This document shows positions 1 through 64,000 of a DNA stretch of 64,000 nucleotides, in pieces. Numbering within the stretch: position 1 is the first letter of the stretch; each line of letters opens with the position of its first letter. The stretch is from assembly GCA_015680685.1 (NCBI GenBank), contig MNCI01000164.1, positions 23,665 through 87,664 of the forward strand, read 5' to 3'. Both the position numbers and the translations under genes were made by a program. The stretch is from Gnetum montanum (taxonomy: Eukaryota > Plantae > Gnetophyta). The notes below the pieces were generated by a model, which ran no database searches, was not told the origin of the DNA, and saw only the letters and a program-made list of their open reading frames with translations.

Positions 1-191
1 CTATTACACTTGATCATATCGTGTACACCACAAGTGTAATTTAGAAGATAACGAATGATCTTTAGGCAAGGTTCACTGCCTAGATGACTAGTGTACTGAA
101 GAACATAAAGTCCTTGGAATTTGACTAGATTACATGTGAATTCTTCATGATTTGTATGGTTGAGCATAAGGGTACCTTCACTGCTTCATCA
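1..191 (+). repeat. 3' part of the 5' LTR (ends ...CTGCTTCATCA)
   Basis: Homologous to 16414-16604, ends in CA and is followed directly by the PBS. Confidence 0.9.
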
Positions 192-210
192 TTGGCATCA
201 TTGCCAAGGA
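192..210 (+). promoter_or_regulatory. Primer-binding site, Athila/tRNA-Asp type, deaminated
   Basis: TGGCATCATTGCCAAGGA differs from the Athila-type PBS TGGCGCCGTTGCCGGGGA only by C>T/G>A transitions. Confidence 0.75.
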
Positions 211-1027
211 ACTCGATTTGTTTGAAACATGTGCTCTTTAGGTTTAGTGAATACCATTAATATTGTTGTATGAACCTCAAGGTCCATATCATTCCTACTA
301 TACATAGAATTATAAAAAGCACATTGACATCTTATTTTATATTGCAAAATGTCTTCTTCTTCTCACAAGAATGAGGATGTGAAACCACTTGTCCCTCAAG
401 AATGTAGGGTGATATATACTCATCCTAATGAGTATGTACCTAACTTCACTTTTATATTGTATCAAGATGAACAGATGCGGTAGCAAGACATGGAGGGAAA
501 CATTATATTGCCTCCTGATGGTTCTGTGCCTAGAATGCTAATTCAAAATCTTAAAAAGTTAGGCATCTTAGATCTTTAAAAGGAATACATTGTGCATGGC
601 TTCGACACTCAAGACTATCGTCCCACAGAAACACAATGCAGGTAAGATCGACACCAAGAGAAGCAATGTGAACTTGTAAAGGGGAAACATTTCTCTAATT
701 TATTATTCTTGTTAAACCAAACTAATAATGAGGATCCTTCCCCTGATGATTCTCAATATGAAGATTCTCCACCCCTTGTTATTGAAGATAAGGGTGCAGC
801 CCAGAACTTGTGATCCACTATTCATAAACCAAATTCAAGAAAAAGTAACAATCAAGGTAGGGACATGAGTAAACATCATGATGGCAAGGGATGTGAGGAT
901 GGTGGTTATAATGAGTGAAAAGGTGGTGGTGGGCACCATAATGGCCATGGTACTTCGCCTTCCTCTTCATCCTCTTCATTTGATTCTGAACATTCCTCTT
1001 CATCTACTAGTTCTCATAGAAGCCACC

Positions 1028-1818
1028 TGATGAGCAATGAGGTACCCCTATGCTTAACCATATGAATACGAGTGTTTCATGCACTATCCAGTCAAATTCC
1101 AAGCACTAAGTGCTTATGCGTCATTGTGGAACAAGGATGGGTTAATTGATCATTGTCTTCCAAAGCTTACTTGTATGTCATGATTGTATGGTTAAGTAAG
1201 CTTGAGGCATATGATTTTTATAGCTTTTATGTTTTTATATCCTGCGCTAGTAGGGAAGAGAAAGATAACTAAGTGACTAATTTAACCTAACTACTAATTA
1301 ACTAGGCTTTAACTAATCCTAACACCAATATCCATTCTCACTTGCCATACACATCCTAAACCAGTGCAACACTACTGGGATTACCAAACGCTAATCATTA
1401 CTGGGTTACCAAGTGTTATACGCATGCTCGAAGTGATCGTATTGAGTGTANGTGGGCACTTGGAAAATACTCTAACCTTCAAACAAACTACAAGAGTTTC
1501 ACTACTTAACTGTACCAGACTTCTTTTCCAATTGTGTGCCTAGGCACTGTATTTATAGGCTTGGGAGAAACTACTCTAATAATTAGAGTAACTACTCCAA
1601 TAATAACCACTCTAATTATTAAAATAACCACTCCAATAATAACCGCTCTAATAATTAAAGTAACTGCTCCAATAATAACCACTCTAATTATTAGAGTAAC
1701 CACTCCAATAATAACTGCTCTAATAATTAGAGTAATCACTCCAATAATAACCACTCTAATTATTAGAGTAACCACTCCAATAATACCTACTCTAATAATT
1801 AGAGTAACCACTTCATCA
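1028..1818 (-). mobile_element. Antisense solo LTR of a related family inserted in the gag 5' region
   Basis: TGAT...ATCA termini with TSD CCACC at 1023-1027 and 1819-1823. The reverse complement matches host LTR segments around 15870-15930 and 16200-16604. Confidence 0.9.
1571..1810. repeat. 36-bp tandem repeat (~6.7 copies) containing the quasi-palindrome ACTCTAATWATTAGAGT
   Basis: Read directly. It produces the TTLIIRVTTPII periodic ORFs in the ORF track. Confidence 0.95.
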
Positions 1819-4800
1819 CCACCGTAGAAATAATAATGATGAAGGTGATTAATGAGACAATAATGACCATAGAACCCACAAAGAAAGTGAAGGTAATAGA
1901 GGACATCATCAGAGACAATGCAATAATGATGATGATGAGCCCCTATTGGCAACTTGAAGCATGCTTAACATTGCAAAGGTAGTAAAGATTCCAACCAAGC
2001 ATATGAAAGATAGTCGAATCAAGTGCTTAGATATGAAAAATATGCCAAGAATTTAGGGGGGATATAATTCTAATCTACAAACACATCTCCAAGCTTTCCA
2101 TGATGCCTATTCCTTACAGAATATTGAAAATGATTCGTAGAAACTCAAGTTCTTCCCTAGGACACTCATCAAGGAAGTTGAAAGCTAGTACCAGTCCTTA
2201 GAGGTAGAATCTATCCATCGATGGAGTACAATGCTTGAGCTATTTAATAACAAATACCAAATGTACTCTAAAGTGCCCAACCTAAAAAAGTAAATCCAAG
2301 GCTATAAATAGGAAACACATGAACCCTTAGATGCTGCCATTTGTAGATACTATTCTCTCTTACATCGATGCCTTGGCCATGGTTATTCTTAGAGGGAACA
2401 ACTTCACCATATCATAAATGGGCTCAAAGCTAAAACAAGAAGAACTCTTGGGGTTTATGCCTAAGAGAGACTCTGTAAATTAAGAGCTCACCAGATCCAA
2501 AGGCTTATAGAGTAGGTAGAAAAGTGCAGAAGAGTATAATAGAGAACCTTCCATCAAAAAAAGAGAGGTTCAATTTTGTGAAGAGGAGGATGCACCACTT
2601 GATGAAGTGGTAAATAGAAAAAGCTTTCTTATTCAAAAATTTGTTTCTAATATTTCAACTAAGGTTGATAAATTATGGAACTCTTTAGATGAAAATTTCC
2701 AAACTACTATGAAAATTGCTGAAGAATCCAAAGAGCGAAATAGTGATCATGATCACAGAAGATGAAAAGAAGTTGAATGTGACTATCAACAAGGTAAGGG
2801 CAAGGCTACTACAGTAGAAGAAGTTATGAAAATTGACTCTAATGATGATATTGGTTCTGACATTTGACAATATGAACATCCTAAGGGATGTTGCTTTATG
2901 GTGTCACACTTACAAGAGTCTGGGTTGTACGAACTGACTCCTTCACTATCAAGGAGGCAAGCACCCAAAAGATTACCTTATCCTCAAAGTAATCCAAGGC
3001 AGTTCCACCAACAACAATAAGCTTATTATCCAAATGGAGCTCTACCACAACTGTACGAGAAATACTAGTAGTAGCAACAACCACAGTCATGGGGGATGCC
3101 ACACCAAGGTAGCAGTACCCTTACAAGTAGCCAAATCCTTATGGGTACTATGTTCAACAACTTATTTCTCCATGAAGCTATACAAGTTATGCTTCATTCC
3201 AGCATCACTATTATCCCCTAGAATATCATTAAAACCATTCACCATCTACTTGAGGGGAGAACCCATATCCATATCATCCTCCACATCCATCTACACATAT
3301 CCCTCTGCATTGTACCCAGTTACCTCGTGCTCCATCTATGCAAGGAAAAATTCCCCCATAGCCACATCAATGAAATGCTATGAGGGCTGTAAACTTGCAC
3401 CCAGACTTCCAATCAAGTGGGTTAGACAATCGATCCAAGAAATGATCATTCTTCTGATCTAACAATCCTCCCAAGTCCTCACAACCTAATGCAATTAGTC
3501 ACCCTGTATCTCCAACTACCTCATCCTCTGCATCAAATACCTTCAAGATCCCTTCGAACCAAATGCCACCTAAGATCTACATTGTAATGTTAAAGCATTC
3601 TGTTTGCGACTAGATCAAGGCTGGCAATCTCCCTACAAAGAGAGCTGACCCTGGAAGTCCCCTTATCTACTTATAGATCATCAAACATGAACCACATGAA
3701 GCTCTTCTTAACTTTGGTTTTGAAGTTCATCTCGTATTGGATGACATGTACAAAGCTTGGAACCTTCCACCTCTTAAGAAGAGTAACATCTATTTAGAAT
3801 TGGTAGATTAGTCAATCACTATTCCTTTGGGGTTAGTGGAGGACATTATAACCATAGTATGTGGATGGTCCTACCTTGCTGATTTTCTAGTGATCAAGGT
3901 TAAAAATTGCAAAGGTGACTTTCCTATCATCATGGGACATGCATGGTTAAGTACTGTGGATGTAAGAATGAGCATCAGAGACCTCTCCTTAGAGATTTCC
4001 AAGGAGAATGAATTTGAAAAAATGGAGAAGAAGCAAATTCAATGCATTTCTTACAGTGATAATGGGTGCAATTGCATGCAAAAGTTCTAGTCTATTAAAA
4101 ACACATCCATTAAAGCATGTAATCAGTATGTAGAAGAAATAGAAATACAAAAGTGTTTGTACACAACAACCACAAAACAAGAGGGCACCCAGTGGCTAAC
4201 AACTAATTCTAATAGCAGCACATTATGCATGGAACCAACTAAGAGCCTAACATGTGCTTATGTTGAAAGCATGGATGAACTTGAGAAAGTTCATCACCAA
4301 CTCTCTAATGATGAAAATGATGATACCTATTGGGGAGAGTTGGAAATCCATGAAAATTTTAAACAAGAGCCCTAAGAATTAAAATTTTTACCATCTAGCA
4401 TGGAATATGCATCTTTAAACAATGGTAATTTGGTTATAATCAATGCCTAACTCACTCTTGCATAAAAAGAAAACTTGTTAATAGTGGTTAATAAATGGCC
4501 AATAGCCTTTGCTTGGTCATATCCCGAGCTGACTAGAATTGATCCAAGGATATGCTAGCATTGCATTTACACTAACATGGCCATGAAGCCAAGAAGGTAG
4601 TCATAGAGGCAATTGAACCCTAAATTAAAGCAAATCATCAAGGAGAAAATAGAAGAACTCCTCAAGGTAGGGTTCATTTATCCCATCGCAGATAGTGAGT
4701 TGGTTAGCCCACTTGTAATTTTACCAAAGAAAGGTGGCAAGTGGCAGGTTTGTATTGACTTTAGGCTATTGAACATGGCTACATTCAAAGATCATTTTCC

Positions 4801-7800
4801 ATTGCCATTTTTTGATTAGGTGTTAAACACTATCTTTGGGCATTGCTATTATAGCTTCCTAGATGGTTATAATGGCTATAACCAAATTCAGAATGCACCT
4901 AGGGATCAAGCCAAGACAACATTCACGAGTCCTTAGGGGAATTTTGCATATTGTAAGATGTCTTTTGGTGTGTGCAATGCTCCTACAACATTCCAACACC
5001 TGGTCCTTAGCATGTTTTAGCAACAAATCGGTAGCAGTGTGGAAGTCTTCATGGATGACTTCTCTACCTATGGAGCTACGTCTGAGCAAGCCTTAGACCA
5101 TCTTGAGCAAGTACTGAAAAGATGCATGGAAATAAATCTACAGCTCAACTAGCAATAAGACCATCCCATGCTCCAACAAGACATTGTACTAGGGCATAGA
5201 ATCACTCAAGAAAGGATTGAGGTAGACCCTAGAAAAATAAGAGTCATCTAAGGAATAACTCATTAACCAGAAATCATTAAAGATGTTCAGTCATTCCTTG
5301 GATACACTGGCTACTATCGACTATTCATAGAGAATTTCTCTAAGATTGCAAAACCATTGGTAGAGCTTACAAAGAAAGATGCACCTTTCATATGGATAAA
5401 CAAGTGCAACACATGCATTCCAGCAGTTGAAGGAAAAACTCATAAAAACTTCAATTCTACAGGTACCAAACTAGTCTATCCCATTCCATATAATGATAGA
5501 TGCATCTAATTATGCTTTGGAAGCTATGCTTATGTAGCTAGATGATGAGAAACATCCATACTACATCCACTGTGTGAGCCAAAGCATTGTGAGAGCACAA
5601 TTAAATTACACCACCATGGAGAAAGAACTAATGGTAGTTGTGTATGCTCTTGAAAAGTTTAGGTATTGTGTGCTTGGCTGCAAAGTATTTCTACACACAA
5701 ACCATAGTGCAATTTTCTTCCTTATGAACAAGCCAACAGTGAGCCCTCATATCATACAATGGCCTATGATATTGCAGGAATTTGATCTTGCGATGATAGA
5801 TCAGAAAAGAACTGAGAATGTGGTCACTGATCACCTCTCTCGATTAAGGTGGGATAATAAAGAGGAGGAGAGCCTAATCTCTAATTAATTTCCAAACAAA
5901 CTCCTCTTTACTACTGTAATAAATGAACAAATGCTCATAGAACCAAAATGGTACAATGGCATCCTCACTTCTCTTCTCACTCAAGAGATGCCACAACATC
6001 TTGACTTTAGAAAGAAATAACAATTTCTTCATCGAGCTAAATACTTTATGGAAATCAACAGACACCTCTACAAGGTATGCGCTAATGGCCTGATTCGTTG
6101 GTGTGTCCCTAATGAAGATCAACTGCACATTCTTTAGGATGCTCACAAAGGGCCTTGCAAAGGCCACTATGCAGGGAGACACATGGCCATAAAAATCTTA
6201 ATGGTAGGATACTACTAGCCCAGAATCTTTAGGGAAATCCACTAATTTGTCCAATCTTGTAAACACTGCCAACAAGATGGTGGGATGATCACATGAATGG
6301 AGGGTCCTCAATAGTGGATTCAACCACTAGATTCCTTTGATATTTAGGGCATAGACTTCATGGATCCCATCACACCCATGTCCAATGGAAAAGCATATAT
6401 TATTGTAGCAATTGACTACTATACCAAATGGGAAAATGCAACACCTGTCGCCAACTATACATCATCCACTACTATTAGATTCATACAACAAAGTGTGATA
6501 AATAAGTTTTGTATGCCACATGCACTGATTTCTAACAATGGAACCCATTTCACAAGTACCACCTTTCACAAGTTAATGCAACCTTGGGGGTTGAACATAA
6601 ATTAACAACACCTTATCATCCCCAAGCTAGTGGCCAAGTTAAAGTCACTAATAAGGAGATTACAAAAATCTTAATGAGAACAATAAGCAAATATAGGAAG
6701 GATTGGAGCACAAAACTCAAAAATGCCCTCTAAGCCTACTGCTCAACACAAAAACTTCCTATTGGCTATTCTCCCTATGAGCTGGTGTACAAAAAGCTTC
6801 TAACACTACCAATCCAATTCGAGCTCCATACACTTTCAACAACTTCTGACTTGGACCTGACTTGGACCTTGACCTAAGGCTAGTACAAAAAGAATGATTA
6901 AAACCTAAATGTGCTAGATGAAAATCAATTAGTGGCCCTATCTTTGAATGAAGTGCACAAGCATACAACAAAACATGACATGGCCTTAGAATAAGTAAAG
7001 TAAAATTCCAACTTGGTGATAAGGTTCTCTACTAGAACCCCACACACGTACCTCAAAAAAAAAAAGCTCTAAATGTTGTGCGAGGGACCTTATATAATTG
7101 AAAAAACTTTTTTCTTTGGGGCCATGTTAATTTACAAACCTAAAAGCCCAAATAAAAAGTAGTTGGTCAACTTCCAACAAATAAAGCTTTTCCATGAGCC
7201 CAAGTAAGCCAATGCAATGAATACCTCAACGAATGGATGACCATGCTCAATTTTTTAGCTCTCCTCCTTTCAATATAGTTGTGGGGGAGATGACCATCCA
7301 TATGGCTACTCAATTTTTTAATTTTTAATTTTTTGTTTTTTTTACACATTTTTGTCTTTATAGTTATTTATTTTACAACATTTTGATTTTAAATGTTTTT
7401 CCTATTTTACACCATCATTAGTACATTTGAATCTTTCTTGAATATTTTACATTTTCTTATATATTCTACTTTGTTTTGTTTGAGTGTGATTTTCAAATTT
7501 TTGCTAGTAAAAGTGCTTTATTGCCAATAGGACATAGTGGTGTTGCGACTACTATTGATGGTGGTTTATTCTTAATGTTTTGTTTGCTTATGTCTAGGTT
7601 CTATTGTGGATTTTTGTATCAATGGATTAGTCATGATTCCTTTTTCATGGCTATAGGAAATGAGTCCATAACATCCACCCATCCACCAAATCTATGATTT
7701 TCCTTTTTCTAGAAGTATGAGGTCCCTTCCATTAAAGAAAATCTTAATGAATCAATTACCTTAGTAGTTTCTGGAATTGGATAGGATTCAAAGGTTTGAA

Positions 7801-8903
7801 AAGGGTGTAACTTTAAGGGTACTTGGCACTCTTTGTGCTCTTCTACTTACTCAGATGCTTGGGTGTTTTCATGGACTTCTTACCGCTCCATGTTGACCAA
7901 TAATAGAAAGTTCAATAAAGTCTTTGCATGGTGTGATTCCCATTGAAGAAAAAATAAAACAAATAAAAAAACATGATGGGAATTTAAAGTGCACCCCTTA
8001 GATAAAGAAACGGGCTACAAGCACTGGTTATGGGACTAGAAAGACATGTTACCCATGTTTGAAGGTCCTCTCTAACTAAGGCTCTCTCTCACTTCTTGCT
8101 TTATTTTTCTTCTCTTTATGGAGCGATGGTTGTTTGTGGGTGCACTCCTATGTCTTGAGGGGATGGATTGGTCTTAGAGTGCCAATGTGAAGTCATTGAA
8201 CGTGGTTGGTTTTGGTTGAAACTAAGGATGGATCTTCTCAAGTTATTCTAAACACACAATTCCACAAGGGACTTCTTATGACCTCAATTCAAGATTCCAT
8301 TCCACCTTCTACATCATCCACCTATGCTTACTGTAATTCACCTTACTGTCAGTGTCCATGTTCTTAACTCTATGTCTTGGTCTAATGTACCTGAATTCTT
8401 AGGTAGCATCTTCTAGGCTTCAATCTTTAACTTCCATTGACCATTAATCACCTAGGGGGCCCACGAACTCCTTAGGTTGAGGTTATGCAAGGGTAAACAA
8501 GGCATGTGCCTACTATGGGAAGGGAGGATCCACTTGCATATCCTTTGGTCTGGTTTGTTAAGTACATTCACCTTAGGCATTCTTGCAATTAGAATCTTTC
8601 ATATGCTCATCTTTGGAATCAAACCATGTGTTCCTTTACAAATTTTGTTCAATAAATACATTCTTCATTGAATTTTTCAATTTTTGAGCTTTAATAGACC
8701 CTCTTCAATGATTTTATCATAATCTTGACTTTTCTAGGACTCCATGGACCCTAATGTCATTTTAAAAATTCTTAATATTTTTTGAGAAATTCAAGTTTGA
8801 AATTCTGGTGAATGGGCCTCATAAACGAGGCCCCATCAATGAAGCAGACCTGTATACGAGGCCCCATACATGGGGCCCTATTGATGTAGGGGAAAAATAC
8901 TAT

Positions 8904-11900
8904 TGTTGGCACATTTTGGCCATTTCATGGAACAGGTTGGCATGATAAAATTGATTAAAGGTTTTTGCAATTTTCAGTACTCTCTTATTGTTAGTTGGAG
9001 AAGTGGCAAGAATTCCACAAATCATTAACTATGTTTTCTCACTAAATTCATAAGGGAGCTTTTAAAAATCCATTGCAAAGCAATTTTAGATGCTGAAAGA
9101 TTGAAGACTGCTGTACTTTGTTAGAATAAACAAAATTTTAGCTTGTGGATAAAGAGAAATAGCATCTAAATTTAAAGAAGAAAGAAATGAAGAATCAAAG
9201 TAACTGCAATTGATGGTAAACTGGTCATTGGAAATTACAATATTCTTCATGAAGCAATTTGTTCATGTGCCCTATATATGAAGTGCAGAACAAAAAGAAG
9301 AAGAGAGAAAATGAATAAGGGTTAAAATGTAGTTAGCAATATATATAAGAATTGAGAATTGGACGTCACAATAATGTTTATTGACAGCAAAAGTAGAGAC
9401 ATTGGAAAAAGGCAATTTGTCAAACACTTTGTATATACTCTGCATTTGAATTAGCAATGAAAACCGAAAAAACAAGAACAGCAAGACAGGCATCAAGAAT
9501 ATATCAGAATCTTGCCAATATTAGCACCCAAATCATACAACAGCTGTCCTTGATTCACAAATTGAATAAAACAAATTTAAAAAGAAAAACGTAGAAAGCC
9601 CTAGGTAAATCTGGGGCAAAGATTTCAGGTGCTTAGAACCCTAAACCACAATTATCATTTGCTCCTGGAACCTGCAAAAGAAAAAGAAAATCTCCCTCAA
9701 TAATCCACAGTATACAGAGAGTGGAGTCTTCGCATAAAAGGGCAAAAACGCAATAGGGTTTCTAGCTCGTATTTGACAGAGCACCAGGGCATGGTAGAGA
9801 AATAAACTCCAAAAAAAATGTACTGCGTAACTACAGCTAACAAGAATCTTAAATCATGGTAGACAAGGGCATCCTGCCAAGAATTTGGTCCCAGAAATTC
9901 AGTGAATGCAGAGCACACATAGAGGTCTAGCCGAGAACAATGATTGTAATCATTTAAATTGCGCCTTTTCCTCCACTGGTGTAGGGTGCATACAGTTCAT
10001 GCAGAAATTGCCAAGATGCTCAGCAGAGTTTCAAACCTTCTGATACTGAATAACTGTCACTAAAAATAGACCTTTGGTGTATCTAGACGACACCAGTGAC
10101 TCGGCATTTGCAACTACCGAAGCAGGGATGAATTTGCAATTGTTCTAGTAACAATACCACACTAGCAAATGGCGAAATTCCTCATTTCTTTGCTGCAGGT
10201 CAGAAGCGTGATGATTAACAACCGCGGATTTCCTGTTAATTTGAAATATTTGCATAGGAGAGAGTTGGCATTGCTCATTATCCGAGTTTCAATTCAAACA
10301 TTCCTCTTGATGAAACAAGCTCATGCAATAATTCATGAAAAATACGCTACAGACGTCTTAACTACGGTTTTATTATTCGAAAAAGCCGAACATCCTCATG
10401 ATCTAGAGAATTTGCACATAAATTGGGAGTGACAGAAGAAAAATAAAAATATAGATAAATGGGTACCAGTTTGGATAAGTTACTATGGTTGTTTGGGGCC
10501 ATAAAATTGAAATATGAATATATTTATGGTCATACCATAATGAGACATGTAGAAACAAAACATGAGTCCTCCATGGCTCCCTAGTCTATCATGATGGTTA
10601 CAACTACAAGATATTGATCACCTATAAAAATTTAACCCCATGGTGAATATAACCACTAGATACTTGGCTTCATTTTAAATTTCCTATAAATGTTGTAATT
10701 TCATGACAATCGTAGCCTCTCAATAAAAATGGTGGTTATAACCACTACAAAGGCCACTTGTCAACTACAGCTTTTTTATCTCCATGGTGACCACTTGGTA
10801 ACTGAATGGGCCACTTGGCAACTAAATGGGACACTTGTCAACTGCAGCTTTTTTTATCTCTATGGTGGTTATAACCATCCATAATGTTTGTAACTTACCT
10901 CACCTTCTCATGATGATTGCAACTACCTTGAGGTTACTATAAAAGGGCTTCAAGGGTAGGAAGGAAAGGCTCTAGAGGAGGGTCTCACTCTGGGTCTTGG
11001 TGGCTAGGGGGAAGAGCATTTGTAAAGAAGCCATTGTGAAAGATTGCTTGTAAGATGACTTGTTAAAGACAACATTTCAGCCTCTTTGTCATAGTCCTAT
11101 GAGTTATGCTTATTTTTTTTATTCTGTTTAAATTGTTTAGCTAGTGGTTTAGATAGTATCTTGCTTGGCAAGTAATTTTGGGATTTTTAGATTGCTCTTA
11201 TTGTTCTTGTTGCATGATAGAAAATTTCCATTAAAATTTTGCCATAGAAAAGCTTGTATTTGAAAGCCTTAAGAGCATTTTAGTAGTGAATTTTATTATT
11301 GTGCAATGTATAAGAACCACTATTGAGATTGTTGTAAGAGAGCCTCTGCATGTAGTCAAGTCGTTAAACGATTGAATAGTGAAGAGGGTTCTAGAAAATC
11401 TTTAGTATTTTGATAGGACCAGAATAGCTTCTTTTATCTTTAAAGTGAATCTCCGTGGTATTTCAATCATAAATTGTCAAGTCTTTTGAAGGTTCTGTTG
11501 AATGCAATTGTTGACATCCATTATCTAGCCAAAATAGAGTCTGGTACATGATAGTTTACGCAGCAATTTTTTTTGGGGAGCATGGTAGGATTGTCTTGAA
11601 GAAATTGCTTATTTGAGCCTTGGAAGTTTGAACAATTCGTAGTTATTGAATTTGGGATAGCTTTATTGCAAATTGTTTACTCGTATCATTTTACCTTGTT
11701 TAAACATTTGAGATCTTTACACAAATCTGCTTTCTTTTTCTCTTCTTTCTATTTCCAATGAATCTTGCTCTATTTCTAGTTTTCTTATGGAACTATCTCT
11801 TTCTCTGGCGAAAATTAGAAGTAGATTCATAGAGTTGTGCTCAGATGTTTTTGCAAAACTTTATTTATTACAAGTAGGTATTATAAGGACCGCATAGACT

Positions 11901-12157
11901 AGGGAATTGAACAAAATAGGAACTCTCAACAACTCACAGTATTTTGCAAAGTTGGTTGAATCTCTTTAAGATAAGTCATTTACAATTTTACACACAATCC
12001 AACCATTTCATTTTTCACAACAGCACACACACATACTCACATTAACTACTGAGTCTATTTGGAGGTATCTAGGCCTTGGTGTTGCTAGAGACCAGCAAGC
12101 ACCTAAATCCTGTTTGAGGACACTCATTGGCGGTCGCGTCCCAAACGGTCACCAACA
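8904..12157 (+). mobile_element. 3.25-kb solo LTR of a long-LTR gypsy (Ogre/Tat-like size)
   Basis: TGTTGG...CCAACA inverted termini with TSD ACTAT at 8899-8903 and 12158-12162. TATA-like CTATAAAAG at ~10937 is preceded by GGTTATAACC repeats. No coding domains. Confidence 0.85.
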
Positions 12158-12605
12158 ACTATAAATACATGCGACCCCCTTTTGAAATTTTCACATTTGC
12201 TTACAAATGCTAAAGGAGTTTTTGCAATTTTTAGAGCCCAGAACCTTCTCAAGCCCATAAATTTCTAACCATTAATTCAAATCACAATGTTCTTTCACCT
12301 TGTAGCTACCAGAGGTAAGCTCTTTGTTCTGGGGGTCCTAAATGTACCATTTTTTATAGAAAATTTTTCATCATTTTTCTAACTCCCACTAAGGTTTAGC
12401 TATGAAATCAACTGTTAGACATTAAGTTAGAAGAGTTAAACCTTTCCAATAATCTTTGGTGACATTTACAATAAATAATTAATAAAATAATCAATCTGCC
12501 ATGGTCTAACCTTGGTCAAAGTGTAACTACATAATGAGAAAAGATATTCAAAATTTTGAAGTTACACATGATATCTACTAATCCATGGATGTGTTATGAC
12601 TATAG

Positions 12606-15450
12606 ATGGCACCAAAGGAAAAACATATGCAAGAAGTAGGACCATCCAAACCAAGGAAGAAACAACCTAGAACAAGAAGAGACTAAGAACAGCCTTGAGA
12701 AGAACCACTTACAACCCATGCCATAGGTCCTGTTAGGGACAAGGCAAAGGTGGAATCTATCAAATAGATTCTAGAACCAGTAGTAGCAACAAAACATTCC
12801 CATTGAGATGATTCACCATCACAACTAACAAATCTCAAGATGACTTTAATAGAGGCTTGCCTGAATCAAATTAAGTCAAGAGAGGTCCAAAAATCAATGC
12901 TTCAGGAGCTAAACTTTGGCCCTTTCCTAAAACATGCACTGAGAGAAGTACAAGACCAACTAAAGACCTCTCCCATGTGTCCAATCATCACTTCCATTGA
13001 GGAGTAGTACATAGGAGAAATATTCCTATTTTGGAATAATAGGCAACCTAGAGCCATGGTGAAGAACAAGGAATCTTGGTGTTCTACATAGTGTAGGACA
13101 TTGCTACAATCCTTGGGTTACCCAAAACATGGGCAAACTTAACAAAAATTCCAATGTAGGTTGATTCGAGCATCAAAAAAGAATGGATGCAACAGTGTTA
13201 TGGTGTCAACTGCAAGGAGTATGGCATGCTCACACCAGAAAAGAGGATCTATTATAAGATTGCAGCCTCTCACCTCAATCCCACAGTGAGGCCAAGCAAA
13301 ATCACTACTTTCTCTACCTATGCATGTGCTACTCTGAATGGGAAATTCTTTATCAACCTTCTACAACTAATCTATCTTGAGATAGAGAAGCACTTTAAAG
13401 AAAATTAATGTGGAAGGAAGGCACTCCCCTTTCCATGCCTCATTAGGAAACTCTGTTGTAGGGGAGGAATAGTCTGTTACACCAATGATACTGTCAGAAC
13501 TATTTTGGCCACCAACTAGGTAGAAATGATGAAGGATAAAATGCCTACAACTACAATTCAAGAAGAGGAGTAGCAACCACCACCACCACCTACCACTCAG
13601 ACAACAATGCCAGACATCGTTGCAACTGCCCAATGATTGTGAGAGTATAGAGAATAGCTCTTGAGTGAACAAGAGCAAAGAGTAGACATGAGTGGTAGGG
13701 ACCCATTTGTATATAGACTAGCCATGAGTCACCTTAACGAGGTGGCTCACATAATCAGTTTAATGGGTGAGGGTGGACCCATTTTCTCAGCCCAAAGAAT
13801 GCAACTACCTACAAGGTCAAATTCAAGAGCCAAAGAGGTCATAGTATTTTTCACAGAACAATAGCCACTCCCAGAAACTTCTAGGATCATTACGACCTAC
13901 TTGGTGTGATTAGAGGAGGGTGAAGGGGCAACTGTTTTGGTGATTAGAGGAGGTAGGAAATAATAGTATAAGTGGTCACTAACAAGATTGCCAAAACACT
14001 CAACATACCTATGACATTTGCACCAAACATCACTACACTTAAAGATGTGTAGACATCTGTAGGAACTATAAGTGGTGGAATAAGCATAGCATAGCATGAA
14101 GAGTCGTTAGACCAACTGGTGGGAACCGGGCAACTACTTCTAGATGTCTTTAACCTTCTGAACAACATCGCTATGATCCTGTTAGAGCTGTTAGAGGCAA
14201 GGGGCAAAAACATCATATTAGAGAAGCAACTCAAAATAGCCAAAGAGCAGAATGAATGCTTGGCTACGAAGGTTTCCAAACTAAGAGTCCAACTTGCCAA
14301 CCCTATGTTTCTCAACCTAGCACTCATAAGAGATAAAGCTATGCAACAACTTTAGTCTAGGCTGAAAGGGGTTGAGAATACAATGGAGATGATGGTGTTC
14401 AATAGGTCCTTGATGAAAGCCATGTAGCATAAGATTTAGAAGGCCTTATATCGGACCCGTCAGGAGAATGTGCAATTGACCATAGAAATCATCACCTGCG
14501 AAATGTTGATATGCATAAGCAATAACTGGAATATTTCATCAATCAATAGTAGGAGAAACTAGCTAGAGAAAACACCAAATTGAGAAGAATGGTAGTAGAG
14601 AACAAGAATCTCTCCATGGAGGAGCTGCGTGCCCTTCGCCAAAAAACTACAATTGCAGTGATGGGCTAGAAATCTAAAGCTCTTAAGTTTGAGAAAGTCA
14701 ACGATCATTATAGAGAGTAGGTCAACCTACAAAAGGAAATAAACAAAAAACATATCCAATTAGTGAAGGCAAATGTAAATGAAGCCCTCTAACAACTCCA
14801 ACAAGGTAGAGAAGTTTGGCAACCCCTCGTTGATGGGATCAATGCCCACAACAAAGCGAAAATCTGCACAAAGGAGTTGCAGATCGAGGAGATGACAAAG
14901 TACATGGAGCTGGCCAATCTTCATTATGCAAATCTAGCCATGTTGACTAATGGACATCCATCGTCAAAGTTGGAGAAGTAGGTGGCCAACTTGTACTTGT
15001 TGTACAAGGTCGAGTTCAAGAATCACAAGAACACCAAGGACAATCTTGTAATGGCTAATGCTAAACTTGAAGTTCTTAAGGCATGTTTCGCAAATCAAAG
15101 ATCAACTATCGAGAACTTGGCCAAAAAGGTGAATGACTACCAAGAGCTACAAAATGCAATAAGGGCATTTGAAATTGAATGCAAACAATTCACTACCTAG
15201 TTTGTCAATGCAAAGGAGATGTTCCCAATCATGCCTTCTCTATGGGATATCCCCATTCTAGCCCACATTGGTGATACTATGTGGACTATGCATGATCCCT
15301 GGAGTAAGGAGGAGTAGATGAAGGCATTGCTTAATGCCTTTTTCCTTCCACCAGAGGTTGCAATCATAGTGGGATAGCCACAATTGTTTCAACCACCGCA
15401 CATGCTCGAAGCTAATGAAGGTCCTTTAGAGCCTCAAGAGCCACACCATT
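12606..15450 (+). pseudogene. Degenerate 3' extra ORF (env-like/eORF) of the Athila-like element
   Basis: Starts MAPKEKHMQEVGPSKPRKKQ. Region ~13000-13410 (DIATILGLP...LTPEKRIYYKIAASHLNPTVRPSKIT...FINLLQLIYLEI) resembles the 'putative plant transposon protein' domain. Coiled-coil-like segments at 14100-15200. Many stops. Confidence 0.7.
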
Positions 15451-15707
15451 GCTTGGAACTATCTTATCTTCATCACAGTCTTTACATTGTCAAAGGATGT
15501 GTTCTCTAAATTTTTGAAATCATGTCTTGGTATTCAATTTTGTATCATGAACACCATAATTGTTTGTAATTTGTCAATTCCTACACTTGGGCACTTATCT
15601 TTGTCAAGTCAGTCTATTTTGTTTTAGTAAGAGTTAGTCAATAATCCCATACCTTTCCAATTTTATAAAAGAACTCAAGGACAAGTTTTCATTTAGTCAT
15701 GGGGGTA

Positions 15708-16604
15708 TGATAAACATCAAAGAATCATGTCAATGAGCCCCTATTAATGTGGCCTTGTCGACAAGCCCCCGTTGATGAGGCCTCATTTATATGGTGTGCC
15801 TCGTCGATGCAGCCCTAGGGCAAAAACTTTAAATATAAGCTTACCATCCACATTTAGGATAGAATTCCTATCATTGTAGTAGAGCTCTTGTAGTTTGTTT
15901 ATTTTAGAGTTAAAATATTTCTCTAAGTGCCCATAGTAGAAGTCAGAAAGTATACAGATATTTATTCAAGCATTGTTGTACCTAAACACACCAGTGTGAA
16001 TGGCAATAAAGATGAGCTTCTTGATCAAACATTGCAACACTTGGATTCAATTAATGATTTATATATGCGTTCATTATTTTCATTAACTAAGCTAAATTAG
16101 GCTTTGAGTGATTGATCCATTAATTAAGCTAAATAGATTAAGCACATAAGTATGACCACTTTAAGCATAAACACATATATGCTTGGTAACCCCAACAACG
16201 TTATTTCTTGGTCCACCTAGTAGCATAGCACTTGGTAATCCCAACAATGAGTACATGGGTTTAGGATGTGTACAGCAAGTGGGACCAAATGCCTATGTTA
16301 AGACTAGTTAGACATTAGTTAATTAATTAGATCTCAATAGTATTAAATCATCTTATCTTTATATTTCAGCACCACAAACCCTAAAAACATAAAACCATCA
16401 AAATCATATACCTTGATTACACTTAACCATACCATGTACATCACAAGTGTAATTGGGAAGACAACGAATGACCTTAAGGCAAGGTTCACTACCTAGACGA
16501 CTAGTGTACTTGAGAACATAGAGTCCTTGGAATTCGACTAAATCGCAAGTAAATGCTTCGTGATTCATATGGTTGAGTGTAGGAGTACCTTCGCCGCTTC
16601 ATCA
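15708..16604 (+). repeat. 3' LTR (~897 bp)
   Basis: TGATAAAC...CTTCATCA, preceded by a G-rich PPT (15700-15707), with a 14-bp repeat array in U3. Confidence 0.9.
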
Positions 16605-19600
16605 AATAGTATATTTGCAGTATGGGTCCCATCTTCAAGTCTTATTCTAGGAAGGTACAAGATGAATTTCCTCTACTATAAATCTATTTTAACCCTTCTT
16701 GTATGTGTTGCATGTAGATTTAGTATGAAGCTTTAAAGATGGAAAAGGAGGATCTAGATAAATAATGATGTAGATTATTTCTTATTATATTTTATCTTAT
16801 GTTTTGTTTCATTCAATAGATTTATTTTTTTCTCAAAAAATATGAAAATTTCATTAAACTCTACTGTTATGTTATAATGACACCCAAGTGAATTTAAATA
16901 GGTTGATGTGGATTTTCATGTGGTTTCTAAGTTATTAAGTTTCAAGGATGATTTATATGCTTACATGACCTTTTATGTGTTAAATTTGCTTAAGGATTTA
17001 TCAAGTGGTTGAGTTTTATTTATCATGATCCATGGATGGTTAATTTTAGTCAATTTTCTAAGTATACTTTTTCGAGTGTGATAAACTATCTCATCTATTA
17101 ATCAATCTACATAACCATCTTTTAGATTATTTGATAATAATACAACCATGAAGTAAACATTAGTGAGTACTAGGCAAGCTTCATTAATTGGAATCTAATA
17201 AACAAGGACTTGTAAAGATATCTTCAAATTTCATAAGATCACAATGACATATACACACCTATATAACATGCTACTTAAGAAGGAACACATAACCCCTAAA
17301 GAAATTTCAAAATAAACTTGTGTCTAATTTAGGTGATTATGAAGCATCACCAAGGATTGTACATAGCAAACGTAATATGATTTGTTGATTCTTAAGTGGT
17401 ATAATCCAAATAAGTTTTCCTATTATCATGAGACCACTATGAATGAAAATGATAACTATAATGTATTCAAGAATGACATATAACCTCTTGTGAAAAATAG
17501 TGATATCATCTTTAATACATTAGGTCAACCAAGTAATGAGGAGATGCAAATATTACTAAATAATTTGAATGCTAATGCCAAAAGAATATTTTCATTTCAC
17601 CTCAGACTAATAGATAATTCTCTAAGATCTTCATTATAATTCTCTAAGAGCTTCTTTTATCATCCACTTAGGTTCCCCTTAAACTAATTAACATGTTACA
17701 CCATTGCTAATTTCCTTCCATAGTAGATCTAAAAGATAATTTTTCATTAATCTTCTTTCTAATGGTTACTCCCATGCTTTTAATTCCTAAAATGTCTAGA
17801 AAGGTAGTGTGCTCAAAGCCTCATTCATAATTAACTTGGTGTAGTACTATGATACTTCCTCTACACACCAAAATTCATGAGTCCTTAACCCATCATCTTT
17901 ACCAAAGTACAACTTGCTTCTTGTAATTATTGTCCATGCTAATTTAGAAATCCCTATCATTTCCAATGTATATTTTCTTGATAAGGGTGTCCTAGGATCT
18001 TAATCCATTATCCAAGTCCAAACATTCATAAAAGATCAAAATGAGACTTTTTCTAGAAATTCTTGTTCTTTTAACATATTAAATTTATGGATCTAGGTTT
18101 TGAAAAACTTGATATAGTAGAATTCATTAATAAATGCTCCATGTGTTTGCAAGCTAAAAAGATCATTGTTAAGATGCAATTAGCATAAATGGTATATTTG
18201 TTTATGTTTCATTTTCTCTAATGGTAATCTTTGTCTTATTTGATGTTACATGACTTGAGTTCATGTTTTACATCTATTAGTTTTTATTTATCATACTATC
18301 TTTTTTTATTTAATTTTTAAGTATTAATTTTATTTAGTACCCCTTGTGCATTTTCTAACACTCTTTTATCCTTAATTACATTGTTATTATGCTTGGAAAA
18401 AGTTAAAATAATAATAACAGTAAAAAATAAGAAAATTTATCTAATAGATAAATCAAAACTAAATGATGAAAAGCAAAACAAAAATATTTCCATTTTCTCA
18501 TAAATTTGACTTTCCAATATTGTCTAGTTTTACATAGTCTAAAATTGCCTTTATAAGGTAACATGACAGAAATGGATCAAAATTGAGTAAATGTTTTGGG
18601 GCAATCCTTTTTCTCTACTCCTACCACATCACTTACTCCCTTACGTGATTTTAGGATCCTTGCCACCTGATGTTCCTTGTTATACAATGACTGCAAACGT
18701 CTAGATCATAATGGCATTAGTCATGCATTAAAAAAATGTTGAAACAAGACATGTAAATAGAGGCATATCATACACATATACTAATGATAGGCCAATGCAT
18801 ATCCTTTTTATTTACCTTATCCATAAACTCAGATTCTTTGAATTATTTATTTGCTTCTATCTAGACTTTTTATTTCTTTGCTTTAGCAAGCTTGAATTTA
18901 TCTACTAAACACCTTTCAATTTGTTCAAAAATTAAAAGGATGAGGTCTAAATTTCTCAGGTTAATGCTAGGAATTTCTAGAATCACAAAGGTTTTTCCTT
19001 CTTTCTAGGTGAAATAGGCTCACCTATCATTTCTTGCTACACTTTGATAGAGTCCTAACAAATCTTGTATGTCTTCTTAGCTCTATCTTTCGAATGAATA
19101 AGTTTTTAAAATTTTTTTTTCTTATTTTAACTCATGCTATGATTTGCAGTGCTTTTTACCTTCATTTTTATAATTCATTTTGCCTTGATAATTTTTGGCA
19201 CCCTAATGTTTCCATACATCACAAGTATTTTTAGTTTCTTGTTAACTCTTTTCATAGCTGTTAATATCCATTTCTATTACAAATGAATTATGCTTAAGTC
19301 TATACTTATATGTAACATCTCCATATTTATAACAAAGGATCTTTGCTTTATTAAATATTATTTCTACTTATCTTTGAAGCATAAGGTTGTATTTTAATTG
19401 TAACATGTCTACATTATGAGGTATTCTAGTGTACACTTATACAACTTCTTTTTACAATTATTGAGATTCGAACCTTTAACTTCTTGTTTACATGTGATAC
19501 ATTGGTACTTTATATTAATCTTTCATTAATTCTTTTATTATTTTCACTCTTGGATTATTATTTTGTTATGATACTAACCCTTGCTAGTTTTCAATGGACA

Positions 19601-21049
19601 AGTTGCAAGGATGATGATGGCCCATTTTTGGTATTTTATTTATATTTATATTTTTTATTTTATGGTTTTTTAAATAAATTAAAGATATAGTAATGAGACA
19701 TCTTAAATATTTGGGATTTATTCTAGTAATTCTTTTACATTGTCTCAGACTTCATTCTTTGGCATGCTCACTTATTCTAATATTTTCTTGGTGACTTGAA
19801 CTTTTTGATGGACTATTGAACACTTTTGGTAGATACATGTTATTTGACTTTCAAAAAAAAAAAATTAAAAATCCTCCTTTATTATTTTGAAGAAAAAATT
19901 CCTCATAAATGAACTTATTCAAAGAAATCAAAGAAATCCACTTTTGTCCTTGATTATATGCTACAAAAAATTATGTTTGGCTGAACATAATTCCCTTCAT
20001 TTGTTGGAAATGCTTTTTTAATAGAAGCTTAAAATGGTGAACTTCCAGCCATTACATACAAAGAGAAGGATAGAAGGTTATGGGACAAGACTTTAACATC
20101 TTTGTTTTTAGAGGTTTGACTTAACAAGAAAGGAAAGCCCAACGTTGTCAGCAACAATTTATTTTCTATAGTCATTCAAAATTATTCCAATAAGCACCAA
20201 AGTTCAATGTTGTGAGTTTTGGTAAAAATGATAAAGAATACATCAAAATCTAACAAATTGAAAGGTAAAACAAAACTGAATAATCCATTGTCGGTTCACT
20301 AGGCCAAAACATTTCCATTAGTTGATAGAAGCAAACACATCCAAACTCTAAGATTAGGGCATAGAGTTTAATGTGCAAATATATGCAATACCTAGTAAGG
20401 CATTAGGCAAAGCATCTGTTAGAGTCCAAATTGATTAATAACAATGGAAGCTATGCAAGTGAAAACATTATGGAGATGAACAACATTCAATAATCCAACA
20501 AACAAAATTGAATCACACAAAGGGAACATTAGAAGCCAAATAGTATTCCACCAAAAGAGAATCAAAACTTTAATGAAACAGATAAGAGAAATGCACTAAA
20601 GAAGGGAAAGTACAAGTTGATAGAGACCAACAATGTGAAATTGCACTAAGATTAATTGTCATTAAATTTAACCACAACGAACAACAAAGTTAACTAACAA
20701 AATCACGATACACTGAATTGGATTGCAACAAAATAAAGCATTCCAATAATAGTCTAAAAATATATATATAGATCAATGGAGGAACTTAATTTACCATATC
20801 CATCAATATGGCTCTAAGATGTAGCTTGTGGATTCATTTCTATGTTGCAATAAGTAAACTAGAAAGCTCTATCGAAGGCAAGATGAGAAATAGTGACGAT
20901 GATGGAAAATTAAAAATGCTTGTCCTACACTCAATATCTTCCTGCTTTTTTTTTTTGGTTGGGGGTGGGGTGGGGGCTAGGGTGTTAAACCATAAAACCA
21001 AAGCCTTAATAGAGCCCAAAGTTATAGAGTGACCTCCTTGTCACTTGCA

Positions 21050-22070
21050 ACCAAACAAAAGCTTATTGCACCTCATAGGACAAAAGCCAAAAAAACCAAA
21101 ACAAGCTACCTAGAAAACACTCCTTAAGAGAACTTAATATTATTGTCAAAGCCTAGTTCTTGACATTGAAGTTGAATAATGCTAGTGTTTTGATACCAAC
21201 CATCCAAATGAAATTTCCAAATGAAGAAAATAATCTCAAAAAGGAGAATCTTTCAAGCCTTTCGAAGGTGCCACTTAACATAGTCACCATTGAAGATACA
21301 TAAAGGGAAACCAAAAGACTGATTAGGAATACAAATCTAAAGAGATTGACACCACTTCCAAATTTTTCAAGAAAAAGAGTATTCCCAATAAACATGCACA
21401 AAAGAGTGTTCGACTTGACAAATGGTGCATTTAGGGTAATCAACTCCTAAGAAGTGAAGCCCATGTCCAATGGGAAGACCTTGATGAATCAAGGACCAAA
21501 AGAAGAAACGATGCTTAGGTTAGGTTTTGGAAATCTAGACACGATGAAAAATAGCTTACCAATGGTATTCATGAAGTTGCACATTCCATCTTCTATTGAA
21601 AGTCAAAAATTGAAATTCTTGCAAATGAAACCAAGTTTTGGCTTTAGAAAGATGAAGGGAATGCAAAGGGGAACCATTAGGCCAAAACTAGTTATCATAC
21701 CAAGTAGTATCATTGTGCAACTTAGGAACTCTAAAGTTGGAGAGAACATGCTTAATGTGCTGATAAATAGGAGTATCTTGTTATTGAAACCCCATTTAAC
21801 TCTAGCGTATTGCTAAGAGAGGGCAATAAAATCATTTCTAATAGAAAATAGTTGGCCAAGATGATGGAGATTGTGATTAACAAAATGACTGGCTTAGTGA
21901 AAAAATTCTTCATATAAATAGCGTAGATTCTTTTTGAAAGTAGGTAACCATAAAATGGATGCATCGACAAAAAGTTCAAGCTTCACTAGGTAGTTTCCAT
22001 TGCAAAAAACCTTTAATTGGACATCAACCACGCTAAACTTACTTGAAAAGGAACAAGAGTGAATTCTATA
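21050..22070 (-). mobile_element. Degenerate L1 LINE 3' fragment (zf-RVT region)
   Basis: Minus-strand translation DYPKCTICQVEHSFVHVYWEYSFS*KIWKW...IIFFIWKF matches the L1 ORF2 C-terminal zinc-finger pattern. Confidence 0.6.
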
Positions 22071-22645
22071 GATTAGAAATCATTGAATCTACGAATGATA
22101 TTGATTTAATTTGTATAATTTGGTAGATTTCTTTTTACTATATAATATTGGATTCCGCAAATCATTCAATCTATGGATAATATTGATTTGAGAATGTATG
22201 AAATCTAGACATGTTCACAATACAATGCAATCAAACTGGTAAAACATCGAATCCTTAGGTTTCATGTACAAGGTTAGCGCCTATCATACCTTATTTCTTG
22301 CATTAAATTAAGGCAGTCATCATAGGCTCATTTTATGAGAAAAAACATTTTTAGGTAGACATGGAGTAATTTTAATTAATCAAATTCACTAACTCAGCAA
22401 ATTTTGATTTAATGCTACTTTTATTATGGTTGAGAGGCCAACTTGTCTCGTAGGATAGGGGGGAGGGGGGAGTGCATTTATCGCCCTCCACATCATGCAC
22501 CATGTGAGATCCCATGAAATGGGAAAAAACATGAATCGAAGAGCCATACCTTTTTGTATTCCCATTGCATAGAATGTTAACCAAAAAGCCATAGATTTTC
22601 ATATTCCCGCTGCACACATAAAAAGGTCAAATGCAACCAAATGTA

Positions 22646-22685
22646 GAATGGGAATGGGAATGGGAATGGGAATGGGAATGAGAAT
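22646..22685. repeat. (GAATGG)n microsatellite
   Basis: About 6 copies read directly. Confidence 0.9.
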
Positions 22686-24429
22686 TCCATTTCCATTCTA
22701 TCTTCGTCTTCTTCTACAACTACTACTATAGGCCACCTAGCCCAACCAGACTAGCTTTGATGATGCCGGCTTCGAAGCTCTGCCAGAGCACTAGAAAGGC
22801 ACCTACAATGGTGGCCCATGCTTCAGCTGCAATAACAAGTTCATCAGCATGCGCTTCTTCAACCAAGGTAGCAATAAGATAGTAGGCCAGTCGGCCCTTG
22901 CTGTATCCTTGCTTAACACCGAGGGTCATGACATGCACACATCATCAACAATCATAATACAATTTTTGTTATACTAGCTAAAATATCCTTTCATTTAGGT
23001 TTCTTTTTTTTTGGATAAAATTTATATATGAATTAGGCCAATATGTTTCTTGAGTAGCTTTGTTTAAATGTATGTTTTAAGCATAAAATTTTACAGATAG
23101 GGGCAGGATAAGGGGTAGAGCCAGAGGCATTCGAGGAAAGACAATAATGGCTACAGTTGAAGCTACAGCATGAGGAGAAGGGTCTTTTGAAGTTTTTGTG
23201 TCAATAATAGCCTTTGGTTATTGGAATCTCTTTCTAGAAACAAACTTTCTACTGGTCTTTTTATGTGTGTTTTTGTTAATTTTTTATAGTGAATTGCAAC
23301 TTGTTGAACATTTCATTTTGATGATTTTGTGCAATTTTCATAGTTTCACTTCAAGCTAAGCTCTTCTATCATCAGTACTTAGCATGCCTTCCTATACATT
23401 TACATTCCCAATGGAAAAACATTCCAAAGTTTGGTTTTGTTCTTTTTTCAATGCTTTTTGAAGTGGCAAGGAATTCTGAAATTGTAATTTTCTGCTACTA
23501 TCTTGAGTAATCTTCTTTTTCTACACCCTTTTTCAATGTAAAGGAACATTTGTAAGTTCATTTTCTCTTTATCTCATTGTATATTTTGTGTAGGTTTTAT
23601 CATTTCTATGGTTGTGCTTTGAAATTCAGTAGTTACCATGGAGTAGATGCATTCAGTTGTTTTGATTGTGACTACTTTTTTGTTTGCAATATGCATTTTA
23701 ATAAAATGCAAAAGCATTAGCATTTTTTCTAGCACATGAAAATTATTAGCCAATTTGAGATGTCAACCTAACTGCAATCATAATTTTAACAATTTTTCCT
23801 ACTTATTGGGAGGACTTAAAGAGTTCAAATTTGATAATTTCTTCTTACCTTCTCACATGTAGTGAGGCTTTTTCTTTATGTACATATTCTTTGATTGATA
23901 AAATCTAATGGATGATATGATTGTTAACCTAGTAAATTTTAAAAATGAGAACTTCTACACCTTTGGCAACCTAGACCCTGGGAAGCTCTCCGGCAAGATC
24001 ATGCTATGATGATCCTAGCTAATGCCAAGGAAAATGGCGACGAGCTCTTTGCCGACGCACATGTCTTGCCATAATCATAAATAACCAATTATTTATAAAT
24101 CTTCCCTAGCCAAAGAGTCACTGTAGGGGAGCCAATGATTATATTTATCTTGGTTATTCATAATCTNNNNNNNNNNNNNNNNNNNNNNNNNNNNNNNNNN
24201 NNNNNNNAATATAATAATTATGAATGAGGTGTTAGCATCATTCATATCTTGTCCATTGTAACAATAATGTTAATATACAAAAGCCCGTGATATAATAATA
24301 ACATTATTTATGCATTTGTAACGTGATTTTTTATATCTCGACAAACGAATATGCATTACAAATATATTTTGCTATGCCAATTTAGTTTGATTTCTTCATA
24401 TTCCCTCACCCACATGTGTCACACGCATG

Positions 24430-24640
24430 AGAGCTAAAGAATCAGTGCAAGGGAGTTGAATCTCTACTTGATTAATGCCCCCTAACCCCTGAGCTTCCCA
24501 TTCTTCTCTTTGTATTCTCTCACATGCATGCACCACATGCAACTGAGCCAAAGAGTCTCTACAGGGGAGCCAAATATCTATTCAATTGATGCCCCCAACC
24601 CTTAGGCTCCCCATTCATCTCTTTGTATTCCCTAACGTGT
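24430..24640. repeat. ~115-bp direct repeat (2 copies; partial third near 24105)
   Basis: GAGCYAAAGARTC...GGGAG...ATGCCCCC...CCCATTC.TCTCTTTGTATTC occurs twice. Confidence 0.7.
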
Positions 24641-25046
24641 AGGGCTCGACTTGGGTAATAGTGAATATTTATTATTATAAACAATGGATAATATTGAATA
24701 TTTATTATTATTATAAATGGTGATGGTTACAATTACAGTAATAATGAATATTTATTATTATTATAAAAGATGATGATTATGGTTATAGTGACGATTACGA
24801 TCATGGTAATGGTTAAGGTGATGACGGTTACGGTGTGATGTAGTATTTAAAGATATTGAACTTAAGCATCGTGTTACAAAATTAAGAGGTGCAATATTGG
24901 AATTCATGCATTTTTAGAAACATAGATTCTACTACTATTAGTCCCAATAAAGAAGGTGAAGAACACTTTCTTCAAGATCAGTAACAACAACCATCTACTG
25001 CAACAAGTAGTGCAACAACTATCTACTACAACAAGTAATGCAATCT

Positions 25047-25500
25047 CTACTTATATGTGGAGGTGCAAGGGTAATGCTTACAGTTAACGTTTGGCCTAAA
25101 GCAGGATTGGTGAATGGTGCACTTGGCATGATTCACAGTATTATGTATCCTTAAGGTAAATAGCCACCTACATTACCATTATACGTTATTGTTGATTTTG
25201 ACTCCTACATTGGATGTGCCTTTGATAATGGTAATCCTCATCATGTGCCAATTGTACCTGTGGTCCAAGGAGCATCTTATCAGTCACCATTACAATTGAC
25301 ATGGGCCATGACTATTCATAAATCTCAAGGAATGACACTGGATAAGGCTACTATTCACATTGATTTAAGAGCATTTATGGGTCTAATATTTGTTGCATTT
25401 CCTGGAGTCAAGACCATTGATTCTTTAAAAATCATCCTCCTTTTCATGTACAAAGATACAGAAAGATTTCAAATGTTAAACATCTACAAAGTAGAATTAC
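25047..25500 (+). pseudogene. PIF1-family helicase C-terminal fragment, likely a Helitron-type element remnant
   Basis: GARVMLTVNVWPKAGLVNGALG...VIVDFDSYIG...VPIVPV...PLQLTWAMTIHKSQGMTLDKATI...GLIFVA, with in-frame stops. Confidence 0.85.
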
Positions 25501-26333
25501 ACAAGAAGTTTTTTTTGTTCAGTTGGATAATTAGGCATATTGAGTTCACACTTATTATAGTATTTTGCATTTTACTCAATCCTATTATATAGCTCTGTAA
25601 TGTTTGTTACAATAATTTTTCAATGTATTCCTTCATCAACATATACAAAATATATAAACTTTTATTTTCACCAATTTATGTTTACCGATATATATTATTT
25701 GGAATGCAAATAGTGATGATAACTTAAAAAATAAAAAAAAATAATTAAATTCTACTCATAGCCTACGAAACCNNNNNNNNNNNNNNNNNNNNNNNNNNNN
25801 NNNNNNNNNNNNNNNNNNNNNNNNNNNNNNNNNNNNNNNNNNNNNNNNNNNNNNNNNNNNNNNNNNNNNNNNNNNNNNNNNNNNNNNNNNNNNNNNNNNN
25901 NNNNNNNNNNNNNNNNNNNNNNNNNNNNNNNNNNNNNNNNNNNNNNNNNNNNNNNNNNNNNNNNNNNNNNNNNNNNNNNNNNNNNNNNNNNNNNNNNNNN
26001 NNNNNNNNNNNNNNNNNNNNNNNNNNNNNNNNNNNNNNNNNNNNNNNNNNNNNNNNNNNNNNNNNNNNNNNNNNNNNNNNNNNNNNNNNNNNNNNNNNNN
26101 NNNNNNNNNNNNNNNNNNNNNNNNNNNNNNNNNNNNNNNNNNNNNNNNNNNNNNNNNNNNNNNNNNNNNNNNNNNNNNNNNNNNNNNNNNNNNNNNNNNN
26201 NNNNNNNNNNNNNNNNNNNNNNNNNNNNNNNNNNNNNNNNNNNNNNNNNNNNNNNNNNNNNNNNNNNNNNNNNNNNNNNNNNNNNNNNNNNNNNNNNNNN
26301 NNNNNNNNNNNNNNNNNNNNNNNNNNNNNNNCC

Positions 26334-26771
26334 ACTAGCTTAGATATATATATATATATATATAAATCGATGGAGATGATTTTTAAAAAAATGATGTTTA
26401 CTAAGCCCAACTACTAGACAAGGTAACAAAATAACTAACAACAGAATCACTCATCTCTCATTTGTTTCTCTACCACTTACCCAATTTAGTTTTACCCTCT
26501 CAGTCAAGTTTGTTCTTTCTTTGTTTATTCATGGCGTTTTTTAGCACTATTTATGGAAGAGATTTATTTTTCAAAAACACCATTAACAAATAAAGAAAGA
26601 GCAAACTTGACTGAAAGGGTAAAACTCAATTGGGTAAGTGGTAGAGAAACAAAGGAGGGATGAGTGATTCCATTTTTAGTTATATTGTTACCAAATCCAG
26701 TAGTCGGGCTTGGTTAACATCATTTTTTTTAAATCATCTCGGCCAATTTATATATATATATCTAAGCTAGT
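26334..26771. repeat. Long foldback inverted repeat (arms ~200 bp), MITE- or Helitron-derived
   Basis: The left arm ACTAGCTTAGA(TA)n...TTTCTCTACCACTTACCCAATT... pairs with the right arm ...AATTGGGTAAGTGGTAGAGAAA...(TA)nTCTAAGCTAGT. Confidence 0.9.
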
Positions 26772-27087
26772 TTAGTAATAAATCCCGTAGCTAAGATACA
26801 ACAAACGGTAACAAACTGACTACATGTAGATACAAATGTCAAATAATGTTGGAAGCAAGTAGAAGCAGTTCCAAATATAAAAGGGAAACACCAAATGAGA
26901 GACTAGTTACGTTTTGAATTCATCAATTAAGAGCATGGATATCAAGGCTAATACGATTAGTCCAGAATTTAGAAATAAAAAAGCTTAGATGGAGAAAAAT
27001 ATTACCAATCTTGTCCATGTTTGTTTTTTTCCTTCAAATGGTTTTTGGAAAGAAAGAAGGATTTACACTATATATGTTTGTTGTTAG

Positions 27088-27193
27088 GTGCGTCGAAGAC
27101 GCAACAAATGGGATGGTCAGGTATTTTGCTCTATCTTCCAGGGGCTATCACATTTGGTTTAGGAATTTGGCAACTCTTCAGGGACGTGACAAG
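27088..27193 (+). pseudogene. SURF1: SURF1 pseudo-exon (first TM helix)
   Basis: GWSGILLYLPGAITFGLGIWQLFR, bounded by AG/GT. At 106 bp it is 1 bp short of the expected phase. Confidence 0.88.
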
Positions 27194-28040
27194 GTCTTGT
27201 TGTTGTTGTTTTTGTGCAGCCAAAGCCAAAATCCTTTCTCTAAATCCAATATTTACTTATTGTTTCATAGCTTACTCTGATTTGGGAATCAAAAATGTTC
27301 ATTTTCCTAGAAGTGATTTGCTTCACTTGTTTGGTAAACTGTTTATTCATTTACTTAGAAATTTGGATGTGAATAATGTGGTAGATTTCAATTCCTGTGG
27401 CTGATTTTTAATGTCTAAAACATTGAATTCATAGGAATTAGAAGATTTGAAATCCCCAGAATTCAAAAAGGTCAAATGTGAAGGTATATATGATGAAAGT
27501 AAGTCGATTTTTATTAATTCATGCTCTAGGGCCATGTCTTATGTAACAAAAAATTCGCACTACTTGGTCACTCCATTGTTCCTAGTTGCCAATATTGATA
27601 GGTAGGTCCAACTTATGATTTTTTTTTTAAATTATTTGTTTTAAAATAACAATATTTATTGTTTTTTTTCCTGTTATCTTCTCACTTTGTTTTTTTTTTT
27701 TTTTGAGAGAGAGAGAAAATGTTCGGGATTGTATTGCTGAAAATATAGTACAAGGAATTACAAAAAGTGGGTCAACAACGTTGGCCCATGTGGGGTGTGG
27801 TTACAACCCAAAATCGACATGTGAAACTATCCATCAGTCTTTTCCCTCAAAAACACTCAAAGCCAAAGACGGCAAGGGGGGGTACCCCCAATAAGGGGGG
27901 GCACCCCCCAACCTAAGGGGGGTGAACCCAAAATCATGGGGGGGCAAGCAAATGGGGGGGGGGCAACAACGACACCAAGGGGATTCCATGACACGTTAGG
28001 GGGGACAGAAATTGTAGCCCCACTCCAGCATGTGAAGGAT

Positions 28041-28238
28041 GTCCAACGTGTTACGGTGGATCTCTATGTCCATAAAACGGGTGCCCTGTTGGATGCCTTG
28101 CATGGCTGATTCTCGTCGATTCCTATCCGTCGTCGACATCCCCTCATCTAGATGGAAACGTGTCGAGGTCCAATGGATGTGGTTTCTGAGCTGCCCCGAA
28201 GTGCTGTCACAATTGATGCCAAGGATGAGGTATATACA
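28041..28238 (-). pseudogene. J-domain (DnaJ/Hsp40)-like segment at the end of LINE A ORF2
   Basis: CIYLILGINCDSTSGQLRNHIHWTSTRFHLDEGMSTTDRNRRESAMQGIQQGTRFMDIEIHRNTLD. Confidence 0.75.
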
Positions 28239-30059
28239 CCGTCCACTCCTAAGCCATTGACGTGCATTATGCTCATGTGCCTGGTCCAGCTAGCTCTGCC
28301 TCTGTGTCTCCTCCTCCTATTCCCGTTCGTGCTGGGCCCATTCAGCCTCCTCGTGCTCCCTTTGGGTGGTTTTCTCTTGAAGTAGTTCTTCTCTCACCTA
28401 GGCCCGAATCTTGTCCACCAACTCGGCTGGGGCTACATCAGCTAGAAGGGTTTGTTGTCTAACTCTCTACTGCTCCCTTTCCTGGAACTAGGTTTCCAGC
28501 TCAACCAAGGCCTGCGCAAGGGCTTCCTACCACTTTGCCTCCCAATCATGATCCTCAGCCTTACGTGTTGCGGTTGCAACCTCTTGAGCTACTTGCTGCA
28601 GAGCCTTGTCCTTGGTTTTATTGCGTCACAAGGTTTCGAGCGGGAACGTCTCCGACTCTACTGTGGGGTTTGGGGGTCTCCATCATCCCTGGCTACATTT
28701 CTTCTATATATAGGTCAGTGTAGGCTGGGTCTAGAGGCTCTCCTGGCTGGACAAAAGGGATGGACCAAGTGGGGGGCCTCCCCATGGGGGGGTAGCCGAT
28801 GGGTTTTGCCCCCCTCCCCCCTCCCACTGCCCCCTACCACAGGGCCAAGATGAGCCCTGAGTGATGGCTTCACCTCTATAGTTGTAAGGTCATCAGGAAA
28901 AATCTAGGCAAGTTAATCCTACGCCTTAACTTAAGGCAATGGAGGAAGGCGAAGTGCATTCCCTGGAGCTTGGATCCATTGCCAGACTAGGCAAAACATC
29001 TATCAACGAGATCTGTTGCTCAGGCCCAAATTTAGGGTAGAGAAGATCTAGGCACTTATCTGCTCTGCATGCGTGGCATTGGCCCATCAAAAAATAGTTC
29101 TACATCCTGTAGCTCGTGTGCAGAGGGTACTATGATTTCGTTGTCGGCCTAGGCCCCCAGACACCTAGTAATCGAAGCTTCTGTGATGATGACCTCTCTC
29201 CCCTGAAAGTAGGTATGACCGTTGTGCCAGTTAGTGAAGAAAGCATCATCTGACAGGTTTGGGTCTCCAACCAGCCATTGTAGGGCACCACTCCAGCTGC
29301 ACTATTCCACCATTTGCCAAAGTTCTTCCTCAGCCTGGAACGTGGCGTAATCAGGTTCGTATGTCGACATGACACCCATCATCGCCTCGATCTCTTTCCA
29401 CATGTTGTGAGCCTAGGAAACCACCAGCGGGGGGGCCAATCGGTGTTGCTGGAATACTATGCAGTTTCTTATCTTCCACGCTACCCATAAAAGTAGCATG
29501 GCCTAAGAGTCGCCAATGAGGGGCATTCTGGGGGCTGCTCCTGCAAAGTGCCATGTGGCTCGCATGTAGGCATAGCCAAATGTGAAGTGTCGTACCATTT
29601 TAGATGTGATGCCACATAAGGGATAGGTGTCATCAATAATGAGGTCCTATCTACGTAGAACCATGCGAACTGGTAGTGCGTCATGTCATATTAGCCACAG
29701 GAACATTTTGATTTTCTCAGGGAGCCACCCCCTCCAAATCTGCCACCAACTTGGTACCTATGGGTACTTGGCTATCATCAGGTGGTGTGGCACATGAACC
29801 AACCACCCTTGTGTCTGCATCTCACATGCATGGTGACAGAGCATCTGCCAGGGTATCAAGTCCTGCATCCCTGCCTCCCAACGACGATATTTTGCATTCA
29901 TAATGTAGATTCAGTAGGCTGGTTCCCCAAGCGGGCACATAAACCGGAGCAACAGGCGCTATTGTTCCATCATGAGTTTGTCCTTGAATTTGGAGATGCC
30001 TAGTCCCCTCACATTATGGGGGTGCATGTCCTAGTCCCAACTTACAAGGTGGATTTTTC

Positions 30060-30091
<32 letters not shown>

Positions 30092-30113
30092 ACCCCCCCC
30101 CCCCCCCCCCCCC
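30060..30113. repeat. Poly(C) run (~50 nt) inside LINE A ORF2
   Basis: Read directly. It sits where copies B and C encode a short Gly-rich WLGG.GG motif. Confidence 0.9.
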
Positions 30114-33100
30114 NTTTTGTTAACAATGGTGATCGGAGGGTTGGCGACCATCACAAAAAACTAGGTTATTGTCGTAAGAATCCATGATGCCACCACTAAT
30201 CACCCCTTTCTGGTCAAGAAATGATTGGCCCAATGTCCCATCATTCTCTCAACCTTTTCCAACAACGTATTCCAAGATATTCTTTGCCCCCACTGGAAGA
30301 GTGGGATACCCAGGTAGGTGTCTCTAACTGTTCTGAGTGGGATGTTTAGGACCTATACAACTTGGTTCTTAATCTGTGTATCCACATTGATAAAATGAGT
30401 CATTGACTTAGCCCTGTTAATCTCCAGTCCCAGCTTGTCCGCTAACCGAGAAAGTGCGACGTTGATGTGCCGCACTTGTGGGACCCCCACACGACTAAGC
30501 AACATTATATCATCTGCATAGTGTTCAGCCTGACATTCCACCCCTACAATGTCAAGGTCGTCAACCCTTGATTTCGTACAATAGTATTACATCAAATCCA
30601 TGGCGATAATGAACAGCAAAGGCGAGAGGGGGTCCCCCTACCGTAGGCCCCGCCTAGGTGAGGAAAGACCCCATAGGCACCCCCCCCACATCAAAGGAGA
30701 AACCTACAAATGATTCCATGTGGATGCACAGCTGGATAAAACCCTGGTCAAACCCCTTGGGTTACAAAATGGTGATCAAGGCTTCCCAGCTGATTGTATC
30801 ATATGCCTTGGTAATGTTGAGTTTGAGACAGAGCCCTGGGAAACCCGTAATTCAAAGAGAATGAAACACATTCTGCATGAGAAGAACCTGGTCCTACAGG
30901 GTTTGACCTTGCACAAAACCTATTTGGTTTACTCCAACTAACTTGGGCACTAGCGGTGCAAGCCTACAGACAATCAACTTCGAGAAAACTTGAATTAAAA
31001 CGTTGCATACCCTGATAGGGCAAAAGTGTTTTGGATGGTGTGCCTTCATTTGCTTTGGAATGCACACTATTCGAGAACAATTGAGCTTCCTTCAAACTTG
31101 CCTCTTTGCCAGCATGAGGTTGAAAGCATCTAGAATATTGGATCCCAAAATATCTAGGAAGGTCTTGAAGAATTCTAGGCTCCAACCATCTGGTCCAGAT
31201 GCCTTCCCTCTTGACATGTCACTGATGGTTGTGACAAGTTCCTACCATGAGAATGGGGCTAATAGTCGAGCATTATCCTCCTTTTTTAGCGCCTGCGAAA
31301 TTTGGACCGATATGGGCTTGGTGGGTCTTTTGGCCCAGATCCTTTCCCAGTGTGTTAGCTCTTAAGCGACATTCTATGGTTCATCAATTATCCCCCCCCC
31401 CCTCCATGGTGTGTAGACAACGTGGCTAGCTTCATCCTCGTGTCTTAGTAATGGCAAAGAAAAAGTTTGTTTGCCTATTCCCCTCTCGAAGCCATCTAAT
31501 CCATGATTGTTATCTCTAGTACATCTTCTCTTCTAAGTCAAGGCCTTGAAGTTGCCACAGAATGCTCTGCTATTCTTCTTGTAAGTCCTTCCTAGCCTCC
31601 TATTTGATCTGGATCTGAATTAGCCTATCCCTGAGTGTCCGCCAGCCCGTTCTAAATGAGAATTTATCCTCCATTAATAGGGCCTGGATAGGCCATTTCA
31701 GGCAAAGCAAACCATCTTTGAGGAAGTTCCTGGGATCTCCCTAACCCAGCTGGTAGTCTACCCAGATGTCCTCAACTAATGACCTCAACCATGGTTTAGA
31801 CAACTAGGTTGCCTCAAAATGAAAGGATCGTGGGGTCCAAGGCTGTTTGGGTCTGAGCGAGCAAACCAGGGATCGATGATCCAAGGTGACCTGTTCCTAC
31901 CCAGTAACCCACATGGCCAAGTGGAGGAGGAGGTCAAAATTGAATCAGACCCAGTCAATTCTAGAGAGGATGCAATCTAGGCCTTTCCTCCTATTACTCC
32001 AGGTGAATTAGCTATTCTCAATGGGCAGGTCCACCAGTGAGTGGACTGACAGGAAATCCTGAAACTCCTATGCACCTAAAGGGGAGGCTTCCCCACCAAA
32101 CCTCTTCCATGGATGTAGTCTCTGGTTGAAGTCCCCAACTATTAGCCATGCAAGATGGTCTTGTACCAGCGCCACTACACGTTCCATCTCCTATAGCCTC
32201 TACTCCCATTTCTGCGCCCCATAGAAGTTGGTTAGCCAAACCCCTTGGGATGGGATATGGACTATCATGGTCCATTGTGAAGAGTCTACCAGCGTCATGT
32301 TGTAGCGGGCTAAGATAGCCAAACCATCTGCCTGACCCATGCAAGGGTGCACATGGGATTTCCAACCATCCCAAAGGAGATGGTGTTATTCTGTCACCTG
32401 CAGCTTGGTTTCTTGGAGGCATACGATGTCATAACCTTCATCACAAACAATTCAACTTAGGGTATTTCTTTTATAGGGTGTACCCTATCCCCTACAATTC
32501 TAGCTAAAGATCTTCATGTATGCCCGGATGAGCGACGTTGGTAGACCTCCCGTAGGGTGTTCTGTAAACCCAAGTCAATGTTTTGTTGGGCTTGTCTAGC
32601 CCTAGATGAGCTTTCACTCGGGTGTTCGAGGCAACTCCCCCCCTCCTGTACCACCAGGCTACAGCCTAAGTCCTCGAATGGAGGCTCCTTCTCTGGGCGC
32701 TTATGGGACTTGGTGCTCCCCCTCACCACATTAACCCATTTTCCCAAGGGGGGAAGCACTATCCCGAGCATCGTTGGGTCAGTTGATGATGATGGTGGTG
32801 ATGTGTGGGGGGTGTTCATGTCAATGTTGTGGGCCGGTTAAGATGGGATAGGTGAGAGGCATAGTGGAGAGCTTTGTGGGAGGGGGGCAGGGAGGTGTAA
32901 GGTTTTTATGGATGGGGGGTCTGCGGGAGTTCATTGGGGGTGTGGGGAGGGGGACGGTGGGGGTGGAGATTATGTTCATGAGGCTCAAGGGAGGGGGGCA
33001 ATTCTTGGGGGGGTGGTTTCTGCAGGGGCAATTTTTGGGGGGCTAGCTAGTCTAGAGGTGGGTGTAGTCAGCCCTTACATCCCATCGTGACCTAGCCCAT

Positions 33101-34720
33101 GCTCTCAATAAGCTACCGAGCCTGGTCCCGCAGCTACGTTGGCCTAGCCCTCTGAACCTGACAATCCTCCTCCTAGTACCCAGGTTTCCCACACCATGCA
33201 CAACTTGCTCCATGACCCTCTTGGGTCTTCGATCTTTGTTCCAAGTCTAGCTCTACTTACAGGTTTTCAAACTCAACCTAGAGTTGTTCCTCCCCTCCTC
33301 AAAGTTCTAGCACTATTTCTTGAACCAGGTCTTTGGTCGACAGGCTTCGCCACAAGCAAAAATAGGTGAAACCCATGCACACCATCGACTGCGTGACTCT
33401 ATCGAATGTGATGAACTTCCCAAAGAACCCTGCCATCCGTTCCAAGAACTCTAGGTTCCACATCTCCCATGGGATCCTAGACACCTTAATCCACATCAAG
33501 TCCTGCATGAACAGGTCCATTTCACGATGCACCCCAGGGTACCAAAGGGTTAAAGCCAGCCCTCAAGCACCGTAGAACCATGGCCAGCCCAGTAAGACCA
33601 TGTCCCAAGCTTGCTAGGATGGAAGAATGAATAGCATCAAATCCTCAGACAAGCTCTGCACTTCCACTTGGCCAACTTTTTAGTTTTCGTGCACCCACCT
33701 GCGGATGAGCTCCATCCACGGACGAGCACCCTGGGACACAAACCAACCAATGAGGCTCCGCTGCATAGTGCAGACTCCCTCCCTCAAGGGGCTATTGACC
33801 TAGAGGTGCATCGTGTGGTCCACATGGGAGTGTGCCTTGATCTTTCCATCAGGTACTCACAGTGTGTCCCCCCCCTTGGTCCTGTCTCTCCCTGTTTCCC
33901 TATGGTTCACCACTGTCTAGGAATCTCAAGGTGTTGTGTCCTGCTTCAGTGTCGGCCAATTCACTATTGGTCATCCCAATGCTTGTCTGAACAAAGTGAG
34001 GTGTCATGAAAGAAATTGTAAATAGAAAAAATATTAAGGCTCTTTCTCTCTCTCAAAGTTCCTTTTTACATTCCTGTGAAAGATAGAACAAGATATTGAA
34101 AATTCAAATGACTAGTGTGTTGCTTCATTTTTCTTTCTTTACAAGGTAGTCCTAGAACACTATTTTAATAGTGTCTTAGTTAAGGGAAAAAATGTTCTGC
34201 TCCTCCTGGGTAGGGTTTGAATGAACAGAGTCTTCCCTTATTGCTTGACACCATTCACTTTGAGCTCCCTCTTGTGCCATTTGCCTCTCCCATTGTTTAC
34301 TATATTTATTACATATAAATGTAATGCTAATCATAGATCAATGAATAATCATGAAAAATTTTTAGAGTTAATTTTTAAAAATCATTTTTCAATGCTGATT
34401 TTTCAGATTTCTAGTTTATTTCCCTATCAATTTTCAATTTCTAAACCTTGATTCTAGATGCCATCTGATCCTATGTTTTTAACTATCCTATTTACCTTCT
34501 AAATGAAGCTATCATACTATATATGATTTTAGTTTTGCATCATGTATTTGTTTTGCAAATCCTGTAGGGATTGAGTACATCAAATATGTATTTTATGAGA
34601 TACTGGGAAATAAATTTTATGGGTGAAGACATTAATTAGTCATGGGTGTCTTAAGGGGAAATTATATTTTTTGTTTTGCATCATGCACCTTTAATTATAT
34701 CTTATTCTTTTGCTATCATT

Positions 34721-37700
34721 CACAANGAAGATCATCTAGGATGTGTATAAATGTCCTTCATTGAGTAAGCCATGAGGATCCTCTCATGGAATTGCAAGGG
34801 ACAAGGTACACCCTTCAAGCGTTGTACCCTTCTAGAAATGGTGGCGAGAGAGCATTGTGAAGTTGTGTGTCTCAAGGATACTAAGGTTCAACAATAGGAA
34901 TTTCATTGGTTGTGATGGCCTAGATGGCACTCACAAGGTGTGCCATGTTAGGGGAGAGCTAGAGGCATGGCCATCATGTCCAAATGGCCTTTTGTGGTGG
35001 TGGATGAGTCCTAGTGTAGCATCAATATATGGTTGGAACAACAAGGTTTGTGGATTACAAACTTCTATGAAGCTTAGTAATGGGAGGCATGGCTGCAGGA
35101 GCTAGAGCAAATTGCACCCATGATTGCTAATTGGAGGAAGTGGATCTTGCTGGGGAACTTCAACCAGCATCTTCATTCATGGGAAAAATCTGATGGGGAC
35201 ATGTCGGACCCTCTAGGGGATCAACAGTTTCAAGATTTTCTAACAGCCCATGGGTTGGTGAATATGGAAGTTAGGGGGTGTCAATTCACATGGTGTAATC
35301 AAAGAAAGGGACAAGACAGGCTCATGACTAACATTGCTTGTGTGTGGGTGAGCTTGAACATGCTGATGGATAAAGGGGTGCTTGTCATCAACAAAGAAAG
35401 AGTTGTGTTGGATCATAGGCTGTTGGTTTGTATGCTTGGGCCTTAGGAAGATAGGGAGCCACACCCATTCAAATTTAAACAACCATGGCTAATGAAGTCA
35501 TGGTTGAAATCATTAGTGGAGGATATTTGGGGAGCCTACCTATTGGGTAGTGATCCTAAAGAGTTTCTGAAACAAGGGCTGAGCTTGCTCAAACAACATA
35601 TTTGTAGGGTCAAGTCCAAGGACAAATTCTCTTTTTGATATAGTTGGAGGGAGCTCATGTAGCATTTGGAGTGGATCCAGAGGGCCCAAAAGCTCTATCA
35701 GAATCAACAGGATATTAAGGGGGTAGTGTTGCGAGAGCTCCAGACGCTTGACAAAGAGGAGAAAATGTATTGGAGACAAAAGGGATGGCTTCGATGGTTG
35801 AGGGAGGGAGATAGGAATACATGCTTCTTCTTTGCGGCGGCTTGTTAAGCTCACTTAGCCAAGATGATACCTTCTATTCAAGATGGAGACCAAATTGTTG
35901 AGGGAAAAAGGAGGTTGCACAAGCTCTCTTGAGGTACTAGTCTAACATTTGGCAATAATGGGTGACCAAACCAATCTCCATTGATATTTTGAGGGTATTA
36001 GGTGAGGAGGACAATCGTAAGTTGTTGGCACCCTTTACTCTGGGAAAATTGGAGGGGTATTGGCATCCATGAAGGGAGGTAGGGCACTAGGCCCTGATGG
36101 GTGGCTTGTGAATTTTTTTTGGACTTTTTCTACGGAGCTAGGGGAAAATATCCTGCATGCCTTTAACAAGATGTTTGTGTGGGGCCAAGTGAGAAGAGAG
36201 ATCAACTACTCACGATTGGTGATGATCTCGAAGTCATCAAATCCATTGAATCTAACGTGCTTTCATCCTATTGGGGTGTGAAACACTCTAATTTGGCTCT
36301 TTTAAAAAATGTTGGTGGCCCAGATGGGGCCCATGATGCAATGCCTAGTGGGAGAACAACAGGCTGGCTTTGTCCAAGGTAGATTTTTGTAGGATCAGAT
36401 TTTACTAGTGTAGGAGGTGATGCACTCACTATGACAAATGAGGTTTCTAGGCATTTGTTTGAAACTTGACATCATGAAGGTGTATAACATAGTATCTTAG
36501 AATGCATTGCAAGAGATCATGTTATGTAAGGGATTCCACCCACATTTTGTGAAATTGTGCCTGCATATCCAACAATTGGATGCATTCTCTTTAGATTGGC
36601 AGGGGGGTTGGTACTATGGGGATTTGCATCCCTTGGTAGGGGATCAAGACAGGGAGACCCCCTATCACCATATTTGTTCATTCTTGTGATGGATGCCATG
36701 AGAACTTATTGAAGGTCTGAAGGGGTTAGAGGGTTGATAGTTGGCCAGGGGGGATGTAGTGCCTAGTTGAGCATTATGTTCATGACACATTTTTATTCAC
36801 TCAAGCTATCATTCCCCAAGTGCTTGCTATTAACAGGGCTCTGCTACAAATGGCCTATGAGGTTGGGTTGGAGGTTAATTGAGGTAAATCCCTGGTGCAT
36901 CTACTCAATGTTGAGTAGATAGTGAAGGGGAGAATTGTTTAACTATTGGGGGTTTTACCAAAATCTAAGGAGGATACCTACTTGGGTTTATGTTTGTTTG
37001 ACTGGCATAGAAAGCAGGTGTGGGAATCCCTAATCAAACAAATGTAGGATAGAGTTGGCCACTAGACTAATCGATTTCTATCTAGGGCAGGGAGGTTGGC
37101 ATTGGCGGCATTGGTTTTGTTGGCTATGGCTAGGTACGCTACGTCGACCACCTCCCCCCCAGATTAGGGTGACAAAGGAAATTGATCGCATTGTGCATAA
37201 CTTCATTTGGTTAGGGGGCAAAGGGGGTGGCAGGATGCATTTGGTGGTGTGGGATATTGTGGCTAGCCCAAAGCAAGTAGGGGGTTTGGGGGTGCTAGGT
37301 TTTGATGATGTCTAGGCAATGGGGCTTCAAGGGTTGCTCTAGTGGATATGTGCTCGAGATAGTTGTGCTACCTAGTGGTTGCAGATTGTATGTCATAAGT
37401 ATAGGCAATAGGAGGCCACCAACAACAATTCAAATTTTTGGCATGCATTAGTTTCACATGTGCAAAGCATTTTACCAAGGGGGCTGATTAATGTGTAGCC
37501 AAAGCAACTGATCAAACATAAATACCTTGCTGTTAGGGGGTGGTGGTAGTTATGGAGGGGTAGACTCCCTAAAAAAATCAAATATTTTATTTGGTTGGTG
37601 AAACATGGTGCTATACTCATGTAGCATGTGCTGTAGAGGTGGGGAATGCAGATGAATGCCATGTGTCCACTTTGCATGGTGGGGGGAGAAACCATGCAAC

Positions 37701-39478
37701 ACTTTGCATGGAATTGCACTTATTCACAAAGAGTGTGGCAGGTTGCATGCATGCAACTATCAACTACATTGAATAGAGATTCACCAACCACTATCATCCT
37801 TTGGTAGTTGTGGTGGGCCTAAAACTAATTCTATACTAATTGGCTTGGGGATGTTACTTTGTTCAAGGGAGTGAGAATTACACTCATCGAGGTGGCCATT
37901 GCTAGATATCTGCATACACTGGCAGAAGGGGAGGAGGTGGGGGTGTGGGGTAGAGGCTTGCAAGATGCACAAGAATTCTTTTTGGGGAGGTGCCCAAGAC
38001 GGTGAGTGGACAAGTCCCCAAGTTGGCCTTGCAACCTATCTGGTAGGATGCCAAGGTGCTAGTGGAATGATTTTTCGTCCACTCTGGAAATGCTTGGAAA
38101 TTGTTGGGGATGCATTTTGAGTTCCTCTTCTTCCTTCGGAGGGGAATTGGGGTGAACTTGCCTCACTTTCTCTTGGGGGTGCTACCTCAGAGGAGGCAAG
38201 GGACACACTTGAGGTTAATTCTCATGCTCTAGAGAGTGGTGAGGGGTTTGGGGGGGTGTCAAGGGGTTCTAGGGCAACCTGGTGCTCTTGTGATGAGGGC
38301 AGTCTACAAGTGCAGATGGAGGTGGTATGTTCCACCATTAATGATGGACATTTCTACTAATGTGACTGAGTCCAAAGGGGAAGCTCTAGAGGGGAGCACA
38401 GACATGGGGGTGATTGGGGAAGTAGAGGCTAGGGAGTTGTTATGACCCCTGGGGAGACTGGAAGGACCCCAGGGAGGGGATGGAACTTTGCCGGTGTAGG
38501 GGAGGTCAGAGGAAGGGGGTAAGGGGGGCAGTTAGAAATGACAGGTCTGTGGACAAATATGGGCGAGGTGGAGCATGCTTTGGAGGAGGAGTGGATGGTC
38601 TGGGTGCAGAGATTACGGTGATAGGAGGAGGAGCTCCAACGGGAGCTAGAAGGATTGAGATGCAGGGAGGAGGAGTTCCAGTAGGAACTCAAGAGGCTAA
38701 GGGAAGCAACAAGGATAGACCGGATGCATTGGGATTTCACGAACATTGCTAGGCTACAACTGAAAGAGAAGCTATGACAACAAATCTAGGAAGAGCTTCA
38801 AGAGGAAGCCAGGCTCTAGGAGGAGCTTGAAAGGGAGGTGTAATGGTGGTGCTAGGAAAAGGAGTGAGAGGAGTGGAGATCCAAGCCCGCCTAGATCAAG
38901 TGCATGAGAATCACACATGCAAGTGGCTAGAGGAAGGGAAGTGCCCTTATGAGATTTTGAACATTAGGCATACCGTGTCGTTGGTTGCACTTTTGCAACA
39001 TATCTGCCACAAGAGCCAAAAGCTTCACCTTGCTACGAAGGGGAGTGCTAAGGAGCATGCTTAGAAGAAAGAAAGCTTCAAAGAATTTCAGGAGGCCATG
39101 GCCTTTGTGGAGACTGAGAATTATTGGGCGGTGTTGGATGATTTCATGGCCAAGAGAGGACCTACTGTTGGTGCTTGATGCTCCCATTGCATCTTTAGGT
39201 GGTCTATTGTGGAGTTTTGTGTTGTCTGGATTAGGTGTAGCTTCCTTTGAGGGGGTTTGACTTTGTGATTTTGTTGATTTATGGTAGTTTTTTTGGTTTT
39301 TTGTTATTGTCATGAGTCCTCGAAGGGGATTCTGGTGGATGAGGTGGGGGAGGTTGTTCCCCCTCCCAGTTTTGGGGGGAAGGAGAGATGCTCTCTCCCC
39401 TCTTTTTGATGTTCTATGATTGTACATATTCTATTTTATTTAATTTAAGCCCAAAGTCTTTTCAGAAGAAAAAAAAAA
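34721..39478 (+). mobile_element. L1-clade LINE copy B, 5'-truncated, with extended ORF2
   Basis: ORF2 from 34772: MRILSWNCKG, WILLGNFN, WLREGDRNTCFF, ALGPDGW, RQGDPLSPYLF. Poly(A) ends at 39478. Degenerate TSD GCTATCATT/GCTACCCTT. Confidence 0.92.
38942..39145 (+). pseudogene. J-domain-like segment at the end of LINE B ORF2
   Basis: CPYEILNIRHTVSLVALLQHICHKSQKLHLATKGSAKEHA*KKESFKEFQEAMAFVETENYWAVLD. Confidence 0.78.
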
Positions 39479-41285
39479 GCTACCCTTGGGCTTGTAGCAC
39501 AAGGAAAAAAATTTTACCAATGAGTTATCAATAATTCAGCTTTTTTAAATAAATGTCAAGCTTTGAAGACTAATGACTATGACTTCTTATTGCTATTTCC
39601 CATCTATAGTCATTAAAGTTATAATTACCTTTACAGTAAAACTATAACAAACAATTTAACAACCTTGTGAATGCATTGGTTGTTACTGATTAATGATTAA
39701 ACTCTATAAGTTGCATTTGCAAATATCCTATGAAGTTTTCGATCAATGATCCTTATGCCACTGGTCAATAAGTGCTTGGTGGAGTGGATACCTATACAAT
39801 CCATGATCTCGGAGATTAACAAAATAGACTTGATATTTGATAGATGATCAGAACCAATGTATGCAATGAGTTATGAAAATGAAAGAAAAAGGTTCTTGCT
39901 CTTCATTTTCCATTTGTCTAGGGGAGTAGTGGTGAGAACCCATAGGCACATGTGGTCTCTCAAGGCTTTCATGTTCAACTCCTTAAAGTTCTTTCACACT
40001 TTTTGCAAACCTAGGTCTTCTCATGCACTTCCAATTTGTGGTACTATCTCAATTATATGAAAATCCATAAGCTGCTGTAGTTTAAATTTAAAACAACATG
40101 GAAAGGCCCAATTCTCTTGTGTAGCATTATGGTTGTTTGTAAGTTGTTTGACATGAATGTTATTTCTCAATTGTTTCATATTACACAATTAAATGCATAC
40201 ACTTTTCACATGCCTTTATTTATGTTGCAAAGATATTTCCCTGAATTTTCAGCAACATGATTAAATTAAAAAAGTATTTGTTAGTTAAAACTTAAAACTG
40301 TGTAAACAATAAATTCTCTACTCAAAGTACAAAGTACAAAGAAGTGGTAGGAACATTGTGGATCCACAAATCTTAGTCACACGAATCTTTCTTGCTTGTC
40401 ATGTCCTTATTACTAAGTTTAGTTAGAGAACATCTCCCCAGCATGCCAAACTGTTCAAGAAGTTCTCTTATTGAATAGCAGTTTGTAATATCATTATGTG
40501 TATTTACTATATAGAACTATAGCGTGGAATTTTTCCTGCATCCTACTAGTTTTGTTGGGTATAAAAGACATAGTATCATCTTTACTTTTCACATGTTTTT
40601 GCTAATCTATAGGGTTGGCATATCTTTTACTATACCTAGTAGTGTGGCCCTGTTATTCCTAGTATTGTTCATCACACCTTGTTTCTTTATTAGTGTACTT
40701 TTTTTAAGCATATTATGGTCTACTTTTAAATATTTAGGACTTAAATTTTCACTTTCCTTTGAAAACATATTACCACTTTTTCTTACTGTAGTTTTGCTAA
40801 CAAATTAGAATATTTTGACCCAAGATAACCAATGATGTATTAAAGGTAGAAATATATTTTGATTCTTGATTTCCTAACAAAATTCTGGTCATAAGTTATG
40901 ATGTAATTTTCAAAAATGCATGCACCAAACTAGAACCTTGCTACCATAAGCAAAACCATTGTTATTGAAGCTACGATCAATCTAAAACCAACCCATGACC
41001 CATGCATTGAATACAATAAACTAAAGAATTATTTTTGTGGTTGCTACACAACCTTTAAAGAAAAGGCCCATAAATGATTATATTTTTCAAGGAAATTGAG
41101 TTTTTAAAATGTTTTTTAAATCTTAAGTTCATCATTTGTATGATGTTTACTTTGAATTTGTGGACTACTATAAAAGCAAGTAGATTAACCATAGCATATT
41201 GTTATATATCCCTTTCAAATTATTGGAAGCAAATTTCCCGATAAATTTACTTTCTTCATCTGATTATAAAGCAGTTCTTTGTTAA

Positions 41286-41460
41286 TGTGCATCTTCAAGT
41301 GTTAGTTTATCATGGATGGGTTCCACGTTGTTGGTGTGATAAATATTTGGATAGTTCATCTAAGAAGACTTTATATCAGTAGATGCTAACTTTGAAAAAT
41401 GCAAAACCAGAAAATAGTTATGTATGGAATTTTTGGTCAAAAAAACTTGCCATTTCAAAG
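41286..41460 (+). pseudogene. SURF1: SURF1 pseudo-exon
   Basis: VLVYHGWVPRCWCDK...*...VWNFWSKK (cf. VLVNRGWVPRSW...WKFWSKK). Acceptor reads AA; GT donor at 41461. Confidence 0.85.
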
Positions 41461-41673
41461 GTTATAATATTTAACAATTTGCTATCGTTAATACTCTTAT
41501 GCATTCATTCTTACATTTAATATCTTATATGAAGATAGCGTCTAGGTATAAAAGCTAAAATGCATTAATTGATAAAGAGCATCTAGCTATATAAATTAAT
41601 TATTGGCTTCTCAAAAACATTCTATAGTGGCCATTTCTTGGTTAATTTAATATTTTTGGTGATATCTTTTTAT

Positions 41674-41920
41674 GAAACTGATTCCACTTTTGAAACTAGA
41701 GAAGTTGTTGGAGTAATATATGGAAGTGAAAATCTCATTATACTTATGTTGGCATAGGTGCCATGGCCCAGGAAGCTAAAGTATGTAAGAATACATTATA
41801 TATTAAAGAAATTGGAATAGAGCATGGTGCAAGAAACCCATATTCTGTTCCAAAAGATGTGAAAGCTTTCATTCAGTACTTTGTCATGCCACTTGATCAT
41901 CTAAATTATGCATTGACTTG
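41674..41920 (+). pseudogene. SURF1: SURF1 pseudo-exon
   Basis: EVVGVIYGSE...[deletion/frameshift]...AMAQ...NPYSVPKDVKAFIQYFVMPLDHLNYALTW, with GT donor at 41921. Confidence 0.9.
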
Positions 41921-42849
41921 GTATACTTTCTTTGGTAAATTCTCTTGTATTCAATTTATATATTCCCCTCTCAATACATTTTTAATGATGCATGAGATAT
42001 GACATGTATGGTTCATTGCATGTTTATGATTTCTTTTCTACTGTAAATTACCTTAAGATATGTATTACATCATCTTAGTCTGAACACCAAGCAGGAAAAT
42101 TTTCGTAATTGAAATTTTAATAAGTCCTAGGTTAATCATGTTACTGCAGGCCAAACTAAGTAAAGAAAAACAGTGGTAGTAATGAGTTATGCATGAAATA
42201 TAAATAATATTGGAAAATAAAATATTATTTTTAATACGATTATATCCATTAAATATAAAATTAAAACTAATATGCTATATCATGGTTTGATGTTTTCCTG
42301 ATATCATTCATTAATTTTGATATTATCCTCTACAATATGTTAGCTTCTATTGTTTGATTTGTTATTGTTTTGTTTATAGGCATCATTCATCCTCATTATC
42401 CTCATGTACTTATGAGTTCCCTTTTTTCATTATTGTCAAACCAAGGCCATGCTTTGTGAAAAGTGGAGTTGTCAATCTGAGTTAAAAGTTTAAGAATATG
42501 TTAACTACTTGTTAATCTTTATTTTCATCTATCCCCCCATTAATTTCCCCCACTTTGTATAGTGTTGATATCTCTAAGGCATCAGTATAATGGTTCCTCC
42601 ATCATAGCGTAAACTCACAGTTGATTGGACAATGAATGAGTGGAATTACAATGTAATCAATTTAGATTTGCTAATTTTGAAATCATATTGATGTATATAG
42701 TCATGATTATTGTTTGTTTGTTTTTCTAAACAAATGTACATCCCCACATCTATAGGGTTTGGGTCACCAAAAAGATAATTCCATTTGTAGAAGAATAAAC
42801 AGAACAACATATAAACTACCATCCACATTCCTCTTGTACAAATATAACT

Positions 42850-44080
42850 ACATAGGATTGTTCTTGCTATAATTCATTGGAAATGTTGCAGCATTCCTCC
42901 AAAGAGCCAAAGTAGCAAGGCCACTGATGTTGAGCTCTATGATCTTAGTTGAAAAAATCTAAACTTTCGTTCCTACCATACCACAAACCAAATAAACTGT
43001 GGGAGTGTTCTCCACACCTTCTTTACTCTCTTGTATAATAATGTTGTTGCCAAGCCAATAAAAAAATCATTAATAGAATTAGCTGCAGGTGGTGACCTAC
43101 GAGCACTATCTAAACTCATTCCAAATTTCTTGAATAAATTGACAATTTATAAAGGATGAATAGCACTTTATGTTATTGAAGAACACAAGACTCAACTTAG
43201 ATCCTCCATAATGTTTATTTGTGCAAGATATTGACTAGTTGGTAATGTTTGAGGAAGTATCTTACTAGTGGAGAGATGAATGCAAGAAGTGAAAATGGGA
43301 TTATTGATGTTCACTAGATCTTGCTATGTTTTCATGGGGTGTAAAGTGGTATAAGCATTATTTGTGGAGTATTTTGATTTACCACATCAGTTCAATTGCT
43401 AATTGTGCAAAGAAACATGTTGAGGAAATCAATATCTTATATATTGGTGCCCTTTCCAAATTGGGGAATGAATAGTAATATTAGGAGCATTAACAATGTG
43501 AAAACTACCATACAAGTACTTTGTTTTTATCACCCAATTCTACTATCTATTTGAGATAAAAAGTTGCCAAGAAATCTTCCTGAACAAACCATAATTAATG
43601 CCTTGTATATGCCTAACATTCCATCCTTTACAAGACCATAGTTTGTATATTATATTCCAATTTAAACCATGAAGTGCTTTCTTTAAATGGTTAGACCACA
43701 AATAAGTTCTTTAATTTTTCCCTATTTTAGAGGTTATTCTTTTAAGACAATAGCAATAAAGGTAATAAAAAGGCAAAGTTTGAAGAGATCTCACCAATCA
43801 TAGTTTACCAACATGCGATAACAATTTAGCCATACACCTAGTAACCCTATTATAAATCCTCTGAAAAAGTGGGTACTTACAAAGATAGGAAGCCCCAAAT
43901 AGAGAGCAAGTAATGAGTCTACTTAACATCCCAATAAATTCTACAAAATTTTTTGATGAACTCCAAAATTGAACACACAACTTGAATTTAAATTGATTCT
44001 TAAACTAGAGGGATTTGAAAATTTCAGTAGTGTTGTATGTAAGTTTGTGATATTGATTATTGTTTGTTGCATCTTCCATA
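42850..44080 (-). mobile_element. AT-rich degenerate L1 fragment (post-RT region)
   Basis: LFGASY...LFQRIYNRVTRCMAKLLSHVGKL resembles the L1 YLG.PL...W..KLLS.AGKL region. Confidence 0.6.
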
Positions 44081-44256
44081 TGACAAGTTCAATTCTAGTG
44101 GCTTATATTATGACCCTATGGATCCTTAGGGTCTACACATAGACTTTATAAAACAACTAAGCTTTAGTTTCTATTGAATTGGTCTTGTTTTAACTCCACA
44201 AATTGTGGAACAACTAAAATAATTGAAAAGAAAACCACCAATTGTATAATGCAAAT

Positions 44257-44701
44257 ATAAGTCTGAGGCAGTGAGATGGTGGATGGAGGAGGGGTTTTCT
44301 CATTCTAGGAGGCTATGAATTTTGTGGTGACTAGGCAGCAACATGATATCCTCGACCGGGTGCTTGCTAGAGTGCTTTCCACCTATTGTTGTGCTAGCCT
44401 ACCCCACCATGCTTGAGGCGTTTTGGGTTTGGGTGGTGTACTGTTTGTTGGATGGGCTCTGATGCTCTCTTGGTTGGTGTTGTTGTTAGGTTTTGTGTAG
44501 TTTCTTTGGGTTGGGGTGCTTGGGTGTGTGGGCTTCTTGGTTTGGGTAATCCATCTATCACTTTTTTGGGTTACTGAGGTATTGGGTTTTGGTGGGTTGG
44601 GGTTCTTTACCCCTTGGGGAGCTACCTCCTTTAGTTTTTTTGGTTTAAGGTCTTAGTTGTACATACATTTTTCTTTAATACAATTTTACCCAACCTTTTA
44701 G
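44257..44701 (+). mobile_element. Short 5'-truncated copy D of the J-domain LINE family
   Basis: F*EAMNFVVTRQQHDILD (44303-44356) aligns without gaps to FQEAMAFVETENYWAVLD of copy B. GT-rich 3' UTR. TSD AATGCAAAT at 44248-44256 and 44702-44710. Confidence 0.75.
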
Positions 44702-45816
44702 AATGCAAATTACAAATCCAATCAATAAGATTTGGCTTGTTGTAAAGACTTGTGACTTGTATTGTACTGATTGTAGGGTTAATCCGTATTGGTTATATTG
44801 AGATATGCAAGAACTATTTAACACTAGGCGCTAAAATTGAAATTTGTCTAGTAAATTCATAGCGGCTCATGGTTTCCATGTGGGCATAGTAAAATACTTC
44901 ACTTTAAGGTTTAGATTCTCTTGATGTAATTTTTAAACTTTTACATCATATTTAGGCCCAATGCTTGTCCCACCAAGTGGGGTCGTAGGATAGTGGGTAG
45001 ATGAGTGGAAGTTTAACCTCTTCTAAAGTGGCTATGGCTTGGCTCACACCTAGTTGTTACTACCTAATAGAAGAACACCTCAATGTGAATTTTTAGTAAA
45101 GTTAATTATGTCTTGTTTGGACTGATCTAAGTGCATGATGTCTTTGTTTTAAGTGGGTGTTGTTGGAACTGAAAGGAGGCTATATATGCCGAGGATATGC
45201 AGCCACCATAATATTTTGGTAGAACTTACCATATACCCTCAAGACATTCAACCAGCATTGTAGTACGTTGGTAGAAATTACCAAATGTTAAACATCAACT
45301 TGTTACCTCTAAAGCACAGGAGGTCTTTATTTGAAGTCACCCTTACATTATTTAACTCTTAATCATTACTAGAAATATGTGATTGTGAGTCATGATTTCG
45401 TTCTTAAACTGTAAGGTACTCATATTCTATATTCAAATTGGAATGACTTGTAATTTGTTAATTCATTTATAATATAGATAGATAGTTGTTTACATTCCAT
45501 TGAGTATATTGCTTTCATATTTATAGCATAAGATTTCAAATCTACTCTCATACAAAGCACAGGTGAATAATAGATTGTCAGGAAGAAGTAATTTTTGTAT
45601 AATTATAATTTTCCATTAGGGGAATACCAAAACAATAGGTAGTTTGCAGAAACAAGGTGTTTAAAGTGCTCTAAGCTTTTTTAATATGCATCTCTTGCAT
45701 TATTTATTTCTTTTGAAAATCGATTCAAAAGCACTTATTGCCTATGAACCTAGCTTGATATATCTAAAAATCATTTACCCTCTTGTCTAAAATCTAACTG
45801 TGTGGTTTTATAACAA

Positions 45817-45871
45817 GCATTCCCTCTCTGCTGCAATAACATTTATGGCATCAAAGAGATTGAAGAAATAG
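45817..45871 (+). pseudogene. SURF1: SURF1 last pseudo-exon
   Basis: (W)HSLSAAITFMASKRLKK* (cf. WYSLSAAVTFMA.KRL). Acceptor reads CAA instead of CAG. Confidence 0.85.
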
Positions 45872-46207
45872 TCATTACTATCAATTTCTTCTCTATTTTA
45901 AGGACTGTATGCTCACTGAATTACAGTTACTATCAGTTGCAATGTTGCAGGCAAATGAGGCTTGATGCATTTTCTCGATGTTATAGTAAATTGAAAAGAG
46001 TTGGTTCCTTGGGTTGCAGAGATCTGCATGCTGATAATTGCTGGTGAGGAACCAGATTTTTGTCTTTTCTTTCATTAAGATGGTGTGTATTTTCCAAGTT
46101 TTAATTCCATTTTTGATATTTAGTTTATAAAGCCAAGTGAAAATGATGATACAACATCTAGGTAGATGTAATAGTACAAATGAACTCTTTATTAACAAGG
46201 AAATTAA

Positions 46208-49200
46208 GGTCTTTGCTCTGCTAGGTGAGAGGGGTTAGGATGGGTGGGAATAGGAATGTTGCAAATGGTACGAGGGGTGTAGTACGGGAGACTTCACTGA
46301 ACGAGGCATAGGGGACTGGCCCAGAGGGGTGTGCAATGGGGGGATTAGGTTTTGTGTATGGGGATGTTGAGAAGTGTTCCCATTTGGATAGCATAATGTG
46401 ATTATGCGTTACTAGCCCTTCGATGGAGGGGGTGTGGACTATGGAACGTAGCCTGATAGGGCGTTTCGTGTCCTTTGGAGCCCAACCTAAGATGGACCTT
46501 GTCCAAAGATGGATGAAGGACGTTTGAGGGATGGGAGTGGTGGAAGTGCAGAGTCTGTTGGATGACCTACAGCTGTTCATTTTCAAGAAGGTGGAGGAGC
46601 AAGATACAGTCCTCCAGGGTGGGCTGTGGTTTTACAGTGCCAAAGCGCTAGTGCTTATGCACTAGTGGCCAGGGGTGCATTGAGAGGTAGACTTGTTCTC
46701 ATGTGTGCCAAATTTGGGTGCGCACCTTTGGGATCCCATGGGAGATGTGGAGCTTGGACTTTCTTAGGCATATTGCGGGGTTTTTTGGGGATTTTATCAC
46801 CTTCGACATGGTGACGCAAGCGATGGAGTAGATGGTCTTTGCCCGATTCTACATGTGGTGGGCCTTATCCCCAAAGGACTTGGTCAAGGAGATTATGCTT
46901 GAGCTCCCTAGAGGCAAGGAATAGCTTCAATTGAAATTTGAAAATCTAGAGACCAAGCAATTGGTGGAGAAAGTGTCATTGGCTTGGGGGTGTTCCCTTT
47001 GCAGGAAAAACGGCCACCATGAGATTAACTGTAGGTTTCGGGGTGTGGGGGCATGATAGGCTAAAGATGTGGTGCGTGGGGTAGGGATGGGGCTACGGGG
47101 CAAGGCCTAGGTGGTTGTGAGGCGAAGGGGATAGGTACAGGTGTCACTCTTTGCCCCTCGTGGCCCCCTGCCATGGCTAGAGGGGGCATGTAGCCCACCT
47201 CCTGCTACCCTGCCCTCAGTCATGTTGACTGTGCCAAGGATTGAGCTTCCTCTGCTAGGTGATTGGGTTAATGTTGTTATGGGGAGTTCTAAGAGGTCCA
47301 AGGAGGCCTGTCCATCATTAGAATATTTCAATAGCTTTCTGGTGTCATTGGTAGGGGGTCGGCCAAGTCACCCTTCCAAGCTTTTGTCGCAAGATAAGCA
47401 GACGAAGAGGAGTATTGATTTGGGTTTACAAAAAACCTTGTGGGAGGTCTACTAGTGATGCTCTATTGGTCATGCATGAAGCTCCTTTTGTGGAACTATA
47501 GGGGATAGGGTATGCCCTATAAAAGATATATCCTACAACAAATTATGTGAAATGAGAACTACAATATTGTTTGCTTGTAGGAAACCAAACTGTAGACATC
47601 AGAGGCCTTCCACCTACAATGGGATGGGTGGGGCATGCAGGGGGCTTGGGCATCCTAGCATGCCTTAAGATTCTGTTAATTGATTCATCGCCATGGGGTT
47701 TTACCGTTCACATTCCCTCCCTAGGCCTTTGGTTGATGAACTTCTATGGGACCTACGCTTGGAAGCTACGTTTGTTGGAGTTGGAAAGGTTGGTGGCATT
47801 GGTCTTGGATCAAGGGGCATGGCTAATTGTTGGGGATTTCAACTAGTGGCTACACTCTTGGGAAAATTTGGGCACAAGCTATGCATGCCCCTCAGGGGCC
47901 CAACAGTTTCAACACTTCTTGATGCCACGCTTGTTGGCTAACTTGGAGATTGAAAATTGTTAATTTATGTGGAGCAATAGGCATAGGGGAGCTGATCGGG
48001 TCTTGTCTAGAATCGATTAGGTTTGGATTAGCTCAGAGTTGGTTCTATAGTTGGACGTGCAGGTCACAAGGTAGGAGTGGGTCACCTTGGATCATTAGTT
48101 GCTCATTTGTTGCCTTGGGCCCCCACAGAGATGGGTTCCTTGATTATTTTATTTTGAAGCATCCTGGTTGCTCAAGCCATGGTTGTGTCCCTTGGTCAAA
48201 GACATCTAGGTAGATTACTGATTGGGCCAAGGAGACCCTAGGAATTTTCTTCTAGAGGGCCTCCTACACCTGAAGTGGGCTATTAGGTCCATGGTGATGC
48301 AAGATAAATTTTTGTTCCGTGTGGGCTGTATAGACCTCAAGTCCAGGTTGGCCCAAATTCAGAGTTGGCAAGAGTTTGGAGAGGATCTGTAGGATGAGGA
48401 AATGAAAATTTTGATGTAGTTGCAAGCACTTGACTTGGAGGAGGAAACATATTGGAAACAACGATTGCGAGTCAAGTGGTTCAGGGAGGGTGATAGACAA
48501 ATGAAATGCTTTTTTGCTATGGCCAAATCTTGTAGGTTGGACCAGTGGTAGGTGATGTTGAAAGACAATGCGTTTCTGGTGGATGATCCAGAAGATGTCG
48601 CTTGTGAGTTGGTGGTGTATTAGGGGGGTGGTTTGGGCAAAGTGGCCCTTGCCGTTTTTGATGTGGGTCTCATGGGTGTTGGAGGAAGGAGACAATTTTT
48701 GGTTACTTGGTTTGTTTACTTGGTAGGAGTTGAAGGAGACTATTTTCTCTATGTTGGAAGGTAAGGCGCCTAGGCTTGATGGCTAGAGCATCAAGTTCTT
48801 TAAGAAATTTTTCAATATTGTGGGGCCCAATGTGCTTGATGCTTTCAACGTAATGCTAGCCAGATGATAGGTTTATCGTGAGATCAACTACTCAAGGAGT
48901 GTTTGTATCCCAAAGTGGGCTGATGCCTCATTTCCAACTCATTTTCAACCCATTGGGGTTTGCAACATGTTGGTCTAAATTTTCTCCAATATGCTTGTTT
49001 GGAGGTTGGTCCCCATCATGCCAAAACTTGTCAGAGATCATCAGATGGTGTTTGTTCAAGGACAGGTCTTGTAGGACTAGGTGTTCCTCATGTAGACTCT
49101 TTGCGTCTTTTGAAATTCCCTAGATTGTGTTTCAAATTGGACATCATGAAGGCCTACAACATAGTTAGTTGGGAGGCACTCGCCACCATCATGGTGCAGA

Positions 49201-52200
49201 AAGGGTTTGACTTGGAATTCGTATGATTATGTGTCCACCTGCAGGCATTAGCTGCATTTTCCTTTGACATGGGTGATCATCTTTGGGATATCTTGTCCCT
49301 TGGAAGGGGTCTACGGCAAGGGGACCCTCTTTCGCAATTGCTTTTTATCATTTCCATGGACTTACTGAAGTACTATTGCAAGGCAGCAGGGGTGGGGGGG
49401 CACTGATGGTTGCAAGCGTTGAGTGTCTTGTCAAACGTTATGTTGATGACACAATGCTTCTCAGTTGGGCTAGGCTCCCATAGGTGTAATGTATTAATTG
49501 GGTGCTTGCATTAATGGCGACAGAGCTTGGCTTTGTGGTGAATTGGAAGAAGTCATCTACACACTTCCTCCATGTGGATGCGCGGGTTAAGTGTTGGGTC
49601 ACGCAGGTGCTAGGGTTCCCTCCTAGGATGGCTCAAGACTCCTATCTTGGTATCCCACTCTTTGCTTGGGGTCACTGTGCAACTTGGGGTGGGGGGGGGG
49701 GTTTGAAAAAAATTGAGTGGGGGGGAACATTGGGCTCATTGATTTGTCACTTGGAAAGGGTAGTTGGTGCTGGCATTTGGGGTGCTCAAAGCTATGGTGT
49801 GCTTTGTGGCTACTATTGCAACCCCCCCATAGGCCATAATCCAAGTCATTAATCATCTCATTTGAAATTTTGTGTGGTTGGGTGGTAGAGGAGGGAGCAA
49901 ATTACACCTAGTTGGGTGGGACCATATAGTGTGTCCTTGGGAAGCGAGGGGTCTAGACATTTCCTGATTCAAGGATGAGCTAACAATTAGATAGCAATGG
50001 TTGCTATTACAGTTCAACCACTAGGATGCGGGGACGGCACAATGGGTTTGCATCATGAGAGAAAAATATGCTAGGTGACAGATTTAGGTGTGTGACTTGA
50101 GACCTTGGTAGATAGTTTGTGCTCATGCACAATGCATGCAGGTGCAGGGGTGGATGGAGTTGACACTAGGCCAACTCATTAAATTAATGTACCTGTTGGT
50201 ACACGGTTGGAGGTAGATTTGGTAGGGGAGATTGCTAGAAAAAATAAAGGTTTTTCTTTGGCTCCTCAAGAGAAATGCCTTGCTAGTTTGGGCAACTTTA
50301 ATGTTGCACAACCTTAATATTGACACCACCTACCCTCTCTGTGACAATGGGCCTGGGATCGTGCTGCACTTTGCTTTCCAATACCCTTACATGCAGGACA
50401 TGTGGTGCATGACAGGATGGCTCACCTCTTCGTTGCTCTTGAAAGACTCCAAGCCCACATTGCTTTTATGGGAGGTATGGAAAATCTGAAATCACAAAAT
50501 CTTATGACAACAATGTGTGTCCATCCCTGTGTAGGTGGTTTCCCAAACCGAAAAAGTGTGGGTAGAAATTGTGATCGTAATGGGGGTCACGTCGACCTAC
50601 GAACTAGACTACATGGTCTTCTACACACACATTGAGCTCTAGGGGTAGGTCGTGTGGTGTGGATGGGATACTCTCCTCCCATGGTTGCATGGTGACCTTG
50701 CCCTTCTTGATGATGCCTTTTGATGACGCCTTCTTCACAAATTGGCTGGATGACTAGATGAAATTTTGGTGCATGGAAATCACGCTGACAGAGATGGTGA
50801 TCACTAAGTATTTGGGGGCCTAGGTAGATGGTGAAATTATTCTTCCCATGGCCTAAGGGTTACAAGATGCTGACCTATTATTTGATGGGCTAGTGACACA
50901 CATGCAAAGTTAGCAGGTGCCCAAGTCTGCTTTGCTGCCAGTTTGGGGTCAAGTTGTTGAGCTAGTCGACTGTTTCTTTGTCCAGTCTGGCAATTGGTCC
51001 AAGCTTCAGGGTACACACTTTGCATTCTTGAAATGCTTGAAATTTGGGCTCAAATTCAACTTGCCCCACTTTTTCTTTGTTGCCTTGCGATAGTGGAAGA
51101 GGGGTCCCCATTCTAGGCTTATTTTAGCCCTTTGGTAGGGCACGACAGAGGTGCTGCTGGTGGCAGGTTCTCTTGGCTCTTCCCAGTCGAGGATTGTTTC
51201 AATGCCTGCGATGGTTTACACATGAAAGCGGGCGAGCTGGCGAGGGTTGGCCACCTTGGGCCCAATGGCCATGACAAATGCGTTTCCGCTTATAGAGTCT
51301 AGTTGGGATGTGCTGCTCATCGCGGAGCTCGACTAAGTTGTGGAGGCGACGGCAGTGGTGGCTCAGGTCGAGGAGTGGCGGGCTTGGCGACCCGATGGGA
51401 GGAAACCCTCTAGCAGGCATAGGCTAACTTGGAGGCCTACTTTCGTGAGTAGGAGCAGGAGTTGCCTAGGCAATAGGCCTTGCTCAAGGAGGGATCCCAT
51501 GCCTGGTTGGTGGATGAGCTCTGCGTCTAGGTTTGGGAGGAGCTGCAACAGGAGGAAATTACATGTGGGGAAAGGGAATAGGAAGAGGAGAGATAGAGAC
51601 AATGGCAGCTAGATAGGGTGCACGAATAGAGCATGCAGTAGTGGTTTTGTGAGGGGAGATGCCCATATGTCATGTTGGGCATAAATTGCGAGTGCTCTTG
51701 GGTGGGTTTCAGGTGGCACATCCACCATACCTTTGTGTGTTCCCATCTAGACAATGGGGGATCAATTGGGGAGCGAGGTCATCATGAGGCCGCCTTGCAG
51801 GAGTTCTAGCAGGCGGCTAGTTTTATGGGTTTTGAGCTGCATCATAATACTTTGGATATCCTCCACACTCTCAAGTGGCCACAATGTGAATTCCATGCTC
51901 TTCCCAGGCACTTGTAGCGGCTCTAGGGCTACCCGAGGCCCTATCTGTGGTTTGGTTTTTGCCTTGTGGGTGGAGGTGTGTGTTGGTTAGTGTTCCTCTT
52001 GGCTAGATTGGCCTCTATTTTTTTTGCGTGGTGTGTGTTTGGTGCATTTGGGTGTGGGGGTTTGGGGGTTGGTGTCGTCCTTCAATGAACTCTATTTGTG
52101 GGGGCCTGTCTGGGTTGGGCCTGGTGGCGGCTGGACTAAGGTCGGGGGTGTCTATTTCCCCCCGCCTTGTAGATTGGTCCGTTTGGCCATTTGCAGGTGG

Positions 52201-52272
52201 CTTTGAATTGTACTTTTTATTTTTATTTTCTTTTTTCAGTAATTTAATCCTGAACATTCTCTCTCTCAAAAA
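46208..52272 (+). mobile_element. L1-clade LINE copy C, near full length, with extended ORF2
   Basis: ORF1 ~46240-47479 has CSLCRKNGHHEINC. ORF2 from 47476 includes WLIVGDFN, KLDIMKAYNIVSW, GLRQGDPLS, YVDD and zf-RVT. (CT)n-poly(A) end. Degenerate 14-bp TSD AACAAGGAAATTAA/AATAAGGAAACTGA. Confidence 0.92.
51660..51857 (+). pseudogene. J-domain-like segment at the end of LINE C ORF2
   Basis: CPYVMLGINCECSWVGFRWHIHHTFVCSHLDNGGSIGERGHHEAALQEF*QAASFMGFELHHNTLD. Confidence 0.72.
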
Positions 52273-54700
52273 AATAAGGAAACTGAAAAATGAATAAATA
52301 TTTTTATTTAGAAAAACAACACTTTCAAATATTTTTTTAAAACAATTATTTTTAAAAGATACAAATTGAAAACCATTCAAGTTGGGCATCATAAGATGAT
52401 AATAATAGTAACGATAAGATCTTATTAATGAGGTCTAGCTTGTCTGCATCCTATAATTCACCATTCAATCTCAGTTGCAATGATCACGTGAGTTGTGATA
52501 CTAAAGTGTACTTCATTGGTTGGACTACTGAGCTGTATCTCATAGGTTATGGATTCAATTGCAACTAGTTATGCTGAGATCTACGGATATTGTCCAAAGA
52601 AGAGTTTCAAAGAATCATTCATCACTGTAGTTCTTGTTTATTATTTTAGGATTTTAGTTATGAACTTGTTGCTAATAATATATAGAGAAATTTTCTTTTA
52701 TTTTAAAATACATTTTTTCCCTCTAGTACAGATTATTTGTCAAATAAAATTTATCTTCCCAGATTCTCATTAAAAATTTTGTAATAGACATTGCCTATTT
52801 ATTACATGGTGCTTTGTTATTGCATTTTATGGATCATATTAGAGGTTTTGCGATTCTTGTTTTAATTTAAAAATGTGCGTTGTTATTGTATTTTTTTATA
52901 TAGGTTGTGTGTTGGGAACTTTGGAATGCCTAGAGGATCTATATTATACATGTATCATGTAAATGCGATATATACAATAGTAATGATGCACTTTTTTGTA
53001 AAATTTTGAATTTTCATTTAGTGTATATAGTATATTTATTTTTACAGAGATTGAGTAAAGAATTTTTGTAGCTTGTTCAGAGTGATTATCAGTTCACCAA
53101 TGTTAGTGGCTTCTCCATTGCATTTCTTTGAATTCTTATTCTTAGCTCCATCTGAAGAACAAAAGCAATACTTGATGGAATAAACAAAGTATGATTCTTT
53201 TAAAGTACAACTTGATCCTAAGATCAAAATTGTCAAATACATACTCTTTGTGCTTACAACAGATTGTTAGTAAAACTAGCAGATTCTGGTGTTGAAAAAT
53301 TACCGAGAATTGTATTTGGGTAATAATCATCTATTGAAATATTGAGGATTAGCATCTTCATACTTCTTTCATGAAACATTAACCTTAATATTCTCTACTC
53401 CATTGGAGGAAAAATATGAGAAGACTCTTCAACTATTATGGCTTAAATGCCATTAAAACATAGTGAGACGTATTGATGAACACTTGAACATAGAACATTC
53501 TTTATACCATTGAGCATAAAAATAAGCATAGTAAGGCATAAACTATGGCAACTCTGGGATGCATTTAAGAGGCCTCCTTGAGGCATCTTCTCTAGTTAAA
53601 CTCAGGTGTGTTTGAGAGAAATGAGGCTGTAAATTTTTTTTTTGTGAGAAGGAAAGGAAGTAGAAAACCAATTTATGAGAAGATTGAGAGAAGTGGATGT
53701 GGGAAATACCAAACAATTGGGGCCTTCCATGGATGGAAGAGTTTTCAATTGTGTGAGTAGTGTTGTAGCAAGGATGGGAGAGAAAGAAAAGGGCTGTTTA
53801 AGGATACAGCATGGAGTATGAGAAGGGAAAGAAAAGCTTTATGCTATTTATGTTGAAATCCTTCAATGCTTCATTGTATTATACGTGAGGCCCATGGCCT
53901 CCTTTTATAGTTGGAAAAAGGGAATAACTTTGCCAAGTTTAACATGTGTCTCATGAACACTCTATTAATCTCTTCTTTCTCTTTTGGGATATTTTCTTTT
54001 ACTAGGCTTTTTTCTATCTATTCTAGCTACATTTCTTTGTTTTTTAGCTTTCTTTTGATAAATAACTTTAAAGCATAAAAAGCACTAACTACTTGATTTT
54101 AGAGGGTCAAAGAAAACAAGAAAGATAAAGTTGGGCATTGCCCAAAATCATGACAATTCTTCAAAAACTTCCACATTGAATGTGCTCTTTGCCTTCAAGA
54201 TTTGATGTTGCCTTTATTTTTTTCTTCTTGAAAAAAGGTCTTTGACATTTAAATTTCATTGTGTTGGGATCTTTCTTGCTTGATCTTGTTTGAGACCTTG
54301 ATCTTGAGCAATTTTTCTTGGAGCTCGACAATTTTGGTGCTTTTCTTGAATATCCTTGAGGCTTCATACTTGTTCTTGAGTCTTTGATACTTAGAATTCT
54401 TGAAGCATGTGTTTGAGGCTTGAGTCTTCTTATATTATGAGGTTTCTTTAATTTTTTATGTGTTGCCTTGATTATTTTCTCCTCCTTGTATAATTTAGCT
54501 TATTTGAGAGATTGGGTGGCATAGATTTGAGCCACATTAGGGCCATTTTAGGCCTTGGCCAACTTTGGACCATTTTTTGTGCCTTCCTTAAGCATCCTTG
54601 TGTCTTCTTGGCTTTTAAGCTATTATATTGCCTAAAAATTTAGGGACCATTTAGGCCATCAACATTGGGCTTCCATGAGCCATTACATCTTGCCACTTCG

Positions 54701-55351
54701 ACATCTACAATATTTGGCCACTTAGCTTACAATTTTAGAGTCAATTGGTTGGCTTATGATTGTGTGTTTTTTCAAATTACACTTACCTTCTTAGGTAGGT
54801 CTTCCTTGGGTTGCCAATCTTTAACTCTTCAATTACTTTTGATTATGTGTCTTTGTAGTTCACATTAGCCTCATTGGGTGTTCCTCTATGGGTTGCCTTC
54901 TTAATTTTTGGCTTCAACTTGTTTACCTTCTAGTACAAATATGCAATTGCAAATGGGCTACAAACATAGAAATTTTTGAGAGAGAGGAAGAATGGAAATG
55001 TGTTCTCTTTAAATTCCTATGAGGACATGACATAGGGCCTTCGGGAGCAATATTTTTGCCATCTTTTGTGGCTTACAGTAAGGGGAAGAAAGACAGATTT
55101 TGGGCTTCATACACACATAAGACTTGAACTACAAGTATTGAGAGGTTTGAATGAGATGAACACCTCCCTTAAAGATGAAATGCCTCATCATTTACAAACA
55201 ATATTAACAATATGCCTCAACAAATTAACTTAACAATTATGCTTCATTATTTCTTCAACAAATATTGTGCCTGATCTATCTTCTTTAAAACATTTAATGC
55301 TTGGTTGTATTCTTAAATAATTGTATTGTAATATGAAATTGAGATGCCCAC
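54701..55351 (+). repeat. Copy 1 of a ~650-bp near-identical duplication (copy 2 at 56094-56743)
   Basis: Alignment by eye shows about a dozen differences. Confidence 0.95.
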
Positions 55352-55821
55352 TGATGAGACGCGGTTTACACTAGGCCGCGATATCGCGTACGCGATATCG
55401 CGTCTTCTCCTGCGATATCGCGTACGCGATATGGCGTCGCGCCGCCATTTCTATAAATAAGAGGCGGCACTCCCCTTTTTCCCCAATCCTGGCTAGTGTA
55501 GCGAAGCTCTGGCAGATTGATCACTCCAGAGTTAGAATTTTTCCCCATGTGCCCACAGTAGGAGTCCTAGAGTGAACGGCTCTTTATTCGAGCAGCTTGT
55601 AACCTGAACCCAAGTTGTGTACGGCAATAAAGACAAACTTGTTTGGATAACCCTTGCAGCACGTGGATAACCCAAGTTGTGTACGGCTCTTTATTACTTT
55701 CATTTACTGCTTTACTAGTGCGTTCAAGTACGACTTGATTACGAGCGTCTACGGACGTGTACGGCTAGTCAAGGAATCGGCTGCTTGACGCAATGCATGA
55801 GTACGACTCAATTACGAGCAT
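55352..55821 (+). mobile_element. 5' part of a young, CpG-rich LTR running into an assembly gap
   Basis: Starts TGATGAG right after ...GCCCAC. Palindromic CG array, TATA (CTATAAATA ~55451) and AATAAA ~55626. Absent from the duplicate flank. Confidence 0.8.
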
Positions 55822-56093
55822 NNNNNNNNNNNNNNNNNNNNNNNNNNNNNNNNNNNNNNNNNNNNNNNNNNNNNNNNNNNNNNNNNNNNNNNNNNNNNNN
55901 NNNNNNNNNNNNNNNNNNNNNNNNNNNNNNNNNNNNNNNNNNNNNNNNNNNNNNNNNNNNNNNNNNNNNNNNNNNNNNNNNNNNNNNNNNNNNNNNNNNN
56001 NNNNNNNNNNNNNNNNNNNNNNNNNNNNNNNNNNNNNNNNNNNNNNNNNNNNNNNNNNNNNNNNNNNNNNNNNNNNNNNNNNNNNNNNNNNNN

Positions 56094-56743
56094 ACATCTA
56101 CAATATTTGGCCACTTAGCTTACAATTTTAGAGTCAATTGGTTGGCTTATGATTGTGTGTTTTTTCAAATTACACTTACCTTCTTAGGTAGGTCTTCCTT
56201 GGGTTGCCAATCTTTAACTCTTCAGTTACTTTTGATTATGTGTCTTTGCAGTTCACATTAGCCTCATTGGGTGTTCCTCTATGGGTTGCCTTCTTAATTT
56301 TTGGCTTCAACTTGTTTACCTTCTAGTACAAATATGCAATTGCAAATGGGCTACAAACATAGAAATTTTTGAGAGAGAGAAAGAATGAAAATGTGTTCTC
56401 TTTAAATTCCTATGAGGACATGACATAAGGCCTTCGGAGCAATTTTTTTGCCATCTTTTGTGGCTTACAGTAAGGGGAAGAAAGACAAATTTTGGGCTTC
56501 ATACACACATAAGACTTGAACTACAAGTATTGAGAGGCTTGAATGAGATGAACACCTCCCTTAAAGATGAAATGCCTCATCATTTACAGACAATATTAAC
56601 AATATGCCTCAACAAATTAACTTAACAATTATGCTTCATTATTTCTTCAACAAATATTGTGCGTGATCTATCTTCTTTAAAACATTTAATGGTTGGTTGT
56701 ATTCTTAAATAATTGTATTGTAATATGAAATTGAGATGCCCAC
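56094..56743 (+). repeat. Copy 2 of the duplication, with an empty insertion site
   Basis: ...GAGATGCCCAC continues as AAAGACC with no LTR. Confidence 0.95.
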
Positions 56744-57139
56744 AAAGACCTCTAGGATGTATAGAATTGAACTTGACTTTGGGCTATGAGGCCAAGACCC
56801 TTACTACTACTCATTGTTGATATAAGTACACCAACTTTGAACTTATGATGTAGAGCTTTTAAATTAAGAGTGTTACTACTAGGCTAATACCTTATTGCTA
56901 AGGCTTTCATTGATTATGCATCATCTAACTTATTTTGCTCAGTAGCAATAAAACTTCAAGAAATATCATGGCTCTTCCTTACCTTCTATTCATTTATGCC
57001 ACTGCCATTTTTCAAATGTTTACAAATATTTTAAAAAATATACCATAATCCCATTTATCTCTCTTTCATCTTGTACACAAGCAAAATGAACGGTTTAAAT
57101 TAATGACGTAAGTTTGAGCAAAATTTAAATTCCAATCCA

Positions 57140-58165
57140 TAGCAATTAAGGTTTCGCGGCAGTATCGCGAAACCTCAATCTGAATTTTGTATAAGTACTA
57201 CCATTCCTGCACTGAAGCTGCTCCCTCACCATATGCTCTCTTGCGCTTGCTGACTTTCGTGTTCTCCGAACGGAAATTCTGCGCTCGCTTGTGGAGTTCT
57301 TGTTATCTGAATGCAAATTCTGCACTCGTTGAGCTTTCTTGTGTTTGCATGCAAATTGTTTGTCTGTGAGCATATCGTGCATACGCCACTTGCTTTCAGC
57401 ATACACACTGCACACACGAATTGCCCAACTTTTGTTTAGCACGGCATACGCCATTCACCATTCGCGCAGCAGCTGCTTGTTTTTCTGTTGATTTCTTGGT
57501 TTTATCAGACGCACAGCAACGCGCGAACAAGCTCATCTTTGGCTACTGGTTTTTCTTTCATTTCATACATTGAGCAGTGCTCCAAGAAGCTCTTCTTCAG
57601 CTACGCTTCTGCTGTTTCAGCAGAAGCTATGCAGAGCTGACAGAAGCTGCTTTCTTGATTGTGTTTATACGTAAATTGTTTCTGTCAACATACGCTGCAT
57701 ACGCCACTTACTTTCAGCATACACGGCAGACACGAATCCCACAGCTTTTGTTTCACCCGACATACGCCATCATTCACACAGCTTTTTTCTCCCTTGATTT
57801 CTTGCAGCTTTTTTTCCCTGTTGATTTCTTGCTTTCATCAGACGCAGAGCAACGCTCGAAGAAGCTTGTCGCTAGCTGCTGGTTTTTATTGCATACATCG
57901 AGCAGCGCTCCAAGAATCTCTTCTTTGGCTACGCTTGTGCTCTTTCAGCAGCAGCCAGCTCTCTTTTAGCAGCAGCTACTTAGAGCTTTGCATCAGCAGC
58001 AGCTACTTTTGCATTTGCAGCAGCAGCTGAATAATTGTACTTCTTGGCGATGGGTTTCTTACGGAAGTTAATCAATTGCATTTTCTTCCGTCCTGCGGAA
58101 AATAAGCATGATGATTCTTCTTCTTCTTTGCACAACAGTACTCACCACAGTGGCACTCAGCAGGT
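57140..58165 (+). promoter_or_regulatory. CpG/CAG-retaining island, possible promoter and first exon of the kinesin gene; contains a ~320-bp tandem duplication (~57375-57620 vs ~57695-57945)
   Basis: CG and CAG/CTG are not depleted, unlike the flanks. Duplicated GCATACGCCACTT.CTTTCAGCATACAC. Candidate donor CAG|GTATGA at ~58163. Confidence 0.45.
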
Positions 58166-59100
58166 ATGATTGCAGGATCTTTGCTTTAATATCTTTCTCT
58201 CTTTTTTTAGGGGTATGCTTTTTTAGATTTAATATTTTTCCTTTCTGGCAACTTTGTAGGGTTAGCTGTTAACTGTTAACAATGTGCCAATTCATGTCAC
58301 ATATTCTACTTAAACCTTACATCATCCCGAAGGAGAAACTGTTGAAATATATGGTTTGATGTGAGACCTTCAATAACCTTGTTGTTAAAGTAGTTCTAGT
58401 TATGAGGTCAGAAGCTCAATAAATTTTAATTGTAAGTTTATTGAATGTTAAATAACTTTGGTATATCTTCTTTGATGCAATGTCAAGCACCTTGGGAGAT
58501 GGTTCTATGTTTTAATTTAAAAAATAAAGAAAAATAAACATGATTTCATTATTTTAAAGTTGAGTTCAGGCCATGTTAATGTAAAAAGAAAAAGTAAAAA
58601 AAATATCGAAGGTGTTGTTGTGTCACATATTGCAAACGCACTGACATTTATAAAAGCATGTAAAGGGTTCATTGATGAGAGAATAGTATAAGAGTAGGTG
58701 TCATGGTGCTTGAATACTAAATAAAGTCATACTACCTCAATTTTAAGAAAAATGAATTGCTAAAGATTTACTGTCACATTTGCTAGACAAATTGCTTGAA
58801 CTTCTTGCTTCTATTTTAGCCTGAATTTCTTAGCATCATGTAGCCTAAATTTTTAGCTAGAATATCATTTCAATTCATGTTCTCACAACAAATTTGATAA
58901 AAAATGTGATTAAGCAGGTAGAATCAAATCTTGAAATTCCATATAGCTGAGTTTGCTTTAGTTTGTGACATTTTATTTCATTGGGGCTTTTCTTTATTTC
59001 TTTTTCTTTCTTATTTGTTTTTGGCACAATTATTGCAACTGCTCCTATGAATGACAACCAAGTTGAACCAGTTAAAAAATAGTGCCTATATCGATCTCAA

Positions 59101-59175
59101 CAATGACTTGCAACCAAGTCACAATGACTTGCAACCAAGTCACAATAACTTGCAACCAAGTCACAATAACTTGCA
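59101..59175. repeat. 21-bp tandem repeat CAATGACTTGCAACCAAGTCA (~3.5 copies)
   Basis: Read directly. Confidence 0.9.
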
Positions 59176-59999
59176 TTGACATTTCAGTCACATGGGATCA
59201 ATATCTTTGAATTCCAACAGGCCACAGAGATATCCAATACAAGCTGTAGATACAGAACGAAAGGTCAATGTCACAAGTAAAAATTGGGGTACCACCAAAG
59301 AACTTAACTATAACAATATTTAAAAGCCAAGAAAAAACACTTGAATTTCTTCATACTCACAGTCATTGTCATATCTGTATAGTCTTGCTTCATCATAATT
59401 GCTTTCTGACAAAGAGTGTAGCATAGTGCAAGAACACAAAATTAGAGAACAAAAACTTGTTTCTACACCTTGGTATTGTTAAATGCTTTCCAAATCCAAA
59501 ATGTTTATATAAATGAAACAATCAGAGCTATCAAACTTGTTGACCACACCAAAATTGAGATTACGAATTTGCCTAAATAGCTTGGTACTCCATCAAAAGT
59601 AATTGACAAGAAACGTGGCAAAATGTTTAGAAATCAAAAAATATAATCTAAAGAAAAATGACACAACCAACTATTAGAAGTTACACCAATCCCCAGGAGA
59701 AAAAGAGGCACACAGTTTTTATTTATGGCAAATTTCATAATATATGTTTATTAAAAGGCCCAATTGTGGTGGCTGCTATATATTGTTTAGTAAAAAGGTA
59801 AAAAGTAAGATTTTTATTAGTTATAATATTTATAGTGTAATAAAGTTATTTCAAAACAACAGCAATTCTCAGTTTAGCATCATATTCACCAACAATATTG
59901 TTAAATATTTATTGGTTAAAATTTCAAACTGCGTATTATAATGTAAAGAAAATTATTGTTAACATAAAGCAATGAACTAAGCTAGACAAGCATTAAGCA

Positions 60000-61250
60000 T
60001 AATAAAATAAAGTAAAGTATCCAATTGATGCATTGAAACTAAAGCCAGTTAACAGTAGCAAATGTGTATAAACATTGAAAACAAATAAAAATAAATGATA
60101 AAATAGGAGAGAAATATTTCAAGACGATGATGCCTTAGCAATAGATTTCTTGGCTTTGGACTTGGTAGGAACCTTTACATTCTTAACAATCTTATGATGT
60201 CTAATTCACCAAATAGCAAGTCTACTAATTCATAAGTACTAGATGACCAAGAAATGCTTGAATCAAATTCATTATTTTCTTTCGTCAAAGATGTTTGACC
60301 AATGAGAGTAGTTTAAGATTGTAAGCTAGTTTCTTACCAATGAGATGACATTGGTTATGGCTCCATCATCTACTTGCACCAAGGATAGTGATACATTGTC
60401 TCCAATCCATAAGGTGATAATGGTTCAAACTTGGTACATGACATCCATCATACAATGTGTTTTGATGTTTTCTGCATTGAAAATGAAATAGTCAACCTCA
60501 TAGCATGGAGGATTGAACACTAATGAGGTGACGTGAACATTAGGCTGAATGTTTGAAGGCAGTATGATAGACTTTAGAAGCTGCTCCAATGTCATATGAT
60601 GTTCCTTTGAAGTGGAGATGAGGTCAAAAAGAGAGGTTTGTCCCATTTGAATTCACTATAGTAGTGATTTGGGGTAAAGCCTTCCTCCTAGGACTTTCAT
60701 CCTTGGAAATTGGCGTAGGAGGAACAACATACGATGTAGATGGAGGAGTTGAGGTAACAATGGGAGCAGGAGGACTTGTATTTAATTTACCTTAGAATGA
60801 AACTTTCTTTTTGTATTTAACAAGCTGCTCATTGGTTTGTTTCTTCTCGTTCCCTTTGTCATTGGCCATTGCTTTCTTTTGAGCCCAAGTAAGGATCTTG
60901 ATAGATAAAGAAGGCGTAGAAAGGAAGGGAGGCTCTTGTGACTTAGGTAGAGATAAGGGGTGCGAAGGAGGATGAATAACATAGGGTAAAATAGGCAGAC
61001 AATCAATTGGAGGAGCAGGTGTAGGAACTCTATATCTTAGAGGAGAGGGAAAATAACTAAATGTAGGTTGGGAACATGTATGGACCTTATCATAATGAGG
61101 TATCATGTTCATAAGTAATGGGGCCCTATGTATGTTCTGGGAGGAGGGAGCATTAGTGTCATTCCAGGAATATTGATAACAAAAAGCTTTTTGGGCCTTG
61201 ATGGGGTTGAACTAGAGGATGAGAAAAATTGATACTAGGATGATATCATT
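60000..61250 (-). mobile_element. Degenerate gypsy gag-protease fragment
   Basis: TSLFDLISTSKEHH..LEQLL is followed by a VQVDDGAITNV protease-like motif. Confidence 0.5.
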
Positions 61251-61355
61251 TGATAACAATGTACCAATTCATCAAGATTAATTAAAGATTATTTACTGCT
61301 TACAGGGTGGCATTTTATCACTTGTTTATTGTTTATACTTGTTGCAATGTATCAG

Positions 61356-63145
61356 ATAAATGATCAAGTGGGATACCAGGAGGTGAGCAACATGGTAAGA
61401 GATCAGGTAAGTGGTCAGGTAAGGATTCAGAATTCTGGATATTGTGAAGGAACCAAAAAGCTAGAAAGGAAATGGGTATCAACAAAGACAATGAAGATAG
61501 GTCAGTTTGTGTTTGTGTTTTTTAATTCCATTGAATCATTACTGAATTATTTATTTGAGCAATTTCTTCAGTTTAATAAATATTTTGATTGCAGGACTTG
61601 CCATTGCCCTTGATTTAGAAAGGAATTGTAATATTGTTTTTGCAAGAAAAATAAAATTGCAAGAAAAAGATTCATTTGTGGCTATACCTTGTCAAAAGAT
61701 CAATGCAAGTGAAAGTCATGAGACACAACAGAAGCTTTTGTTTCTTCAAAGTAGAATAGTCTTGGTAGGCAGCATTATTAATTTAAAAACTTTTCACTCA
61801 ATGATGTGTGCGTTTGTCTTTTAATTTTTTAAATTATTATGAAATTACGGAAGATAGTATTGACATTTTTATTACTTAGGATCTTAAATGTTGCCACCAA
61901 AATTTAAAAACAGAGGTGGAAAATTTTCAGGAGGAGTTCAAGCTGTCACTACCGCAATTCAGTAAGCAATTGAAATGTTTTATTTATTTGTCACATATAC
62001 ATGAAAATCAGCTATGTTTTAAGTTTCTCTAATTTGTTTAGCAGATAGTTGTATTCAAGATTTGTCAACAAATAAATTCCTTAAGAAGAATTCACAAGCA
62101 CAATATGAATTGCAAAAATACAGAGGTATAAGCTATTGTTTAGTATTTTTTAAAAGCTGTTATGTGATAAAATTGCAATACATTATTTATATATTTTTTT
62201 TACAGGGGATATTCGAGTTTATTGTAGGATCAAACCAATTTTGATCAAACAAAAAGCCCTCAAGTTTTCAACTCATTGTGTTGGGAAAAGGGATATTCTC
62301 ATAATTGAAAATCCAACAAAAGCAGGAAAACAAGGGGGCTGTAAGATGTTTTCATTTAATAAGATATTTGGTCCATTTGCTACCCAGGGTATGTAAGCTT
62401 CTAAGCTTCTCCTTTTATTTTTTAAAATTTGGATTTTGAGAAATGTTCGTAGTAATATTAACTCCAACTCTTAAAAAAAAAACACAAAAATCAGGAGATA
62501 TATTTTCAGATATGCAACCGCTGATGAAATCTATCTTAGATGGTGTCAATGTCTGCATTTTTGCATACGGACAGACAGGTTCTGGGAAAACATATTCTAT
62601 GGTTAGTTGCTATTAGATAGTAAAAGAAATTATAATATATTTTTATATTACATTACAATGTATTTTTATACTGAAAAATCACATTTTTCTTTTTATGCAG
62701 AGTGGCCCATCTACATTTTGTGAGCAGACATGTGGATTGAGTTTCAAAGCAATTAAAGAACTATTTGAACTATGTCTAGTCAAGAGTAATTCAGTTAGTT
62801 GTCGAGTCTTAATTCAGATGATAGAAGTATACAATGAGCAAGTTAGGGATCTACTGGCAACAAATTCAAGTAAAAGATATCCTTTTTGAAGAAAGCATTT
62901 TACTTAATGGAAACTATGTTTTATTGACATGTTTAATTTTTATTATAGAGTCACACAAGTTTCTTAACGTTTTTTACAGTAGATATTCATGATAGTTCTC
63001 TTCAAAATGGTGTACATACTGCTACTTCTGCAAGATTAGTTCCTGTCAAATCTGTTTCAGATGCAATCAGTCTCATAAACATTGGGGATAAAAAACGAGT
63101 TGTTGCATCAACAACTCAAAATGATTGCAGCAGCCGTTCACATAG
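61356..63145 (+). CDS. Kinesin-14 family motor protein, partial. Exons: 61356-61500, 61595-61764, 61880-61961, 62045-62125, 62206-62388, 62495-62601, 62701-62876, 62978-63145. Continues beyond the window.
   Basis: Phase-consistent exons with no stops. Neck ...[27 protein letters not shown]-loop [28 protein letters not shown] and switch I NDCSSRSH. The first exon(s) and start codon are uncertain. Confidence 0.92.
62877..62977 (+). other. U12-type (minor spliceosome) AT-AC intron
   Basis: 5' site ATATCCTTT, branch site TTCTTAAC at 62961-62968, terminal AC at 62976-62977. Splicing restores the frame (SKR|VDIH). Confidence 0.92.
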
Positions 63146-64000
63146 GTATGCTAAATTTTCTAATTTCTTCTGTTGACAATTAGTATAGCTGTATAGTAAG
63201 TTAGCATATTGTAACATCCCATTTTTTACCTTGTTATTTTAAAATTATATTGCCATGTAACACTTTACATAAACTTGTTAGTTCTCTGGGTAATATATGT
63301 TTTTGAAAAGTTAGGAAGGCTATGATGGTATTTTTCTAACATCACACTGAAAGGCCAAGAGTAAGTTTTTGTTTGATATGGATGAGGTGGAATTCCATCT
63401 TATTGTGTATTTTATTTGAAATCTATGAAACATATTATTTATTTACAAGAGAAGCAACCATTATGTCCTCTACGTGAATTGGTTTTATAAGAATAGGTGT
63501 AGAGACTGTTAGGATGGTTTGTGGGTGTTGACCATGCTTATTTTCTTAATATAAAATATCCTACCTTTATATGCTTGAGAGGTATTTTATTTTATGTTAA
63601 TATGAAAAGTTTTCTTAGGTGGTACCTTTGTTGCATTTTAGTTGTATTGGTTGCTAGTTTGGTGGGAGTTACATCTGAAATTGCACAGTTACAAAAATTA
63701 GGCTTGACTATGGTAGTTACAAATCAGGCTTGAATGTGGTTGGCAATCAATATGACAGTGACGAATCAGACCTGAATGTGGCAATCAATAAATATGGTAG
63801 TTATAACAAAGGTGTTAAATTTTGTATACAGAGATGCCTAGGTGACAGTAGAGGAGAGGGGCGGGGGAGTATTTTTGAGCTTTTGCTATTCAAGACTTTC
63901 TCAGTTCTATTTTGTTTAGAAGTTGGGGTTGTGATTTTAAATATAAGAGTTATGCTATCTTTCCACAAGTGTAGGAATGTTAGAGAAGAGGGAGACTTGC

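Follow-up and report, generated by a model that had tools for sequence, protein, structure and literature searches.

A probable diverged DnaJ-type J-domain at the end of the coding region of a plant L1-type LINE family in Gnetum montanum

The window analysed here is a 64,000-nt stretch of Gnetum montanum contig MNCI01000164.1, and all positions below are window positions. It contains four decayed LINE copies, designated A to D, with the following features.

27689..33700, minus strand: LINE copy A, near full length and decayed, from ORF1 to the 3' A-run (from collinearity with copy C and Pfam; 5' limit approximate)
33302..33562, minus strand: ORF1 piece of copy A, DUF4283 (PF14111, 32.0 bits against a cut-off of 27.2, E 1.1e-7)
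30356..30586, minus strand: RT piece of copy A with YADD (RVT_1, E 2.3e-4, 21.3 bits; a fragment and hence below the cut-off)
28840..29241, minus strand: accessory domain of copy A, lying between zf-RVT and the linker, frame 0 mod 3 (tblastn between copies, E 1e-7 to 1e-16)
28591..28833, minus strand: Gly/Pro-rich linker of copy A, variable in length (depth falls about ten-fold; contigs skip 95-256 nt)
28290..28590, minus strand: charged coiled-coil-like stretch of copy A, in the frame of the J-like block (from translation)
27999..28289, minus strand: stop-free 97-codon C-terminal piece of copy A, with the J-like block at 28041-28238 and the HLD codons at 28146-28154
27689..27998, minus strand: stop (27996-27998), 3' UTR and terminal CT-rich motif with A-run of copy A (from sequence)
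34836..39475, plus strand: LINE copy B, of a more divergent subfamily and without ORF1; begins in the endonuclease, with matches to A and C from about 35150
35081..35443, plus strand: Exo_endo_phos_2 of copy B (E 2.7e-4, 21.2 bits against a cut-off of 27.4; a 121-residue fragment)
37637..37804, plus strand: zf-RVT of copy B (29.9 bits against a cut-off of 27.5)
38942..39145, plus strand: J-like block of copy B, HLA at the HPD position (internal stop 39062-39064; ORF stop 39176-39178)
46500..52283, plus strand: LINE copy C, near full length and decayed, collinear with A (5' limit approximate)
50226..50486, plus strand: zf-RVT of copy C (E 1.3e-5)
51660..51857, plus strand: J-like block of copy C, HLD at the HPD position (internal stop 51807-51809; ORF stop 51915-51917)
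44303..44416, plus strand: fragment D, 5'-truncated within the J-like block, of which it keeps the helix III-IV part (44303-44356), and continuing into the 3' UTR, to about 44690

The elements are supported as members of a very abundant plant L1-type LINE family. Their parts are ordered EN, RT, zf-RVT, an unnamed accessory domain, a variable Gly/Pro linker, a charged coiled coil and the J-like domain. This last domain sits 12-24 residues before the stop in all four copies, the stop of fragment D being at 44414-44416, and beyond the stop lie roughly 300 nt of 3' UTR and a short A-run. The RT pieces show YADD/YVDD and GDPLSP motifs. The accessory domain of copy A matched no Pfam family, and no link was found between the accessory domain and a gypsy extra ORF elsewhere in the window. 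Copies A and C are collinear from ORF1 to the 3' end with 63-78% identity, and the last 55 nt of A are 78% identical to the end of C. Copy C also matches copy A across ORF1 (the DUF4283 region), whereas copy B has no such match; DUF4283 is the dominant ORF1 domain of plant L1 elements (PMC5203782). The first-pass annotation had counted three full copies, which has to be corrected, as only A and C reach ORF1. All four copies are dead relics, heavily decayed and with many stops and frameshifts; CAG>TAG stops are frequent among the LINE copies.

Re-translation placed all four blocks where they had first been noticed, at the end of the LINE coding region. The three full blocks, of A, B and C, align codon for codon over 66 codons with no gaps, and the gap-free alignment in fact extends over 88 codons, the additional 20 or so lying upstream. 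The block of copy A has no stop, and those of B and C have one internal stop each. Pairwise DNA identity within the block is only 40-60%, and the copies have only 35-47% of residues in common. Between A and C, pS is 0.66 and pN 0.33, with identities of 0.64, 0.71 and 0.44 at codon positions 1, 2 and 3 respectively. Third codon positions are thus the most divergent, which shows that the block was coding and that it stayed so while the subfamilies diverged. Searched against the whole window, a profile of the block matched at these four places only. The match in fragment D (44303-44398, E 2.2e-8) agrees with the earlier claim that this copy carries part of the block, of which only the last third is present. 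Since this 5'-truncated copy begins inside the block, the block moves with the element.

Public reads gave a view of the family beyond the window. The query comprised 2,401 letters, and the comparison was based on the 40 best-supported of 687 alternative-letter rows. In each of two species, more than 2,000 contigs cover the 3' part of copy A including the J-like block, and the depth over the block equals that over the rest of the 3' part in both. Abundance on this scale in at least two species shows that the family is no one-off chimera. In the frame of the coil and J-like block, family letters that are nearly unanimous remove four private stops of copy A. The stops at 28319, 28400 and 28469, in the coil, are sense in nearly all family contigs and RNA reads, and the private stop at 29058, in the accessory domain, is sense by the family majority letter. 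Relative to copy A, A/T>G/C changes are twice as many as the reverse. Near-unanimous family letters specify Glu at block position 16 and Ala at position 52, both of which are J-consensus residues.

The J-likeness of the block is far above the level given by the window or by shuffled profiles. HMMER and hhalign align 63-66 columns of it onto DnaJ residues 6-70 with one 3-residue gap, and HMMER aligns the Tyr of Y-x-x-L-G-I to the His without a gap, bearing out the claim that this spacing is that of E. coli DnaJ. By hhalign, P was 1.3e-4 against DnaJ alone and 4.5e-5 and 1e-4 against two J-domain alignments (63-66 columns), with a probability of 53-69%. None of 300 column shuffles reached the real score of 32.6, the maximum being 17.2. 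When a narrow bacterial J-HMM was run against the six-frame translation of the window, the B block ranked first and the A block second. A J score matrix applied to about 126,000 window frames gave A and B 14-17 bits, above every other position (null maximum 7.1), with the block of copy B scoring best in the whole window. Once C>T and G>A decay was allowed for, the ranks were 1 for B, 3 for A and 4 for C, and the score of copy C rose from -5 to 42 bits.

Several features of the block resemble the DnaJ/Hsp40 J-domain (PF00226). It is some 66 residues long and keeps the distance from Y-x-x-L-G-(I/V) to H-x-D unchanged, its helix III fits the pattern F-x-x-(I/F)-x-(E/Q)-A-x-x-x-(V/M), and an Arg-type codon stands four residues before the final (L/Y)-D. 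Block positions 22, 23, 27 and 62 read CAY, TGY, TGG or CGN across the copies, as expected from decayed Arg codons, and correspond to DnaJ K26, R27, K31 and R63; the basic residues of helix II would be among those restored in this way. Unlike DnaJ, the LINE block has His-Ile in place of Ala-Tyr in helix II and lacks the conserved Leu, it has no HPD, it stays below the Pfam threshold, and it lies at the extreme C-terminus of a retrotransposon protein, behind a coiled coil. A likeness of the upstream W-x-E-G-K stretch to auxilin-type J-domains was considered and dropped, because its spacing does not fit.

Searches across databases gave much weaker values, with the J-domain match reaching only E ~0.6-1 (0.65 for the PDB profile and 0.69 for Foldseek, with a value in this range also when hhalign P is scaled by the number of families). 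When PDB sequences were searched with a profile of the copies, 12 weak matches resulted, eight of them J-domains and all of these over DnaJ residues 6-67; DnaJ scored E 0.65 and an unrelated dehydrogenase E 0.56. An AlphaFold2 model has helices at the expected places at low confidence (mean pLDDT 59), and with this low-confidence model most of the top 20 Foldseek matches were J-domains (best E 0.69), the first being a 'pseudo DnaJ' J-domain. No stop-free piece of A, B, C or D matched Pfam DnaJ at E up to 10, a weak test for copies that are decayed pseudogenes; pieces flanking a stop were searched separately and never joined. The identification made at first reading is partly supported, at the level of profiles, by hhalign, shuffles and window ranking, and not by a Pfam DnaJ match of any single copy. 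A profile search of 1.84 billion representative proteins returned no relative and one spurious tandem-repeat protein only, a word-based search with the 97-residue piece of copy A returned no match, and the ESM Atlas returned no named family, only unnamed clusters with scores of 0.90 or below. Metagenome scans, by protein and by a degenerate DNA pattern matching B and C, also gave no match, so that no intact relative was obtained from the protein, ESM Atlas and metagenome searches.

On this evidence the block that ends the coding region of the four copies is most likely a diverged DnaJ-type J-domain, as judged from sequence comparison. The best explanation, to which we assign a probability of roughly 0.75, is that a diverged homologue of the DnaJ/Hsp40 J-domain forms part of the 3'-terminal coding module of the LINE and would recruit Hsp70 in active members of the family. 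Points against this explanation are the missing HPD, the departures from the J consensus in helix II, the poor structure model and the weak database-wide values. Whether this module belongs to ORF2 is less clear than was first proposed. The annotation had ORF2 itself end in the J-domain; the frame of the coil and J-like block differs from that of the preceding accessory domain in all three copies, with offsets of 1, 1 and 2. Copy A shifts frame somewhere within 28690-28990, and copy B has an additional shift between coil and J-like block. Frame tracing found no in-frame join of the block to ORF2 in A, B or C. Because of these frame differences, a separate downstream ORF for the coiled coil and J-like domain is equally as possible as an ORF2 terminus. 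A TAG common to A (28836-28834) and C (51136-51138) was considered as the true ORF2 stop and rejected as proof, since B reads AGA there and shared stops in CAG codons arise independently; the family reads CAG at the 28319 stop of copy A.

The likeness to J-domains could also have arisen by chance, in a helical, lineage-specific C-terminal LINE tail sharing no descent with them. No curated model reaches its threshold, the dehydrogenase scores like DnaJ in the PDB search, and short helical domains yield many weak matches. Moreover, the J-domain was picked by eye from the same letters. Such an origin nevertheless appears quite improbable, as the match covers the domain from end to end in a single register, with one short gap, holds across three copies that have only 35-47% of residues in common, and is stronger for the profile than for any single copy. 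It also improves both when genome-typical decay is allowed for and when family-majority letters are used, and J-domains dominate two different ranked lists, from the PDB profile and from Foldseek. LINEs do transduce flanking sequence, and the block might instead be a fragment of a host J-protein gene that a single event of 3' transduction or template switching brought in and that has since been carried unused; with all copies in the window dead, present function is unreadable from them. Against such a passenger stand the gap-free alignment and the deficit of non-synonymous change across subfamilies that differ by 40-60% in DNA, the equal read depth of block and 3' part in two species, and the location of the block upstream, not downstream, of the conserved 3' UTR and terminal motif. 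We regard this origin as extremely improbable.

The catalytic tripeptide raises a different question, namely whether the domain is J-derived and yet unable to fire Hsp70. The codons at the HPD position were re-read and confirmed as CAT CTA GAT (HLD) in A, CAC CTT GCT (HLA) in B and CAT CTA GAC (HLD) in C, so His-Pro-Asp is absent from all three full blocks. If the masters of the subfamilies already had HLD or HLA, the domain could serve as a scaffold or as a decoy for the partners of host J-proteins. Leu stands at the Pro position in three of three full blocks, from at least two deep subfamilies, and B lacks the Asp as well; the A>G expected at 28150 is not among the best 40 of the 687 family rows; and the first Foldseek match is itself a pseudo J-domain. 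A decoy would also have a target in the silencing of methylated transposons by SILENZIO and Hsp70 (PMC8616336). However, a single CHG-type C>T change separates each of the three Leu codons from a Pro codon, and changes of this kind are very frequent in these copies. Sites that are both polymorphic and hypermutable would also come low in a ranking of which the best 40 of 687 rows were used, so that the absence at 28150 carries little weight. An inactive J-derived domain of this kind is, on balance, unlikely. The earlier suggestion of an ancestral HPD decayed at CHG sites is a possible one, in that each of the three Leu codons, had it once been CCN, would lie at a CHG site; HPD itself is read in none of the window copies. 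A further reading, which we judge highly improbable, is that the J-derived tail serves counter-defence: by imitating SILENZIO-type J-proteins it would capture or misdirect the host's Hsp70, or its partners in silencing, at the RNP or the locus of the element. The tail might use an active HPD for this, or might be a decoy that lacks HPD.

Under the preferred reading, that of a J-domain homologue functional in active members, the domain would recruit host cytosolic Hsp70 to newly made LINE protein or RNP and trigger its ATP hydrolysis. Hsp70 would then clamp the element's own proteins and may assist in cis with their folding, with assembly of the RNP or with remodelling. In the window copies, HLD and HLA would have arisen from a Pro codon through C>T decay at methylated CHG sites. 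This putative co-chaperone function is drawn by analogy from what J-domains do elsewhere. The large T antigen of polyomaviruses provides a precedent, in which a selfish element uses its own J-domain to engage host Hsc70 for its own replication complex. That J-domain is N-terminal and encoded by a DNA virus, with an intact HPD and a function that has been shown, whereas here a C-terminal domain with a putative function is encoded by a non-LTR retrotransposon.

The literature search found no published J-domain in a LINE, in agreement with the first-pass annotation, and an L1 domain survey of 503 genomes does not mention DnaJ. Foreign domains at the 3' end of the coding region are known from plant L1 elements with an acquired RNase H (PMC5203782, citing Smyshlyaev 2013) and from insect R1/TRAS elements, whose ORF2 has a viral-type helicase at its C-terminus (PMC4686597, PMC5563155). 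The present family resembles both in that the 3' coding region is extended by a foreign domain kept through subfamily divergence, and differs in that the acquired domain would be a chaperone cofactor and not a nucleic-acid enzyme. In Arabidopsis, according to PMC8616336, citing Ichino 2021, the J-domain protein SILENZIO is recruited by MBD5/6 to methylated DNA and works with Hsp70s to silence methylated transposons. J-domain and Hsp70 partners at plant transposons would be common to both cases; unlike the LINE block, SILENZIO is, in that account, a host protein acting against transposons.

If the identification is correct, a recruiter of Hsp70 would for the first time be known from a retrotransposon. 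The large proteins of LINEs fold with difficulty and depend on host chaperones; since the domain is testable alone, it would give direct access to the way in which chaperones come into the retrotransposition cycle. To our knowledge, non-LTR elements have so far captured RNase H, helicase and esterase domains, and a chaperone cofactor would be a new class among them. That plants, according to PMC8616336, silence methylated transposons with a J-domain protein raises the question of mimicry between element and host.

Copies A, B and C, three decayed LINE copies, and the 5'-truncated fragment D carry near the 3' end of their coding region a stretch of about 66 residues that resembles a J-domain (the block), which the first-pass annotation had read as a DnaJ/Hsp40 J-domain ending ORF2 of an L1 family. 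That observation was confirmed overall, and re-translation bore out the positions and reading of the block in all four:

28041-28238, minus strand: copy A block, stop-free, inside a 97-codon open piece (27999-28289)
38942-39145, plus strand: copy B block, with one internal stop
51660-51857, plus strand: copy C block, with one internal stop
from 44303: fragment D, final third of the block only

The alignment is gap-free as claimed (codon for codon, 0 gaps) and continues so for about 20 codons 5' of the block. A block-profile search of the window gave matches at these four sites only. In each of them a stop codon lies 12-24 codons past the block end; beyond it come some 300 nt of 3' UTR and a short A-run. 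The 5' truncation of the fragment D insertion falls within the block, a type of cut typical of LINE copies. A terminal CT-rich motif is common to A and C: their final ~55 nt (27689-27743, minus, and 52233-52283, plus) show 78% identity and close with a run of CT dinucleotides and then a short A-run, and the rest of the 3' UTR is barely alignable. This shared terminus may be a recognition element for the reverse transcriptase.

Pfam searches of stop-free pieces identified DUF4283 in ORF1 of copy A (32.0 bits, cut-off 27.2), Exo_endo_phos_2 (E 2.7e-4), RVT_1 (E 2.3e-4, with visible YADD/YVDD and GDPLSP motifs) and zf-RVT (29.9 bits, cut-off 27.5). Among the ORF1 domains of plant L1 elements DUF4283 predominates (PMC5203782), so the elements are classified, from their domain content, as plant L1-type LINEs. 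Copies A and C align collinearly (63-78% identity) over the whole stretch between ORF1 and the 3' end. Copy B belongs to a more distant subfamily and starts within the endonuclease, so the description of three full copies holds for A and C, which reach ORF1, but not for B. Stops and frameshifts are numerous in all copies. The LINE bodies (28000-34000, 36000-40000 and 46000-52000) have 45-51% G+C versus 27-35% in the flanks, and GC skew on the coding strand of B and C is strongly positive (0.18-0.29). Just outside copy A, in AT-rich DNA, an inverted repeat flanked by TA repeats (26381-26541 and 26573-26733; 161-nt arms, 87% complementary, 31 nt apart) looks MITE-like, resembling a perfect hairpin.

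Between zf-RVT and the block lie an accessory domain, a Gly/Pro-rich linker and a charged, coiled-coil-like stretch:

28840-29241, minus strand: accessory domain of copy A, about 130 residues, 3' of zf-RVT
37829-38229, plus strand: the same domain in copy B
50731-51132, plus strand: the same domain in copy C
28591-28833, minus strand: Gly/Pro-rich linker of copy A, joining accessory domain to coiled coil

The accessory domain is recognizable between copies (tblastn E 1e-7 to 1e-16); it had no Pfam match, and nothing similar was found in the rest of the window, the gypsy extra-ORF region (8808-12610) included.

Public sequencing runs, available under coded names, were mapped on copy A (27700-30100) at a likeness of at least 80%. 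Over 2,000 contigs from each of organisms A and B mapped there; the abundance of this LINE family is about the same in a second organism with a different label. Depth on the block was similar to the remainder of the region. The linker had about ten-fold lower depth, and contigs from two species omitted 95-256 nt of it, which indicates that linker length differs among family members. Oligo-dT RNA reads (753) fell on both strands and give little information on expression. From copy A to the family reads (runs X1, X6 and X12), A>G and T>C differences occupy ~255 places versus ~145 for C>T and G>A, about twice as many, and this pattern marks copy A as heavily decayed by C>T change. Family letters turn its stops into sense codons in both the coil/J frame (28319 and 28400, Gln; 28469, Glu; 28685, Gly) and the ORF2/accessory frame (29058, Gln; 29505 and 29913, Trp; 29688, Arg). 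Across the wider family both frames are therefore open; the stops of copy A are private decay.

Between the A and C blocks pS was 0.66 and pN 0.33, and identity at codon positions 1, 2 and 3 was 0.64, 0.71 and 0.44; the block therefore evolved under protein-level constraint in its own frame.

Homology of the block to J-domains is likely, with a probability of about 85%. The weight lies in the agreement among methods, the single register, and the strengthening of the signal by the profile, by allowing for decay and by the family letters. Single copies gave no match to Pfam DnaJ with the E limit relaxed to 10, and in a database-wide view each method alone reaches only E ~0.6-1. A profile in which each stop-free piece formed its own row, with pieces flanking a stop kept separate, gave 12 weak matches among PDB sequences (E 0.56-1.7); eight were J-domains (DnaJ, Hsp40, DNAJC5, DNAJB9), aligned over the full domain in a single register with one 3-residue gap. 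In hhalign comparisons with E. coli dnaJ, cbpA, djlA and hscB and DnaJ fragments from the protein database, the block profile gave P values of 1.3e-4, 4.5e-5 and 1e-4 (probability 53-69%, 63-66 columns). The real score of the stop-free-piece alignment was 32.6, versus 7.9 ± 2.6 (maximum 17.2) for 300 column shuffles. A narrow bacterial J-HMM, run unfiltered on the six-frame translation of the window, ranked block B first and block A second. A J-domain matrix with flexible gap placement, slid across ~126,000 positions and frames, gave 14-16 bits for A and 14-17 bits for B, with a null maximum of 7.1. The C>T decay dominant here is reversed by T>C and A>G steps. When each codon could also be read one such step back, in the score only, B, A and C ranked 1, 3 and 4 among all windows, and copy C rose from -5 to 42 bits. 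An AlphaFold2 model was poor (pLDDT 59), with helices at the places of J helices I, II and III/IV; Foldseek found no significant match (best E 0.69), and J-domains made up most of the top 20.

Near-unanimous family letters change the copy A block (minus-strand translation) at positions 2 (Pro), 14 (Trp), 16 (Glu), 52 (Ala), 54 (Ser), 56 (Val) and 60 (Leu), of which Glu16 and Ala52 are J-consensus residues (DnaJ E20 and A53). Positions 22 (CAT/TGC/CAC), 23 (TGG/CAC/CAT), 27 (CGT/AAG/TGT) and 62 (CGT/TGG/CAT/CAT) correspond to DnaJ K26, R27, K31 and R63, the helix II basic residues and the conserved helix IV Arg. Single transitions in CGN Arg codons at CpG sites yield such His, Cys and Trp codons. 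The helix III spacing F-x-x-(I/F)-x-(E/Q)-A-x-x-x-(V/M) is that of DnaJ (F47, I50, A53, L57), whereas helix II has His-Ile in place of Ala-Tyr and is without the conserved Leu. At the His-Pro-Asp (HPD) motif between helices II and III the middle codon is CTA in A and C and CTT in B. With CCN in its place, each of these codons would form a CHG site, so the ancestral Pro suggested earlier is compatible with the codons, although HPD is seen in no copy in the window. The best 40 of 687 family differences from copy A do not include 28150, in the middle HPD codon; polymorphic hypermutable sites would have a low rank in such a list, which makes this absence neutral.

The in-frame ORF2-J fusion of the first-pass annotation is not seen in the window. 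The J frame is offset from the accessory frame by 1 in A and in B and by 2 in C, the accessory domain of A being in frame 0 and its coil and J part in frame 2, and B has an additional shift between coil and J. The J part is possibly a fusion to ORF2 that indels within the length-variable linker have interrupted; possibly, too, it is a separate ORF downstream. A TAG directly after the accessory domain, common to A and C, was considered as a true ORF2 stop and not accepted as proof of one, because B has AGA there and CAG codons can yield shared stops independently. Closer to the block, and still upstream of it, independent copies have an in-frame stop at the same codon: TAG in A (28317-28319) and in C, TGA in B. 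At the A position most of the family has CAG, so these shared stops come from hypermutable codons and are no evidence of a real stop.

A full-text literature search for J-domain or DnaJ with LINE, non-LTR or retrotransposon found no such fusion described, and DnaJ goes unmentioned in a survey covering the L1 domains of 503 genomes. Known parallels of acquired domains are the RNase H of plant L1 elements, the helicase of insect R1/TRAS (PMC4686597, PMC5563155) and the m6A demethylase domain of an orchid gypsy element (PMC9289625). A co-chaperone mechanism involving Hsp70 would be plausible for the block. The plant J-domain protein SILENZIO silences methylated transposons together with Hsp70s (PMC8616336), and on this analogy a decoy or mimicry role for the block would also be worth keeping in mind.
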